Source of the DNA: Planctomycetota bacterium
GTDB lineage: Bacteria > Planctomycetota > SZUA-567 > H5-PLA8
Direction: 5' to 3'
Assembly: GCA_045863855.1 (NCBI GenBank)
Contig: BTVV01000007.1
Location: 1 to 64,000, forward strand
DNA length: 64,000 nucleotides
The translations under genes and the position numbers were made by a program. Position 1 is the stretch's first letter. Each line of letters opens with the position of its first letter. Below are positions 1 to 64,000 of this stretch, piece by piece. Under the pieces are notes generated by a model that was not told the origin of the DNA, did no database searches, and saw only the letters and a list, made by a program, of their open reading frames with translations.

Positions 1-1
1 G

Positions 2-1609
2 GACGACAACCGTAACGCGACTATCGAAAGCTATTACCGCAAAGCCGGCGCCGCCGAATGGCGCGAGATGCTTCCGCTGTTCCGGATCGAAAAGGGCGCG
101 CCCGAACGCAGCGAAAAGAAAGTAGGCTTCACCGTCGGCACACCCAAGGACGGCTGGCTCTTTGCGGGAAGCCTATTGATGCTCGAACCCGATACCGAGT
201 ACGAATGGCGGCTTACGCTCAAGGATCCCGACGGCAGCGAATCCGAGAAACTGCTCAAAGCACGTACCGCAACAGAACCTCAAGCGCCCCAGAATCTCAA
301 GACCTTCCATGTTATTCCCGGCGAAGGCGGCGGCAGCGGGACCGAAGCCGATCCGTTCAAGGGGCTCGCCGCGGCGCAAGCGCATGCCGAGCCCGGTACG
401 CTCTTTTTGCTCGGCGCGGGCACCTATAAGGGTGTGTTTGAAGTTCATAAAAGCGGCGCACCCGGCAAGCCCGTGATCTGGCGCGGCGCGGGGAAGGATA
501 AGACCATTCTGGATGCCACAGCCGGCGCCGAGAAACCAGCCGGACGCTGCATCTCTTGCGGCGATTTGAACGATGTCTGGTTCGAAGACATGGCCGTGAC
601 CCAAGCCGATTACGGAATCGTCGCGCATCGCAGCATCCGAATGGTCATGCGCCGCCTGCGCATCCAGGAAGTCGAATACGGCATCACCTGGACTAACAAC
701 GATAAAGGCAAAGTGGAAGGCTTTTGGGTGCTCGATTGCGTGATCCAAGGCCGCTCCACGTGGCCCCGCACCAAAGGCATCGAAGGCCGCCGCGGCATCC
801 AGGCCACCGGTCGCGGACACGTTATCGCTTACAATCGGATCGCCGGATTCGCCGACGCCATCGACACCTTCCCCAGCGTCGAATGTGCCGCCATCGATTT
901 CCATAACAACGAGATCACCGAGCAGACCGACGACGGCATCGAGATGGATTACTCGTTCCGCAATACGCGCTGTTTCGAAAACCGCTTCACCAATGTGTAT
1001 CAGGGCATCACCTGCCAGCCTACTTTCGGCGGCCCCGTCTACATTTTCCGCAATGCCGTTTACAACCTCGTCGGCGAGCCGTTCAAGCTTCACAATGGTC
1101 CTAGCGGAGTCCTGATGTTCCACAATACCTTTGTCAAGAACGGCGCCTGCAACGCCAGCTACGGGCCGTTTATCGCCAACTGCGTCTCGAAGAATAACCT
1201 CTTCATCGGCACCGAAAGCACCTACGCCTACGAAACCATCGCCGAATGCCGCGATAACGATTTCGACTACGACGGCTACGGCGGCGGCCCCTGGCGCGAT
1301 TTTCTGAAGTGGAACGACAAGCGCTACAAAACCGTCGAGGAAGTCCGCGCCACCGCGCCTGTTTACAAAAACGTGCGCATCGTGACGCCCGAGAAACTCT
1401 TCGCCACCGGCATCAAGCAGCCCGCCGACGGCAAGACCCAATTCGAGATCGCCGTCAACGACTTGCGCCTCAAAGAAGGCAGCGACGCCATCGATGCCGG
1501 CGTCAAGCTCCCGGGCTTCAACGACGGCTTCAAGGGCGAAGCTCCCGACCTGGGCGCCTTCGAACTGGGCGCCGCGTTACCGCATTACGGCCCGCGCGCT
1601 TCGAAGTAA
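2..1609 (+). CDS. Right-handed parallel beta-helix (pectin-lyase-like) protein, 5' partial
   Basis: Frame is open from the window start (DDNRNATIESYYRK...); Asn-ladder beta-helix repeats (DFHNNEI, CFENRF, IFRNAVYN, FHNTF, KNNLF); C-terminal DLRLKEGSDAIDAG...PDLGAFE motif typical of such exported proteins. Confidence 0.7.
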   Translation, partial: DDNRNATIESYYRKAGAAEWREMLPLFRIEKGAPERSEKKVGFTVGTPKDGWLFAGSLLMLEPDTEYEWRLTLKDPDGSESEKLLKARTATEPQAPQNLKTFHVIPGEGGGSGTEADPFKGLAAAQAHAEPGTLFLLGAGTYKGVFEVHKSGAPGKPVIWRGAGKDKTILDATAGAEKPAGRCISCGDLNDVWFEDMAVTQADYGIVAHRSIRMVMRRLRIQEVEYGITWTNNDKGKVEGFWVLDCVIQGRSTWPRTKGIEGRRGIQATGRGHVIAYNRIAGFADAIDTFPSVECAAIDFHNNEITEQTDDGIEMDYSFRNTRCFENRFTNVYQGITCQPTFGGPVYIFRNAVYNLVGEPFKLHNGPSGVLMFHNTFVKNGACNASYGPFIANCVSKNNLFIGTESTYAYETIAECRDNDFDYDGYGGGPWRDFLKWNDKRYKTVEEVRATAPVYKNVRIVTPEKLFATGIKQPADGKTQFEIAVNDLRLKEGSDAIDAGVKLPGFNDGFKGEAPDLGAFELGAALPHYGPRASK

Positions 1610-1795
1610 GCTCCCCGTAACGCCGGCGTTTAGCCGGCAGCCGAGGCCGGAAGGTATCGTGGACATCGTGCCCGCACCTAATGGCTGTTAGCGTCCCGGC
1701 GCCTAACCCCGCCGTTCCGCGCGTTGACTCCCGCGCCACACTCCGTACCCTTCGCTCTGCTTTTCGTCCGCACATCTCGATAGGAATCGCCTCGC

Positions 1796-3613
<1,818 letters not shown>

Positions 3614-3626
3614 CGTCGCTCGATCC

Positions 3627-6260
3627 CTACTCCCATTTGATCCCTGAAAAATCCGGGCGCAGCAGCAGGGTGGGGAAGTCGTAGTCGCCTTTGCGGACGA
3701 AGACTCCGGTTTCCGGCGCGTACACGCACTGCCCGTACAGATTCAATTTCTTCTTGGGCGCACCCGGAGCGTACACGCTCCCCAACGCCGCCCACTTCTT
3801 CTTATCCAGGTTCAGCACCCACAGATCTTCGTAATGCTGCGAGGCCAGCACCGCGTACGGCGTACCGGGAATGACCGAAAGCTTCCCCATTCCGCAGCGC
3901 GGAGCGCCCGCGCCCGTCTCCACCTTCGTCCACGCACTCGGATTCGCGAGGTCCAGCACCCACGTCTCGGTATCCTGCTGCTTCTTCGAATCCCCCGCGC
4001 CGTGAAGCACCAGCACGTTCCGATCGGGATGCACCGCCAGGCCGCTCCATTCGCAGTTGATCTTCGGCACCGGCCCCGTGAGCGTCACGTTGCGCGTTTC
4101 GCCGGTGAGCAGATCGCCCAGATGCAGCGACGAACCGTTGATCGGATCGCCGGAATTCTGACCGCGCCCCAACCCGACCAGCAGTGCCTTGGCTGGATGC
4201 AGGCAACTGGATCCGGGCATCGCCGGACGCTTCTCGCCCAGCACATGCGCGTAGGTCGTCTTCGGTTTATCGCGCGTCGCCCACTCGAAGCCGCCTTGCC
4301 CGCCGTACACGATCCGCCCCGCATACGACTCGTACCCGCGCGCGTGGAACGATAGTCCCACGCCGCGCTCGAAGCTCGGCATGCTCAGTGCGTCCGACCA
4401 ATATCCGAAGATCGCCGGAGGATACTGCGATGGGAACGCATTCACCCAGAGGTTGCACTCCGGAAAGTACGCGCTGATCGTGTTGTCCATCGTCCCGCCG
4501 TGCCCGCCGCCTTGGTAGATCACGCAGCGCAGGGCCGGATCCCAGCTCATGGTGCTCCACGATCGCCCCGTCACTTCCTTCGGCGGTTTCGCGAGCGTCC
4601 ACGTGTTGGCCGGCAGTGCCTTCAGCCGGGCCAACGTCTCCGCATCCGCCGGCGGAGGGAAGGCCGCGTCGTCCGCCGCCTCCCGCGGAGCCGCCGTACC
4701 CGCCGCGACGGGCGCGCCGTCCGCCGGAACCAATTCGAACGCCGCCTCGTCCTTCCCGTGCTTGTCGTTCGAGACCGCCAGGACGTACCGGTCGCGCTTC
4801 GCGTCGTAGGCCAGGTCGCAGTAGAGCCCCTTCGGCCGCCCCGCACCTGCTTTGCTCCAACAGTCCTGTGCGGCGTCGTAGGCGTATGTCCCGTTCGTCG
4901 TCGCGTAGAGCACCACCCCGCGCTTTGAATCGAAGCACATCCCCGGCCAGTCGGCCGCTTCGGGCGCCGGGGCTTTCCGCCGCCAGCGCCGCGAAGCGCA
5001 GTCGTACACCCAGGTGTCGTTCAGCAGCCGGTCCAGCCGCGTTCCGCCGGCCATCACGATGCAACGGTTCTTCGCGTCGTACACCACGCTCGTCGAACAC
5101 CGCGGCGTCGGCTGCACGTACAAGTCCTCGCGCAACAGGATCCGCAGTTCGCGGTACAGTGCCTGCTGCTGCGCGCACAGCGCCGGCAACTCCGCGATTT
5201 TCCCCGCGTTCAGCCCCGCGAGTGCTTTTTCGCCGCGCTCGATCGAACGAGCCAGCTGCGCCGCCGCTTCCTTGAACTGCTCCACGTCTCCGGCCGAAAG
5301 CGACCCCGCGGGCTTCTCCCATTCGCCGCGCAGCGCGGCCAGAACGGCCAGCGCCTGCTTCTGCGCCGCGCCCGCTGCCGGAAGCGCCTGTGCCGCGTCG
5401 TCCGCCTTCTCCTGGCGGAAGCCGATCAGCGCCTTCCAGCCCGCCGCCACCGCCAACCGCTGAAGGCCGATCGCTTCTCCCAGCTTCGCACGCGCGGCGA
5501 GCATCTCCTTCGCGCCCAGTTCCGGAGCGCGCCACGCGTTCGTGTTCGGATCGTAAACCAGCGTTCCCAAGTGCCCGGCCGCGACCCCCGCCTCGTCCGG
5601 CAATTCCGTACGCGCCAGTTCGGGGTAGCGCCAGCTCCGCGTCGAACGCGTGATCCAAAGCGGGAAGATCACGTATTCGTCGTTCACTTCGTCGTAGCAC
5701 ATCGAACCCCATTGTCCCGGCACAGGCGCGAACCACGCGCCCTCGTAACTCGTTGGCGCGCTCCCCTCCACGCGCTTCCCGTCCGCGCCGATCCAGCCCG
5801 CTTTCAGATCCGTCCACCCCTTCGTCGCCGGGTCGTAGGCCGCCGTAAGGTTGTGCGCGGCGACCACCATGCGCTTGCGCTTCGAATCCCAGCACGCCAG
5901 CCGAAAGAGCATGAACGGAGCCGGCCGCCCGCTTGCCACCACCCAACCGGCGTGCGACTGCCCGCCGTAGAAGCTTCCGCCGAGCGAAGCCGTGTCCGGA
6001 GCGTACTCGTGCGTCCAAGCGCGCTTCTCGGCCTCGAATGCGCTCACTTCGTTCGTAGCTTGTCCGTTGTGCGGGTTGCCCATGCTCCCCCAGCGCAGCA
6101 CCTGCCCGCGCTCGGGCGCGTACACCAGCGCGCCGCTCACCGAACCGCCCGTCGGACCCAGCGGCGTCCAGGCCCCCGGCTCGGCCGGAGCTGCCTCGCC
6201 GCCCTGCGCCAACCCCGCCAGCCACACCGCCGCCAGCCAGACCGCCGTGAACCTGTGCAT
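3627..6260 (-). CDS. Secreted Kelch/beta-propeller-like protein
   Basis: Signal peptide (MHRFTAVWLAAVWLAGLAQG); repeated propeller motifs (YDPATKGW, YDPNTNAW, LNDTWVYD, YDAAQDCW, TETWVLDL). Confidence 0.65.
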   Translation of the reverse strand: MHRFTAVWLAAVWLAGLAQGGEAAPAEPGAWTPLGPTGGSVSGALVYAPERGQVLRWGSMGNPHNGQATNEVSAFEAEKRAWTHEYAPDTASLGGSFYGGQSHAGWVVASGRPAPFMLFRLACWDSKRKRMVVAAHNLTAAYDPATKGWTDLKAGWIGADGKRVEGSAPTSYEGAWFAPVPGQWGSMCYDEVNDEYVIFPLWITRSTRSWRYPELARTELPDEAGVAAGHLGTLVYDPNTNAWRAPELGAKEMLAARAKLGEAIGLQRLAVAAGWKALIGFRQEKADDAAQALPAAGAAQKQALAVLAALRGEWEKPAGSLSAGDVEQFKEAAAQLARSIERGEKALAGLNAGKIAELPALCAQQQALYRELRILLREDLYVQPTPRCSTSVVYDAKNRCIVMAGGTRLDRLLNDTWVYDCASRRWRRKAPAPEAADWPGMCFDSKRGVVLYATTNGTYAYDAAQDCWSKAGAGRPKGLYCDLAYDAKRDRYVLAVSNDKHGKDEAAFELVPADGAPVAAGTAAPREAADDAAFPPPADAETLARLKALPANTWTLAKPPKEVTGRSWSTMSWDPALRCVIYQGGGHGGTMDNTISAYFPECNLWVNAFPSQYPPAIFGYWSDALSMPSFERGVGLSFHARGYESYAGRIVYGGQGGFEWATRDKPKTTYAHVLGEKRPAMPGSSCLHPAKALLVGLGRGQNSGDPINGSSLHLGDLLTGETRNVTLTGPVPKINCEWSGLAVHPDRNVLVLHGAGDSKKQQDTETWVLDLANPSAWTKVETGAGAPRCGMGKLSVIPGTPYAVLASQHYEDLWVLNLDKKKWAALGSVYAPGAPKKKLNLYGQCVYAPETGVFVRKGDYDFPTLLLRPDFSGIKWE

Positions 6261-6485
6261 CTCACGCGCCCTCCGTTCCGAAACAGCATACCCCGCCCCC
6301 CGTTTGCCCTACGCTTTAAAGCGGTTTGCTGTTTATTTCTGTGCTATAAATAGAGCGGAGACCAAGGGAGCCGAACCACCCGTGAAGCGCGCTCTTGGAA
6401 TCCCGCTTTCCCTGGGAAAGGGCTGGGGCAGGAGTGGTCTTTCAAGCCCCATTTGCCGATTGCGATCGCCACGCCGGAGTCACCT

Positions 6486-7568
6486 ATGCGCCGCGGACGC
6501 CCGCCCGGACCACACGCCCTCTACCGCCGCTTGGCCAAACGTCTGCGTGAAGGTCTTGCAACCGGACGCTGGCCCACCGGAACCGTCTGGCCATCCCTGC
6601 GCGCATTGGCTCGCGAACATCGCGCCGGCCCCATCACGATTCGCGCCGCCGTGGAGATCCTTCAGGCCGAAGGCTGGCTCGAGAAGCAGCCGGGCGGCCG
6701 GCTGCTCGTCCGCGATCGCAACGGCATCCAATCGGCCACGCATCGGCTTATCGTCGAAGTGGTCAGTGGGTTTCTCGATCACCAATTGCGCACGCGCTAC
6801 GGCAAACAAATACAGGACGGACTTACACTCGAGGTGGCCAATCAAGGCCGCGCGCTACTTCTGGCGCATCACTGGCGCTTCACTTACGCGGCGCCCGCGA
6901 GCTTCGAAAATCTCCAGGCACACGGCGTCCTGCTTTGGGGTCATTTCGTTCGCGAAGCCTTGCGCGCCTTCGAGCGCATGGAGATGCCGGTGGTCTTCGT
7001 CGATCGTCCGCCCGAAGCGTGGAACATGCACAGCGCTTGCGTGGACAATGAAGCCGCCGCCGAAGAAGCCACTCGAAAGCTCATCGAATACGGCCACCGC
7101 CGCATCGCGTTCATCCGCCAGATTGCCGTCCACGCGCGGCATACCGATCCGGACACCATCGAGCGCCAGCGCGGCTACGAACGAGCGTTGCGTACGGCCG
7201 GGCTAAGCCCCAAAAAAGAATGGATTGTCAATTCGCTCTCCAACGACACCCCGGCCAGTCCCGCCTTTCGCACGTTACTCTCCGGCGCCCGGCGTCCTAC
7301 CGCGGTGCTGGCCGTTGATGCTCAAAAAGCGGTCCTAGTACTCGAAGCCGCGCGCCAAGGTGGGTTGCATACGCCCCGGCAACTCAGCGTGGCCTGCTTT
7401 CAGGAGAAAGATCCCGAACACCCCGAACTCTCAGGCCCGCGCGTGGATTTTACCGAACTTGCCCGCCAGGCGGCGTTGCTGCTGAAGGAACCGAAGCGTC
7501 CGCCGCAGATTCGTCGCATCCCTGCCGTCTGGGCCGAAGGGCAGAGCATCGCGAGGCCGGGTGATTAA
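6486..7568 (+). CDS. GntR-type wHTH / LacI-type effector-domain transcriptional regulator (AraR-like architecture)
   Basis: N-terminal LYRRLAKRLREGL...WPSLRALA...TIRAAVEILQAEG; C-terminal PVVFVDR, VDNEAAA, LIEYGHRRIAF, RPTAV motifs; ATG at 6486 preferred. Confidence 0.8.
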   Translation: MRRGRPPGPHALYRRLAKRLREGLATGRWPTGTVWPSLRALAREHRAGPITIRAAVEILQAEGWLEKQPGGRLLVRDRNGIQSATHRLIVEVVSGFLDHQLRTRYGKQIQDGLTLEVANQGRALLLAHHWRFTYAAPASFENLQAHGVLLWGHFVREALRAFERMEMPVVFVDRPPEAWNMHSACVDNEAAAEEATRKLIEYGHRRIAFIRQIAVHARHTDPDTIERQRGYERALRTAGLSPKKEWIVNSLSNDTPASPAFRTLLSGARRPTAVLAVDAQKAVLVLEAARQGGLHTPRQLSVACFQEKDPEHPELSGPRVDFTELARQAALLLKEPKRPPQIRRIPAVWAEGQSIARPGD

Positions 7569-7762
7569 TCCGCAGAACAGGACTGAATCAAACCCTAGGG
7601 AGAAACTCCTGCCGGCCTCTGTCGCAGTGCGAATAGCAGCATCGTGCAACACAAAACCGGAGCGCCCGCGCGCGGCTCAACCACTCACTCGCCCGGCTTG
7701 CCGTCCAGGTTACGAATGAGCCGCTTCCCCGTCGCGTGCGCTCCGGTAGTTTGCGGCACCGG

Positions 7763-7948
7763 CTAAGGTGCGGTCAGTACCCACGCCAAGACCGCCGCCG
7801 ACAACGCCACCAGCCCGATCAAGAGCGGTTTAATCAGATCCTCGATGATCTGCTCGTCCGGCCCCTTGAACTTAGGCGTAGGTACCGTCTTCGAAGCTGA
7901 GAGCTTCTTTTCCGCCGCCATCGATCGCACCCGTTCCGACTGACGCAT
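7763..7948 (-). CDS. Small single-pass membrane protein
   Basis: GAAGGGG lies upstream of ATG 7948 (alternative start 7921); C-terminal hydrophobic helix LLIGLVALSAAVLAWVL. Confidence 0.5.
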   Translation of the reverse strand: MRQSERVRSMAAEKKLSASKTVPTPKFKGPDEQIIEDLIKPLLIGLVALSAAVLAWVLTAP

Positions 7949-8338
7949 AGCGTACGCCCCTTCATCCCGTGTGGGGAACCCCCACAGCTTATTCTTTCTG
8001 TCCAATCCGCCAACGCGCATCCGTTGGTCAACCGAACGGAACGACACTAGAATTGCGGCCAAAAGCACCTAGTGCAATTTGTTCGCCAAACCACCTTGCC
8101 ATCTGAAGATTTGGTATTAGATTGCACTTTGAGCGTGACTCGATCCTCGAAAGGTAAAAATGACAATCAAGGGCAAGTTAGAAGGACTCAGCACTGATTT
8201 GCCAAGGGCTTTTGCAAGCGAGATACGGTAATAAACGACAGGTTATGGCATAAGTATACGTCTACCCGAGACCATCCGCGTGGAGTACCTTTCCTCATCG
8301 ACACACGAAGTCCAAGGCACGAAGCGAAAGGGAACTGC

Positions 8339-9439
8339 ATGACCGTCAGCGCACCTGAAACCGAATCTAAGCCGGCCGTCCAGAAGGCCATCCGCTGCGT
8401 GGACTGCGACGTCCACCAGTCGGGCCCCGATCGCGACGCCATGCTCAAGCATGTGCCCAAGGCTTGGAAAGATCGCTTCCAATCCGTTGGGCATGTAGGT
8501 CACCTAGGACTGCACAACCCCGTGGGGGTCACGCGGCAGGATTGCAAAGACCGCAACGGTAAACACGGCGCGGGTTCGCCAATTGGCCTAAACGATTGTC
8601 TGATGGAGCCTTACGGGATTGACCGCGTAATCCTGACCGGTGGAATTTACAGCCAAGGCGGGATTCATCCGGACGCCGATTGGGCCGACATCATTTGCCG
8701 AGCCTACAACGATGCACTCTTGGAAACCTGGATTCCACAAGATGATAGGATGCACATGGCCATCGCAGTCACGACCCGCGACGCCGAACTCGGAGCGGCC
8801 GAAGTTCGCCGCCTGGGTGCGCATCCCAAGGTAGCCGGAGCCATTATCAGTTCCGCTTGTACGGCGCCATTGGGTCAGCGACAGTTCCATCCCCTCTATG
8901 CCGCTTGTTCTGAACTGGAACTGCCCTTGATGATGCACCCGGGCGCCGAAGGCTGCGGCGTTTCCACCGCGCCCACCGCAGCAGGCTTCCCGACGCGCTA
9001 TATCGAGTGGCATACGGGCATTATCCAAGTCTTCCAGGCGCATCTGACGAGCATGGTCTGCGAAGGCGTCTTCCAGAAGTTCCCCAAGCTCAAGGTGGTG
9101 CTCGTCGAAGGCGGGATTTCCTGGATCGTGCCGCTCATGTGGCGCCTCGATAAAAACTGGAAAGCGCTCCGCTCGACGGTCCCGTGGCTGGACCGCAAAC
9201 CCAGTGAAATTATCCGAGATCACGTTTACCTCACGACCCAACCGATCGAAGAACCCGATAACCACGAGCACTTGGTTCAACTCTTTAACATGTTTGACGC
9301 CAAGAAGATGCTGTTGTTCGCGAGCGACTTCCCGCATTGGGACGGCGATACGCCTCAGTTTGCTCTGCGCGGCTTCGACGCCGATTTCAAGCACCATGTG
9401 ATGGCTCAGAATGCCATTGACCTGTTCGGGTTGGAATAA
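8339..9439 (+). CDS. Amidohydrolase family protein (amidohydrolase_2 / decarboxylase-like)
   Basis: VDCDVH, YNDA, MMHP, GVFQKFPKLKVVLVEGG and LLFASDFPHWD motifs. Confidence 0.85.
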   Translation: MTVSAPETESKPAVQKAIRCVDCDVHQSGPDRDAMLKHVPKAWKDRFQSVGHVGHLGLHNPVGVTRQDCKDRNGKHGAGSPIGLNDCLMEPYGIDRVILTGGIYSQGGIHPDADWADIICRAYNDALLETWIPQDDRMHMAIAVTTRDAELGAAEVRRLGAHPKVAGAIISSACTAPLGQRQFHPLYAACSELELPLMMHPGAEGCGVSTAPTAAGFPTRYIEWHTGIIQVFQAHLTSMVCEGVFQKFPKLKVVLVEGGISWIVPLMWRLDKNWKALRSTVPWLDRKPSEIIRDHVYLTTQPIEEPDNHEHLVQLFNMFDAKKMLLFASDFPHWDGDTPQFALRGFDADFKHHVMAQNAIDLFGLE

Positions 9440-9550
9440 GCCGTTTCCAAAACCGCGAGAGATGCTTTCAAAGCCCATTCATAACGCTTAGAGGCTCAAA
9501 ACCGAGCTTTAGAACCTTACGCGCTTTGTTCAGAACGAAAGGTCGCCTGC

Positions 9551-9922
9551 ATGGTAGCCAACCGCGAAAAGACCAAAGTGGAAGTCGCTAAGGTGAGTGA
9601 ACTGCCACCCGGTCAGAGCAAAATCATCACCGTAGGTCGAAGAGAGGTAGGGGTTTACAATGTCGGAGGGCAATATCGAGCGGTCCTGAATATATGCCCG
9701 CACGAGCTGGCTCCTGTCTGCAAAGGTAAGGTGGTCGGCACCCGGGTCCCCTCCAAACCAAACGAATACAAATGGGGCAGAGACGGGGAGATTCTGCAAT
9801 GCCCTTGGCACGGTTGGGAATTCGACCTCAAGGATGGCAAGAGCCTCCATGAGCCGCATAAGTGTCATCTCAAGACCTATGAGATCCAGGTGGAGCAGGA
9901 AACTGTTTTTCTTCTCGTATAA
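9551..9922 (+). CDS. Rieske [2Fe-2S] ferredoxin
   Basis: CPH...CPWHGWEFD Rieske ligand motifs. Confidence 0.9.
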   Translation: MVANREKTKVEVAKVSELPPGQSKIITVGRREVGVYNVGGQYRAVLNICPHELAPVCKGKVVGTRVPSKPNEYKWGRDGEILQCPWHGWEFDLKDGKSLHEPHKCHLKTYEIQVEQETVFLLV

Positions 9923-10214
9923 CTTGAATTGAAATATAGTGTTATGAACTTCTACGGCTAGATAATACCTGCCCGCTAGGCAATGCGATAAGGATCGCTG
10001 TATCTATTTATAGATCAACCGTTCTATGAATTTCGAATCAAGTCTTTCACTTTTTCATTCTGCTAACAGTAAAGTAATTCAGTAGATCTGTGTTCTGATT
10101 ACAGTTAGGAGATTTTTTGCATGCCGGATATTGGGGCTTGTTCGTTACACCTATTGATCGTAGGATTACCAAGCTGCACCTTGAGCTTCCTAAACGACGC
10201 ACCTTGGACGAAGC

Positions 10215-13200
10215 ATGGCCGAGCAGCCCTCCAAATCTTCTTCACCCAAGGCCAGCGCCACCGGTCTAAATAAAGTATCTGCATCGGGTTCCAGGAACCG
10301 ATCAGTGCCTGGAGAGACCCCTCGCAAGATCCAGATCGAAGGCTACGAGATTATCGAAAAGGTGGGCCAAGGGGCGATGGGCGCGGTATATAAGGCGCGC
10401 CAGGTGGCCATGGATCGCATCGTGGCCCTTAAGCTTCTCCCACCACGCTTAGCCAAAGATCCGAAGTTCATCGAGAACTTCTACGCCGAGGCGAGGGCAT
10501 CCGCTAAACTCAATCATACCAACGTAGTAGCCGGGATCGACGTAGGCGAATCGGGCGGCCTCCATTACTTTGCCATGGAGTTCGTGGAGGGTGAGTCGGC
10601 GCTTGCGAAGCTGAAGCGTGAAGGCGCGCTCAAAGCCGAAGATGCACTGGGCATTGCCATCAAGATTACCGAAGCGTTGGAGCATGCGCACAAGCACCGC
10701 CTCGTGCATCGGGACATCAAGCCGGACAATATCCTGCTCGATCGCGGCGGTGCGATCAAGCTAGCCGATCTGGGTCTCGCCAAGTCCAATTCCGAAGATG
10801 AGAACGATGCCGATACGCTGACCTCCGGCAAGAAGGCCGTCGGCACGCCGGCGTACATGAGCCCCGAGCAAGCTAAAGCGCAGGACGACATCGACATCCG
10901 CGCCGATGTGTACAGCCTTGGTGCAACCCTCTACCAGCTCTTGACTAAGAACTATATCTTTACCGGCCGCAGCCGCGAGGTGATGAAAAAGCAGGTCCGA
11001 GGGGTTGCGCTGTCGATCCTCACCATTAAGCCATCCCTCGATCCTGGCCTGGTTTACGTGATCGAAAAGTGCCTCTGTAAGGATCGTGAAGACCGCTACG
11101 CCGAGCCGTCCGAATTACTCGAAGACCTGCAACGCCTGAAGCGAGGCGAAGTTCCGGAAGCGGCCCTCGAAGAGCTGGGACCCTCGAGTATGTCGTCGAC
11201 GGCGGCGGCCATCAAAGAGTTTGGGATCAAGTACCCGCCACCGGATGCGCTCAAACGAACCTCGCGCACCATGCGCCCACCCAAGCGCCGCCCGCGGCGC
11301 GCGGGCTTCACGCGCGTCGGTCTGCCCAACGAGGCGCCGGATGCGAAGCCTTCTAACAAGGTTGTGCAACCAGAACCGAAGAAGCCTGTACCCCCAGCCG
11401 ACACGGAGGACGATGGCTCCGACTCGGATGCCGCGTCGCCTGTCAAAGGGCTGATCCCGGTCGAACCTAAAAAGCGGCCTTCCGAACGTTTGACCGACTC
11501 GTCCAAACGCATTCCCGCGGCCGAACTGAAATCCAAAGCCGGCAGTTCGGCGACTCGAGTTCCCGTCGCCGAACCGGAAGGCAAGCGCAAGGGTTCGTCG
11601 ATCCATCGAATCAAGCCTCCCCACTTGGGCGGAGGCAAGAGCGACAGCAGCGCCTCCCGGCTTCGAGTGGGCAGTCAGATTAAGGCAAAGGGTTCCAGCA
11701 GCACGATTCAGCGCACCGCACCGCGTGCCTTGCGCCCGGTACGCCAGAGCGGGAGCAGCATGATTACCGTGCTGATCCTGGCGGCGGTGGCGATCGTGGC
11801 CGGGGCGGTGCTCTTCTCGTCCTCATCCGTCCGCCCGCAGTCCAACGACCCCGATCGAGAGGCCGAAACCACCAACTCCAACGCCACCGATAACCCGGGC
11901 ACGCAGCAGTCGGCCGCCAAGGTCAAGGTGGCCGAATTCGATGCCTGGATCGCGGAATTGCCGCCCGATGCGGACAGCACTGCGCTGGTGGCGCTCAGCG
12001 ACCGGCTCCATTCGGCCGGCGTGACAGAGAAGCACCCCGAGGTTCAACAGGCGGCCAAGAGCCGCTGGGCAGATGTCCAAAAGCGCCTGGAAGAGTCGGA
12101 ACGCAAAGCGTTGGAACCGCGTCTGGCCGAAAGCCGCAAAGCTTCCGGAATGCCGGACTTTCGCGCGGCGCTGGCTGCGTTGAATGCGGCGGGTGCGGAG
12201 TACCGCTCCGAAGCGGTGCGCGCCGAACACGATGCGGCCGTGGCGCAGGTGCAAGAGAAGGCCGCCGAGTGGTGGAAAGCGTTGGAAGGCCAGTTGGAGC
12301 AGGCCGAGAAGAAGCAAGCCGAAGCGCTGGATGAGAAATTAGCCCAAGCTGAAAAGATTTTGCCTGAAAATCTGGCCGAGCACGTCAAAGCGGCGCGCGT
12401 GAAAATGGCTGCGCGTCTGGCTGCATTGACAGCCGAATCGGAGCGCAACGAATTCGAACAACGCCGCACCGCCGCTTTGGCCTTAAAAGCCAACCCCGCC
12501 GGTTGGCTCCAGGCCGAGACCGACCTGAAGGCGCTGGCGGGAGACGTTCGGTTTACCGTTCGAGTCGCCGAACTGAAGCCGCTGCTGGACGATCTGGAAG
12601 CGCCCGCCGCGTTGGTGCGCCAAGCTCGAGCCAGCTTGCCCGTGCTCAAAGCCGGCGACCGCATCCATTGGTATTTGGACGGAGCGCAGCCCCAGGCCGG
12701 CCGCATCCTTGGCATCGAGAAGGACAAGGTGAAGCTTAGCCTCGGTTCGGCCGAACGCACGGTCGATCTATCCGCTTTGGCGCCGGATGACTTGCTCGCC
12801 GTCGCCGATGCCGAATCGCATCCCGCGCCGCAGCGCGTGCTCTGGCATACCGGCGCGCTGCGCCTGCTTTTGGAAATCAAGGAAGGCAAGCGCGCCAAAG
12901 CGGTATTAGACCGGGCGACCAAGATTCCCAACGCGCTGTCCGATCCGCGCCTCCAAGGCCTGCTCCCGCAACTTGAGCCACTCGTCGCGGACGCGAAAGG
13001 CGACGAACTGACGGCGAAGCTCGCCGAGGTCCGTACGCATATCGCCGAACTGCGCACGCCCGCGGCCCGCAAGCTCTGGACGGACCTGCAGCGCGAGTTT
13101 CCGGACGCCGAAGCGGTCAAACAGCAGGCCGACGAATTAAACGGGTTGATCGAGGAAGCCGAAAAGCGCACGGCGCTGGTCGACAAGCTCAAGGGTTCGC

Positions 13201-14102
13201 TGGGAGAGGTTTCGCGCGCCACGCAGATGGCCCAGGCCGCGGCCCAGAACGAGAGCCGCGCGCGGCAGGCGGCGAAAGACTACTTCGGCCTCGCGCGCCT
13301 GATGGGCGCACTTCAGGATTACGACCGTGCGGAGCAGTCCCTCAGCTTCGTGCCGATCAGCGGAGCCGACCGGGATCCGGCGTACGTCGATGGCCGCTAT
13401 TACGTCCTCAAAGCGCATTTAGCGCGCGCCAAGAACGATCCGAAAGCCAGCGCGGATCACCTCAAATTGGCGGCGCAGCACCTGGCCGGCGCCACCGCGC
13501 CGGCTCCGCGCCCGCCGGCGCCGCCCGTGGGCACCGGCCGCCGCCAACCGCCTCCGCCGCCCGCGCGGCCGGCCGTGGACGAAGAAGGTATTCAAGCCGA
13601 GATCGCTCAGGCACAGACTTGGCTGAACGACCTCGAGGCCGCCCGTGCGCGGGCCGAGGTGTTGCTCGAAAAACAGAAGAACGGTAAGACCGAGTTCCTC
13701 ACGGCCGACGAATCCTGGGAACTGATTCAACTTCTGGCCGGTCCGCTGTTCCGAGAACTGGATGCGTACGCGCAGCTCCAGGTTTTCCGGCAGGCCTATC
13801 CCGAACACGCGGCCCATCAGGACGGCGAATCGCTGTGGCGCTACGCCAAACTGCAGGCGCGCTACGGGATCTGGACGGAAGCCGTCCGCAACGTCCAAAC
13901 GGTCCGCGAAAAGCACGAAGCGCTGGCCCCGGTGGCCGAAGGACAGGCCCACTGGATCGAAGCCGACGTGCGCATGCGGCTGGGCGATTACGCCGGAGCC
14001 ATGTCGCTCCTCGAAGCGCTATCCCTGCGCTTTCCCAATCATTGGGCAGTCAAATCCGGCGAAGCGGATAAGCTGATCGCGGTCTGCCGCAAGAAACGCT
14101 GA
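10215..14102 (+). CDS. Membrane-anchored Hanks-type Ser/Thr protein kinase with a large helical/TPR-like C-terminal region
   Basis: GQGAMG, VALK, HRDIKPDN, DLGLAK, GTPAYMSPE motifs; TM helix (ITVLILAAVAIVAGAVLF); helical repeats at the C-terminus. Confidence 0.9.
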   Translation: MAEQPSKSSSPKASATGLNKVSASGSRNRSVPGETPRKIQIEGYEIIEKVGQGAMGAVYKARQVAMDRIVALKLLPPRLAKDPKFIENFYAEARASAKLNHTNVVAGIDVGESGGLHYFAMEFVEGESALAKLKREGALKAEDALGIAIKITEALEHAHKHRLVHRDIKPDNILLDRGGAIKLADLGLAKSNSEDENDADTLTSGKKAVGTPAYMSPEQAKAQDDIDIRADVYSLGATLYQLLTKNYIFTGRSREVMKKQVRGVALSILTIKPSLDPGLVYVIEKCLCKDREDRYAEPSELLEDLQRLKRGEVPEAALEELGPSSMSSTAAAIKEFGIKYPPPDALKRTSRTMRPPKRRPRRAGFTRVGLPNEAPDAKPSNKVVQPEPKKPVPPADTEDDGSDSDAASPVKGLIPVEPKKRPSERLTDSSKRIPAAELKSKAGSSATRVPVAEPEGKRKGSSIHRIKPPHLGGGKSDSSASRLRVGSQIKAKGSSSTIQRTAPRALRPVRQSGSSMITVLILAAVAIVAGAVLFSSSSVRPQSNDPDREAETTNSNATDNPGTQQSAAKVKVAEFDAWIAELPPDADSTALVALSDRLHSAGVTEKHPEVQQAAKSRWADVQKRLEESERKALEPRLAESRKASGMPDFRAALAALNAAGAEYRSEAVRAEHDAAVAQVQEKAAEWWKALEGQLEQAEKKQAEALDEKLAQAEKILPENLAEHVKAARVKMAARLAALTAESERNEFEQRRTAALALKANPAGWLQAETDLKALAGDVRFTVRVAELKPLLDDLEAPAALVRQARASLPVLKAGDRIHWYLDGAQPQAGRILGIEKDKVKLSLGSAERTVDLSALAPDDLLAVADAESHPAPQRVLWHTGALRLLLEIKEGKRAKAVLDRATKIPNALSDPRLQGLLPQLEPLVADAKGDELTAKLAEVRTHIAELRTPAARKLWTDLQREFPDAEAVKQQADELNGLIEEAEKRTALVDKLKGSLGEVSRATQMAQAAAQNESRARQAAKDYFGLARLMGALQDYDRAEQSLSFVPISGADRDPAYVDGRYYVLKAHLARAKNDPKASADHLKLAAQHLAGATAPAPRPPAPPVGTGRRQPPPPPARPAVDEEGIQAEIAQAQTWLNDLEAARARAEVLLEKQKNGKTEFLTADESWELIQLLAGPLFRELDAYAQLQVFRQAYPEHAAHQDGESLWRYAKLQARYGIWTEAVRNVQTVREKHEALAPVAEGQAHWIEADVRMRLGDYAGAMSLLEALSLRFPNHWAVKSGEADKLIAVCRKKR

Positions 14103-14266
14103 TTTTGCCAAATCCGTTCAACTCCATCCTTGCGTTCCAAGGCTGAAATTTGGATATTAGTACTCGCTATCGGGTTTGGACCTTTTGGGTGTCCGGGCGC
14201 GCGGTGACGCACGTTCCCGGCAAACCCCAGGCATGGCCGTACCTGCTTCGAGGGCGTGACCGAGAG

Positions 14267-16210
14267 ATGGACAGTAAACCCCATGCACCCGGCAAGCGCT
14301 CCCATCCAGAGCCCGTCTCGTCCTCTCGTTTCGACAGCCAGTTGCAGACCTTTTTGAGCGAGTTGCCGTTCGCGCTGGCCATTTTCGATACGCAGATGCG
14401 CTACCTGCTGGCCACACCGCGCTGGATCAGCGACTACAAGCTGGATGGAATCCCGTTGCTGGGTCGAAGCCACTACGAAGTGTTTCCGCATATTCCGGAA
14501 CATTGGCGCGAGATTCACCGGCGCGTATTGGCCGGCGCCACCGAGTCGGCGGCCGAAGACTCTTGGACGCTGCCCGACGGCCGGCGCCAATGGCTGCGCT
14601 GGGACGCGCGGCCCTGGTTCGACGAATCGGGCCAAATCGGCGGCGAGATCCTGTTCACCGAGGACATCACCAAGCGCAAGGAATCCGAACTGCGCTTGGC
14701 TTACCACGCGCGCCTGCTCGAGCAGGTCAGCGATGCGGTCATCGGCCTCGATAACGAATTCCGCATCACGGCGTTGAACCGTGCCGCGGAAGACTTATAC
14801 GGCTGGCCGCTGGATGAAATTCTGGGCAAAGACATCCAAGCGGTGGTTCGAAGCGAACTCTCGGCGCAGGAATTTCAGCGTTTTCGAAGCGAACTGGATT
14901 CCGCGGGGCATGCGCGATTCGAGTGGCTCCAGAAGCGGCGCGACGGCAAACCCATCCTCGTGGAAGGCCAAAGCCTGGCCTTGCGCGAAGCGTCGGGGCA
15001 GATCAGCGGGTTCGTAACCGTAAACCGGGATGTGACCGAACAGCGGCAGCTCGAGGAAGAACTGCGCCAATCGCAAAAGATGGAAGCCGTCGGTCGGCTG
15101 GCCGGAGGTGTGGCGCACGATTTCAACAACCTGCTCACCGTTATTTTGGGCTACACCACCCTGATCCGAACGCGAAACGATCTTCCGGAGGACGTTCAAA
15201 AGCAAGTGGGGCTGATCCAGGAAACGGGGCAGCGCGCCGCGAGCCTGACCAAGCAACTGCTCCAGTTCAGCAGGCGGCAGGTCCAGAAACCGCGCACGCT
15301 GAACCTTAACGCCGCCATCGTCGAGATGGAAGCCATGTTGCGCAAGCTGATGGGCGAGAATTGCCATTTGGAACTGCCCGATCCCGGCGAGCCGGCCACC
15401 GTGCGGGTAGATCCCAGCCAGCTCCAGCAGGTATTGATGAATCTGGCCGTGAATGCCCGCGACGCCATGCCGCAAGGCGGAACGTTGAGCTTTTCCACCG
15501 GCGAGACGCAGTTGGATTCCGAAGCGGTGCGGACCTGGCCCGGGATCGTGCCCGGTCCGTTCGTGACGCTGCACGTTCGCGATACGGGCTGCGGAATGGA
15601 CGAAGTCACGCAGCGCCGGATCTTCGAACCGTTCTTCACCACCAAAGCGCCGGGTAAGGGCACCGGCCTGGGACTCTCGACGGCCTACGGCATCGTGACT
15701 CAGAGCGGCGGGGGGATTCAGGTCGAAAGCGCTCCAGGGCGCGGCACGACTTTTTCCATTTACCTCCCCAAAGCCACCGCCACTCCGGCCATGCCGTTGC
15801 CTGCAACCCCGGGGCCCAAGCAACCCGCATCGAACAAGGCGACCTTGCTGCTGGTGGAAGACGAGCAGGATGTTCGAGAACTCCTCGCGGAGGTCTTGCG
15901 CAACGCGGGGTTCGAAGTGCTGGTGGCCCATCAGGGGCAGGCCGCATTGGATACCATGGCCGCGTACCCTGGCCGCATCGATTTGCTCGTCACCGATGTG
16001 GTCATGCCGGGAATGGGCGGCCAGGAGCTGGCCGAGAAAGCCCGGTTGCGCTATCCGGGCGTCAAAGTGCTCTTCATTTCCGGCTATACGCAGGAACGGA
16101 TTCTCGAGCACGGCGAACTGAAGGCCGGATTGCATCTGCTCGAGAAGCCATTCGCCCCCGCGGCACTGGTGGAGCGGGTACGCGACCTGCTCGCGCAAGA
16201 CGATGCATAA
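14267..16210 (+). CDS. Hybrid sensor histidine kinase (2 PAS + HisKA + HATPase + receiver)
   Basis: PAS domains; [36 protein letters not shown]...GTGLGL; receiver LLVEDE...TDVVMP...KPF. Confidence 0.92.
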
Positions 16211-16322
16211 CGTCATGCTTCCGGTGGCGCCAATACTCTATCCTTATCGCACGGGTGCGTTGTGGGCTGGCGGAGTTTACGGCCTCGCTTAATCTGGTTA
16301 TTCTCTCGATGGAGGAGGCGTC

Positions 16323-17222
16323 GTGAATACCCGCGAGATCGCGATCGGCAGCACCAAGCTGGGCGGCGACAACCCGCTGTTCCTCATCGCCGGCCCCTGC
16401 GTCATCGAGAGCGCCCAACTCTGCCTGGATACGGCGCACCGGCTTAAGGAAATCGCCAAGCAGACCGGAATCTCCCTGGTCTTTAAGGCTTCCTTCGACA
16501 AGGCCAATCGTTCGGCGGTGACCAGTTTCCGCGGCGGGGGCCAGAAGGAAGGGCTGGAGGTGCTTGCGGCCGTGCGTAAGGAAGTCGGGGTGCCGGTACT
16601 GACCGACATTCACGAGCCGCACCAGGCCGAACCGGTGGCCGAGGTCGTCGATATCCTCCAGATTCCCGCCATGCTCTGCCGCCAGACCGACCTGCTGGTC
16701 GCGGCCGGCGAGACGGGCAAGCCGGTGAACGTGAAGAAGGGGCAATTCATGGCCCCCGGCGATATGCGCAACGTCGTCGATAAGATCAAGTCCACCGACA
16801 ACGAAGACATCATGCTGACTGAACGCGGAAGCTGTTTCGGCTACCACTACCTGGTCAACGACATGCGCGCGCTCCCGTCGATGCGGATGCTGGGGTATCC
16901 GGTCGTCTTCGACGCCACGCATTCGGTCCAATTGCCCGGCGGGCTGGGCGACCGGAGCGGCGGCGACCGCCAATTCGTGCCGCCGCTGGCGCGCGCGGCG
17001 GTGGCCACCGGCGTCGACGGCTTGTTCCTGGAAGTCCATCCCGACCCGGATCACGCCAAGTCCGACGGACCCAACATGCTCAAGATCGACGATTTGGGTT
17101 CGCTGCTGGAACTCCTGGTGCGCATTCATAAGGAAGTCCGCGCATTCCTGGCGGCCGAACAGTTCGACCCGCGCCCGCTGCGTCCCGGCGCGGGGCATAC
17201 TTTGATTCAACGAGTGGAGTAG
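16323..17222 (+). CDS. kdsA: KDO-8-phosphate synthase
   Basis: [56 protein letters not shown]. Confidence 0.97.
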
Positions 17223-17331
17223 GCCGGGGGAGCGGCGAGCGTCCGCTGGAGCCGGACGCGCCGTAGACCGCTCGCGTGCCGTACGAAAGACCCCCTCGCC
17301 GAACTTACTTCTTTCAATACACTGCGCGTCC

Positions 17332-18708
17332 ATGGACTACACCCAAGCCCAAGCTTACCTGGACAGCTTCGTGAACTACGAGCGAAGTGTGCCCGTACGC
17401 AAGGATCGCGGCGCGTTCACCTTGAAGCGCATCGAGGAACTGGCCGCGCGCCTGGGGCAGCCGCATTTGGCTTACCCGACCTTGCACGTGGCGGGCACAA
17501 AGGGGAAAGGCTCCTGCTGCGCCTTCGCCGCATCGATCCTGCGCGCGGCGGGGCTCAAAGTGGGACTCTATTCGTCGCCGCACCTCGTCGACCTGCGCGA
17601 ACGGATCACCGTCAACGGCCACTGGATCGAAGAAAGCGCTTTCGTTGACCTTTTGGAGCAGTGCCGGCCGCACCTGGAGGAGATGCGCGCACGCAAGGAC
17701 GGTTCGCGGCGGCCCACCTATTTCGAGATCATGACGCATCTGGCGTTTCTGTACTTTGCGCGGGAGCGCGTGGACGTGGCGGTGATCGAAGTCGGCTTGG
17801 GCGGGCGGCTGGACGCCACGAGCATCGTCCAGCCCGTAGCCTGCGGAATTACCCAGATCAGCTTTGACCACATGGCGTTTCTGGGCGATACGCTGGATCT
17901 CATCGCGCGGGAAAAGGCGGGGATCTTCAAAGCCGGGGTGCCGGCGACGAGCGCGCCGCAAGCACCGGAGGCCGCCGCGGCTCTTCAATCCGCCGCGCAA
18001 GAGCGCGGGACGCCCTTGGAATGCGTGGGCCGGGATCTGGAATTAAGCACCCGGCTGCGGCCGTTCGAGCCAGATTCCGCCCCGCTGCGGCAGACGGAAG
18101 CGACGCTGCAATCGCCCGCCGAAGGCTGGCGCTTCCAAGCGCGGCTGGGTTTGGCGGGAACCTACCAATCCGAAAATTGGGCGGTGGCGGTCCGCTTGGC
18201 GCAGCGCTACTGGCTTAAGCATCGCACCGGCACACTTCCGGCGGCGGCGGTCCAGCAAGGCAGCGCGGAGGTGCACTGGCCGGGGCGGCTGGAGTTCATC
18301 CCGCGTGAAGCCGGGCAACCGCTGCTCTTTTTGGACGGTGCGCACAATGAAGCCTCTATGGACCGTGCACTCGGTGCGCTGCGCGAATTGCGTCCGGACC
18401 GCTCGCGCTTGGTCGTGGTTCTCGGATGCGCAAAAGATAAGGATCATGTGGCGATCTTGAAGGCCGTGGCTCGGCACGCGGATGCACTGGTGCTTACTCA
18501 ATCCCAGAACCCGCGCGCGCGAAGCCCCGAAGAATTGACTTCAACTTGGCTGGAGCTTACTGGAAGGTCTGCCCCCGCCTATGCTTCTGTGGAAGAAGCG
18601 CTATCTGAAGCCGATCGGTTGGCGGGTGATGGCAGCGGGTTAGTGGCGGTGACGGGGTCTTTATATCTCGTGGGCTTGGTGCGGCGGAAGATGAATAAGA
18701 GACCTTGA
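17332..18708 (+). CDS. folC: Folylpolyglutamate synthase / dihydrofolate synthase
   Basis: HVAGTKGKGS, YSSPHL, TYFE, EVGLGGRLDAT, WPGRLE, LDGAHN, GSLYLVG. Confidence 0.95.
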   Translation: MDYTQAQAYLDSFVNYERSVPVRKDRGAFTLKRIEELAARLGQPHLAYPTLHVAGTKGKGSCCAFAASILRAAGLKVGLYSSPHLVDLRERITVNGHWIEESAFVDLLEQCRPHLEEMRARKDGSRRPTYFEIMTHLAFLYFARERVDVAVIEVGLGGRLDATSIVQPVACGITQISFDHMAFLGDTLDLIAREKAGIFKAGVPATSAPQAPEAAAALQSAAQERGTPLECVGRDLELSTRLRPFEPDSAPLRQTEATLQSPAEGWRFQARLGLAGTYQSENWAVAVRLAQRYWLKHRTGTLPAAAVQQGSAEVHWPGRLEFIPREAGQPLLFLDGAHNEASMDRALGALRELRPDRSRLVVVLGCAKDKDHVAILKAVARHADALVLTQSQNPRARSPEELTSTWLELTGRSAPAYASVEEALSEADRLAGDGSGLVAVTGSLYLVGLVRRKMNKRP

Positions 18709-18743
18709 AGTCTTTATATGGACGGCCTTTATCGGTGTTTTTC

Positions 18744-18773
18744 TTGACGCAAACCCCAGGAGGCCGCTAGAGT
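18744..18773 (+). promoter_or_regulatory. Putative sigma70 promoter of the cytochrome operon
   Basis: TTGACG-N18-TAGAGT in the intergenic region about 155 nt upstream of 18928. Confidence 0.45.
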
Positions 18774-18927
18774 CTGAACATCTCAATGCGCATGCCCTAT
18801 TGCACCGCCCGAAGTGAGGGCCTCAGGGCGCTTTGTGTCGGCTCGATGTGGAGTCTACGCCAACCTGAGGTGCTAAGCCGCCGGTGCCGGGGTCACGAGC
18901 AGGAGCTTAGTCTGGGGAGAGCTTCCG

Positions 18928-19890
18928 GTGCTCATCGATAAGAGCCATCGTAGTTGGATTACGTTCACGGTCGTCGCTTTCGTCGTGGCCGCCGCTTACT
19001 ACACGTTCTACAGCCAGGCCGCTTACCGCGGCGGGGGTAACGGTCCGTCCGGCGGAAGCTGGTCGGGGCTGACCTTCGGCATCATCGGGTACGCGATGAT
19101 GATCTTCTGCGGCTTGCTGGGGGTGCGTAAGCATTTCCGGATCTGGCGGCTGGGGCGTGTGCAAGGGTGGCTGCGGGCGCATATCTGGCTGGGCTTGCTG
19201 GCCTATCCGCTGATCCTCTTCCACGCCGGATTGAAGTTCGGAAACGGCGTTAGCTTCTGGCTGATGGTGCTCTTCACGATCGTCCTCGTCAGCGGCATCT
19301 TCGGGATTGTCATGCAAAATCTGGTCCCACGCACGATGCTGGACCGGCTGCCGGCGGAGAGCACGTTCGAGCAGATTCCGCAGGTGATCGAAACGCTTCG
19401 GCGCGAAGCCGACCGGTTGGTGGGGAACTTCTGCGGGCCGCTGGGCGTGGAAACGGCGGAACCCGAGGAAGCGGACCGTATGCCGGGCGGCATGTCCGGA
19501 ACGGTGCGCACGCAAGGCGCCGTGAAAGGCCGCGTGGCGCATGCCCGTGGCGGCGGGTCGGGCGGACCGGTGGAAGGCAGCGGGCCGCTCAAGGCGTTTT
19601 ACCTGGAAGTGATCCGCCCGTTCCTGGGCCGCGAGTACTCCGAAGAAACGAAGCTGGCGATTCCGCAAAGCAGCATGGCGCTCTTCGAGCACACGCGCAC
19701 GCTGCTGCCGGCGGCGCTGCACGAGCCGTTGCGCGACCTGGAATCGATCTGCGAAGAACGGCGCCAGTTGAAACTCCAGGAACGCTTGCATTTCTGGCTG
19801 CACTGCTGGCTCTTCCTGCACGCGCCGCTCTCGTACGCTCTGCTGGTGCTTTCGGCGTTCCATGCCGTGAAGGCGACGTTCTACTACTAA
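18928..19890 (+). CDS. Polytopic inner-membrane protein, probable di-heme b (ferric-reductase-like TM domain)
   Basis: About 5 TM segments; two helices each carry a His pair 14 residues apart (HIWLGLLAYPLILFH; HAPLSYALLVLSAFH); GTG start. Confidence 0.6.
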   Translation: MLIDKSHRSWITFTVVAFVVAAAYYTFYSQAAYRGGGNGPSGGSWSGLTFGIIGYAMMIFCGLLGVRKHFRIWRLGRVQGWLRAHIWLGLLAYPLILFHAGLKFGNGVSFWLMVLFTIVLVSGIFGIVMQNLVPRTMLDRLPAESTFEQIPQVIETLRREADRLVGNFCGPLGVETAEPEEADRMPGGMSGTVRTQGAVKGRVAHARGGGSGGPVEGSGPLKAFYLEVIRPFLGREYSEETKLAIPQSSMALFEHTRTLLPAALHEPLRDLESICEERRQLKLQERLHFWLHCWLFLHAPLSYALLVLSAFHAVKATFYY

Positions 19891-19935
19891 GCGGTGGCAG
19901 CTTTGCGCGCAGGACCATGAATCCCGAGGTGAGGC

Positions 19936-21702
19936 ATGTCCCGAGACGTAACCGCCGATAAGCTGACGACGCAGCAGAAGGCCCGCGCGCAGCGAGTGGA
20001 CCGCAGCTACCACGCGCGTCCGCATCCGTGGCGCAGCATGTACAAGACGCTCAACTGGCTGTTCTTCCTGGCCGCCGGTTTGGGCATGGCGGCGTTGCTC
20101 TATACCAAAACCGGGGACAACGTGTACTTGCCCGGACCGGTGAGCAGCAAGCACGCGATTTTCGGGCATCGCTGCATCGAATGCCACGAAAGCGGTCCTA
20201 ACGGCTGGGGCAAGGTGACCGACGCGAAGTGTCTGAGCTGCCATGACGGTCCGGCGCACCATCTCAACATGGTCCACCCCGGCGGGCACACGATGACCGT
20301 GATGCGCGGCGGCAAACCCGTGCAGGTCCAGACGGCCACCTGCGCGAGCTGCCACGTCGAGCACAAGGGTCATGCCGAACTTGCCGCCACGGCCGACCGC
20401 CATTGCACGCAGTGCCACGAAAACCTGCAAGTCTCCGATGGCGGAGCGAAGTTCTTCGCCAAGGTGACCGACTTCGGGACGCTCGACGGGCACCCCGAAT
20501 TCCGCATGTTCACCGATAAGGAAAAGGACACGACGCCGCTGAAGTACAACCACAAAGCGCATATGGAAGTGAAGTGGTCGGACGACCAGATCAAGCAGCG
20601 CATGGGCCTGGAAGCGGGCTTCAAGAAGGTGGCCGGCGCGACGCTGGATTGCTTCGACTGCCACGCACCCGACGCTCAGCGCGCCTACATGGCGCCGGTG
20701 AACTTCGAGATGCACTGCCAGATGTGCCACCCGCTGCAGCTCGCGCCGATCGCGAACATTGGCGACGTGCCGCTGCCGCACGCGCAGTCCGACCTCGTCG
20801 CAGCCAAGGTTGGCGCGGCCTTCAAGGATTACCTGATCAAATCCGGCGGGAAGCTGCCCCCCAAGAAGGTCAAGAATCCCAAGTACAAGAAACCGCGCCC
20901 GGGCCAGAAGCCCACGGAGCCCGAGTTCATCGAGTCGCCGGACGACCGCCCCGTCGAGGAATGGCTCAACGAAAACGTGAAGGCCACGCTGGAACCGATG
21001 TTCAAGGACGGCGGCACGTGCGCCTACTGCCATGAAGTGAACGGGAAGGTGCCGGGCACCGACCTGCCGCTGTACGTCGATCCGCAGGTGCCGCGAAGCT
21101 GGTTCCCGCGCAACCCGGCGCATGCCAAGTCGCCCAAGAGTGTCTTCTTCGACCACGAGAGCCACCGTGTGCTGAAATGCACCGAATGCCACGTGCAAGC
21201 GGCGCAGAGCACCACGACGGCGGACATCCTGATCCCCAGCCGCGATAAGTGCCTCAAGTGCCACTCGCCGCAGGGCGGGGCGCGTTCGGGCTGCGTGGAA
21301 TGCCACCTGTACCACGATAAGTCCTTCTCGAACTTCATCGGCATGCGCACGATCCTGGAACTGGAACAAGGGACGGATATGGGCGGCGTCCCGGCGGGCA
21401 AGATCGTCTCGCGCGACGTAGGCGGCGGCGATGCGCCCGAGCCGGCGGCCAAGACCGAAGCCAAGACCGAAGAAGCGCCGGCGGCCAAAACCGAAGCCGC
21501 CAAGACGGAAGCGGCTCCCGCAGCTAAAACCGAGGCCGTCAAGACCGAAGCTGCCAAGACCGAAGCGCCAGCCGCTGCACCGGCCAAGACCGAAGGCGTT
21601 GGCGTGCAGGCGGGCAATTCGATTCTTTGTCCCAACTGCAGCCTGCGTTGGCCGGGCAAGACGAAGTTCTGCTCGCGCTGCGGGACGCAGTTACAGCAGT
21701 AA
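19936..21702 (+). CDS. Membrane-anchored decaheme c-type cytochrome with a KTE-repeat linker and C-terminal zinc-ribbon-like motif
   Basis: 10 CxxCH (CIECH, CLSCH, CASCH, CTQCH, CFDCH, CQMCH, CAYCH, CTECH, CLKCH, CVECH); N-terminal TM helix; tail CPNC...CSRCG. Confidence 0.9.
   Translation: MSRDVTADKLTTQQKARAQRVDRSYHARPHPWRSMYKTLNWLFFLAAGLGMAALLYTKTGDNVYLPGPVSSKHAIFGHRCIECHESGPNGWGKVTDAKCLSCHDGPAHHLNMVHPGGHTMTVMRGGKPVQVQTATCASCHVEHKGHAELAATADRHCTQCHENLQVSDGGAKFFAKVTDFGTLDGHPEFRMFTDKEKDTTPLKYNHKAHMEVKWSDDQIKQRMGLEAGFKKVAGATLDCFDCHAPDAQRAYMAPVNFEMHCQMCHPLQLAPIANIGDVPLPHAQSDLVAAKVGAAFKDYLIKSGGKLPPKKVKNPKYKKPRPGQKPTEPEFIESPDDRPVEEWLNENVKATLEPMFKDGGTCAYCHEVNGKVPGTDLPLYVDPQVPRSWFPRNPAHAKSPKSVFFDHESHRVLKCTECHVQAAQSTTTADILIPSRDKCLKCHSPQGGARSGCVECHLYHDKSFSNFIGMRTILELEQGTDMGGVPAGKIVSRDVGGGDAPEPAAKTEAKTEEAPAAKTEAAKTEAAPAAKTEAVKTEAAKTEAPAAAPAKTEGVGVQAGNSILCPNCSLRWPGKTKFCSRCGTQLQQ
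21448..21594 (+). repeat. Low-complexity (A)KTE peptide repeats, 8 copies
   Basis: Recurrent gccaagaccgaa-like units encoding AKTE/KTE. Confidence 0.8.
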
Positions 21703-21797
21703 CCGGAACTGAATAAGCCTCCGGTCGTGGCGTCGAGCCCTTCAGGGGGCCGGCGAGAGCCGGTTCGAGTGCGACCTTTTTTGGAGCGTCCGAGGCC

Positions 21798-23498
21798 ATG
21801 GCGATTCGTGCACGGGTAAAGTGGGCTACCATCGGTGCAGTCGTGCTGCTGGGGGCGCTGCTGGCTGCCTTCAGCGACTGGACCGGCTTGGAAAGCGAAG
21901 TCCTGGCCGATCCGCAGGGAATCAAATACACCGGAGCGGGCGCGTGCAGCGCGGCGGCCTGCCACGGTTCGGCGACGCCCAAGGAGGGCGGCGCCACTCG
22001 GCACAATGAAAACCACGTCTGGGCAAACAACGACAAGCACTCCAAGGCCTATACCTCGCTCTCCAACGACGTTTCCAAAGAGCTGGCCAAGAAGCTGAAT
22101 ATCCCAGACGCGACCAAGAGCGAGAAGTGCATCGACTGCCATGCGCTGTCCGGTTTGCATCTGGCCAACGGGGCCAAGCGCATCGTGCTCAAGCCTGAAG
22201 ATATTCAGGCTAAGGGGTACAGCATCGAGGACGGCGTGAGCTGCGACAGTTGCCACGGCCCGGCGGACAAGTACCTCAAGGCGCACACCGAAAAGGGCTG
22301 GACCGATAAGCTGCGCAAAGAGTTGGGCGCCCAGAAGCTCTACGACGAATGGGGGCTGTACGACACGAAGAACATGAAGTTCCGCGCCAACCAGTGCATC
22401 TCCTGCCACTTGCAGATCAGCTCCGAACTGATTCAGGCCGGCCACCCCGAGCTTCCCTTCGAGCTGCACGTTTTCAGTTCGGACGAAGGCTGGATCCACT
22501 GGCGCGACAAGACGCCGTGGTCGGGGACCAAGGCGTGGGCGATGGGCCAGACGGTCGCGCTGCGCGAGGCGGCGTATCAGCTTGCCGGACGCATGGAGCA
22601 GAAGGCGCGCGAAGACCTGGTCGTGGACAGCTACTACCAGTTGGCGGCGCACGCGTTGATGGCCCGTCACGTCGCGGCGGCGGTCGATAAGGCCAAGCTC
22701 GACGAACTGGACAAGCAGCTCAAGGCGGCGCACGACGGCTGGGCCGATCCGGCCAAGGCCGCCGCGGCCCTGAAGGAAATGGCCAAAGCCGCCGAAGCGC
22801 TGGCGGATGCGGTGGACAAGTTCGCCTTTACCGAAGAGGTGACGACCAAGTGGCGCTCGGGCATCGCCGCCGAAGGCGAAGCCTGCGGCAACGTCGGCTT
22901 CCGTGCCGCCGAGCAGCTTGTTCTTTCGCTTACGTCGCTCTCGATGGTCCTGGACAAGGAAGGCAAGGGCGACGCCGACGCGCGGCAGGCGACGATGGAC
23001 AAGCTCTACGAAGTGCTTGCCACGCGCGAGGACTTCGACAAGAAGAAGTTCATCCCGGTCGCCAAGACGCTGGGCGACACCTTCAAGGGCGGTACGGCGA
23101 TTCCGATGCCTCCGGGCGGCCCCGGCGCCGGCGCGGCCTCCGCTCCGGCCGTGGCCGAAGCCAAGACGCCCGAATCGCCGCCCGCGGCCAAGACCGAGGC
23201 GCCCAAGGTCGAAGCGAAGACCGAGGCTCCGGCCGCGCCTCCGGAAGCCAAGACCGAAGCTCCGAAGGTCGAAGCGAAGACCGAAGCCCCCGCGGCCACG
23301 CCGCCCAAGGTTGAGTCCACGCCGCCGCCCACTCAGGAAGATCCGTCCAAGCGCACGCCGTTGACCAAGGAAGAGTGGGGCAAGTTCGTCTTCTGCCCCG
23401 AATGCGGCGTGAAGTGGCCGAAGGACTACAAGTACTGCGTCCGTTGCGGGCACGGTCTGCCGGACATCGAGAAGATCATGAAGGAAGCCGGCAAGTAA
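21798..23498 (+). CDS. Exported multiheme cytochrome c (c554-like N-terminal domain; 3 CxxCH + 1 CX4CH) with a helical domain, AKTE linker and zinc-ribbon-like tail
   Basis: YTGAGACSAAACHG, CIDCH, EDGVSCDSCHGP, CISCH; N-terminal signal/TM; tail CPEC...CVRCG. Confidence 0.85.
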   Translation: MAIRARVKWATIGAVVLLGALLAAFSDWTGLESEVLADPQGIKYTGAGACSAAACHGSATPKEGGATRHNENHVWANNDKHSKAYTSLSNDVSKELAKKLNIPDATKSEKCIDCHALSGLHLANGAKRIVLKPEDIQAKGYSIEDGVSCDSCHGPADKYLKAHTEKGWTDKLRKELGAQKLYDEWGLYDTKNMKFRANQCISCHLQISSELIQAGHPELPFELHVFSSDEGWIHWRDKTPWSGTKAWAMGQTVALREAAYQLAGRMEQKAREDLVVDSYYQLAAHALMARHVAAAVDKAKLDELDKQLKAAHDGWADPAKAAAALKEMAKAAEALADAVDKFAFTEEVTTKWRSGIAAEGEACGNVGFRAAEQLVLSLTSLSMVLDKEGKGDADARQATMDKLYEVLATREDFDKKKFIPVAKTLGDTFKGGTAIPMPPGGPGAGAASAPAVAEAKTPESPPAAKTEAPKVEAKTEAPAAPPEAKTEAPKVEAKTEAPAATPPKVESTPPPTQEDPSKRTPLTKEEWGKFVFCPECGVKWPKDYKYCVRCGHGLPDIEKIMKEAGK

Positions 23499-23523
23499 GA
23501 CCTCCGCCAGATCATCCTTCCGG

Positions 23524-23552
23524 AAAAGCCCCGCCTGCGTGCGGGGCTTTTT
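23524..23552 (+). terminator. Rho-independent terminator
   Basis: AAAAGCCCCGC-ctgcgt-GCGGGGCTTTTT just after the stop at 23498. Confidence 0.85.
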
Positions 23553-23665
23553 CATGGGCGCGGTTCGGACGGCCCGGACCGCGCCGGGCGGAAACCTGAG
23601 AATTGCGGGCGCGGTCCCGAAGATAGGGCGGCCGCTAAACCGAAGGACGCGAGAAGCGAGGGCGC

Positions 23666-23779
23666 ATGTCCAGCGATCGATTCGCCGAACTGCTGCGCGC
23701 CGCGCACCGGATCCTCGTCTTTACCGGCGCGGATATCTCTACCGGCAGCGGAATCCCGGACTTCCAAGGATATACCTAG
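23666..23779 (+). pseudogene. cobB: Orphaned original 5' end of the sirtuin gene
   Basis: Translates MSSDRFAELLRAAHRILVFTGADISTGSGIPDFQGYT*; GAGGG RBS; host-like GC-rich codons; Sir2 GAG motif changed to GAD. Confidence 0.85.
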
Positions 23780-23808
23780 ACGTGATTGCGCCAATTGCGG
23801 CATATAGG

Positions 23809-24123
23809 CTATCTTTCAAGCATCCCGGTACGCAGTACTTCGCCTGTCGTACAATCGATAATTATGATGGCATTACAACCCATGACCTTTGTATTCGTAC
23901 GAACATGCCATGTTCGAAGGGTCCTTTGCATTTGCATGTCATTGAACGGAAGGTCGTTCCTCATGCATGCCTCAGTTGCAATCCTTACGACTACTTCCTC
24001 CGTTAGTGCGGAAGGAAAGAACGTCCTGAAGAAGACCTGCCTTAGAAAGTCCAAGGCAAATAACCCAACGAAACAAAGAACGATAAAAATTATTGATTTA
24101 ATAACAACTGATATCATCAACAT
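23809..24123 (-). CDS. Small membrane-anchored PepSY-like/immunity-like protein
   Basis: GGAGG RBS; N-terminal TM helix; LTEEVVVRIA...WHVRTN...IIIDCTTGEVL; low GC. Confidence 0.6.
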   Translation of the reverse strand: MLMISVVIKSIIFIVLCFVGLFALDFLRQVFFRTFFPSALTEEVVVRIATEACMRNDLPFNDMQMQRTLRTWHVRTNTKVMGCNAIIIIDCTTGEVLRTGMLER

Positions 24124-24192
24124 TAGGCCTCCATGTAATGGGAAGATCTTGACGCAAACCGTTTGGACGTCAGGATTCGCCCACTCTTACCC

Positions 24193-24924
24193 TTACGAAT
24201 TATCAGTGTGCTCAGGATCAGCTAGTTTCTGCAAATGGCGAATAGTGGGCTTCGGAAGTTCAAGATAATCCGGTTTGTAGATATGATACGGGCTTTGGAG
24301 AATTCGACGGTCAATCTTTACCGACCTATTTCGCGCTACGGATCGAGATTCATAGTAGTTGGCAAGACGTCGCTGGAATGAGGATACTGTAATGTCCTTG
24401 ATCTGTGGCGGTGGTGAAATCACTTCACCCGTTGTATCGTCTACCAAATAATAAAAGCCAACAGCACATTCGACCATTGTGACCTGGTCGTACTTAGAGA
24501 GTCTGATGGAATGCGACCAAGGGTAGCCATTCTTTCTTGAAAACAAATAGGCACACATGACAGCGGAATAGCGGGTTCCAACATTTACGTCTGGATTGTA
24601 TTCTCCTGGATATTTAAGAAGGATCCCAGCATAGATGTCGATGCGGGCACCCCAACCGGGACTGGGAACTAAAGGTGAGACGACGTAATTCCAAGCCTGC
24701 AATTCTTCGTCCCGAAAGGATAAACAATCTCCCAGATTAATATGCTTATACCTATCTCGGAAAATTTCTTCTGCCTTGCGGATCGATATCTGAGGGTCAG
24801 GTAATTTATATGCTTTCCTTGCATTGCGAATCACGATAACCCAGAATTTTTTCCATAAATAGAAAATGACCCAGACTAAACATGCCGGTGAAAGGAAAAT
24901 AAAGCAGATCAAAAGGATATCCAT
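24193..24924 (-). CDS. Membrane-anchored hypothetical protein with two PepSY-like units
   Basis: N-terminal TM helix (MDILLICFIFLSPACLVWVIFYLW); ISIRKAEEI...RIDIYAGILL and NGYPW...LVDDTTGEVI; low GC. Confidence 0.55.
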   Translation of the reverse strand: MDILLICFIFLSPACLVWVIFYLWKKFWVIVIRNARKAYKLPDPQISIRKAEEIFRDRYKHINLGDCLSFRDEELQAWNYVVSPLVPSPGWGARIDIYAGILLKYPGEYNPDVNVGTRYSAVMCAYLFSRKNGYPWSHSIRLSKYDQVTMVECAVGFYYLVDDTTGEVISPPPQIKDITVSSFQRRLANYYESRSVARNRSVKIDRRILQSPYHIYKPDYLELPKPTIRHLQKLADPEHTDNS

Positions 24925-25675
24925 GACAAATACGGCCCTTGTCCATTTGATGCAAACTTGCAACCACCTCCTAGTTTTTACTGGAGCAGGGGTATCGACG
25001 GGTAGTGGAATCCCGGACTTCCGCGGCCCGCAGGGCGTTTGGAAGACGTTCCAGCCGGTCTACTATCAGGACTTCATGACCGACCACGCCGCCCGGGTGG
25101 AGTACTGGAGCCAGAAGCTGCACGCCTTCGAAGCCTTTTCGAAGGCGCGTCCCAATGCGGCGCACCGCGCCGTCGCCGAACTGCACGCGGCGGGCAAGCT
25201 CGAGCGCTGCGTCACCCAGAACATCGATGGCTTGCACCAGGCCGCGGGATTGCCGCGTGAAGCGCTGGTCGAAGTCCACGGCACGGCCACCGAGGTCGAA
25301 TGCCAGACCTGCAAAGCGCGCAGCGCGCCGGCCCCTCACTTCGAAGCCTTCGCGCGCACGCGCACGCCGCCCGTCTGCGCCTGCGGCGGGTGGCTCAAGT
25401 CGGCAACGGTCAGCTTTGGGCAAGCCTTGCGCGAGGAAGACCTATTGAACGCGTACGAGGCGGCTCAGCGCTGCGATCTGTGCGTGGCGCTGGGCAGCAC
25501 CTTATCGGTCCATCCGGCCGCCAGCATTCCGCTGGCCACGGCCAAGCGTGGCGTGCCTTACGTCATCGTCAACCAGGGCCCGACCGACCAGGACGGCGAA
25601 GCGTGCGTGACCCTGCGGCTGGAAGGCGACGTGGGAACGATCTGGCCAGAGGCGGTTCGGCAAGCGCTTGAGTAA
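24923..25675 (+). CDS. cobB: NAD-dependent protein deacylase (Sir2 family) with an AT-rich replacement N-terminus
   Basis: VFTGAGVSTGSGIPDFRGPQGVW, PNAAH, TQNIDGLH, EVHG, Zn-binding CxxC...CxC, GSTLSVHPA, IVN; AAGGA upstream of ATG 24923. Confidence 0.9.
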   Translation: MTNTALVHLMQTCNHLLVFTGAGVSTGSGIPDFRGPQGVWKTFQPVYYQDFMTDHAARVEYWSQKLHAFEAFSKARPNAAHRAVAELHAAGKLERCVTQNIDGLHQAAGLPREALVEVHGTATEVECQTCKARSAPAPHFEAFARTRTPPVCACGGWLKSATVSFGQALREEDLLNAYEAAQRCDLCVALGSTLSVHPAASIPLATAKRGVPYVIVNQGPTDQDGEACVTLRLEGDVGTIWPEAVRQALE

Positions 25676-25784
25676 AGCCTGTTTCCAGTTTTGAGTTTCC
25701 ATTTGGCGGCCAACGGCAACGCGGGCGGAACCCATCCGCTTGCGAAGCCCTTGCCGTTACCTGGCAAAAACTGGGAATCGACCC

Positions 25785-27839
25785 TTACGCTTTGGCGGTG
25801 ACTTCCAACTCTTCGTCGATGGGGTCGGTGGCGGTGAGCTTTTCTTCCGCGTCGGCATCGGGCTCTTCGGCGTTGGAATCGTGCCGGAAGGCGTAGTTGC
25901 GCCAGATGGCCACGGTGACGAAGAGCAGATCCAGGCAGACCAGTCCCAAGACGTACTGCTGGCCCATATTGGCGCCGGCGCCGTAACTGTGCAGTCCCGA
26001 ACCGAGCACGAAGTTCACGCCGTACCATGCCATCACCACGGAAATGAAGCTCACCACCGCGCCGACGCTGAGCCCAAAGTTGCCCCACCAGCCGGTGAAG
26101 CGTCCGTGCAGGAATACCAGGTAGCACAGCAGCGCGATGAAGGCCCACGTTTCCTTCGGATCCCAGCCCCAGAAGCGGCCCCAGGAATAGTACGCCCAGA
26201 CCCCGCCCAGGATCGTCCCGGTGGCCAGGAGCAGGACGCCGACTTGCACGACGCGATAGACGAAGCCGTGCAACTGGCGGTGGCGGACTTGGGCGCCGGG
26301 AGTGACGATGTACGAGCCCAAGGTCACGTGGGCGATCAGCCAGGCCAGCGCGAAGGCGGCGTAGCTGGCGGTGATGGTCAGCACGTGGACGGTAAGCCAG
26401 AAGTTATCGCGCAGCACCGGGACGAGCGGATTGATCTTCGCCTCGAAGCCCGGCAAGTGCGCGTTGCCCGCGAAATAGGGCACCAGGTCCATCAGCATCA
26501 GGCAGAGGAACCCGCCCATGGCCCCGCCGAGCAGGTAATAGCGGGTCCGGTAAAGGGCTTCGAAGGCCAGCGCGAACGCCACGCAGCCGAAACCGACCCA
26601 GATGACCGATTCGTACATGTTCGTCACAGGCGGGCGGCCGGCGATCAAACAACGCTGGGTGAAGCCCCAAATGTGGTAACCCAAGCCCAGGACGAAGCAG
26701 CCCCAAGCGCCCAGGTAGAAGGGCTTGTTGGCGAACTTCAAGGCCACGGAGCAGACAACGGCCGCGATCATGTACCAGCGCCACGCGCTGCCGAAAGGGC
26801 GCGCCTCGTTAAAGCGAATCTCGCGCAAGAGCGCCGTCTGGTCGGGGTACACGCCGGGGCTCATCGAGGCCAGCGAAGTGCGCAGGTCCGCGGCGGTCTT
26901 GGAGAAGGCTTCCTTGTCGCGCGCGCGGTAGGCCAGCATGAACTGCTTGGCCTTGTCGTTGAGGGCGAAGAGCTGGTCTTCCGTGTAGTTGTTCGCGTAA
27001 TCCATCACCAGCTTCTGGGCCAATTCGGTGTGCCCGCTGTAGCGCTGCTGCGCGACGATCTCGGTGGCCTGCGGCGGATTCTGCTCGATCGCCCGGAATT
27101 CGCGCAGGCTGATCCACGTGCCGTCCGGATCGGCGGGGTGGGGGACGATATGCACGGCCTCCCCGGTGACGATCTTGCGCATCAGTTCCAGCCGCGCGCC
27201 GACCAGTTCGGCCTCCTGCTCCAGCGCCGACATCTCCTTTTCCTTCTCGGCATGGCGCTTGGCGAGGGCCTCGCCGTACAGCTTGTTGAACGTCTCGTTC
27301 TCGATGAGCTGTTGAATGGAGAAATGCTTCTTGGCCGGATCGAGCCCCAGTTCGACGCGCAGCGGGCGATGCGAAACCAGGACCACGGGCTCTTTGTACC
27401 ACTGCCGCGTGTTGAGCCACATGGCCAGGAACAGGTCGATGGCTTCGCGCGGCGCGCCGGTGGACGGATCTTTGAAGGTCGGCGCGCTGTTGATCAGCGC
27501 GATGGATCGCCCGCAGATCTGCTCCAGGCTTTCGACGGCATACGTATGCAGCGGCTTCTTACGCCCGCCTTCCTGAATGGCCAGGCTCTCGATGGCGCGA
27601 AAATCCAATTCGCCTTCCAGCACCGCCGGCGGGAGCTTCTCTTCGGGCTCCTCGTTGGCGGCCGGGGCGCCGTGCGGATCGGACCCGTGTTTGTGCCCGG
27701 CATGCGGATCGGGCAGCTTCCCGTGCGGATCGATCGTGCCGCCGTGCGGGTCCTCGCCGGCCCAAGCCATGCCCGCGCCGAAGGCCAGCAGCAACGCCGC
27801 CGCCCGCAGGCTCCACACTCGCATCACATTCGTCATCAT
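25785..27839 (-). CDS. ccsA: Cytochrome c biogenesis System II heme-ligation protein with a large N-terminal periplasmic domain
   Basis: WWD domain GGVWAYYSWGRFWGWDPKETW; WLTVHV and GLHSY conserved His; RPPVTNMYES; signal peptide; AAGGAAG RBS. Confidence 0.92.
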   Translation of the reverse strand: MMTNVMRVWSLRAAALLLAFGAGMAWAGEDPHGGTIDPHGKLPDPHAGHKHGSDPHGAPAANEEPEEKLPPAVLEGELDFRAIESLAIQEGGRKKPLHTYAVESLEQICGRSIALINSAPTFKDPSTGAPREAIDLFLAMWLNTRQWYKEPVVLVSHRPLRVELGLDPAKKHFSIQQLIENETFNKLYGEALAKRHAEKEKEMSALEQEAELVGARLELMRKIVTGEAVHIVPHPADPDGTWISLREFRAIEQNPPQATEIVAQQRYSGHTELAQKLVMDYANNYTEDQLFALNDKAKQFMLAYRARDKEAFSKTAADLRTSLASMSPGVYPDQTALLREIRFNEARPFGSAWRWYMIAAVVCSVALKFANKPFYLGAWGCFVLGLGYHIWGFTQRCLIAGRPPVTNMYESVIWVGFGCVAFALAFEALYRTRYYLLGGAMGGFLCLMLMDLVPYFAGNAHLPGFEAKINPLVPVLRDNFWLTVHVLTITASYAAFALAWLIAHVTLGSYIVTPGAQVRHRQLHGFVYRVVQVGVLLLATGTILGGVWAYYSWGRFWGWDPKETWAFIALLCYLVFLHGRFTGWWGNFGLSVGAVVSFISVVMAWYGVNFVLGSGLHSYGAGANMGQQYVLGLVCLDLLFVTVAIWRNYAFRHDSNAEEPDADAEEKLTATDPIDEELEVTAKA

Positions 27840-27840
27840 C

Positions 27841-29838
27841 TCAAGCTTCCTTGCCGACTTGTTCCTGCGCAACCGCCGCAAGCTTTCCGGCGCTGGCGGC
27901 CGCGGCGGCCGGAGACTGCGGAGCTTTCGCCGTCCGCTTCGCCGGCCCGCTCTTAAAGTACGGCTTCAAGTAGAACATCGTGAAGATGCCGAAGCAGATC
28001 ATCAGGCAGCCCACCCACTTGGGCGCCCAGCCCGGATCCCGCAAAACTTGAATCCCCGACCAGTCGGGGCGGGGGGGCGTCAAGAGCATGCCGTGGCTGG
28101 CCTGGGAGAACTTGTACGTCGTCCCCAACCACGGTCCTGCCGCGGTGACGGGGTAGGTGGTGGGGTTGTTCATGTAGATTTTGGCCTGGTGATCGCCTTC
28201 GAAGCGCAAGGTGCTCTCGAAAGCCGCAAAGGCGTTGGAACCTTCCAGGCCTTCCTGGTGCGGCGCGGCCGTCTGGACCAATTCGAGCGCGAACGGGAGT
28301 TCCACGGTGCGCGCGGCGAAGGCCAGTTCGATTTTCTTATCGCCGAAGGTGAGCGCCTGGCGCACCGGCTTGAGCGGATCGCCGCTCTTGCCCAGCCACA
28401 TCGTCTGCGTCTCGCCGTTGTACGTGACATGCGCGTGCAATCCGAAGGCATGGCGCTTGGCGGCCATCGGCGTCGTTTCGCCCACGGGAGCCCAGGCGAA
28501 CTTGGGGCGCGCCTTGGGGCTGAACTCTTTGACCGAAATCTTGGAACCGGGAATGAACCCTTCGAACGTCTCGCCCATCGTCACGTCGCCGCGCTGTTCG
28601 CCTTTCTGCCGCGACTTCATGAAATAGCGCAGCTTGCCGTCCTCGCCCAGGAAGAAGGTCAACTGGTTAAGGTTCGGATCGCCAAACTCGCCGGCGGGTT
28701 TGCCGTGCGGACCGGCCGGCTGGCCGTGCGGATTCGCCTGCGGCTTGGGGCCTTCGTCCTTGACCAGCGGGCCGACCAATTCGAACGCGACGGCCGGATT
28801 TTCGGGCTTCTCGTTCAGGGTCGCCGGCTGATTGCCTTGCATGCGGAAGTTGGGGAAATAGCCCCGGACGATCACCTTCCAGTCCGGCAGCCCTTCGAAC
28901 GGCTGGTCCTGGCCGATCTTGCCGCGGACGCCGAAATCGGCCGACTTGCCTTCCAGCGTGACGCGCAAAATCACGATCTGGCCGTCCTCGCTGACCGAAA
29001 CTTCCGACTTCGCCCCGGTCGCCTCGCCCGCCATTACAATGGCCGGGACCTGATCTTTAAGCGCTTCCTTGGAAAACTGATAATGCCGCTCGCGGCGTGG
29101 AACCATCTTGCCCTCGCCGGAAGCCGTTTCGGGGGTCGCGCCTGCGGCGCTCGGTTCGGGCGGCAGGCCGCTGATGAAGCTCACCGTGGCCGGCCCCAAA
29201 TTTTCCTGCTGATTGAGGAACAGGACCTGATCGTGCGCCCCGCCCATCTGCGGCGCCTCCAGCGTCCAGAGCAGCGCCGCCATGCCCGAATCGTCTTCAA
29301 CCGGCTCCAGGCCCGTGATCGTCGCCGCCACCGGCTCCAGGTCGATGAAATCGACGCTCAAGCCCGGTATGCCGGTCTGCATGCTGAAATTCTTCTCTTT
29401 CCTCTGCTTGAGCAGGTCGACCTTGAACGGTGTGCGCGTGATCTCTTTCCCGTCCACCCAAAGCGTGGTTTCTTCTTCGTGGAGTTCCATGATGTTGGTG
29501 GGCGTTTCGCCGATGGTAAGCGGCACGAAACCTTCGATGCCCCAAAGCCGGTCGATGATCCCGCCGATCAAGAGCAGAATAATGCCGGCATGGGTGATCA
29601 CGAAGCCCGTCAGGTGCGGCTTCCAGGGGTAGCGGACCATTGCGGCGCAGAACAGATTGACAATCAGGACCGCCAGCCAGACGTTGAACCACATCGCGTT
29701 GTACACGTACGCGCGAGCCACCTCGGTATTGAAGTTGCTTTCGACGATCGTGCCGTAGGCACAGGCGGCGGCCAGCACAATGAGCAGGATAATGGCCAGC
29801 TTAAGCGAGCCACAGAAACGGAAGATCGAGCGAAACAT
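27841..29838 (-). CDS. resB: Cytochrome c biogenesis protein, ResB/CcsB-like
   Basis: SLKLAIILL...GTIVES...VYNAMWF...GFVITHAGIILLLIG; C-terminal RDPGW plus TM helix; directly upstream of ccsA. Confidence 0.8.
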   Translation of the reverse strand: MFRSIFRFCGSLKLAIILLIVLAAACAYGTIVESNFNTEVARAYVYNAMWFNVWLAVLIVNLFCAAMVRYPWKPHLTGFVITHAGIILLLIGGIIDRLWGIEGFVPLTIGETPTNIMELHEEETTLWVDGKEITRTPFKVDLLKQRKEKNFSMQTGIPGLSVDFIDLEPVAATITGLEPVEDDSGMAALLWTLEAPQMGGAHDQVLFLNQQENLGPATVSFISGLPPEPSAAGATPETASGEGKMVPRRERHYQFSKEALKDQVPAIVMAGEATGAKSEVSVSEDGQIVILRVTLEGKSADFGVRGKIGQDQPFEGLPDWKVIVRGYFPNFRMQGNQPATLNEKPENPAVAFELVGPLVKDEGPKPQANPHGQPAGPHGKPAGEFGDPNLNQLTFFLGEDGKLRYFMKSRQKGEQRGDVTMGETFEGFIPGSKISVKEFSPKARPKFAWAPVGETTPMAAKRHAFGLHAHVTYNGETQTMWLGKSGDPLKPVRQALTFGDKKIELAFAARTVELPFALELVQTAAPHQEGLEGSNAFAAFESTLRFEGDHQAKIYMNNPTTYPVTAAGPWLGTTYKFSQASHGMLLTPPRPDWSGIQVLRDPGWAPKWVGCLMICFGIFTMFYLKPYFKSGPAKRTAKAPQSPAAAAASAGKLAAVAQEQVGKEA

Positions 29839-30006
29839 GCCGGTTCCCAATTCGAGCTGCTCAGCAGCTTATGCGTAAACTGTCCTAAAGAGACGCGCCG
29901 TAGCGGCCTCGTCCATCAATGAATCCCCAGGCAACAAGCCGATTTCCGGTGCATCCTTAGGCGGCAGTATGGTACTCCAAACCCTTTTCAAAGCACAGGA
30001 AATGCC

Positions 30007-30042
30007 AGACGGCAGCGGGCCTTGCGGACCACGCTGCCGTCT
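30007..30042 (-). terminator. Hairpin downstream of the heme-binding protein gene, possible terminator
   Basis: AGACGGCAGCG...CGCTGCCGTCT 11-bp stem; weak U-tract. Confidence 0.4.
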
Positions 30043-30071
30043 TGAAAGGCAGGTGCAGGAATAGGGTAGAC

Positions 30072-32270
30072 TTAGCGCCCCGCACTCCTGGGCAGCTTGA
30101 TGTAAGGCAAATTAAGCTGTTGGAGAATATTCCCGGAGAGGATACGGGCTTCGAGCACGTCCAGAACCCCGTCACCCTGGCCCAAGTTGGGGAACTCGTC
30201 GCGCAGCTTGGCCACGGCGTTGAGCAACGCGGCCTGAATCGCCGGCGGACTGGCTTCGTCGCAGAGCACGCCCGGACCCGGCCGGAAGCCGAGCGAGCCG
30301 CCAAAGGCCGCCGCGTCGTCCTGGTCCACGCCGTCGCCGGAGATGCCCAAGCCGCCGACCAGCACGGTCTGGCCCGTATTGGGATTCACCTTATACAGCG
30401 GCACGCCGCCCGGGAAGATGGTGATCCCGTTCGGCACCGTCGTGGGCACCGCGCCCACGCCGCGTGAATCGAGCGTCAAAGCGACCGTCATGCACAACTG
30501 GAGCGGGCTAAGGCGCCCGTCGCGGATGTGAACCATGCGCCGGGAGAGGATCTGAACGGCATCGTTGAGATCGGCAGGTGCAAAACCCACGGCTTCGTCG
30601 TTGAGCAGATGGCTGATTTCCTTGAGCAGACCGCTGCCCTGGGTCAAATCACCCGAAACGCCGTCGGCATCCAGCGTGGCCGGATCGATACCCGGTTTGG
30701 GCCCCAACAGTCCACTGAGCGGACCAGGAGCCTGTCGCCCCAACCCCGGCGGGTACATCACCTGACTCATGAAGCCAATGCCACGCGACGAGAACCCAAC
30801 TTGGTCGGTGCTGAAGAAGGCCGCTGTGCGGGCCTTCTGGATCGAGACGTCGAAGGAGAAGACCGTCGCGTCCTCGGTGCGGAATCCGCCCAGGACGTTG
30901 CCAGCCAAGTCCACCACCGAGATGAAGATGCGCATCGGCTGCCCGATGGGCCGGCGAATCGCGGCGCGGGTGCGTTGAGCGACCGCAGCGGCTTGCGCGA
31001 CAATGAGGTTCACATCGGCGATGGTCAGGCCGCCGTCCGCCGTGGCAGGTGTCGTGCTGTCCACCGGCAGGTAACGCGGCACCCAGCCTTGGCGCGGGAA
31101 TTCCTGTTCCGGCGTATCGCGCGTGGCGCCGCCGCCGCCCAAAACCTCGGTGATCGCGCCGACCGGCACCATCGTGCCGTCGGGATCGCGTTCGCCGCCG
31201 TCCGTATCGAGGTAATCTTCCAGAGTGCCGAAGGTACCCACGCCGGCCATCAGGACTGCGTCGATATCGGCTTGGCTCACACGCACGCCAGCGCCCGCAC
31301 GGAACGCGTACGGGAAGCGGAATCCGTTGACCAGAATTCTTGTGGCCACCACGCCGCCGGCAGGCTTGAACGGTACCTGCGCGAAGAAGGCGGTCGCTTC
31401 TTCCAGCGCTCGACGCGAACCGCCCGGAGCCAGACGATTGACGCCTTCGTCGATGATTCCGGGGGAAAGGTCGGTGCCGTAGTCGGCCAGCGTTCCGAAG
31501 CCGTCGATCTCTACGCCCACGCCGCCCACGCCACGGCGATGCGGCCTGATGACGCCCAACCGGCCTTTGGGCAGACCGCCCAGCTTGAAGAGCGGCAAGC
31601 CGCCCAAGTCGTCCGTCACCGGCGTAATGACCAGCGACTGGCTGTTATCCAGCGGACGCGAATCGTTGATGCCGTCCGGATCGGGGCCGACGTTGACGCC
31701 GTTGACGAAGACAATGAAGCGCGGAACCTGAAGCTGTCCGTCGAATCCACCGGTATACGAATTCAGAGCAGCGCCCTTGGGGAACGAAGAGAACGGCACG
31801 CCGTAAAGCGGGCCGCCTTCCAAGTTGCCGAAGCCCGGCGGGAAATGCTCCTGAACAATGAAGCCCGCCGTGAGAGTAGAAAATGCGTTGAAATCGGACT
31901 GGAAGAAACCGCCTGTGCGAGCCTTTTGAATGGCCTGCTCGCTGATGCGAATATCAGGCGCCCCGCCGCTGGGGGTCATGCGCAACACGCCCAGCACATG
32001 GCCCTCGCGATCCGTGACCGCGATAATGCCGGACTCGGCGATACGCGGGTTGGTCAACAACGCCACGGCACGCGCGAGGATCAAATCGACATCGGTTGAG
32101 AGCAGCGCCGGATCAGGCTGAGGCGCCAAGCCTCCATTGGCAATGTCATTGACGATCGTTACAGGTGGGGTCTGAGCGAAAACGGATGTGGCAATCCCTA
32201 ATGCAGCCCAAACGGCAACTGTGAACCCCACGCGCTTATAAGAGGTAGCGCGTCCCGGCTTGAAGGACAT
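30072..32270 (-). CDS. Exported protein with two GlcG/HbpS-like (heme-binding) domains
   Basis: Two copies of AV.DxxGxxL...IQKART and GGLPL/GGVPL...GGVGV/GGLGISGDGVDQDD; signal peptide ending VFA-Q; AAGGAG RBS. Confidence 0.75.
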   Translation of the reverse strand: MSFKPGRATSYKRVGFTVAVWAALGIATSVFAQTPPVTIVNDIANGGLAPQPDPALLSTDVDLILARAVALLTNPRIAESGIIAVTDREGHVLGVLRMTPSGGAPDIRISEQAIQKARTGGFFQSDFNAFSTLTAGFIVQEHFPPGFGNLEGGPLYGVPFSSFPKGAALNSYTGGFDGQLQVPRFIVFVNGVNVGPDPDGINDSRPLDNSQSLVITPVTDDLGGLPLFKLGGLPKGRLGVIRPHRRGVGGVGVEIDGFGTLADYGTDLSPGIIDEGVNRLAPGGSRRALEEATAFFAQVPFKPAGGVVATRILVNGFRFPYAFRAGAGVRVSQADIDAVLMAGVGTFGTLEDYLDTDGGERDPDGTMVPVGAITEVLGGGGATRDTPEQEFPRQGWVPRYLPVDSTTPATADGGLTIADVNLIVAQAAAVAQRTRAAIRRPIGQPMRIFISVVDLAGNVLGGFRTEDATVFSFDVSIQKARTAAFFSTDQVGFSSRGIGFMSQVMYPPGLGRQAPGPLSGLLGPKPGIDPATLDADGVSGDLTQGSGLLKEISHLLNDEAVGFAPADLNDAVQILSRRMVHIRDGRLSPLQLCMTVALTLDSRGVGAVPTTVPNGITIFPGGVPLYKVNPNTGQTVLVGGLGISGDGVDQDDAAAFGGSLGFRPGPGVLCDEASPPAIQAALLNAVAKLRDEFPNLGQGDGVLDVLEARILSGNILQQLNLPYIKLPRSAGR

Positions 32271-32502
32271 GGTAAAACTCCTTGTATCCCGCAGTGGGAA
32301 TGGCCCCGCGCAAACAGCTTCAAAGTTGATGACTGGACCATAGCACAAGCGCATGTGCAGGCAACCCAAAAACGCTATTTTCCGTTGCCCTCGTGCTTGA
32401 ACTATGGTAAACGAATGCCTCGTTACCAGACTGTGAACTTTTGCGCCTGAAATATGGCCTTCGGGCTGGACCCACTAGCCTTGGGGGGCGGTTCGTAAAC
32501 TC

Positions 32503-34566
32503 ATGTACCTTGCACGTGTGAAAAACCCACTCGGACTCATCATAACCTCTTGGGTACTGCTGCTGGCGACGGTCGCTGGCTTCGGTACTCAGCGGTGCTG
32601 CGCCGGCGAAGCCGAAGCGAAGCCCGAAACGGAAGAAGAGCGCTACAAGCGCTTTCGCGAAGGCGAAAAGCCTGCGGAAGGGCAGGCGCCCAAGCCGGCC
32701 GAAGGGACTCCTGCGGCCCCCGCGACTCCTGCGGCCCCCGCGACTCCTGCGGCCGAAGCGAAGCCCGCCGAAGGCACGGCGACTCCCGCGGCTGAGGCCA
32801 AGCCCACCGAGACGGCTGCGGCCGCCGAAGGCGAGCAACCCTCTAAGGGAGCAGCCAAGCGCGAGGACCCGGACGAGCCGGAACTCGTGGACCTCTACCA
32901 CGACGCCGAGAAGAAGGACGAACCGACCAACGGACGCTTAGGCGGAGAATTGGGCCGCGCGGCGTGGAAAAAGAATAAAGTTCCGCGTTGGGCGATCGAC
33001 CAGGAGCCGCTGCTGCCGGTGGGCAACCGCTGGGGCATCGGCTTCCCGCACAGCCCCCGCCACGTCACCAATAACGCTTGGCACAATCCTTACCGCCAAA
33101 ACGTGCTGAAGGGCGACTACCCGATCCTGGGCCAAGACAAGTTCCTGGTCATCAACGCCGGCTCGGACACCACGGCCGAATTCCGCGAGATTCCGACGCC
33201 CTCGGGCAACGCGCCCTTCCGTCCGGGCAGCTTCGATTTCTTCGGTTCGCCGGAGGCCACCTTCGTCCAGCAGAACTTCTTCCTTTCGATCGAGTTCTTC
33301 GGCGGGGAGACGTCCTTCAAGCCGCGCGCGTGGGAAGCCCGCGTGACGCCGGTCTTTAACGTCAACTACATCAATACCGACGAACGCTTGGCGGTGAACA
33401 TCGATACCCGCGAAGGCCGCGACCGCCTGGACCACCAGATCGCGTTCCAGGAACTGTTCGGCGAGTACCATTTCGTGGACATCAGCCCGAATTACGACTT
33501 CATCGCCGGCCGCGCGGGCATTCAGTTCTACAACCACGACTTCCGCGGCTTCCTCTTTGCCGACAACCAGCTCGGCGCGCGCCTCTTCGGCACTTACGAG
33601 AGCAACCGGCTGCAGTACAACTTCACCTACTGGGAAATGCTGAATAAAGACACGAACTCGGGTCTCAACACGCTCTTCCAGATGAAGGACGAGCATGTGT
33701 TCCTGGCGAATCTGATCCGGCAGGACACGTTCGTGAAGGGCTACAACATCATCGGACAGTTGGGTTTGAGCATCGAAGAAGCGAGCGTAGAGTTTAACCA
33801 GAACGGCGTGCCGGTTCGCCCGACTCCGATCGGAAGCGGACAGCCGCACTCCAATAAGGTGGGCTACGTTGGCTTCGGAGGCAACGGCCACGTTGGGCGC
33901 TTCAACCTTTCGCATCAGTATTATCTGGCCTACGGCGAGGACACGCTGAATCCGATCGCCGGCAAGCAGACGGACATCCTGGCTCATATGTTCGCGGCCG
34001 AACTGTCCTACGACTGGGACTGGATGCGCTTCCGCACGAGCTACTTCTACTCCAGCGGGGACGAAGATCCGGAAGACGACAAAGCCGAAGGTTTCGATTC
34101 GATTTTCGATAACCCCGAGTTCGCGGGCGGGCAGTTCAGCTACTGGGTGCGCCAAGGCTTCGGCGCGGGCAACACCTTCACGCTGCTGAAGAGCCGCAAC
34201 TCGTTGATTCCGAACCTGAGCGCCGGAAAAGAAGAAGGCCAGGCCAATTTCGTCAACCCCGGTATTCACCTGTTCAACATCGGCTACGACGCCGAACTGA
34301 CGCCCAGCTTGCGCGCGGTGGCGAACATCAACTACCTGAAGTTCGCGGACACCACCTCGCTGGAATTCCTGCTGGGCCAGGACGCGATCAGCAAGGAGAT
34401 CGGCGTGGACTACAGCTTGGGCTTGATCTACCGCCCGCTGCTGAACCAGCAGATCATCCTGACCGGGGGCGTCGCGGCGCTGCAACCCTTCGACGGATAC
34501 AAGAAGATTTACGAAACCAGCGGCGTTCAGCTCTCGGGGTTCATGAACGTCATCGTCAAGTACTAG
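32503..34566 (+). CDS. Outer-membrane beta-barrel (porin-like) protein
   Basis: Signal peptide; Pro/Ala-rich linker; many amphipathic strands rich in aromatics and Gly; C-terminal strand GFMNVIVKY ends in an aromatic residue. Confidence 0.7.
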   Translation: MYLARVKNPLGLIITSWVLLLATVAGFGTQRCCAGEAEAKPETEEERYKRFREGEKPAEGQAPKPAEGTPAAPATPAAPATPAAEAKPAEGTATPAAEAKPTETAAAAEGEQPSKGAAKREDPDEPELVDLYHDAEKKDEPTNGRLGGELGRAAWKKNKVPRWAIDQEPLLPVGNRWGIGFPHSPRHVTNNAWHNPYRQNVLKGDYPILGQDKFLVINAGSDTTAEFREIPTPSGNAPFRPGSFDFFGSPEATFVQQNFFLSIEFFGGETSFKPRAWEARVTPVFNVNYINTDERLAVNIDTREGRDRLDHQIAFQELFGEYHFVDISPNYDFIAGRAGIQFYNHDFRGFLFADNQLGARLFGTYESNRLQYNFTYWEMLNKDTNSGLNTLFQMKDEHVFLANLIRQDTFVKGYNIIGQLGLSIEEASVEFNQNGVPVRPTPIGSGQPHSNKVGYVGFGGNGHVGRFNLSHQYYLAYGEDTLNPIAGKQTDILAHMFAAELSYDWDWMRFRTSYFYSSGDEDPEDDKAEGFDSIFDNPEFAGGQFSYWVRQGFGAGNTFTLLKSRNSLIPNLSAGKEEGQANFVNPGIHLFNIGYDAELTPSLRAVANINYLKFADTTSLEFLLGQDAISKEIGVDYSLGLIYRPLLNQQIILTGGVAALQPFDGYKKIYETSGVQLSGFMNVIVKY
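32706..32754 (+). repeat. 18-bp tandem repeat (2.7 copies) encoding TPAAPA
   Basis: GACTCCTGCGGCCCCCGC x2.7. Confidence 0.9.
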
Positions 34567-34613
34567 CCGGATTTTCGATTTAGGCCCTCGCTACGAAACA
34601 CGGAACGAGACTC

Positions 34614-37600
34614 ATGGGACGGATGCGCAAACTTTCCTGGTTGGGCGGCTCGCTGCTTCTGGCGGCGTTGGCCTTGGGCACGGGTTGTGACCACCCGGCC
34701 GACTTGTACTACGATAAGGGTTCGGACTTCCCGCCCGAACCCCGGATGAGTTCGATTCCGGCCACGCAGACCGACGAAGAAGTGATGAAAAAGTCGGCCG
34801 GCTGCATGAGCTGCCACCAAGGCATCGAAAATCCGAGCATGCATGCGTCCGAAGCGGTGAAGATCGGATGCGTGGACTGTCACGGCGGCAATGCGCAGGC
34901 GACGAGCAAAGAAGAAGCCCACGTCCAAGCTCGCGGACCCTGGTATCACATCGGCCACCACGGCCTTGTAGGTCCCAAGCACGACGACCACGGCGCGGCT
35001 CACGACGATCACGCCAAGACGGCCGAAGTACACGGCGATCATGCCAAGTCTGGCGAAGCGCACGGCGAACATGCCAAGACCGAAGACACCCACGGTGCCC
35101 ACGGTGCCCACGGCGGCCACGGTTCGCATGGCGCGCACGGCGGAGCGCATCCCAGCGCTTGGCCGAAGCGCACCGGCGCGGTCTGGATGAAGGAAGATCC
35201 GGCCTTCATTCGATTCATCAATCCCGGTGACCTGCGCGTGGCCAAGTTTACCTGCGGCGAGTGCCATCCGGGTTACTTCGAGCGCGTTAGCACCAGCATG
35301 ATGGCGCACGGCGGCATGCTCTGGAACGCCGCGTTGTACAACAACGGTGCGAGCAACCAGAAGTGGGGCCGCTACGGCGAAGCGTACATGTGGGACGGCA
35401 AGCCGGCCCGCCTTCAGTCGCTCAAGCAGAACAAGGATTCGGGCAAGTGGGAAGTCTTCCGCCCGACCGTCGATGACATCAAGAACCGCGGTATCCTGCC
35501 TTACTTGGATCCGCTGCCTCGCTACAACATCACGCAGTCGGGCAACATTCTGCGCGCGTTCGAGCGCGGCGGCCGCGTGCTGCTCGAAACGGCCCAACCC
35601 ATCGGGCAGATCACTCCGGGTAAGGTCGAGATCGACGAGAGCGGCAAGCCGGAATTGAAGCTCTCGATCCGCGGTTTCGGCACCTTGCTGAGCACCGACC
35701 CGGTCTTCCTGGGCCTGCAGAAGACCCGGTTGCTGGATCCGATCCTGTGGCACCCCGGCTCGAACGATCAAGCCGGCGATTACCGCAGTTCGGGCTGCAG
35801 TTCCTGCCACGTCATGTACGCCAACGACCGCGATCCGACGCACAGCGGTCCGTTCGCCAAATACGGCAAGCACGGCCACTCCTTCAGCAAGGACGCCACG
35901 CTGGCGCATGTTGCGGGCAAGGAAAACGAGAAAGGCGAGGTCGTCGAAAAGGGCAAATCGAGCGGGCACCCGATCAAGCACGTCTTTACGCGCTCGATTC
36001 CATCCAGTCAGTGCGTAGTCTGCCACATGCACCCCGGCACGACGGTGACGGTCACCTACTACGGCAACACTTGGTACGACAACGAAACCGAAGGCAGCAA
36101 GACGTACTTGGACAGCCACCTGCCGAACATGTCGGAACGAGAAGAGCTGAAGATCAAGTACCGCAATCCGGAAGCCGCGGCGCTGCGCGGGCGGTGGGGC
36201 GACGTGGAGTGGATGGAGTCGGTTTGGGAGCGCAACGACCAGTTCAAGCAGATCCAGTTCGCCGACTACCACGGACACGGCTGGCTCTACAAGAACGTTT
36301 ATAAGATGGACCGCAAGGGCAACTTGCTGGACAAGGACGGCAAGCAGGTCGCTCACGATTCCCCCGATAAGTTCAAGAAGGGCGCAAAGGGCGAACCGCT
36401 CGCGGGATCGGCCGTACATATGCAGGACATCCACCTCGAGAAGGGGATGCACTGCATCGACTGTCACTTCAACATCGATAACCACGGCAACGGCTTGCTG
36501 TACTCCGAAGTCCGCAATGCGACGGAAATCACCTGCGCGGACTGCCACGGCACGATCTACAAGCGCGCGACGCTGAAGACGACCGGTAACGCGGCCCCCG
36601 AAGGCGGCACGGACTTGGCGGCGAGCAACACGCCGTTCGGGAAGCGCTTCCGTGTGCTTGGCGGGAAGCTGATGCAGCAGTCGGCCGTCGACGCCAACGT
36701 GAAGTGGGAGGTACCTCAGGTGATCGACACGATCACCCCGGGCAATCCGCACTACAACGAGAAGGCGCGTTTGGCCAAGACGATGCGCAAAGACAACAAG
36801 ACTTGGGGCGATGTGCCGGAGGATGCGAGCGTCCTGGCGCATAAATCCGAGAAGATGGACTGCTACACCTGCCACACGTCGTGGATGGCGTCCTGCTTCG
36901 GCTGTCACTTGCCGATGCGCGCCAACCAAAACCGCGACAACAACCACTACGAAGGCGCGCACAGCCGCAACTGGACCCAGTACAACTGGCAGACGCTGCG
37001 CGGCGATGTCTTCATGCTGGGCCTGGACGGCACGGTTAAGGGCAACAAGGTCGCGCCGGTCCGCTCGGCCTGCGCCGTAATCGTCGGTTCGCAGAACGCC
37101 CAGCGCGAATGGATTTACAGCCAGCAGCAGACGGTCAGCGCCGAGGGCTTCAGCGGCCAGGCGTTCAGCCCGCACTATCCGCACGCGGTGCGCGGGGCCG
37201 GCGAAACCAAGATGTGCGTCGACTGCCACGTCAGCAAGGCCGGCGACAACAATGCCTGGATGTCCCAGGTCCTGATGCTGGGCACGAACACCACCAACTT
37301 CATGTATCGCTACGTCTATGTGGCCTGCGACGACGGCGGCACGCACGCGGTAGTGGTGACGGAGCAGGACGAACCGCAGGCGGTGATCGGCAGCACGCTG
37401 CACCGTGACGCGTTCCGCGAGCGCTACGCCGAGCACCTGGAGCGCGGCATGTCGCTGGAACACGAATACGGCAAGTACGGCACGGTAAAGCAACTTCAAC
37501 TCCGCGGCGAGTACCTCTACGCGGCGCGAGGTAGCGGCGGCGTGACGATCTACGACGTTGCGAACATCGACAACAAGGGCTTCAGCCAGCGCATCAGCAC

Positions 37601-38984
37601 CGCGCCGGTCAGCCCGCTGGGCCAGCGCTTGTACGTGAAGTCGAAGGACTGCACGCAGGTGATCAGTCCGACGGTGCTGGGTGTCGATCCGACGCGCCAA
37701 GTTCCGTTCATGCCCCGCGATCCGTTGAACCAGGAACAGGGCATCCACCCGATTTACGCATTCCTGTACTGCCTGGACCGCGAGGAAGGGCTCTTCACGA
37801 TCAACGCCGCGACGCTGCTGGACGGCGATCCGACGAACAACTTCCTCGAACGCCACCTGACCTTCAATCCCAACGGGGTGCTCACGGGCTCCACGCACGG
37901 GATCGTGGCCGGAACGAATCTGTGGGTCTGCAGCGATGCGGGCCTGGTCTGCGTGGACATCAGCAAGATCGGCACCGAGCTGGTAGAAGCGGCGCTGAAG
38001 ATGAATCCGGACGGCAAGAAGACGCTAGAAATCAAGAAGGTCGTGGAGGAGGCGCGCGCGCCAAATCCGGACGAACTGAAGGTGCTGAGCGTGGTGCCGC
38101 TGAACAAGCCGCGCGCGGTACGCATCCAGTTCCGCTACGCGTTCGTGCTAGACGCCGACGGCCTGAAGGTGATCGACATCACGCACCCCGATAAGCCGCG
38201 GTTGGTCGAGGGCGCGACGGTGCCGTTCCAGAACGCGCACAGCCTGTACCTGGCGCGCACGTACGCCTACGTGGCGGCGGGCGCGGAGGGTCTGGCGATC
38301 GTGGACATCGAGCACGCCGAATCGCCGAAGCTCTTCACCAAGTTCACGGGCGATGGCTGGCTGAACGACGTTCGCGACGTGAAGCTGGGCATGACCAATA
38401 CGTCCTCTTTCGCCTACTTGGCCAACGGCAAGCGCGGGCTGGCGGTGGTGCAGCTCACCTCGCCCGAAACGGTGCCCAACTTCGAAGGCTGGTCGCCGGA
38501 GCCGAAGCCTTTCCTGATCGCCAAGAAGGACCTACCGGGCGTAGCGTTGAACATCAGCGAAGGCCTCCAGCGCGACCGTGCGGTGGACGAGAGCGGCAAC
38601 CAGCTCAGCGTCTTCAACCGCGTCGGCTCGCGACCGTTCAACAAGAAGGAAATGGAAGCGATGTACATGCTTGACGGCCAGCTCTTCTCCGTCACCAACG
38701 AGCCGCCGGGCGAGCCGCTGGAACTGAAGGCCGCGGGTGGCGGTACGGCCGAACTGGAAGCCAAGCTGCAAGAGTTGAAGGGTGAACTGGAGAAGGAAAA
38801 GAATCCGATCAAGAAGCGTAAGATCCAGAAGGACATCGAGGATCTGGAGAAGAAGATCAAGGAAGCCAGCGCTGGCGCCAACGCCGAGAAGATCAAGGAG
38901 TTGGAAGCGGCCTTGGCAAACGAGAAGAACCCGATCAAGAAGCGCAAGATCGAGCAGGATCTGAAGAAGCTGAAGGGCGAGTAA
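34614..38984 (+). CDS. Large decaheme c-type cytochrome lipoprotein with an LVIVD-like beta-propeller
   Basis: Lipobox-like LALGTG-C; 10 CxxCH (CMSCH, CVDCH, CGECH, CSSCH, CVVCH, CIDCH, CADCH, CYTCH, CFGCH, CVDCH); repeats YAFV..GLKVIDI, YAYVA..GLAIVDI, YLAN..GLAVVQL; His-rich insert. Confidence 0.9.
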   Translation: MGRMRKLSWLGGSLLLAALALGTGCDHPADLYYDKGSDFPPEPRMSSIPATQTDEEVMKKSAGCMSCHQGIENPSMHASEAVKIGCVDCHGGNAQATSKEEAHVQARGPWYHIGHHGLVGPKHDDHGAAHDDHAKTAEVHGDHAKSGEAHGEHAKTEDTHGAHGAHGGHGSHGAHGGAHPSAWPKRTGAVWMKEDPAFIRFINPGDLRVAKFTCGECHPGYFERVSTSMMAHGGMLWNAALYNNGASNQKWGRYGEAYMWDGKPARLQSLKQNKDSGKWEVFRPTVDDIKNRGILPYLDPLPRYNITQSGNILRAFERGGRVLLETAQPIGQITPGKVEIDESGKPELKLSIRGFGTLLSTDPVFLGLQKTRLLDPILWHPGSNDQAGDYRSSGCSSCHVMYANDRDPTHSGPFAKYGKHGHSFSKDATLAHVAGKENEKGEVVEKGKSSGHPIKHVFTRSIPSSQCVVCHMHPGTTVTVTYYGNTWYDNETEGSKTYLDSHLPNMSEREELKIKYRNPEAAALRGRWGDVEWMESVWERNDQFKQIQFADYHGHGWLYKNVYKMDRKGNLLDKDGKQVAHDSPDKFKKGAKGEPLAGSAVHMQDIHLEKGMHCIDCHFNIDNHGNGLLYSEVRNATEITCADCHGTIYKRATLKTTGNAAPEGGTDLAASNTPFGKRFRVLGGKLMQQSAVDANVKWEVPQVIDTITPGNPHYNEKARLAKTMRKDNKTWGDVPEDASVLAHKSEKMDCYTCHTSWMASCFGCHLPMRANQNRDNNHYEGAHSRNWTQYNWQTLRGDVFMLGLDGTVKGNKVAPVRSACAVIVGSQNAQREWIYSQQQTVSAEGFSGQAFSPHYPHAVRGAGETKMCVDCHVSKAGDNNAWMSQVLMLGTNTTNFMYRYVYVACDDGGTHAVVVTEQDEPQAVIGSTLHRDAFRERYAEHLERGMSLEHEYGKYGTVKQLQLRGEYLYAARGSGGVTIYDVANIDNKGFSQRISTAPVSPLGQRLYVKSKDCTQVISPTVLGVDPTRQVPFMPRDPLNQEQGIHPIYAFLYCLDREEGLFTINAATLLDGDPTNNFLERHLTFNPNGVLTGSTHGIVAGTNLWVCSDAGLVCVDISKIGTELVEAALKMNPDGKKTLEIKKVVEEARAPNPDELKVLSVVPLNKPRAVRIQFRYAFVLDADGLKVIDITHPDKPRLVEGATVPFQNAHSLYLARTYAYVAAGAEGLAIVDIEHAESPKLFTKFTGDGWLNDVRDVKLGMTNTSSFAYLANGKRGLAVVQLTSPETVPNFEGWSPEPKPFLIAKKDLPGVALNISEGLQRDRAVDESGNQLSVFNRVGSRPFNKKEMEAMYMLDGQLFSVTNEPPGEPLELKAAGGGTAELEAKLQELKGELEKEKNPIKKRKIQKDIEDLEKKIKEASAGANAEKIKELEAALANEKNPIKKRKIEQDLKKLKGE

Positions 38985-39012
38985 TCGATCCGGGCTTTAA
39001 AGACCTGTAAAG

Positions 39013-39038
39013 AAGCCGGCCTTCGGGCCGGCTTTTTT
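39013..39038 (+). terminator. Rho-independent terminator
   Basis: AAGCCGGCC-TTCG-GGCCGGCTT followed by a T-tract. Confidence 0.9.
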
Positions 39039-39057
39039 ATTGGGTTCAAGCGGGGCA

Positions 39058-39086
39058 TTGACAGACCGGCTTGGCGGTGGTAAGTA
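39058..39086 (+). promoter_or_regulatory. Putative sigma70 promoter for the aro leader
   Basis: Perfect TTGACA, 17-nt spacer, then TG-n-TAAGTA (weak -10). Confidence 0.55.
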
Positions 39087-39107
39087 TCTTTGTGTGAGGG
39101 ACTTAGC

Positions 39108-39185
39108 GTGAACGTGCAGTTGGGCTTCTATTTTGGGTATTCCTACTTTGGCTGGCGACAGCCAGGGCGGAGGGGTGCTGCGTAG
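39108..39185 (+). CDS. Aromatic-amino-acid leader peptide (25 aa, MNVQLGFYFGYSYFGWRQPGRRGAA)
   Basis: GAGGGA RBS plus GTG; cluster of 3 Phe, 3 Tyr and 1 Trp codons; followed by a terminator and then DAHP synthase. Confidence 0.85.
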   Translation: MNVQLGFYFGYSYFGWRQPGRRGAA

Positions 39186-39240
39186 AAGCCGGAACGAGAA
39201 CAGAACCCCAAAGCCCTGAGCGATCCTCAGGGCTTTTTTT
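39123..39240 (+). promoter_or_regulatory. Transcription attenuator (1:2, 2:3 and 3:4 hairpins)
   Basis: 1:2 = 39123-130/39183-190 with nested stems; 2:3 = 39163-180/39201-218; 3:4 terminator AAAGCCCTGAG-cgatc-CTCAGGGCTTT plus T-tract. Confidence 0.85.
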
Positions 39241-39298
39241 GTGCCCGCGGGATAGGAATGCTAGGCGGCCGCGGCGGGATCAACCTGGGAGTGTGCAG

Positions 39299-40375
39299 AT
39301 GCAAGGCGAACGGCTGGAAAACGTGCGTATCGCGGAGATGCGTCCGCTGGAGTCCCCGGCTCAAGTGAAGTCCAAGTTTCCGCTCAACGAGCAGGCGGCG
39401 GAGACGGTGCGCACCACGCGGCGTGAGCTGCGCGACATCATCCACGGCCGGGATACGCGGCGGCTGGCGGCCATTGTGGGTCCGTGCTCGATCCACGATC
39501 CGGAAGCTGCGATCGACTACGCCACGCGCCTCAAGCAGGTGGCCCACGAGATTCGGGGCGAGGTGGTCGTGCTGATGCGGACGTATTTCGAGAAGCCGCG
39601 CACTACGGTGGGCTGGAAGGGGCTGATCAACGATCCGCACCTGGACGGTTCGTGCGATATTGCCATCGGCCTGGAGGTGGCGCGAAGTTTGTTGGTCAAA
39701 ATCAACGCGCTGGGCATGGCCTGCGCGACGGAATTCCTGGAGCCGATCACTCCGCAGTACATCGCGGACCTTGTAAGCTGGGCGGCGATCGGGGCGCGCA
39801 CGACCGAAAGCCAGACGCACCGGCAGATGGCCAGCGGGCTTTCGATGCCCGTGGGCTTCAAGAACGGGATCGACGGGACGCTCCAGGCGGCCGTTAACGC
39901 ACTGGTTTCGGCCCGGCAGGCGCACAGTTTTCTGGGCATCAACAACGTCGGCGTCACGGCCATCGTAAAGACGACGGGGAATCCCGACTGCCACGTAGTG
40001 CTGCGGGGCGGGGAAGGGCGGACGAACTACGGCACGGAAGACGTGAAGCGCGCCGCGACGCTGGCGACCGAAGGCGGAGTAGCTCGCCCGGTGCTGGTGG
40101 ACTGTTCGCACGGTAACAGTTCCAAGGATCCGGCGAAGCAAGCGATCGCTTGGCGCGATGTCTGCGCGCAGTACCGTGCCGGCGAAGGGCGGCTGATGGG
40201 TATTTCTCTCGAGAGCAACCTGAAGCCCGGCAAGCAGACTTGGAAGGAAGGCGCGAAACTGGCCTACGGCGTCTCGATCACGGACGGCTGCATCGGTTTC
40301 GAGGAGACCGAGACGCTGCTGCGCGAGATGGCCGCCGCGGTGCGAGAGGCCGCGCCGCCGGTGAAGAGCGCTTAA
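39299..40375 (+). CDS. aroF: 3-deoxy-7-phosphoheptulonate (DAHP) synthase, class I-alpha (AroF/G/H type)
   Basis: GPCSIHD, MRTYFEKPRTTVGWKGLINDP, IGARTTESQTHRQMASG, GFKNG, LRGG, DCSHGNS, YGVSITDGC; the isoenzyme type cannot be assigned. Confidence 0.95.
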   Translation: MQGERLENVRIAEMRPLESPAQVKSKFPLNEQAAETVRTTRRELRDIIHGRDTRRLAAIVGPCSIHDPEAAIDYATRLKQVAHEIRGEVVVLMRTYFEKPRTTVGWKGLINDPHLDGSCDIAIGLEVARSLLVKINALGMACATEFLEPITPQYIADLVSWAAIGARTTESQTHRQMASGLSMPVGFKNGIDGTLQAAVNALVSARQAHSFLGINNVGVTAIVKTTGNPDCHVVLRGGEGRTNYGTEDVKRAATLATEGGVARPVLVDCSHGNSSKDPAKQAIAWRDVCAQYRAGEGRLMGISLESNLKPGKQTWKEGAKLAYGVSITDGCIGFEETETLLREMAAAVREAAPPVKSA

Positions 40376-40487
40376 AACCTTCAACTTCAAACGCGTTACG
40401 CTTCGTGCCTGGCAAGGCAATAGTGGGGCGGCAGGATAAAGAGCCCTTCTTCCCCATCTGCCTTGGCCCTTCTTGGCCACTCGGCGA

Positions 40488-41894
40488 TTAACGCCCTCGA
40501 GCCAGGCGCTTCTTCCAAGCCGCGACTTCCTTCCGCACCAGCTTGGGATTGGGCGAGCCTTGCGAAACGTAGCTGTTCACCGCGCCGCGAGGGCCCAGCA
40601 CCGGCTTTACGGTGGCATCCAACAGCGGATGCACCGCCTGCATCTCCCGCACTGTAAGTTCGCTCAACGTTTTGCCCTGCGCGGCCACCGCCTTGACCAG
40701 CTGCCCTGCGGCGTGGTGCGCCTGCCGGAAGGGCAGGCCTTTGCGCACGAGGAATTCCGCCAGCACCGTGGCGTCCATGTAGCCCCCGACGCACGCCGCT
40801 TCCATCTTGGCGCGGTCGAAGCTCACGTTTTCGAGCATCCGGGCCAGCACCTGGAGGCTGGCCCGGAAATGCCGGGTCGCGTCGAAGAGGACTTCCTTGT
40901 CCTCCTGAAAGTCGCGGTTGTAGGTGAGCGGCGTGCCTTTCAGAAGCATCAGCAAATGGTTGAGCACGCCGACGGCGCGTCCGGCTTTGCCGCGGATCAG
41001 CTCGAAGAGATCGGGGTTGCGCTTCTGCGGCATAATGCTGCTGCCCGTGCACCAAGCGTCGTCGATCTTGAGCCAGCCGAACTCGGTGGTCGCATAGAGT
41101 ATGAAATCTTCGGCGAGGCGGCTGAGGTGAATGGCGCAGACGGACATCGCGTAAGCGAAATCGAGCAGGTAATCGCGGTCGGCGCTGGTGTCCATGCTGT
41201 TGCGCGTGACGCCTTCGAATCCCAGAAGCTTCGCCGTGTACGCTCGGTCGATGGGCAAACTGGTTCCGGCCAGCGCGCAGGCGCCTAAGGGCAGGACGTT
41301 GGCGCGGCGGCGCGCTTCGGCGCAGCGATCGGCGTCGCGCTCCAAGGCTTCGACGTGGGCGAGCAGGTAATGCCCGCAGGTGACGGGCTGCGCACGTTGG
41401 AGGTGCGTGTAGCCGGGCATCGGATCGCCTGCGTAGGTTTCTGCCAGCGCCAGCAGCGAGCGCTGCACCGCACGCAATTCGGCGCGGATCGCGTCGAGCT
41501 GTTCGCGGACCCAGAGGCGCTCGTCGAGCGCGATCTGGTCGTTGCGGCTGCGGGCGGTATGGAGCTTCCCCGCGGCGGCGCCGGCGCGGTCGGCGAGCGC
41601 CTTTTCGATGTTCATGTGCACGTCTTCGAATGCGGGATTCCAGGCGAAGCGCCCGGCCTCGATTTCGGCGCGGATGGCTTCGAGCCCCTTGCGGAGAGCG
41701 GCTTCTTCGGCCGTAGACAGCAGGCCCACCTTGAGCAGCATGCGGGCATGCGCAAGCGACCCGGCGAGATCGTGGCGCGCCAGTTCCCGGTCGAAGCTGA
41801 CCGATTGGGTAAACGCTTCGGTCAGCGGATCGGCGGGTTTGCTGAATACGCCGCTGCGCGCGGGGGAGCGTTCGCGTTTCGACACGCGTGCCAT
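40488..41894 (-). CDS. argH: Argininosuccinate lyase
   Basis: EDVHMNIE, LHTARSRNDQ, MPGYTHLQRAQP, GSSIMPQKRNPD, YNRDFQEDK. Confidence 0.97.
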   Translation of the reverse strand: MARVSKRERSPARSGVFSKPADPLTEAFTQSVSFDRELARHDLAGSLAHARMLLKVGLLSTAEEAALRKGLEAIRAEIEAGRFAWNPAFEDVHMNIEKALADRAGAAAGKLHTARSRNDQIALDERLWVREQLDAIRAELRAVQRSLLALAETYAGDPMPGYTHLQRAQPVTCGHYLLAHVEALERDADRCAEARRRANVLPLGACALAGTSLPIDRAYTAKLLGFEGVTRNSMDTSADRDYLLDFAYAMSVCAIHLSRLAEDFILYATTEFGWLKIDDAWCTGSSIMPQKRNPDLFELIRGKAGRAVGVLNHLLMLLKGTPLTYNRDFQEDKEVLFDATRHFRASLQVLARMLENVSFDRAKMEAACVGGYMDATVLAEFLVRKGLPFRQAHHAAGQLVKAVAAQGKTLSELTVREMQAVHPLLDATVKPVLGPRGAVNSYVSQGSPNPKLVRKEVAAWKKRLARGR

Positions 41895-41994
41895 CCGAGG
41901 TCTCCTGGGCAGGGGGCCACGTGACGCGGCGCCGAGGCATCGGCGAACGCTTCCAACCTTCGGATGGGCGGGCGCGACCCGCGGCGCTCGGTGC

Positions 41995-42075
41995 TTACCG
42001 CTTCTTGCGGCGGTTGCGCCGCTGACGGCGCTTTTTGCTGCCGATTTTTCGGCGGCGGCGAGGCTTGAAGGCCAT
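41995..42075 (-). CDS. 26-aa Arg/Lys-rich small protein (MAFKPRRRRKIGSKKRRQRRNRRKKR): leader peptide or bS22/eL41-like basic protein
   Basis: AAGGA RBS 6 nt before ATG; TAA stop; 11 Arg + 6 Lys; same strand as argH and 100 nt upstream of it. Confidence 0.7.
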   Translation of the reverse strand: MAFKPRRRRKIGSKKRRQRRNRRKKR

Positions 42076-42230
42076 GGAACGTCCTTGCTCTTGGGCTCGC
42101 GAGCCTATCCGTGCTCGTCGTGAAGGCCACGTATTATGCCTGTCCCGACCACGTTGTAAAGAACAGGTGCAAAATCAACAGCCTTTCGTTGAGGATTGGC
42201 CGAAACGCTCAAAAGAGGTATCTTACCCGT

Positions 42231-42563
42231 ATGGCCAGCAGCGTTTGCATCAACCACACCAGCCGCCCCGCCACTGCGCGCTGCATCACTTGCCACAAAC
42301 CCGTCTGCGAAGACTGCGTGGTGCGGCACGAAGGCAGTACTTTCTGCAGCGGCGCGTGCCGCGACAATTACTCGCATTTCCACGCACGCTACAAGGGCGA
42401 GCGTCCTCAAGGCTTCTTTGCCCAGCTGTTCGGAAGCGTAAAGAACCTTGTGATTACCCTGATCGGCTTCGGATTGCTGGGGCTGATCCTGGTTTACGCC
42501 GGGGCTAAAATCCTAAATCTGGGCTTCTGCCAGGATTTGCTCAAACGAATCGGCTTGTCGTAA
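42231..42563 (+). CDS. B-box-like zinc-finger membrane protein
   Basis: CxxH...CxxC..P.CxxC...FC.xxC; C-terminal TM helix; GAGG upstream. Confidence 0.75.
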   Translation: MASSVCINHTSRPATARCITCHKPVCEDCVVRHEGSTFCSGACRDNYSHFHARYKGERPQGFFAQLFGSVKNLVITLIGFGLLGLILVYAGAKILNLGFCQDLLKRIGLS

Positions 42564-42568
42564 CCGCC

Positions 42569-44584
42569 CTACTGCTCCGCGATGCGCCCGTCGCCCCACA
42601 GCTTCGCCTGATCCGGGTCGTCGGTGCGCGGGTACAGCAGCGGCATTTTCTCGCTGCCTATCTTGGTCCCGCGCATGTAGAGCAACTTGGCGCCGGTGGC
42701 GGGACAATGCAGGCGGCCTTCGGCATCCAGGCAGGCTTCGTCGGCGTTCATGAAGCCGCCGGCGACGAGGTCGGCAAGCTGCTTGGGGTTCTCGTTCCCG
42801 TTCTTCGCCGCGAAGGCGCGAAAGGCTTCGTAGTAGCGGTGGTACAGCTCCGCGCGCGAGCGCTTTTGTCCTTCCGGCGCGACGGCGGGCGGCTGAGCGA
42901 CGCCCGGAGTGGGCGCAACAGGGGCCGTCGTGGCCGTAGCGGTGGGCGCGGGGGCATCCGGAGCGCCGGCGGGCAGGGCGGGGAGCTTCAGCTTCGAATC
43001 GTCCCACCGTGCGCCGGCACGGGTCACTACCGTGGCCACCGCCCGCGCGACGTTCGCTTCCAGCGCCTTGCCGCGGGCCTGCGGCTCGAGTTCCTTGAGT
43101 CCATCTTCGGCCCACGTGATTAACCCCGCGCGGTTCACCTTTTCCAAGGTTCCGGAAACCTTGTCGTCCTGCAGCAGAGTCTGGGCGGCGAGCAGCCACG
43201 CGTACGCCGATTCGGGTTCGCGCCCATCGCGGCGGAGCAGTTCGCCGACCAAGTAAGCGTTCCGGCCCAGATCCTTGAGCGACTCTTCGTCCTTGCCGAA
43301 ATAGAGCGCCTGCATCAGATAGTCGGCGGCGCGGTACAAATGTACGCGCTCGCGAGTAAGCGCGGCTTCGCGGTCGTCGGCGATCCGGCGCAGCAGGTCC
43401 AGTTCGAGCAGCATCTGTTGTTTGACCTCGTCGGGACCGTCGCCAATGAAACCGGAGGGGATCACCTTGCGCGCTTCGCCCAGCGCCTTGGCGGCGGCCG
43501 AAAGATAGCCTTGCCGCGCCAGGAAACCCGAATGCCGAACGTACAGCACGAACATGTCGGCGACATTGAAGCGCGCCACGTCCCCGGCGGCCGGCGGGCC
43601 CTGTTTCTCGGCCTCCTGCACCACGCGCTCGCCCTTTTCGATCACGCGCGCGGCGGCCTGCGCGAGGATATCCGGATCGCGCTCGGTGGTCTCGACGAGG
43701 TCTTCGCGGCGCTGGCGGCGGACTTCCATCGCCTCGGCGAGAATGAACATATTCATGCGCCGGATGGCCTGCCCCAGCGTGATCAGACTCTGAGGATTCA
43801 GCCCCGGCACGCCCAGTTCGCTGCACAGATAGCGCCGGTTGGCGTGCGCGGCTTCCAGGTGAATCTTGCCCAGGAAGTAGTGCGGCAGCTTCTTCTCGCC
43901 GCGCTCCAGAATCTTCAACGCGTTCTCGTACTTGATCCAATCGGGAATCTCGGTGGATTTCAGGAAGTCGTTGAACTGCAGCATCCGCGCCGGAACTTCG
44001 GTGCCCGGTTTGGGCGTCAGGCCCATCAGCTCGATCATCTTCCTGCGCGTCGAACCGGTCAGTTCCTGCTGCACGAAGGTGATCGTTTCGGGGCTCAACG
44101 GGCTGCCGTCGAACTCCCGCCCAAACCACTGCGCCGGAGCGGCGTACCCGCTTTCCGGGCACATCCAGATGCTCGTATGAACCGCCACGCGGCCGACGCT
44201 GTGCCGGCAGAAATCCCGGTCGAAGCCATCCTTGTGGTTCACATTGCCTTGCTTGGCCGCGGCAAACGGGCGCCCCGCCAGCGGACTGGGCACCGTGGCC
44301 CATTCGATGTGCTGAACGTCCTTGTCCACCGGCTCGCAGGTGAAGTCCGCGTCGCTGTGGAGGTACAGCGCCTTGCCGCAGATCTGGCAGCGCGCGGCTT
44401 TTTCGGCATCCACCTGCATCGGGACGCCCTTCTGGCCGCGCCGCAATAGCTCGCCCATGGGCGTCTCTTCTTCGCCGGCTCCCGTCGGATTAGGGTTCGT
44501 CGGCTGCGGCGGCAGGATCGTTCCCGCTTGCACCGCGCCCGCCAGCCCGCACCACAACAGCACCAGAACCGCAACCCGCCGCAT
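42569..44584 (-). CDS. Exported hypothetical protein (DUF2225-like motif, helical repeats)
   Basis: AAGGAG RBS; signal peptide MRRVAVLVLLWCGLAGAVQA; IWMCPESGYAA; YLVGELLRRDG TPR-like segment. Confidence 0.6.
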   Translation of the reverse strand: MRRVAVLVLLWCGLAGAVQAGTILPPQPTNPNPTGAGEEETPMGELLRRGQKGVPMQVDAEKAARCQICGKALYLHSDADFTCEPVDKDVQHIEWATVPSPLAGRPFAAAKQGNVNHKDGFDRDFCRHSVGRVAVHTSIWMCPESGYAAPAQWFGREFDGSPLSPETITFVQQELTGSTRRKMIELMGLTPKPGTEVPARMLQFNDFLKSTEIPDWIKYENALKILERGEKKLPHYFLGKIHLEAAHANRRYLCSELGVPGLNPQSLITLGQAIRRMNMFILAEAMEVRRQRREDLVETTERDPDILAQAAARVIEKGERVVQEAEKQGPPAAGDVARFNVADMFVLYVRHSGFLARQGYLSAAAKALGEARKVIPSGFIGDGPDEVKQQMLLELDLLRRIADDREAALTRERVHLYRAADYLMQALYFGKDEESLKDLGRNAYLVGELLRRDGREPESAYAWLLAAQTLLQDDKVSGTLEKVNRAGLITWAEDGLKELEPQARGKALEANVARAVATVVTRAGARWDDSKLKLPALPAGAPDAPAPTATATTAPVAPTPGVAQPPAVAPEGQKRSRAELYHRYYEAFRAFAAKNGNENPKQLADLVAGGFMNADEACLDAEGRLHCPATGAKLLYMRGTKIGSEKMPLLYPRTDDPDQAKLWGDGRIAEQ

Positions 44585-44720
44585 CGCACCGCTCCTTGGA
44601 ATCGCCGCATTCGCCCCGGCAAGCATAATCGGGGTATTGTAGGGAATGTCCCCGTTCCCGGCAACCGTCGGCATTTCCGGCTCCTTGCCCCGTCTGCGCT
44701 TGAGGTTACGATGGTCGGTC

Positions 44721-45677
44721 ATGGGTGAGTTGGCCCTTATCCGGCGCATTCGCGAAGCCCCGACCGGGCATCCTTGGCTCAAAGTCGGCCCCGGCAGCGA
44801 CTGCGCCGTCGTGACGTGGCCGGCTGGCCATGAGCTGGCTTACAAAATCGATCAGGTCGTCGAAGGCACTCATTTCGTCTTAGACGGTCCAGAAGCCGCT
44901 ACGCCCCGGCAAATCGGGTGGAAAGCGCTTGCGAAGGCGGCCAGCGATATCGCCGCCGCGGGCTGCCGGCCGGTGGCCGCCTTGGTCGCCATCAACTTGC
45001 GCCAAGGGCTGGACGATACTTTTGCGTTGGAACTGCACGCCGGGGTCAAGGCGTGTGCCGAACGCCTGTGCTTCGCGCTGGCGGGAGGCGACATCACCTC
45101 AAGCGAAAGGACGCTCACGGTCTGCGTAAGCTTGATCGGCGCCGCGCCGGCCGGGCAACCGGCTTGGCTGAGGCAGGGCGCCCGAGCAGGCGACGTGTTG
45201 CTGGTGACGGGCGAACTGGGCGGCAGCCGCGGCGGGAAGCATTTGGACTTCATGCCCCGCGTCGAGGAAGCGGCGCAATTGCGAAACCTGGCCGGAGCGG
45301 GCATCCGGGCCTGCATCGACATCACCGACGGTCTGGCCCGCGATGCCGGCCATCTATGCGAAGAGAGCGGCGTGGGGATCGAGTTGGACGAAGCGGCGCT
45401 TCCGATTGCGCCGGCGGCCCTGGCCGCGGCCCGGCGCGACGGGCGTACGCCATTGGAGCATGTACTTGGCGACGGCGAGGACTTCGAGCTGCTGCTGGCC
45501 ATGGATCCAACCGTGGCCGAGGCACTGTTGAAGAACTGGGCGCACCCCACGAAGTTGACGCGGATTGGGCGCGTCTTGCCGGTGGTGGCCGGACGCACGC
45601 TGAAACGACCGGACGGGTGTAGCGAAATGCTGCCGGATGTGGGTTACGAGCACGGGGCCGCGGAGGGCCCAAAATGA
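44721..45677 (+). CDS. thiL: Thiamine-monophosphate kinase
   Basis: MGELALIRRI, GSDCAV, DQVVEGTHF, SDIAA, GGDIT, CIDITDGL, GEDFELL. Confidence 0.92.
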   Translation: MGELALIRRIREAPTGHPWLKVGPGSDCAVVTWPAGHELAYKIDQVVEGTHFVLDGPEAATPRQIGWKALAKAASDIAAAGCRPVAALVAINLRQGLDDTFALELHAGVKACAERLCFALAGGDITSSERTLTVCVSLIGAAPAGQPAWLRQGARAGDVLLVTGELGGSRGGKHLDFMPRVEEAAQLRNLAGAGIRACIDITDGLARDAGHLCEESGVGIELDEAALPIAPAALAAARRDGRTPLEHVLGDGEDFELLLAMDPTVAEALLKNWAHPTKLTRIGRVLPVVAGRTLKRPDGCSEMLPDVGYEHGAAEGPK

Positions 45678-46681
45678 GTCCAGAACTGCTTGTCCTGGCC
45701 CAACTGACGATTCCTCCGGACCCGATTTGGTTCAGTCTGGGATCTGTGAATTTTTATTACTACGGCCTTTGCTATGCCATTGGCTTCGCGGTAGTGGCGG
45801 CGCATTTATACCGGAACAGTCAAGAATTGGGAATCAACCTAGAAGGTACTTACGAAGCGGCACTGTGTTTTGCATTTGGAAGTTTGGCTGGCGGACGATG
45901 TTTCGAGATATTCGTTTACGAATGGGCACTCTATCGTGATGAATGGTGGGAAGTTTTGCACTTCTGGAACGGCGGGATGGCCAGTCATGGCGTGATGTTA
46001 GGCGCGGTGGCGGGGATATTCGCCTTCGCCAAGTGGCGTCGGCGGCCTTTTCTGCTGCTCGTCGATACTCTGGTGCTACCCGGTGCCTTAATGATGGCTT
46101 TGGGACGACTAGGAAATTTCATTAATGGGGAGATCTATGGACCGCACACTGAGGCTTGGTGGGGCGTAGCAGTTCCTTACGCGGAAGGCCTCCGGCATCC
46201 CGTCCCCCTTTACGATGCACTCAAGAATCTAGGCGTAGCAGTTATCCTCCTTGTGCTCAGCCGGCGGCATCGCTGCGGTGAAGGCAGACTTTTCGCACAT
46301 TTCTTGGTCTGGTACGGCGGCCTACGGCTGATCGTGGACCTATACCGTGAATACGGTTCCGAATTTTGGGGTATCGGAAGAGGTCAGTTCGCAAACGCCG
46401 GCATGGCCTTGGTTGGATTGTTTGCCTTGGCTTGGTTGAACCGGCGAGTACAGCCATGCCAAGAGCCTGCAGCGATAGCAGGCCCTGAAGTACCGGCTGA
46501 GTCGAAGGTATCGGCTTTGTGGTTCAAACGTACGGCTTTTGCGGCGATGCTGGTCGCGTGCTTGGCCATTCCTAGCGGTTGGTCCGAAGGCTGGCTGGAA
46601 GGCCTCGCACAAACGCAACGTGCGGCCCTTTCGCAAGCGACTCGGCTCTCGGCAACTTGCGCGGGGAGTCCGACGCCGTGA
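45674..46681 (+). CDS. lgt: Prolipoprotein diacylglyceryl transferase
   Basis: YYGLCY, GGR, WNGGMASHG, GRLGNFINGEIYG, HPVPLYD, WYGGLRL; multiple TM helices. Confidence 0.88.
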   Translation: MSPELLVLAQLTIPPDPIWFSLGSVNFYYYGLCYAIGFAVVAAHLYRNSQELGINLEGTYEAALCFAFGSLAGGRCFEIFVYEWALYRDEWWEVLHFWNGGMASHGVMLGAVAGIFAFAKWRRRPFLLLVDTLVLPGALMMALGRLGNFINGEIYGPHTEAWWGVAVPYAEGLRHPVPLYDALKNLGVAVILLVLSRRHRCGEGRLFAHFLVWYGGLRLIVDLYREYGSEFWGIGRGQFANAGMALVGLFALAWLNRRVQPCQEPAAIAGPEVPAESKVSALWFKRTAFAAMLVACLAIPSGWSEGWLEGLAQTQRAALSQATRLSATCAGSPTP

Positions 46682-47259
46682 ATGGAACCTGGAAAGCCGG
46701 ATTTGTGGTCGAAACCCACGGCGCCGAGGAGACCGAGGCGCTGGGCCGTTGCTGCGGTGCGCTACGGCCGTGGGGCTTTGTACTGGCGTTACGCGGCGAT
46801 CTGGGGGCGGGGAAGACGGTCTTCGTGCGCGGCCTGGCGGCCGGACTGCTGGAGGGTGACGAGATCGAGGTCACCAGTCCCACGTACGTCTTGCAGCATG
46901 TGTACCGCGGTCAGGAGGCGACGCTGTACCATATCGATGCGTACCGCATGAGCGGCGGGGCGGAGGAGTTCGAAGGCGCGGGCTTGCGAGATTGCCTTAA
47001 CGACCGGCGCGGGGTGGTTTGCCTGGAATGGCCTGAGCGTGTCGAAGAGGTGCTGCCGGCCGACCGCTTGGAGGTAGAACTGGAACACGCGGGCGGCGAT
47101 ACGCGTACGGTGCATGTGCTGGCCACGGGGGTGCTTTCCGGCGCGCTGGCCGATGCCTTGGCACAACGCGTGGGAAGCCGCTTCAAACTGGAGAATTTTC
47201 TGGGGCGCCCGGGGCCGGCCGTTCCGCCAGCGGAGGCCGCTCCGCCGTCGCTGTCATAA
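46678..47259 (+). CDS. tsaE: tRNA threonylcarbamoyladenosine biosynthesis ATPase
   Basis: LRGDLGAGKT, VTSPTYVL, HIDAYR, LEWPE; GTG start overlaps the lgt stop (GTGA). Confidence 0.92.
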   Translation: MNGTWKAGFVVETHGAEETEALGRCCGALRPWGFVLALRGDLGAGKTVFVRGLAAGLLEGDEIEVTSPTYVLQHVYRGQEATLYHIDAYRMSGGAEEFEGAGLRDCLNDRRGVVCLEWPERVEEVLPADRLEVELEHAGGDTRTVHVLATGVLSGALADALAQRVGSRFKLENFLGRPGPAVPPAEAAPPSLS

Positions 47260-47372
47260 CCGGATGCCCGCGCTTGCCAGGGGAACGCGCGGGGCGATAA
47301 GTAAGCGTGCAAACAAGGGGTGAGTCGGCTGCCGCGGCCTCGCTGCGCGGCGCGAACCGGGAGGATCTGGGC

Positions 47373-48782
47373 ATGGCTAAGAAAGCAACGCCGCGAGGCG
47401 AAGCACGCAACAACGGGCAGGGTTCGGCGGTCGCGGAGAAGCCCGCGAACGCTCCAGCCGAAGCCGACGCGTTGCGACGTCCACGCTTCAAGGAAACGCC
47501 GCCACCGCCACCGCCCGGTACGCGGATCATGCCCGCGCCGCGGCACGACATGTGGGAGCAATCGGTCCGCCAGTTGGAGGAAACCGGAAAGCGCATCGAT
47601 CTCGACGCGGGCTCCCTGGCGATGCTTAAGCACTGCAAACGCACGCTGGAAGTTTCCGTACCGGTGCGCATGGACGACGGGCACATCGAGGTCTTCCAGG
47701 GCTATCGCGTGCATCACAACCAGTACCGCGGTCCGGCAAAGGGCGGCTTGCGCTACCATCCGGAAGTCAGCATGGAGGAGGTGAAAGCGCTGGCCATGCT
47801 GATGACCTGGAAATGCGCACTGATGAACATTCCGTACGGCGGCGCGAAGGGCGGGGTGGTCTGCGAGCCGCGCAAGATGTCCGAGCGCGAACTGGAATCG
47901 ATGACGCGTCGCTTCACGTCCGAGATCATGCTGATCATCGGCCCGGACAAGGACATTCCCGCGCCGGACATGGGCACCAACGCGCAAGTCATGGCCTGGA
48001 TGTACGACACGTACAACATGACCACGGGTCACGCGGTGCCTCAGATCGTGACGGGCAAGCCAGTTTCGCTCGGCGGTTCGCTGGGACGCATCGAGGCAAC
48101 GGGGCGCGGCGTGAGTTATGTGGTCGCCGCGGTGGCGCAGGAAAAGGGCATGAATCTGAAAGGCCTGCGCGTGGCAGTCCAAGGCGCGGGTAACGTGGGC
48201 TCCAACGCCGCTAAGGCACTGCACGAAATGGGCGCCAAGATCGTCGCCATCAGCGACGTCAACGGCGGCATTTACGCCTCCGAAGGAATCGATCCGTTCC
48301 GCATCTTCGCGCAGTTGGGCCCTAAAGACAACGTCCAGGGTTATCCTGGCACTCAGAACATCACGAACGACGAGGTGCTGACGACCGAGTGCGACATCCT
48401 GATCCCCGCGGCGGTCGGCGGCGTGATCACCGATGCGAACGCCCAAGAGGTGAAAGCCAAGGTCGTCGTCGAAGCTGCGAACGGTCCGACCACCAACGAG
48501 GCCGACGAGATCCTGAAATCCCGCAATATCACCGTGGTGCCGGACATCCTGGCCAATGCCGGCGGCGTGACGGTGAGTTACTTCGAATGGGTGCAGGGGA
48601 TCCAGTATTACTTCTGGGAGCTGGACGAAATCAATACACGCCTGCACAAGGTCATGACCAAAGCCTTCAACGCAACGTGGGCGCTCTCGCGGCGCGAACG
48701 CGTCCCGATGCGCACGGCGGCGATGATGATTGCCGTCAGCCGCGTGGCCGAAGCGCAAAAGAGCTTGGGCTTGTTTCCTTAA
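47373..48782 (+). CDS. gdhA: Glu/Leu/Phe/Val dehydrogenase (glutamate dehydrogenase)
   Basis: GPAKGGLRYHP, MTWKCA, GGAKGG, DIPAPDMGT, TGKP, QGAGNVG, EAANGP, NAGGVTVSYFEW. Confidence 0.93.
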   Translation: MAKKATPRGEARNNGQGSAVAEKPANAPAEADALRRPRFKETPPPPPPGTRIMPAPRHDMWEQSVRQLEETGKRIDLDAGSLAMLKHCKRTLEVSVPVRMDDGHIEVFQGYRVHHNQYRGPAKGGLRYHPEVSMEEVKALAMLMTWKCALMNIPYGGAKGGVVCEPRKMSERELESMTRRFTSEIMLIIGPDKDIPAPDMGTNAQVMAWMYDTYNMTTGHAVPQIVTGKPVSLGGSLGRIEATGRGVSYVVAAVAQEKGMNLKGLRVAVQGAGNVGSNAAKALHEMGAKIVAISDVNGGIYASEGIDPFRIFAQLGPKDNVQGYPGTQNITNDEVLTTECDILIPAAVGGVITDANAQEVKAKVVVEAANGPTTNEADEILKSRNITVVPDILANAGGVTVSYFEWVQGIQYYFWELDEINTRLHKVMTKAFNATWALSRRERVPMRTAAMMIAVSRVAEAQKSLGLFP

Positions 48783-48787
48783 GCGCG

Positions 48788-50293
48788 ATGTCCCTGGACG
48801 CTCAAGCACCGCCAGGTTCGGCGCCCATCGGCGTTGCGCCCGTTCGCGGTCCCGAAGGCCGCGTTGCGCGATTGCGCCGCTTTAATCTGCTCCGCTATTT
48901 CACCGGAGCGGGGCTGCTGATCATTTTGGGAGTGCTGTTAGGTTCCGTCCTGGTGGCTGGCCGCGTCATTCACGATGTATCACTCGAAATCGAGCGCGAA
49001 GAAGCCGACAGTCTGGTGGAGGCCCTTCTTGAGCGCATGGCGTATCAAGGCTATGGCCCGGAACGCTGGGGCGAGCCCGTACTCGATCCTCATTTGAACG
49101 AAATCGTACGAGCCAAGTTGCAGAATTTCGGCATCTTGGAGTTTTCGCTTTACTCACCGGATCAGCGAGAGTTAGTCGTCTTTACCGCGCATGGTAAGCC
49201 ACGCGCCGCGCATCGCTCAGAAGCGTTTCAGGAGGCGCTAAGCGGGCAAACCAGCCTGCGCTGGCATGCCCGCTATGCCGGACCGCTCATTCTTTTGAGC
49301 GGTGAGGGCAGTTCCATCGACACTTATGTACCGGTCAAGGCCCCTGACGGACATATTCGGGGAGTCGCCCATCTGCACCGCAGTCTTGAGACCGTACTTC
49401 CCAAAACCCGCCTCATGCTGCCCAGGCTTGCGCTGGTCGCAGGAACTGCCGCGCTTATGGGTTTTTGGGGACTCTGGTTGCTGGTTCGTCACGCCGATCG
49501 ATTAATCGAACGCCAGCAACAGACGATCGACAGCTACAATCGCCAACTCGCCGAGCGCAACCGGCTGCTGGAACAGTACAACGAGCGCAAGGATGAGTTT
49601 CTGGCGATCTGCAGCCACGATCTGCGCAGCCCCCTCAACAGCATCTATGCGGGCTGCAAGGTTCTGGCCAGCAACCGTAAGGGGCTTCTCAATCCGGAAC
49701 AGGCGGAGATCAATGCCGAGAACCTGAAAAAGGTGAGTCAGATGCTCCATCTGATCGACAGCTTGCTGGATCTAGGACGCATCGAAGCAGGGCAAGAGGC
49801 TGTTGTCCCTGAATCTTTCGACCTGAATAGAGCCCTTCGAGAAGCCATTGCGATGGGATCGGCGCAAGCGGCGGAGCGAGGCGTCCAGGTCGAACTGGAT
49901 GCCGCGGAAGGCAATCCGGCGCTGGAAGCCGATGTGCACAAATTCGTGCGTATCATCTGCAACTTGCTCTCGAACGCAGTCAAGCATTCACCTCAAGGAA
50001 GTCACGTGCGCGTACGTGCCGTTACCCATGCATCTTGGATCCGAATCTCGATCACGGATCAAGGACCCGGAATCGCGCCCGAACAGCAAGCTTTGCTTTT
50101 CGATAAATATTCTGCATTGGCGCGCAGCAAGAAATCACGTTCCGAAGGCACCGGTCTTGGACTGGCCATTACCAACGAATTGGTGCGCCTCCACGGCGGC
50201 CGCATTGAAGTGGAAAGCGAATTGGGAAAAGGAGCCACGTTTACCGTAGTGCTGCCTCGCACCTACGAGGGCTCCGCAAGCGCTCAGGAGTGA
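48788..50293 (+). CDS. Membrane sensor histidine kinase
   Basis: Two TM helices; KDEFLAICSHDLRSPL; NLLSNAVKHS; DQGPGI; GTGLGLAI; GKGATF. Confidence 0.9.
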   Translation: MSLDAQAPPGSAPIGVAPVRGPEGRVARLRRFNLLRYFTGAGLLIILGVLLGSVLVAGRVIHDVSLEIEREEADSLVEALLERMAYQGYGPERWGEPVLDPHLNEIVRAKLQNFGILEFSLYSPDQRELVVFTAHGKPRAAHRSEAFQEALSGQTSLRWHARYAGPLILLSGEGSSIDTYVPVKAPDGHIRGVAHLHRSLETVLPKTRLMLPRLALVAGTAALMGFWGLWLLVRHADRLIERQQQTIDSYNRQLAERNRLLEQYNERKDEFLAICSHDLRSPLNSIYAGCKVLASNRKGLLNPEQAEINAENLKKVSQMLHLIDSLLDLGRIEAGQEAVVPESFDLNRALREAIAMGSAQAAERGVQVELDAAEGNPALEADVHKFVRIICNLLSNAVKHSPQGSHVRVRAVTHASWIRISITDQGPGIAPEQQALLFDKYSALARSKKSRSEGTGLGLAITNELVRLHGGRIEVESELGKGATFTVVLPRTYEGSASAQE

Positions 50294-50354
50294 CCTTGCC
50301 CTTCGGGATGAATCTCGATCAATGGCCTTCATCCCAAATCCCTTCCTGGAAATA

Positions 50355-50386
50355 AAGCGGGCAGCCGGAGGGTCGGCTGCCCGCTT
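50355..50386. terminator. Hairpin between convergent genes (possibly bidirectional terminator)
   Basis: AAGCGGGCAGCCG-gagggt-CGGCTGCCCGCTT 13-bp stem. Confidence 0.65.
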
Positions 50387-50418
50387 GCACTTTCCGGATA
50401 CGGCTCGGTCCGGCGCGC

Positions 50419-52314
50419 TTACTGTTTGGTGATCGGCAAGTAGCGGTAGTAGACCTCCAGGCACAGCGCGCCCATGGCTGTCATGTAGACGCGTCCGGCC
50501 ATCGTGTCGTCACCGCCGCCCAGCGGATCCCAGCTTCCGTCTTCCGCGCCGCCCTTGCGCTGATTGGGCAGCAGCATGTTCTTCATCGAATCGTTCCAGC
50601 GCTTCCAGTAATCGCCGCCCATCTGGAACATCGTCAGCGTGCTGTAGTAGGTGTAGTACATGGGGAAAGTGCGATTCCCGTCCAGTCCCTTGCCCAAACC
50701 CTTGTCCCACGTGGGCAGGGTCTGGGAGAGGTATTCCGCTCCGCCTTGCAGATCCGTGGCTTTGCGTCCCAGGAACAGATTGCAGAGCAGCCCGATGGCC
50801 GTGTTGTTCAGCGTCTCCTTGGAGCCTTTGGTGTAGGAGAAGCGCCCGCCGCTGTAGCCGTTCACCTCGCCTTTGATCTCGACGCTGTCGAAGAACTGCA
50901 ACGCGCCTTCGAAGCTCCCGGCGTCCACGCTCAGTCCGGCGATTTTGGCGCTCTTGAGCTGCATGACGAACCAGCCCGAAACGGAGGTATCGGCAGCCTT
51001 GGTCTTGGCGTGGTAGCGCCAAGCCAGCTTGTCGGAACCTTCGCCGTACTGGTGGATCTCCGTGGAATAGGTGACGGCCTTCTGGGCCGCGGCCTTGGTT
51101 TCGGCGATGCGTCCCATGGCCGAAGCTTCGGCCAGCGCCAGCCCGCAGATGGCGTGGTGATAGGCATGCCCGGGGTGCCAATGTTCTTTGTAATTCGCGC
51201 CGATGGCCCCGTTGTCCTGCTGCTGCGAAATGATCCACTTGATCGCGCGGCTGACGTTGTCCTTGTACTTGCCGACCTTCTCCGTATGCCCCGCGCCCAG
51301 GAAGGCCAGCGCCGCCAAGCCCGTCACGCCGGCGTCGACGTTGTTCTTGCCCTGATGCTTCATCGTGTCCCAGTGCCCGTCGGCTTCCTGATTCCGCGCC
51401 AGCCAGGCCAGCGCCGCGTCGACGGCCGATTCGGTCGCCACGCCGCCGCCGCCGCGCGTCGCCAGCCGGCGCCGTCCGCCGCCCAGGCGCTGCCCGAAGG
51501 CGCCGCCGCCACCGCCGCCCAGACCGATCGCCGCCACCGTGCCCACGCCGCCCAGCGGCACGTCCGATATCGCGCTCTCGTCTCCATGCGCGCTCTGCAT
51601 GTCCATGTTGTTTTCCGTCTCGACGTGGTCCGAGATTTCCACCTCTTCATGGACCACCACCGGCTGATCGACCGGCGGCATGTCGGAGACTTCGGTCGGG
51701 ACCGGTTTCTTGAAGATGTCGCGCGGCTTTTCCTGGTCGTATTCCTGTTCCTGCACCTTGGCCAGGTCCGTCACGATCACCACGTCGTTGGGGTTCGCGC
51801 GCATGATCGCCATGCCGATCAGGGTGAGCAGCAAGAGGAGCAGCGCATGGAACGCGCCGCTGACCATCCACCATGGCGCAGCGCCGAAGCTGTGCGAGAG
51901 GCTGTCGAAGAAGCCGCCCGGAGCGCCAACCAGTTCTTCTTCCTGCTCGTCCGGAAGGCCCAGGCCCACGCTGGAGAGCTTCTGCGCCGTCGTGTCCTGG
52001 CCTTCGGCTTCCAGGCGTGCCTTCAATTCCTGGCGGCGTTGGTGGCGCTGGCTGGCCTTGGCGTCGAAGTCGGAACTGATCTTCATGCCGCCGACCGTCT
52101 GCTGGACCATCTGCAGCATCCCCGCACGCTGCTCGAAGGCCTCGCGCAAGGCGGGATCCGATGCAAGTTGCTTCTGGACTTCGCGGAGATCCTCGGGAGA
52201 CAGTCGTCCGTCGGCCGCGGCACGCGCGATCTCGTTCACGTTGTGCCTAGTGACCACCAGGGTCGCGCCGGGTTCGAGGGTGCGGATCCGGCTGCTGGGG
52301 CGTCGAATGCTCAT
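50419..52314 (-). CDS. Membrane protein: anti-sigma-like N-terminus + TM + prenyltransferase/squalene-cyclase-like repeat domain
   Basis: ALAWLARNQEADGHW, TGLAALAFLGAG, WIISQQQDNG, DTSVSGWFVMQLKSA, YYTYY, LCLEVYYRY. Confidence 0.75.
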   Translation of the reverse strand: MSIRRPSSRIRTLEPGATLVVTRHNVNEIARAAADGRLSPEDLREVQKQLASDPALREAFEQRAGMLQMVQQTVGGMKISSDFDAKASQRHQRRQELKARLEAEGQDTTAQKLSSVGLGLPDEQEEELVGAPGGFFDSLSHSFGAAPWWMVSGAFHALLLLLLTLIGMAIMRANPNDVVIVTDLAKVQEQEYDQEKPRDIFKKPVPTEVSDMPPVDQPVVVHEEVEISDHVETENNMDMQSAHGDESAISDVPLGGVGTVAAIGLGGGGGGAFGQRLGGGRRRLATRGGGGVATESAVDAALAWLARNQEADGHWDTMKHQGKNNVDAGVTGLAALAFLGAGHTEKVGKYKDNVSRAIKWIISQQQDNGAIGANYKEHWHPGHAYHHAICGLALAEASAMGRIAETKAAAQKAVTYSTEIHQYGEGSDKLAWRYHAKTKAADTSVSGWFVMQLKSAKIAGLSVDAGSFEGALQFFDSVEIKGEVNGYSGGRFSYTKGSKETLNNTAIGLLCNLFLGRKATDLQGGAEYLSQTLPTWDKGLGKGLDGNRTFPMYYTYYSTLTMFQMGGDYWKRWNDSMKNMLLPNQRKGGAEDGSWDPLGGGDDTMAGRVYMTAMGALCLEVYYRYLPITKQ

Positions 52315-52934
52315 GGGGAAACCTCCGGGGTCAGCGGCGCATGGGCCGCGGTGTCCCCGGACGGGCGCGCGTACTTGCGCAGCTTCCGCGCCAGCAGGTC
52401 GTCGGCCCGCGCCAGACGGCTCTTGACCGTGCCCAAAGGCAGGTCCAGCACCGTGCCGAGTTCCTCGTAGGAGAGCCCTTCCCAGTACCGCAAAACTACG
52501 ATCTCGCGGAACTCGTCGGGCAGGGTGTCGATGGCCCGCGCGACGATCTCGCGCAAGTCCACCTGAGAATACCCGCCCGAAACGGGCTCGCCCACGCCCG
52601 GCTGCTGGCGTGCGGCTTCGTCCTGCTGCGCGCGGCGCTTACGGCGGCGCAGCACGTCCAGGGTGTTGCGACGGTTAATCTGCCGGAGCCAATGGCCCAG
52701 CCGCTGCGCGTCCTGGAGCGTGTGCAACTCCTGGAACGCTTCGCACAGCGACTCCTGGGCGACATCCTCCGCGTCGGGTTGGTTGCCCAGGATCGCAAAC
52801 GCCTGGTTCACCAAGTCCGCGCGAAATCGTTCGACCAGTTGCCAGAAATGCTCCGCAGGCAACGCATGCGATCCGGCGCCGTGAGCGACCCGGTGCCGAA
52901 CCAACGCTTGAATCATCGCGTCCGTCGTGGCCAT
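52311..52934 (-). CDS. ECF RNA polymerase sigma factor
   Basis: Region 2 DAEDVAQE...WL; region 4 LRYWEGLSYEELGTVLDLPLGTVKSRLARA. Confidence 0.9.
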   Translation of the reverse strand: MATTDAMIQALVRHRVAHGAGSHALPAEHFWQLVERFRADLVNQAFAILGNQPDAEDVAQESLCEAFQELHTLQDAQRLGHWLRQINRRNTLDVLRRRKRRAQQDEAARQQPGVGEPVSGGYSQVDLREIVARAIDTLPDEFREIVVLRYWEGLSYEELGTVLDLPLGTVKSRLARADDLLARKLRKYARPSGDTAAHAPLTPEVSP

Positions 52935-53180
52935 GCCTGCCCCCGTCCACCCCAGAGGGCGACCCGAGTGGGGAAAAGGTTCCCTGCTTTTCAGTATATT
53001 TCTTTGCACATCGTGCGCAATCGCTAAGCCGCATAAACCCAGCCAAGTAATTGGCGTGGCCAAGTACGTAGGCCACACTCTTTACATGCGCTTACCGAGT
53101 TCATGCACCGATTGCATGGCCTTGAAGCACGCGGACTTACAGAAGATTGGGGTATCGTGACAGATCAGGAGATCACACCC

Positions 53181-53930
53181 ATGCCCAAGCCCCAAGTGGC
53201 CTGTCAGTTGATCGTCTTTCGCGAGCGCTTGCCGGCCGAGATGGAAAGCGTGCTGAAGGACGTCAAGGACGCCGGGTACGCGGGCGTCGAGTACGGACTT
53301 CCCGAAGACCCGGACGTGCTCAGGAGATTCGAGGCCGCGCTGAACGAACAGCGCTTGGCGCTCTCGGGCAGCCACATGAGCTACTACAAGCTCGATCAGT
53401 TCGAGGCGCATCTGGCTTACTTGAAGCGCCACGGCTCGAACCTGTTGATGATTTCCACTACAGGCGACCGCAAAGACGGAGCGGCTTCGTACCGCCGCGC
53501 GGTGAAGGAACTGAACGTCCGGGGGCGGCAAGCTGCCGACGCGGGCGTGCGTTTCTGCTACCACAACCACTCCTGGGAGTTCAAAGAAGTATTCGACGGC
53601 GTCAGCGGCATGGACATCCTGCTCCAGGAGACCGACCCGCGATACGTTCACTTCTGCTTCGATACCTACTGGCTGGCCGACGGAGGCGTGGACGTCGTCG
53701 AGTACCTGCGCACCTACCGGGAGCGAATCGGCTGCCTGCATCTAAAAGACCGCAAGGCCGGAACCTTCACCGAAGTGGGGGCAGGAGAGATCGACTGGCC
53801 GGGCGTGTTCAGGGCCATCGAGCCGCTGAATCTGCCTTGGGTCGTCACCGAAAAGGACCGGACCGAGACCGATCCGGCGCTAAGCGCCCGGCAAAGCCGG
53901 GCCTACCTGCAGACCGCCGTCGGCGTCTGA
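53181..53930 (+). CDS. Sugar phosphate isomerase/epimerase (TIM barrel, IolE-like)
   Basis: AGYAGVE, CYHNHSWEF, FDTYW, LHLKD, EVGAGEIDW; AGGAG RBS. Confidence 0.88.
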   Translation: MPKPQVACQLIVFRERLPAEMESVLKDVKDAGYAGVEYGLPEDPDVLRRFEAALNEQRLALSGSHMSYYKLDQFEAHLAYLKRHGSNLLMISTTGDRKDGAASYRRAVKELNVRGRQAADAGVRFCYHNHSWEFKEVFDGVSGMDILLQETDPRYVHFCFDTYWLADGGVDVVEYLRTYRERIGCLHLKDRKAGTFTEVGAGEIDWPGVFRAIEPLNLPWVVTEKDRTETDPALSARQSRAYLQTAVGV

Positions 53931-53955
53931 CCCCCATTCAGGAAGAAACGCAGCC

Positions 53956-54936
53956 ATGCTACGAATAGGAATCCTTGGCGCCGGAAAGCGGGCGCACGGC
54001 CACCTGCAGATGCTCAAGCCGCTGGCGCAAGCCGGCCGCTGCCAACTCAGCGCCGTCTGGGACCCGGTGGTCCCGGCGCGGGAGGAACTGGCGCGCGATT
54101 GCGGCGCTCAGGCGGTCGGCAGCCTGGAAGATCTCCTAAAGGCAAGCGATGCGGTCATCGTAATCAGCCCCAATCGCTTTCACGTCGAGCAATCCATCGC
54201 TTGCCTGGAAGCCGGTAAGCACGTGTACTGCGAAAAGCCCTTGGCTTTGACGGTTGCCGATGCCGACCGAGTGGTCGCCGCGGTGGAACGAACGCGGCAG
54301 CTCTTCATGACTGGGTTTTCGATTCGCTGGAGCCCCGTAGCGTGGCATATGCGCCGCCTGCTGGACGAAGGCCGGCTTGGGAAGCTGCTGGCCGTCACCA
54401 GCCGCCGCATCGCCGGTCGCAAGGCGGGCGACGAGATACACCAGAGCGGCTGGCGCGCGGATGCTGCCCAAACCGGCGGAGTGCTGGCCGAGATCCTTGC
54501 GCACGAACTGGATTGGCTGCGCTGGGTGGGTGGGGAGGTGGTCAACGTGACGGCGCGGACCTTTACCTATCAATCCGAGGCGCCCCCCGCGAACGATCAT
54601 ATCGTCGCACAGATCCACTTTGCCAATGGGGGCGTGGGTACGTTAGAAGGGGGGTGGCGGGCCTTCGAATCGGAGTACTTCAAATCGATCTTCGGATCAC
54701 AAGGTGCAGCCATAACTCGGGATTGGCAGCGCGAACTTTGGGTACGCGCGGCTCATGAGGCGCAGTCGGCGAAGCTCGAATTAACCCCACCGCCAAGCAG
54801 CGACGAGATCTTTATCGAGGCCATTGAGAAGGGGCAGCAGCCGCCATCGGATGTTCACGACGGTCGCGCCATCGTCGCATTGACCGAAGCCGTGCACGTC
54901 TCGGCGATAGAAGGGCGAAGTATTTCAATCAAATAA
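53956..54936 (+). CDS. Gfo/Idh/MocA family oxidoreductase
   Basis: IGILGAG, AGKHVYCEKPLA, GGVLAEILAHELD. Confidence 0.9.
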   Translation: MLRIGILGAGKRAHGHLQMLKPLAQAGRCQLSAVWDPVVPAREELARDCGAQAVGSLEDLLKASDAVIVISPNRFHVEQSIACLEAGKHVYCEKPLALTVADADRVVAAVERTRQLFMTGFSIRWSPVAWHMRRLLDEGRLGKLLAVTSRRIAGRKAGDEIHQSGWRADAAQTGGVLAEILAHELDWLRWVGGEVVNVTARTFTYQSEAPPANDHIVAQIHFANGGVGTLEGGWRAFESEYFKSIFGSQGAAITRDWQRELWVRAAHEAQSAKLELTPPPSSDEIFIEAIEKGQQPPSDVHDGRAIVALTEAVHVSAIEGRSISIK

Positions 54937-55295
54937 AGATTCAATCATAAGCGACCCATTCAATAGATCCACCTAGCACCCTTAATTCATATAAAAATAA
55001 AATAATAAAATTACTATCTACATAAGTTATTACATAAAATAAACTTATGATATTAATTTTATAGTCAACCTAGGTACATATTTAATTAAAAGCTCGTTAA
55101 GCAACCCCGTTATCACTTCAGCTTAGAGTTTCGTCTCGCCTCCAAAACCTGCAAAGGGGACCATTGAATCCCCTGCCAATGAATTCAATTCCCTCGGAAT
55201 CTTCATGAAATACCTCGGGCACGCACCGGAATATCGAAACGCCGAAGCAGTGCGTTTGGCTCGGCGGGCGGAAAGGCAGGAGGTACCATACCGCC

Positions 55296-56546
55296 ATGTG
55301 CGCCCAGCCCATCCCGGCCAAGAAGCCTGCCCAAGGCGGCAACGGCTGCCTCTTGGTGTTTGGCCTTATCTTTCTAACGGCGGGGATCATCGTCAGCTTC
55401 GCTGCCGTCGGCATGGTCCATAAGGGTTACCGCGCCCATACCGCTTATCTCCCGGCTCAGGCCGTCATCCTCGATAAGCAGTTGATCGAGAACTCGGACA
55501 GCGACGGAACCACCTACCGGGCCGAGTTTACGTTCACGTTTCGAGTCGCTCCCGGGGCCGCGGAAGCCGGCGGCGACGGCATTCCGTACACCGTCAAAGG
55601 CTACGACGGGATGAAGACCTCCAGCAGCGGCCGCAGCAGCCATCAGGAGATTCTGGACGCCTACCAAGTCGGGCAGACCTACCCCTGCTGGTACGATCCC
55701 GACGATCCCAACCAGGCGGTGCTGGTAAAGCCCAGCCAATGGAACCTGCTTTGGCTTCTGTTTCCCGTCCCCTTCGTGGGCTTTGGGCTCTTTGCCGCGA
55801 GCATCGCGATCCGGAATTGGGCGCGCCGAGGCGAGCCGGACACGCCGCCGACGCCGGTCGCAGCCGCAGTTCCTAAGCCCGCTGCGGTTTCGGCCGCGTA
55901 CGGGGCGGGGGACCTGAATGCCGAGCAGGGATCCAAGTTGCCCCATCGGCTCAAGAGCGACACGGCCGAAAAGGCTGCCGCCATCGGGTTGGGCTGCTTC
56001 GGTCTGATCTGGACCGCCGTTTCTGGAACGATGTGGGTCGCATCGCTGAGCGGCGGAGATTGGTTGGGATTGATCTTCCTCAGTCTGTTCGTACTGTTGG
56101 GCCTCGGTATTCTGGGCGCCGCCGTCTGGCAGGGACTGATCGGCTGGGGAGTAGGGGTCACGACCGTGGAAGTCAGCACTCTCGATGTAGCGCCAGGGGA
56201 TGCCTTCCAGGTAATCGTCAGCCAGAGCGGGCGGGCGCTCCAAGTCAACCACCTGGCCGTGTACTTGGTCTGCGAGGAAAAAGCGACCTATCGCCAGGGC
56301 ACCGATACCCGGACGGCTACCGAAGTGGTGCTAAACGAACTTCAAACCGAACGCTCGGATTTCGTGGTTAGCCAGGGGCAGCCGGAGGAGCTGACCGCCA
56401 CCGTCACCGTACCGGCCGGCGCGATGCACAGTTTCGAAGCGGACAAGAACAAGATTGTCTGGAAACTCAGCGTCAAAGGCGACATCGAACGCTGGCCGGA
56501 CTTTAAGCGCGAATTTCCGTTCCGCGTGGTGGCACGCGCAAACTGA
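55296..56546 (+). CDS. DUF3592-like membrane protein with a C-terminal Ig/arrestin-like domain
   Basis: TM helices; YQVGQTYPCWYDPDDPNQAVL motif; AGGAGG RBS. Confidence 0.7.
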   Translation: MCAQPIPAKKPAQGGNGCLLVFGLIFLTAGIIVSFAAVGMVHKGYRAHTAYLPAQAVILDKQLIENSDSDGTTYRAEFTFTFRVAPGAAEAGGDGIPYTVKGYDGMKTSSSGRSSHQEILDAYQVGQTYPCWYDPDDPNQAVLVKPSQWNLLWLLFPVPFVGFGLFAASIAIRNWARRGEPDTPPTPVAAAVPKPAAVSAAYGAGDLNAEQGSKLPHRLKSDTAEKAAAIGLGCFGLIWTAVSGTMWVASLSGGDWLGLIFLSLFVLLGLGILGAAVWQGLIGWGVGVTTVEVSTLDVAPGDAFQVIVSQSGRALQVNHLAVYLVCEEKATYRQGTDTRTATEVVLNELQTERSDFVVSQGQPEELTATVTVPAGAMHSFEADKNKIVWKLSVKGDIERWPDFKREFPFRVVARAN

Positions 56547-56556
56547 GGAGCCGCTG

Positions 56557-56970
56557 ATGGATCCCGCCAGCCAAATCGAGATCCTGCTCGACGACCGCGA
56601 TCTGATCCTTCATCCCGGTGCAACCTTGCGCGGGGGCTGGCGCTTCAACAGCGCCGAATCGCTCGCCGTGCGCAAAGCCGAGGTCTTCGTCCTCTGGTTT
56701 ACCGAGGGCAAGGGGGATACCGACGAGGGTACCGTCTGGAAGCGGACCAGCGTGGAGGCCGGCTCGCTCAATGCCGGACGCGCGTTCCCGTTCGAACTCC
56801 AACTCCCGGCGGGACCGTGGACCTACGACGGCCGGATCGTCAAAATCCGCTGGGCGGTGCGCGTCTTCGTCACGCCCGAAAAGGGTCAGCCGTTCGCCGC
56901 CGAAGAACGCTTCCAGTTGCGGCCCGCAGGCTATACACGCCCGGCGGAGCCGGCGGCGGAAACCGCATAG
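56557..56970 (+). CDS. Hypothetical protein, arrestin/SpoOM-like beta-sandwich
   Basis: GAGGAG RBS; LWFTEGKGDTD...LPAGPWTYDGRIVKIRW. Confidence 0.65.
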   Translation: MDPASQIEILLDDRDLILHPGATLRGGWRFNSAESLAVRKAEVFVLWFTEGKGDTDEGTVWKRTSVEAGSLNAGRAFPFELQLPAGPWTYDGRIVKIRWAVRVFVTPEKGQPFAAEERFQLRPAGYTRPAEPAAETA

Positions 56971-56973
56971 CCC

Positions 56974-57657
56974 ATGACCACGCGCATGGGCGCTCCGGCC
57001 AATCCGTTCTGTACGCGCTATCACGCGCCTGGGAGCTTGGCGTTCGTCTTCGAACCGGCCCGTGGCGCCGCGTCGGCTGCCGAGTGCTACGCGCGCTTTC
57101 GATCCGCTGGATTCCGCGGCGAGATCGCAGGACCGCACGGAACCGGCAAAACCACGTTACTGCGAGCTCTGGAAGCCCAACTGAAAGCCTACGGGCATCC
57201 CACGGTCGCGGTGATGCTCCAATCCGACCGCCGGCGGATGCCCGTTGGCTGGGATCGTAGCCCGGTCGAGGCTGGGGCCTTCAGGCCCGGATCGCGCACG
57301 GTCTTATTCCTCGACGGCGCCGAACAGCTTTCGCGGTTCGATTGGTGGCGGGTCTGCTGGCGCGTCCGATCCCTAGGCTGGGGTCTTCTGGCGACCACGC
57401 ATCATTCCCAGAGACTACCGGTGCTGTACCGAACGTCCGTGGAACCGGCGTTGGCCCAGAATCTGGTGGCCACGATCCTGGCTCAGAACCCAAACTTGCC
57501 GCGTCTGGTCGATCCGTCCGAAGCCGTGCCCGTGCTTGAGCGCTCCACCGGCGACCTTCGCGAAACCATCTTTCGGCTGTACGACCTCTACGAAGCCCGT
57601 TGGCGCGATACCCAGGCCCGACCTTCCGCCGCCGCCCAGACCGGAACCCAAGGCTGA
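56974..57657 (+). CDS. Small P-loop ATPase
   Basis: N-terminal NPF; Walker A GPHGTGKT; Walker B-like LFLDGAEQL. Confidence 0.75.
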   Translation: MTTRMGAPANPFCTRYHAPGSLAFVFEPARGAASAAECYARFRSAGFRGEIAGPHGTGKTTLLRALEAQLKAYGHPTVAVMLQSDRRRMPVGWDRSPVEAGAFRPGSRTVLFLDGAEQLSRFDWWRVCWRVRSLGWGLLATTHHSQRLPVLYRTSVEPALAQNLVATILAQNPNLPRLVDPSEAVPVLERSTGDLRETIFRLYDLYEARWRDTQARPSAAAQTGTQG

Positions 57658-57699
57658 ACGTCTCCAACGGCGGCCCTACCCGGGCTTCCCCCGGGCACA

Positions 57700-57727
57700 A
57701 CATTACATAACGTAGATTATCGGACGT
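57700..57727 (-). other. XerC/D dif-like recombination site
   Basis: Minus strand ACGTCCGATAA-TCTACG-TTATGTAATGT, i.e. 11-6-11 geometry with ATAA/TTAT inner palindrome and a XerD-like TTATGT arm; intergenic. Confidence 0.65.
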
Positions 57728-57772
57728 TGATTGCAGGACTTTTTCGCGCCAACCAAGCCGCCGCAACTGCAG

Positions 57773-58285
57773 TTAGCGAGCTTCGAGCAGATCCAAATAC
57801 GCGCCTTCGATCAGGTCGGAACTTTGAATCTCCAGCTTGGCCATCAGGGCTTCGGCGATGCGCTGGCCATCGGCGGTTGATTGGCCGGGCGTCAAAACCA
57901 CTTCCAGCTCCATAAAGTCGCCCAGTTCTTCGACGCGATCCAGATGCACGCGGGTCTGGCCCACCAAGACCAAGGTCCGCTCTTTCTTGACGATCCCCCG
58001 CAAGCCCAAAGCCATGCGCAGCGTTTCTTGCAGCTTGCGGGGTTCCAGCGTCGGAGCGATACGGTAATCCGACAGCTTGGGACCGGCCAGATCCGGCCGC
58101 TCGTAGTAAATCAGTTCGCCCGAACCTTCATCGAAAACCCGTAGCTTCAGGCGTCCACTCGGCGTTCGAAAAAAGACGTCTTCCTGGCCGATCACGCGAA
58201 CGGGCTCGGTCGCCAGGGCTACTGCGCGCGCTTGCACCCCCGCCCGATCCCGCAGCCGGGCTTTAATTTCGACGTTCGAAGGCAT
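57773..58285 (-). CDS. CYTH domain protein (class IV adenylate cyclase-like)
   Basis: NVEIKAR (ExExK-like), QEDVFF, LKLR, KKER, HLDRVEELGDFMELE. Confidence 0.88.
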   Translation of the reverse strand: MPSNVEIKARLRDRAGVQARAVALATEPVRVIGQEDVFFRTPSGRLKLRVFDEGSGELIYYERPDLAGPKLSDYRIAPTLEPRKLQETLRMALGLRGIVKKERTLVLVGQTRVHLDRVEELGDFMELEVVLTPGQSTADGQRIAEALMAKLEIQSSDLIEGAYLDLLEAR

Positions 58286-58288
58286 GCC

Positions 58289-59431
58289 TTACTCCCGGCA
58301 TTCCGGCGCCGCACGATTGGCCTGTTCGGCCACGTACTGCACATCGGCTTCGGTCATCTGCGGATACATCGGCAGCGTGACGCAACTCGCCGAGAGCCGC
58401 TCGGTGACGCTCAGACCGCCGCGCGAATGCTTGGCCTCGGCGTAATACGGCTGCGTGTGCACCGGCGGATCGAAATGGACCGAAGCGCCGATGCCTGCCT
58501 GCTTCAGCTTGGCCAGGAACCTCGTCCGGTCCAGGCCGCGCGTCTTGACCACGTACATCTGATACACGTGGGTGCAGCCGGACCGCTCCACGGGCAGGTC
58601 GAACCACTCGCGATTCAGGGCCGCGTCGTAGGCTTTGGCGTGCACGCGCCGCGCGGCGTTCATCCCGGCAAGCTTATCCATCTGCTTCGCGCCTAAGGCC
58701 GCGAGCACGTTACTGAGCCTGAAATTGTAGCCCGCGAACGTCGCCGCACGCAGCCACGGGCGTTCTTTCTTTTCGCGCGCCAGCGTCGTCGATTCGATGC
58801 CGTGCCCGACCAGCGCGCGGACCTTCGCCGCCAGCGCGGCGTCGCGCGTCGTCAGCATACCGCCTTCGCCGGTGGTGAGGTTCTTCGTGGGGAAAAACGA
58901 AAAACAACCGGTCCCCCACCCGCCGGTCCGGACACCATCCTGCGCCGCGCCGATCGCTTCGGCCGAATCTTCGATCAAAAGCAGGTTGTGCCGCGCCGCG
59001 ATCTCGCCGAGTCGCCGCATATCGGCCACATGCCCGGCATAGTGGACCGCCATCAACGCTTCGGTGCGCGGCGTGATCGCCGCCTCGACCGCGGCGGGAT
59101 CCAGGTTGCCGGTCTGGTATTCCACGTCTGCGAAGACCGGCGTCGCGCCCGCGGTGACGATCGCATTGGCGCTGGCCACGAACGTGAAGCTCGGAACGAT
59201 CACCTCGCCCTTGATGCCCTGCGCCACCAAGGACAGAAAAAGCGCGGACGTGCAGGAGTTCATGCAGACGGCATGCGGCAGGCCCAGAAACGCCGCGAAC
59301 TTCGCTTCGAATTCGTGGTTCATCGGCCCGTGCGCGAGCCATCCGGACTTCAGCACTTCCGTGACGGCATCGAGTTCGGCCGCGTCGAGATTCGGGATGC
59401 AAAGCGGAACGTGGCGCGGAGCATCGGACAT
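58289..59431 (-). CDS. DegT/DnrJ/EryC1/StrS sugar aminotransferase
   Basis: NSCTSAL, FTFVASANA, IEDSAEAIG, FSFFPTKNLTTGEGG, GYNFRL, LPMYP. Confidence 0.92.
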   Translation of the reverse strand: MSDAPRHVPLCIPNLDAAELDAVTEVLKSGWLAHGPMNHEFEAKFAAFLGLPHAVCMNSCTSALFLSLVAQGIKGEVIVPSFTFVASANAIVTAGATPVFADVEYQTGNLDPAAVEAAITPRTEALMAVHYAGHVADMRRLGEIAARHNLLLIEDSAEAIGAAQDGVRTGGWGTGCFSFFPTKNLTTGEGGMLTTRDAALAAKVRALVGHGIESTTLAREKKERPWLRAATFAGYNFRLSNVLAALGAKQMDKLAGMNAARRVHAKAYDAALNREWFDLPVERSGCTHVYQMYVVKTRGLDRTRFLAKLKQAGIGASVHFDPPVHTQPYYAEAKHSRGGLSVTERLSASCVTLPMYPQMTEADVQYVAEQANRAAPECRE

Positions 59432-59438
59432 GGCCGGT

Positions 59439-60425
59439 TCAGCTCACCAATTCCCGCGGGCCGCGTTCTTTCAGGTCCGCCACGTAGCTTGCGATACCGG
59501 ACTCGATATCCACGCTCGGCGCGTAACCCAGCAGGTCCCTCGCTTTGGCGATCGAAAGCGTGCCCCGTTCGGGGCGCGCGGCGTCCGAGGGCCGTTCCTC
59601 GATTCGGGCTTGCGGGAAATGCCGCTTCACTTCGAGCGCGAACTCCCGCACTTCACGCGCCCGGCCACGGGTAAGGTTGAAGATTTCATTGGCCGCGCTG
59701 GGCCGATCAAGACAGCGCGCCAGCCCGTCCGCCAGATCGGCCGCGTACGTAAAGTCGATCCGGCTTTTACCGCCCTCGTGGAGCACCAACGGCTTCCCCG
59801 TCATCGCGTTCTCGATGAGTATCTGGCTCACGCGCCTGTTGGCGTCGCCGAAGCCGTAGACCGCGCTGGGCCGCACGATCGTGTACTCGAATCCGTGCGC
59901 CTTGGCGTACGATTTGGTCAGGATTTCGCCCGTCAATTTCGTCCCGCCGTACACGTCGATCGGATCGGTGGGATGCGTCTCGTCGGCTTCGGCGCTTTTG
60001 AAATGCCCGTACACGAAACTGCTGCTCGCGAAGACGAAGCGTTTGACGCTGCCCGCCGCGCGCACGCCTTCCAGCACCGAAAGCGTGCCGTCCACGTTGA
60101 TTTGCAGCGCTTCGGTCGGATACAGCGTCGCTTCCTTGGCGCTGGGCAGCGCCGCCAGATGCACCACCGCGTCCGGACGCCATTCGGTCATGATCTGCTG
60201 GATGCGCTTCTGTACACGGATGTCACCGCGCTCGATCCGTACGTTCGGGTGATCCAGCAATCCGGCCATGCGCGCCTTCAAGAAATGCTGATAGTGGCTG
60301 ATGAACGGGGAAATGTAGTTCAGGTAGGCGTCCAGTAGGAGCAGTTCGTGTTGTTGCGCGCAGAGGATGCGCGCCAAGTGCGAGCCGATGAAGCCGCAGC
60401 CGCCCGTGATTAGAATCTTGCTCAT
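59439..60425 (-). CDS. NAD-dependent epimerase/dehydratase
   Basis: TGGCGFIG, HLAA, ASSSFVYG, YGGTK, DFTY. Confidence 0.92.
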   Translation of the reverse strand: MSKILITGGCGFIGSHLARILCAQQHELLLLDAYLNYISPFISHYQHFLKARMAGLLDHPNVRIERGDIRVQKRIQQIMTEWRPDAVVHLAALPSAKEATLYPTEALQINVDGTLSVLEGVRAAGSVKRFVFASSSFVYGHFKSAEADETHPTDPIDVYGGTKLTGEILTKSYAKAHGFEYTIVRPSAVYGFGDANRRVSQILIENAMTGKPLVLHEGGKSRIDFTYAADLADGLARCLDRPSAANEIFNLTRGRAREVREFALEVKRHFPQARIEERPSDAARPERGTLSIAKARDLLGYAPSVDIESGIASYVADLKERGPRELVS

Positions 60426-62329
60426 GCGTCCCTATCCGTCTCGGATTGACGCCACGCATGATAGCTCAGCCCCAGGCAGGTCACGAGGAATAAAACCGGG
60501 AGCGCCAGATCGCTCGCGCCGATGGGCTCGTCGTCGCCGCGAAACCCTCGCGCCGGCATCGCGAAGAGCGCCTCCGGCGGCGCCGCGCTGGGTTTGGGCC
60601 GCAACAACAAGTAGCTCGTCTCGTCGTCGTATTCCAGCGTCGCCACCAGTTCGCTCGTCTCGAGCAGCGCCGCGTAAGCGGGACGTTCCGTCTCGCGGTC
60701 CCGCGCCACCAGGATCGCCGGCCGCGGCGACTCGTAGTAGAACTCGCGCAGGCCGCTCCATGGCAGCACGTCGATCACCGGGCGATTGAGATACCAGACG
60801 GCCTCGTTCGCCGAACCGCCGAACCAGAGCAGCCGTTCCTCGCCTAGATGCTTCGCCATCCGCTCGAAGAACGCGCGCTTGGGTTCCTTGCGTTCCTGCG
60901 CCGGCCGGATCGTGGTTTCCTTGAGCAGCCCCAGCAGCGCGACAAGCGCCAGGAGCGCGATCGAGGCCTCTTGGAATGCCCCCGCGCGAAGCCAACGTAC
61001 CGCACGCCACGCCAGCGCGGCGAATCCCGCCGCGCAAACGCCCGCCCACAGAAACTCCCCGCGCGTGAATGGTAGCGCGCGTTCGAGCCCCCACCACGCG
61101 CCGCTCGCCAATACCGCCGCGGAAAGCGGCGCCAGCGCCGCCACGGCGTACAGCGTCCCTTTCGAAAAAGCCGTAAGCCAAGGATGCCGCGCCACGCCGC
61201 CGGCTTCGAAGAACAACGCATGCCAATAACGCCCTACCCACAACGACAGCATCGGATACAGCGGCAGCATGTATACGCTGCGCTTGCTCCCCAGCATGTT
61301 CATCAAGAACCACGGCACCAGCAGCGCGCAGACCAGAAACCGGCCCGGTGTCGTCATGCGATGCGCGTAGCGGATGCTCCACCACAGCGCGGGAAAGATG
61401 AACAAACCCCAAGGCAAGAAGTGCATCGGTACGTTCTGAAGATAGAAGAGGAACGGAAAGATGCGGATGCCCGAATTGTGATCCACCTGCCCTATGGCGC
61501 GCTGCAGATTCTCCTGTTCGATGAGGATTTCCACGCCCTGCCATTCGTCCACGCGCCAGAGCACGTAGAACCAGAAGTTACCGACCCAGAGAGCCAGCGC
61601 CACGCCGTACCAGATTCGCGAACGCCAAACGAAGCTCGGCAGGCCGCGGCCCGCGGTATAGCGGCGCCACTCCCAGGCCAAGTACGTGAACATCGGGATC
61701 ACGGCAAAAACGGCGACAAGCGGCGGGCCCTTGGCCTGGCAGGCTATTCCTAAACAGAGATAGAAAGCCAGCAACGGCAACCCGGCTTCCCGGTCGCGGC
61801 CTTGTTCCAGTCGCTGTAATCCGACCAGAAAGAAATACCAGCCGGCCATCATCGATGCCGTCAGCATCGGATCGATCAGAATTTCGCGCGACATGGCCTG
61901 AAAGAAATAAGTGGAGAGCAACGCCAGCCCGGCCAGCAGGCCGGTCTGAGGCCCGTACAAGCGCCGCCCCAGCCCGTAGGTAAACAGAACCGTCAGCCAC
62001 CCGCAGCAGACAGGCAACAGCCGGAACGCGGTGGACAACTCCAGGCCCATGGCCTGGCCAAGGAAACCGAATCCGGCGAGCACCCAGTAGATCAGCACCG
62101 GCTTCTTGAGCCGCGGCTCCCCGTTGAAGGCAGGAATCACCCAGTCGCTGGCGTCTTCGCCTTTGGCGCCGGTCACTAGATCGCGCGCGGCGCAGACGTA
62201 GCGCGGTTCATCCGGGCGTTCGATGTACTGCGTATGCAAATACGGGAGCGCCGAAAGCAGGTACAGCAGCGTCAGCAGCAGGGCATGGCGCCAAGCCGGA
62301 GCTTGCTCATCGAGCAGCGCGCGCATCAT
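60422..62329 (-). CDS. ArnT-like (GT-C fold) lipid-linked sugar transferase
   Basis: PDEPRY, DWVIPAFNGEPRLKKPVLIYW, KGP, KRSVYMLPLYP; many TM helices; start overlaps the upstream stop. Confidence 0.85.
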   Translation of the reverse strand: MMRALLDEQAPAWRHALLLTLLYLLSALPYLHTQYIERPDEPRYVCAARDLVTGAKGEDASDWVIPAFNGEPRLKKPVLIYWVLAGFGFLGQAMGLELSTAFRLLPVCCGWLTVLFTYGLGRRLYGPQTGLLAGLALLSTYFFQAMSREILIDPMLTASMMAGWYFFLVGLQRLEQGRDREAGLPLLAFYLCLGIACQAKGPPLVAVFAVIPMFTYLAWEWRRYTAGRGLPSFVWRSRIWYGVALALWVGNFWFYVLWRVDEWQGVEILIEQENLQRAIGQVDHNSGIRIFPFLFYLQNVPMHFLPWGLFIFPALWWSIRYAHRMTTPGRFLVCALLVPWFLMNMLGSKRSVYMLPLYPMLSLWVGRYWHALFFEAGGVARHPWLTAFSKGTLYAVAALAPLSAAVLASGAWWGLERALPFTRGEFLWAGVCAAGFAALAWRAVRWLRAGAFQEASIALLALVALLGLLKETTIRPAQERKEPKRAFFERMAKHLGEERLLWFGGSANEAVWYLNRPVIDVLPWSGLREFYYESPRPAILVARDRETERPAYAALLETSELVATLEYDDETSYLLLRPKPSAAPPEALFAMPARGFRGDDEPIGASDLALPVLFLVTCLGLSYHAWRQSETDRDA

Positions 62330-63102
62330 GTTCGCGCGGAAGCCGCCGCTTGCGGCGTGCAGGTGCGCACCGCTTGGAGATCGTAGAATCCGGCCTTCAA
62401 GCGTTTGCGGCAGCGCAGCAGCTCGGGAAACCCGGACCAAGCCTTGCGCAGCGCCCGATACTTGCTCGCGCCGTGCTTGCGCGGCGCGTGGCGCGTCTCC
62501 ACGTCGCCGATGCGCCGGGGATCCAGCCCGCGCCGCACCAGAATCGGAATCACGTAGCGATGGTCGTTCTCGCGCAGTTCCAATCCTTGGGCCAGTATCG
62601 CCGGAAGCGCCGTGAAATTGCTGGCCGCGTCTTGCACCGGACACGTCATCAGCATGCGGATCAGCCAATTGCCCAACCGGCTGATCGCCACCAGCCCGGC
62701 CGCGTGCTGCCGGCGCATCCGAATCGCATTCGTCAGGTCCAGCCGGCCGGCTTCGAGCGGCGCCAGCAGCTTGGGAATATCTTCGGGGTAATTCTGCAAG
62801 TCGGCGTCCATGGTCACGATGGTGTCGCCCGTGGCATGCCGAAAGCCCGTCTGAAAGCCGCCCGTCTGCCCGCCGCGAACCGGATTGCGCAGCGCGCGAA
62901 GACGCGGATACCGGGCGCTCAGGTGCTGCAGCAGTTCCAAACTGCCGTCGGTCGAATGATCGTCGCAGGCCAAATGTTCCCATTCGCGCGCCGGCTGCTC
63001 CGCGCGCCAAGCTTCCATCGTCGCGCAAATGCGCTCGACGAGTTCGGGAATGTTCCCCGCCTCGTTATGGATCGGCGTGAGGACCGAGACTTTGCGGATC
63101 AT
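62326..63102 (-). CDS. GT2 polyprenol-phosphate glycosyltransferase (ArnC/DPM1-like)
   Basis: PIHNEAGNI, DDHSTDGS, GQTGG, TMDADLQNYPEDIP, RKHGASKY. Confidence 0.88.
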   Translation of the reverse strand: MIRKVSVLTPIHNEAGNIPELVERICATMEAWRAEQPAREWEHLACDDHSTDGSLELLQHLSARYPRLRALRNPVRGGQTGGFQTGFRHATGDTIVTMDADLQNYPEDIPKLLAPLEAGRLDLTNAIRMRRQHAAGLVAISRLGNWLIRMLMTCPVQDAASNFTALPAILAQGLELRENDHRYVIPILVRRGLDPRRIGDVETRHAPRKHGASKYRALRKAWSGFPELLRCRKRLKAGFYDLQAVRTCTPQAAASART

Positions 63103-63363
63103 CGGGTCGCCAGCGCTTCGGCGGCCGTCGGCGTTCCGCGGCCCGCCTCGCGCACCGGATTCGAATGGGCCTGTAGCGCCGTGTCCGGCGCAAGCAGGAA
63201 GTAGAGTATCGAACGGGACATGAATGCGGCGCGGCCTCCCGGCATGCGTCCCAACGCTTGAAGTACCCGACGCAGCAAAACGAAAGTTTAAGAGGCGCCA
63301 AATGCTGCGCCAAGCGCGAGAAAAGAAAATGCGGGTTTAGGATTCTAAACCCATGCGCGCTTG

Positions 63364-63999
63364 CTAACCCATGAGTCCCATCAAACCGAGAGTCGCCGCG
63401 CCCAACGCGCCGCCATCGGGCAATTTGCCGTAAACCAGTTCGACCTGCTCGGTATGCGTCGGCAGCCCGTGCTCGGCATACGCGGCACGCAGGGGCGCGT
63501 CGATGGCCGGAGCCGCCAGGGCCAGCGTCCCGCCGACCACCAGCCGTTCGGGATCCAGCAGCAGCGCGACCTGCGCGGCCGTGCGTCCGGCAAGCACCGC
63601 GGCCTCGCGCATACCCGCCGCCGCGGCGGGATCGCCCGCTGCCGCGGCCGCCAGCAGCGCCGTAATCTTCTCGGTGGATCCGCCGGGAGCGCGCCAGCCG
63701 GCAAGTTCCGCGGCGGCCAACAGCGCCACGGCGCCCGTGCGGCTTTGCAGCGAGCCGTCTTCGCCCGGCAGGCGCCAGTGCCCCAGTTCGCCCGCCAGAT
63801 GATGCGCGCCCGCCTGCACCCGCCCGTTCACCACCATCGCCATCGCCACGCCCGTACGAAACGAGAGGTATACGAACGATCCACACCCGCGCGCGGCGCC
63901 GAACCAGCCTTCGGCAAGTGCCAGCGCGTGAATGTTGCTGCCCATGTACACCGGCAGCTTCAGCTTCGCGTGCAGTTCCTCGAGCAGCAGTCCGGACTC
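63364..63999 (-). CDS. ROK family protein (regulator or kinase), 5' partial
   Basis: Frame is open to the window end; LPVYMGSNIHALALAEGWFG, AGELGH, LLDPERLVVGG, ALGAA. Confidence 0.8.
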   Translation of the reverse strand, partial: ESGLLLEELHAKLKLPVYMGSNIHALALAEGWFGAARGCGSFVYLSFRTGVAMAMVVNGRVQAGAHHLAGELGHWRLPGEDGSLQSRTGAVALLAAAELAGWRAPGGSTEKITALLAAAAAGDPAAAAGMREAAVLAGRTAAQVALLLDPERLVVGGTLALAAPAIDAPLRAAYAEHGLPTHTEQVELVYGKLPDGGALGAATLGLMGLMG

Positions 64000-64000
64000 G

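Follow-up and report, generated by a model that had tools for sequence, protein, structure and literature searches.

A multihaem gene cluster of a Planctomycetota bacterium with a decahaem-propeller protein predicted to dock on an outer-membrane channel

Introduction

Gene clusters combining an outer-membrane barrel with multihaem cytochromes are routinely scored in metagenome papers as extracellular electron transfer. Such a cluster lies in a 64,000-nucleotide stretch of contig BTVV01000007.1 from a Planctomycetota bacterium (hereafter the window), and raises the question of whether its haems wire the cell to external acceptors or serve another chemistry. A first-pass annotation had described it as a self-contained electron conduit spanning the envelope, built on the logic of MtrCAB and equipped with dedicated haem maturation. 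That this genome encodes an envelope-spanning redox machine is borne out by the present analysis; several of the more specific claims are not, as described below.

Results and Discussion

Organization of the locus and haem maturation

All seven open reading frames, as well as ResB and CcsA, were found where the first-pass annotation had placed them (Table 1), and its count of 24 c-haem motifs is correct. In locus order, the three cytochromes contain ten CxxCH, three CxxCH plus one CX4CH, and ten CxxCH. Shuffled controls (2000 per protein) contained a mean of 0.007-0.045 motifs and a maximum of two.

Table 1. Features of the redox locus (positions in the window)
Feature	Position	Strand	Basis
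Inner-membrane di-haem-b protein, ferric-reductase-like, PCC4 IMP/PtdF homolog	18928..19890	+	His motifs, profile
N-terminally anchored periplasmic decahaem, PtdG homolog	19936..21702	+	10 CxxCH; Pfam c7/c3
Exported tetrahaem, cytochrome c554 family, PtdD homolog	21798..23498	+	PF13435; c554 1bvb E 1.9e-4
Sirtuin/insertion stretch, outside the system	23667..25675	+	Truncated sirtuin start, insertion, intact sirtuin
CcsA, system II haem ligase	25785..27881	-	PF01578; TIGR03144 below cut-off; WGRFWGWDPKE motif
ResB	27841..29850	-	PF05140
Exported tandem DUF336 (GlcG/HbpS-like) protein	30072..32369	-	PF03928, two stretches, 57.4 bits vs cut-off 25
18-strand outer-membrane barrel, AlgE/OprD fold, conserved N-terminal extension	32503..34566	+	Predicted structure
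Decahaem + seven-bladed propeller	34614..38984	+	10 CxxCH; propeller from homolog model

The genes do not form a single unit. Three genes on the forward strand are followed by a 1367-nt gap, three genes on the reverse strand and two on the forward strand, giving three gene blocks. The gap contains a sirtuin and a 44%-GC insertion (23771-24920), the latter missing in a genome of the same genus (G002). A scan for promoters and terminators stayed at or below chance (3 against 4.0 expected; 7 against 21.7 expected). The locus is not self-contained either, as its usual partner, a cNMP-binding 2[4Fe-4S] protein, and a NuoEF-like flavoprotein are located on two other contigs, C14 and C9.

A CcsA with the WWD motif lies side by side with ResB, the arrangement that characterizes system II. 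Since this is the sole ResB found in the 93.9%-complete genome, maturation is general rather than dedicated to the cluster, and ccsA occurs near the barrel in just 2 of 39 full-length loci. ResB/CcsA is thus likely the general c-haem maturation system.

The inner half and its electron input

The membrane protein, suspected from the start to be a di-haem-b protein, contains two WX3HX13H motifs (starting at residues 81 and 294) and an SGIFG motif. The putative haem ligands H85, H99, H298 and H312 are present in all 29 sequences compared. An SGXXG and two WX3HX13H motifs also define the inner-membrane protein of PCC4 (PMC5566968), and a profile of the window's protein retrieves authentic Ptd loci.

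In the anchored decahaem, each of the ten CxxCH motifs and ten further His shows a conservation of 83% or more among 23 sequences; this protein is likely an all-bis-His wire. Its hydrophobic stretch begins at residue 39, and its C-terminus consists of a linker and a zinc-ribbon-like tail. In the tetrahaem, the first haem motif is the CX4CH, four further His are conserved (16 sequences), and a paralog with 58% identity is encoded on contig C61. Cytochrome c554, which it resembles, is a carrier that takes electrons from an oxidase.

The gene of the cNMP-binding 2[4Fe-4S] protein is present in 80 of the 83 membrane-protein loci examined, and in Pyrinomonadaceae-type loci it is fused to that of the membrane protein. 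The cNMP domains retain the G-E...R-x-A motifs. Among 53 window-type loci, 21 have a flavoprotein within the retrieved stretch (9 TrxB-like, 8 NuoEF, 4 FNR) and 32 have none there; among Ptd-type loci the number is 12 of 14. Three different NAD(P)H modules thus occupy the same position. In the source genome, homologs of the cNMP/Fe-S gene are found on C14 and C9 and none within this locus. On C14, NuoEF is located immediately upstream of a NuoG-like/cNMP/Fe-S gene, which is 56% identical to the cluster-linked gene of locus L074; a cNMP/Fe-S gene directly adjoins the membrane protein in a genome of the same genus (G001) and in one of the same family (G003). By homology alone, the C14 genes may be linked to this cluster. 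Because the membrane protein neighbours the cNMP/Fe-S protein and flavoproteins, the gene neighbourhoods argue for an input by way of Fe-S and flavin in the cytoplasm and against a quinol oxidase. Against this stands the quinone exchange that He et al. proposed for this family of membrane proteins (PMC5566968).

The outer half: barrel, decahaem-propeller and DUF336 protein

The product of the barrel gene is indeed predicted to be a barrel, with 18 strands (pLDDT 85, pTM 0.83). Its model is closest to the exporter AlgE (Z 27.7, rmsd 2.9 Å over 367 residues at 13% identity; Foldseek E 1.3e-16), followed by OpdQ (Z 26.1) and OccD2 (Z 25.4). No Pfam family was matched at E 0.01, hence neither Alginate_exp (PF13372) nor OprD by sequence, and by features the named family that comes nearest is that of the alginate-export clusters. 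MtrB is absent among the matches listed in the fold searches, and PF11854, the MtrB/PioB family, has no match in the barrel protein or in the genome.

The neighbouring decahaem-propeller retains each of its ten haem motifs in 58-59 of 59 sequences and is 44% identical between Planctomycetota and Sphingobium. Twelve further His are conserved for the ten haems, all of which could be bis-His coordinated, and no catalytic haem is indicated by a CxxCK motif or by a conserved Cys left over. Per haem, the protein spans about 81 residues, versus 38 in the wire-like anchored decahaem. The LVIVD-like propeller recognized earlier is supported by the model of a homolog, which has seven blades (pTM 0.82; fold match Z 25.1, rmsd 2.1-2.2 Å over about 270 residues). 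It is devoid of conserved His, Cys or Met, and any catalytic site is therefore more likely located in the haem domain. The earlier suggestion of an enzyme-like terminal protein is retained, with the propeller as the less likely place of catalysis. The proposed lipoprotein nature is likewise only partly upheld: the Cys is present in the window's protein, and such a Cys is found mainly in the window's own family and is missing in the majority of homologs. As a pattern match, the strict lipobox fits 4 of 54 homologs and misses the window's own variant. A search of PDB sequences with the single protein found no match and a profile gave short ones (best E 0.001); fold searches were dominated by the propeller, and the look-alikes in the atlas are generic multihaem clusters.

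The barrel and decahaem-propeller genes are direct neighbours in 38 of 39 loci, and their products are predicted to associate. For a homologous pair from Acidobacteriota, which has identities of 44% and 51% to the proteins of the window and was modelled without haems, the complex score was 0.79, compared to 0.01 for the best control. The mark for this score was reached by 116 of 157 solved pairs versus 2 of 215 mismatched ones, a calibration only roughly valid for these alignments. The cytochrome part of the model comprises residues 8-475 of 1168, which leaves haems 7-10 and the propeller outside it. The runs share at least 45% of their contacts, with a partner pLDDT of at least 73. On the barrel, 64 confident contacts involve the N-terminal extension, the short turns with the strand ends next to them, and loops 3 and 7; none are on loops 1, 2, 4, 5, 6, 8 or 9; on the cytochrome, the contacts within the modelled residues include no CxxCH. 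We take the turn side to be periplasmic and loops 3 and 7 to be folded inwards, as assigned from the topology and the AlgE/OprD structures. The decahaem-propeller is accordingly predicted by the model to dock on the periplasmic face of the barrel via a haem-free loop (about residues 322-361), which is absent in 2 of 54 homologs.

The DUF336 gene is close to the barrel in 33 of 39 loci; co-conservation of the outer genes across genomes is thereby supported. The true start of the protein is probably located about 60 codons downstream of the called one. H175 is its only conserved His, and the His near the N-terminus of PduO, which we take to be a haem ligand, aligns to an Ala. The protein matches EfgA (6bws, E 2.3e-7), and the EfgA pocket residues K57, S114 and D121 are kept in its C-terminal domain as K512, S677 and D684, a triad 93-96% conserved in 56 sequences. 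In the consulted part of PMC8153426, this triad is described as common to the whole family.

Comparison with known systems

The inner half corresponds to clusters already in print. PCC4 (He et al. 2017, PMC5566968) and ptdABCDEFG (bioRxiv 10.1101/2023.11.21.568154) are predicted, uncharacterised clusters which, going by their descriptions, are one and the same; Ptd loci were recognized here from the descriptions in these papers and not from accessions. They share with the window a homologous di-haem-b protein, a decahaem, a c554-like tetrahaem and the cNMP-2[4Fe-4S] protein, the last of which is encoded outside the window's locus and is, as a PtdE-type gene, absent from PCC4 subgroup I (PMC5566968). 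On pentahaem-type loci, profiles of the window's proteins scored about 94-157 bits for the decahaems and 44-101 bits for all but one tetrahaem.

The outer halves differ. The pentahaem PtdA, the porin PtdB and the FNR-type PtdC are missing from the window's locus, where the decahaem-propeller, an unrelated barrel and the DUF336 protein are found in place of Ptd's outer genes. In a profile-profile comparison at the sequence level, the two barrels matched with a probability of 0.2% (E 0.27), and PtdB has no match in the source genome. The decahaem-propeller and PtdA gave 42% over 32 haem-motif columns, the only ones shared. The pentahaem of locus L175 matches PDB entry 5ze8 (E 2.2e-10), whereas the decahaem-propeller does not. 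A PtdC-type FAD/NAD(P) protein is found in 12 of 14 Ptd-type versus 4 of 53 window-type loci, and both types of barrel occur together in 7 of 301 genomes. The idea that the locus is Ptd itself was dropped, as the porin and pentahaem of authentic pentahaem loci are unrelated to it by sequence. Judged from these profiles, the comparison shows PCC4 and Ptd to describe a single inner chassis that carries at least two outer modules, unrelated to each other. The machine is thus distinct, as had been claimed, in its outer half only.

A 2026 paper on karst MAGs (PMC13264449) probably lists this cluster type, unnamed. In the portion consulted, its 'first group' has a 4-5 kb decahaem gene beside a porin of about 20 strands and, in 7 of 11 cases, a gene for ferredoxin-NADP+ reductase in the vicinity; compared by description only, this fits the 4.4-kb gene of the window and a TrxB-like input module. 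The group is interpreted there as extracellular electron transfer, while that portion does not mention the propeller, DUF336, the membrane protein or docking.

In the extHIJKLMNOPQS genes of Geobacter, too, a channel is encoded next to multihaem proteins of the periplasm and to an inner-membrane module of b type. The porin ExtI with the polysulfide reductase ExtKL/MccSep sets a precedent for pairing the gene of a channel with that of a periplasmic multihaem enzyme (PMC5877670, PMC13510729). The decahaem-propeller weakly matches ExtM at residues 603-875 (E 7.9e-23, 80.6 bits versus a cut-off of 800); the matches to ExtN (26.3 of 200 bits) and ExtO (27.3 of 200 bits) are below cut-off as well. 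Ext differs by its Rieske/cytochrome b module and another porin, where the window's system has cNMP/Fe-S and lacks a conserved catalytic Cys.

With MtrCAB/MtoAB/PioAB as well as OmbB-OmaB-OmcB, the window shares a barrel gene adjoining a decahaem gene and a predicted association of the products. The barrels of PioB and MtoB have 26 strands (PMC13741234), in contrast to 18 here, and an NCBIfam scan of the window's proteins named no OmbB, OmaB or OmcB family. The logic of MtrCAB is not supported for this locus, given the 18-strand channel of AlgE/OprD type, the predicted haem-free periplasmic interface and the likely cytoplasmic input. PCC3 differs by cytochromes outside the cell and in the periplasm that each bear a very high number of haems (PMC5566968), whereas the window's proteins have at most ten each. 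The AlgE/OprD (Occ) channels have the same 18-strand fold, but the window's barrel has a conserved N-terminal extension that is predicted to bind the cytochrome. By description, a porin-multihaem cluster of Verrucomicrobia (octahaem, at least 20 strands in the consulted part of PMC5615132) and the Uet cluster of Tenderiales are poor fits.

Proposed mechanism and alternatives

The reading we favour, to which we would give an even chance, is that electrons from NAD(P)H are exported to a periplasmic reductase coupled to the channel. A flavoprotein using NAD(P)H (NuoEF-like here, on C14; TrxB- or FNR-like in relatives) would feed the cNMP-binding 2[4Fe-4S] protein; genes and domains for both are present, and electrons would flow between them, perhaps under cyclic-nucleotide control. 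The di-haem-b protein would pass these electrons through the inner membrane in the manner of ferric reductases and NOX, and the anchored decahaem and c554-like tetrahaem may relay them through the periplasm. According to the homologous pair, the decahaem-propeller would bind the periplasmic rim of the barrel with its haem-free loop pushed towards the infolded constriction loops. A small molecule entering through the barrel would be reduced at one of its haem sites, and the DUF336 protein may bind substrate or product. Our first guess at this molecule would be a soluble Fe(III) chelate or a quinone, followed by a chalcogen oxyanion or polysulfide. Because the ten-haem protein is predicted to dock under the channel, reduction of small imported molecules is likely, rather than mineral wiring. 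Outward flow from NAD(P)H should be aided by the membrane potential and conserve no energy, which would suit the supply of reductant or the dumping of excess reducing power rather than respiration. A bolder form of this proposal, with chances clearly below even, is a bacterial counterpart of NADPH oxidase, widespread and cyclic-nucleotide-gated, in which NAD(P)H would discharge through the inner membrane into a decahaem-propeller enzyme that plugs and gates its own channel, on a PCC4/Ptd chassis that swaps outer modules.

A true porin-cytochrome conduit, in which haems make contact with minerals, humics or electrodes outside the cell, either through the barrel or above it, appears rather unlikely to us. 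The gene content does span the envelope, barrel and decahaem-propeller are adjacent and predicted to bind, the window's protein has a lipoprotein-like Cys, in some relatives this outer cassette comes together with wires of 15 and 17/18 haems, and PCC4, Ptd and the 2026 'first group' clusters are all interpreted as conduits in print. Yet the barrel is 18-stranded with the fold of a solute channel, the interface in the model lies on the turn side and is free of haems, the lipoprotein Cys is missing in most homologs and the genome has no MtrB/PioB family match. A homologous barrel fused to a tetrahaem c3 (P0109) would also suit a conduit, but the fusion is at the N-terminus and therefore periplasmic by topology as well. 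The reverse direction, in which a soluble reduced substrate (aldehyde-like, Fe(II), Mn(II) or a sulfur species) comes in by the channel, is oxidised at the decahaem-propeller and electrons pass to quinone or NAD+, seems improbable. It is in line with the c554-like tetrahaem, with the three formaldehyde-binding residues of EfgA in the DUF336 protein, and with PCC4 of iron oxidisers, modelled inwards to quinone (PMC5566968). The generality of that triad within its family weakens the second point, a chain that reduces quinone would have no need to be closely coupled, or fused, to an Fe-S protein of the cytoplasm and to flavoproteins, and NAD+ reduction against the membrane potential would require a donor of very low potential. 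Least credible is a NOX-like or export-coupled system, passing electrons to O2 (superoxide or peroxide) or to a product leaving through the AlgE-like channel, which we regard as very improbable despite the ferric-reductase/NOX-like His pattern of the membrane protein, the exporter as top fold match of the barrel and the full set in Sphingobium, an aerobe. No polysaccharide-synthesis family is prominent among the recurring neighbours (clustered ORFs, representatives judged by eye), and 24 c-haems are more than superoxide production should need.

If the NAD(P)H-fed channel-coupled enzyme is real, inferences on iron and humic cycling in soil need revision. If the counterpart of NADPH oxidase is real too, envelope redox machines of this class would stand apart from porin-cytochrome wires, and a large number of clusters currently taken for mineral-respiration conduits would carry out some other chemistry.

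Distribution and transcripts

Many bacteria of soil and water share the cluster. The barrel was found in 43 of 301 Planctomycetota genomes, and in all 43 the membrane protein is encoded as well. For the GTDB genome collection, the number of stored stretches with the barrel's patterns is estimated at about 5000; when a genome from another phylum that has the barrel was taken as the centre of a survey, 4 of 151 were positive, one only weakly. The best matches support the Planctomycetota origin implied by the earlier label of a PVC-type bacterium, but the system is not PVC-specific, being found also in Acidobacteriota and Sphingobium. No functional study of cluster members was found in the literature searched. 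The full gene set is present on a replicon of the cultured strain Sphingobium herbicidovorans MH and is therefore directly testable.

In metatranscriptomes of a related strain, one contig of 6.5 kb (X17) spans the barrel-decahaem pair and one of 4.6 kb (X19) the first three genes, and the C14 genes are covered as well; X13 and X14 contain short pieces only. The coverage includes neighbouring genes, and the contigs carry neither strand nor level information, with DNA carry-over possible.

Relation to PCC4/Ptd and Other Published Clusters

The cluster is real, widespread and uncharacterised, and is partly in print already. It is a sister of PCC4/Ptd and not a member, because its inner module (membrane protein, decahaem and tetrahaem) is homologous, whereas its barrel and outer cytochrome are unrelated by profile. 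In the available text of He et al. (PMC5566968), PCC4 combines a porin with 4-, 5- and 10-haem cytochromes, genes for Fe-S and other redox proteins, and a membrane protein marked by SGXXG and two copies of WX3HX13H; the accessible part of the Ptd preprint (10.1101/2023.11.21.568154) gives the same gene content. The membrane protein of the window carries exactly these motifs. Forty Planctomycetota loci with this protein, fetched for type comparison, fall mainly into two types sharing the inner module. The first (Ptd) encodes a pentahaem of 600-680 aa along with a porin and an FNR-type protein; in their place, the second has the outer cassette of the window (DUF336 protein, barrel and decahaem-propeller). 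In L175, a locus of the first type, the complete set is ordered as ptdABCDEFG; the L175 pentahaem has a match at E 2.2e-10 to PDB 5ze8, presumably the structure cited by the Ptd preprint. The barrel has no profile similarity to the Ptd porin (profile-profile 0.2%), and the decahaem-propeller has only haem-motif columns in common with the Ptd pentahaem. Both barrels occur in seven of 301 Planctomycetota genomes; none of the fetched loci combines both outer types. Of the distinct conduit or redox machine proposed in the first-pass annotation, the outer module differs from PCC4/Ptd and the inner module is of the published kind.

A third inner arrangement (membrane protein, cNMP/Fe-S protein, 15- and 17/18-haem cytochromes) accompanies the same outer cassette in L181-L193, also from Planctomycetota.

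A karst metagenome paper of 2026 (PMC13264449) describes, in its accessible part, an unnamed group of 11 clusters that pair a decahaem gene of 4-5 kb with a ~20-strand porin; seven of them also have a ferredoxin-NADP+ reductase gene. Matched by description alone, they probably belong to the same family. No functional study was found in a literature search in which subscription journals were little covered. New here are the common chassis with exchanged outer modules, the putative NAD(P)H/cNMP input and a predicted docking mode that is periplasmic and haem-free.

Organization of the Locus

The window lies on contig C7 of G000, a genome of 6.9 Mb that is 93.9% complete; the best hits of its barrel bear the label Planctomycetota. 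Every previously listed ORF is present, and the count of 24 c-haem motifs was reproduced (10, then three CxxCH and one CX4CH, then 10; at most two in shuffled proteins). The CX4CH of the tetrahaem is kept in 16/16 sequences. The locus is no single unit. It consists of three blocks, the first two separated by a sirtuin gene and a 44%-GC insertion that is missing from G002, of the same genus; in G001, also of this genus, the barrel lies ~138 kb from the first block. Dedicated haem maturation was not borne out: ccsA and resB are likely general maturation genes, since the genome has a single ResB, encodes other multihaem proteins, and ccsA is found near the barrel in only 2/39 full-length loci.

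The insertion (1.15 kb, two small minus-strand ORFs) appears to have integrated into the sirtuin gene. The C-termini of the decahaem and the tetrahaem, both exported, consist of repetitive A/K/T/E/P linkers followed by a zinc-ribbon-like CxxC...CxxC tail, which is odd for periplasmic proteins and not kept in distant homologs.

Features of the cluster and of related loci, with gene frequency within 10 kb of the barrel
Feature	Location	Strand	Block	Loci
Di-haem-b membrane protein	C7:18928-19890	+	1	22/39
Decahaem	C7:19936-21702	+	1	20/39
Tetrahaem	C7:21798-23498	+	1	14/39
Truncated sirtuin 5' end and insertion (intact sirtuin follows)	C7:23667-24920
ccsA	C7:25785-27881	-	2
resB	C7:27841-29850	-	2
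DUF336 protein	C7:30072-32369	-	2	33/39
Barrel	C7:32503-34566	+	3
Decahaem-propeller	C7:34614-38984	+	3	38/39
Fe-S protein				25/39
NuoE+F fusion, then NuoG-like/cNMP/2[4Fe-4S] protein	G000:C14:65915-69850 (L081 5916-9851)
Second, stand-alone cNMP/2[4Fe-4S] gene	G000:C9:46221-47876 (L082 8222-9877)
58% paralog of tetrahaem	G000:C61:23377-24810
1395-aa octahaem	G000:C18:19955-24139
Octahaem	G000:C13:22293-23951
Pentahaem	G000:C145:2144-3550
ShlB/FhaC-type two-partner secretion genes, 2092-aa exoprotein	L103 (Sphingobium) 2461-10614, 30074-31753

Conservation and Distribution

An alignment search with the barrel confirmed 539 relatives among 600 scanned stretches, and ~5000 matching stretches are estimated for the whole collection. 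The best 80 were kept, mostly from Acidobacteriota, with Planctomycetota, Verrucomicrobiota and others. Neighbours were counted in the 39 of these 80 loci that span 21 kb or more, and the cluster genes recur there, most often the decahaem-propeller and the DUF336 protein. The barrel is found in at least 43 of 301 Planctomycetota genomes and the membrane protein in 100, namely in 43/43 barrel genomes versus 57/258 others, kin not being independent. In Sphingobium herbicidovorans MH, all six cluster genes and a cNMP/Fe-S gene stand together.

Secretion and exoprotein genes flank the L103 cluster, and the C9 gene of G000 also follows a similar transporter-like ORF. Locus L065 is labelled Klebsiella and L077 Akkermansia; at least the former label is probably wrong, because L065 proteins closely resemble those of L073. 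L044, from an unpublished genome, is one row of the motif and residue conservation counts, and no claim depends on it alone.

Barrel, Decahaem-Propeller and Their Predicted Docking

The barrel call was upheld by an 18-strand structure model, whose best fold match is AlgE (Z 27.7, rmsd 2.9 Å, 367 residues), followed by Occ channels. The model of a 51% identical decahaem-propeller homolog, L045 (pTM 0.82), predicts a seven-bladed propeller and a low-confidence yet conserved segment, 183-253. Across 59 sequences, conservation covers the ten motifs, 12 further His and three Met. All of these precede residue 873, and no His, Cys or Met of the propeller is conserved. The DUF336 protein retains the EfgA ligand triad (ligand role as given in the available part of PMC8153426), and no haem-type His is conserved except H175.

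The association of barrel and cytochrome is predicted for the L045 pair (cytochrome residues 8-475), which scored 0.79 against 0.01 for the best control. The mark was reached by 116/157 solved and 2/215 mismatched pairs, a rough calibration for the alignments used. At least 45% of contacts agreed between runs, with partner pLDDT of at least 73. This supports, but does not show, binding. The interface core is the segment disordered when the cytochrome is modelled alone; the docking loop (about residues 322-361 of the window protein) is absent from 2/54 homologs. On the barrel, two of the nine outer loops (3 and 7) make contacts, as do the N-terminal extension and the short turns with the strand ends next to them, and the remaining seven outer loops make none; topology suggests that the docking face is periplasmic. 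On the cytochrome, contacts correspond to residues ~226-227, 247-281, 299-305 and 322-361 of the window protein. They include no haem motif, haem 3 (214-218) being near in sequence.

In P0109 (Blastocatellia), a tetrahaem c3 domain is fused to the barrel N-terminus, and a similar Atlas cluster exists. In Pyrinomonadaceae-type loci (L003, L005, L010, L011 and others), the c554-like tetrahaem gives way to a small free-standing tetrahaem and two cytochromes with nine motifs each.

Electron Input and Proposed Function

A cNMP-binding 2[4Fe-4S] protein is encoded in 80/83 fetched membrane-protein loci, and is fused to the membrane protein in Pyrinomonadaceae-type loci. It carries, or lies beside, one of three NAD(P)H flavoproteins: a fused TrxB-like module, NuoEF combined with a NuoG-like N-terminus, or an FNR-like protein. 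Such a flavoprotein was seen in 12/14 Ptd-type and 21/53 window-type loci, and in none of the other 32 within the fetched stretch. The C14 and C9 genes are probable cytoplasmic partners of the window cluster. Because of this recurrent Fe-S protein and its adjoining or fused flavoproteins, we infer cytoplasmic input across the inner membrane, as in ferric reductases/NOX, rather than quinol oxidation; the quinone exchange that the available text of He et al. (PMC5566968) proposes for the membrane-protein family may instead apply.

A Pyr_redox flavoprotein disulfide reductase, which we take to resemble the soluble transhydrogenase SthA, recurs near clusters L039, L049, L078, L079 and L097; its 58% homolog in G000 lies on C156, away from the cluster.

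The likeliest reading, to which we give an even chance, is a chain in which electrons would pass from NAD(P)H through flavin, Fe-S and two b-haems to the decahaem and tetrahaem, and on to a channel-docked periplasmic decahaem enzyme that would reduce a small substrate imported through the channel, possibly under cyclic-nucleotide control. The nearest working precedent is the Geobacter ext cluster, where, in the available text of PMC5877670 and PMC13510729, a porin implicated in selenite uptake adjoins a periplasmic multihaem polysulfide reductase; a channel gene next to a periplasmic multihaem protein is common to both, but the sequence link is weak. A true conduit is plausible though less probable, the haem-free interface coming from a docking model limited to the barrel and one half of the decahaem-propeller. 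Inward or quinone-linked oxidation seems improbable. Production of ROS, or export of a product through the channel, is the most doubtful reading.

Other Multihaem Proteins

The tetrahaem paralog on C61 is found without the remaining cluster genes. One octahaem (C18) lies near apparent haem-synthesis genes and the other (C13) behind an apparent cytochrome b, and the C145 pentahaem weakly matches the PtdA profile.
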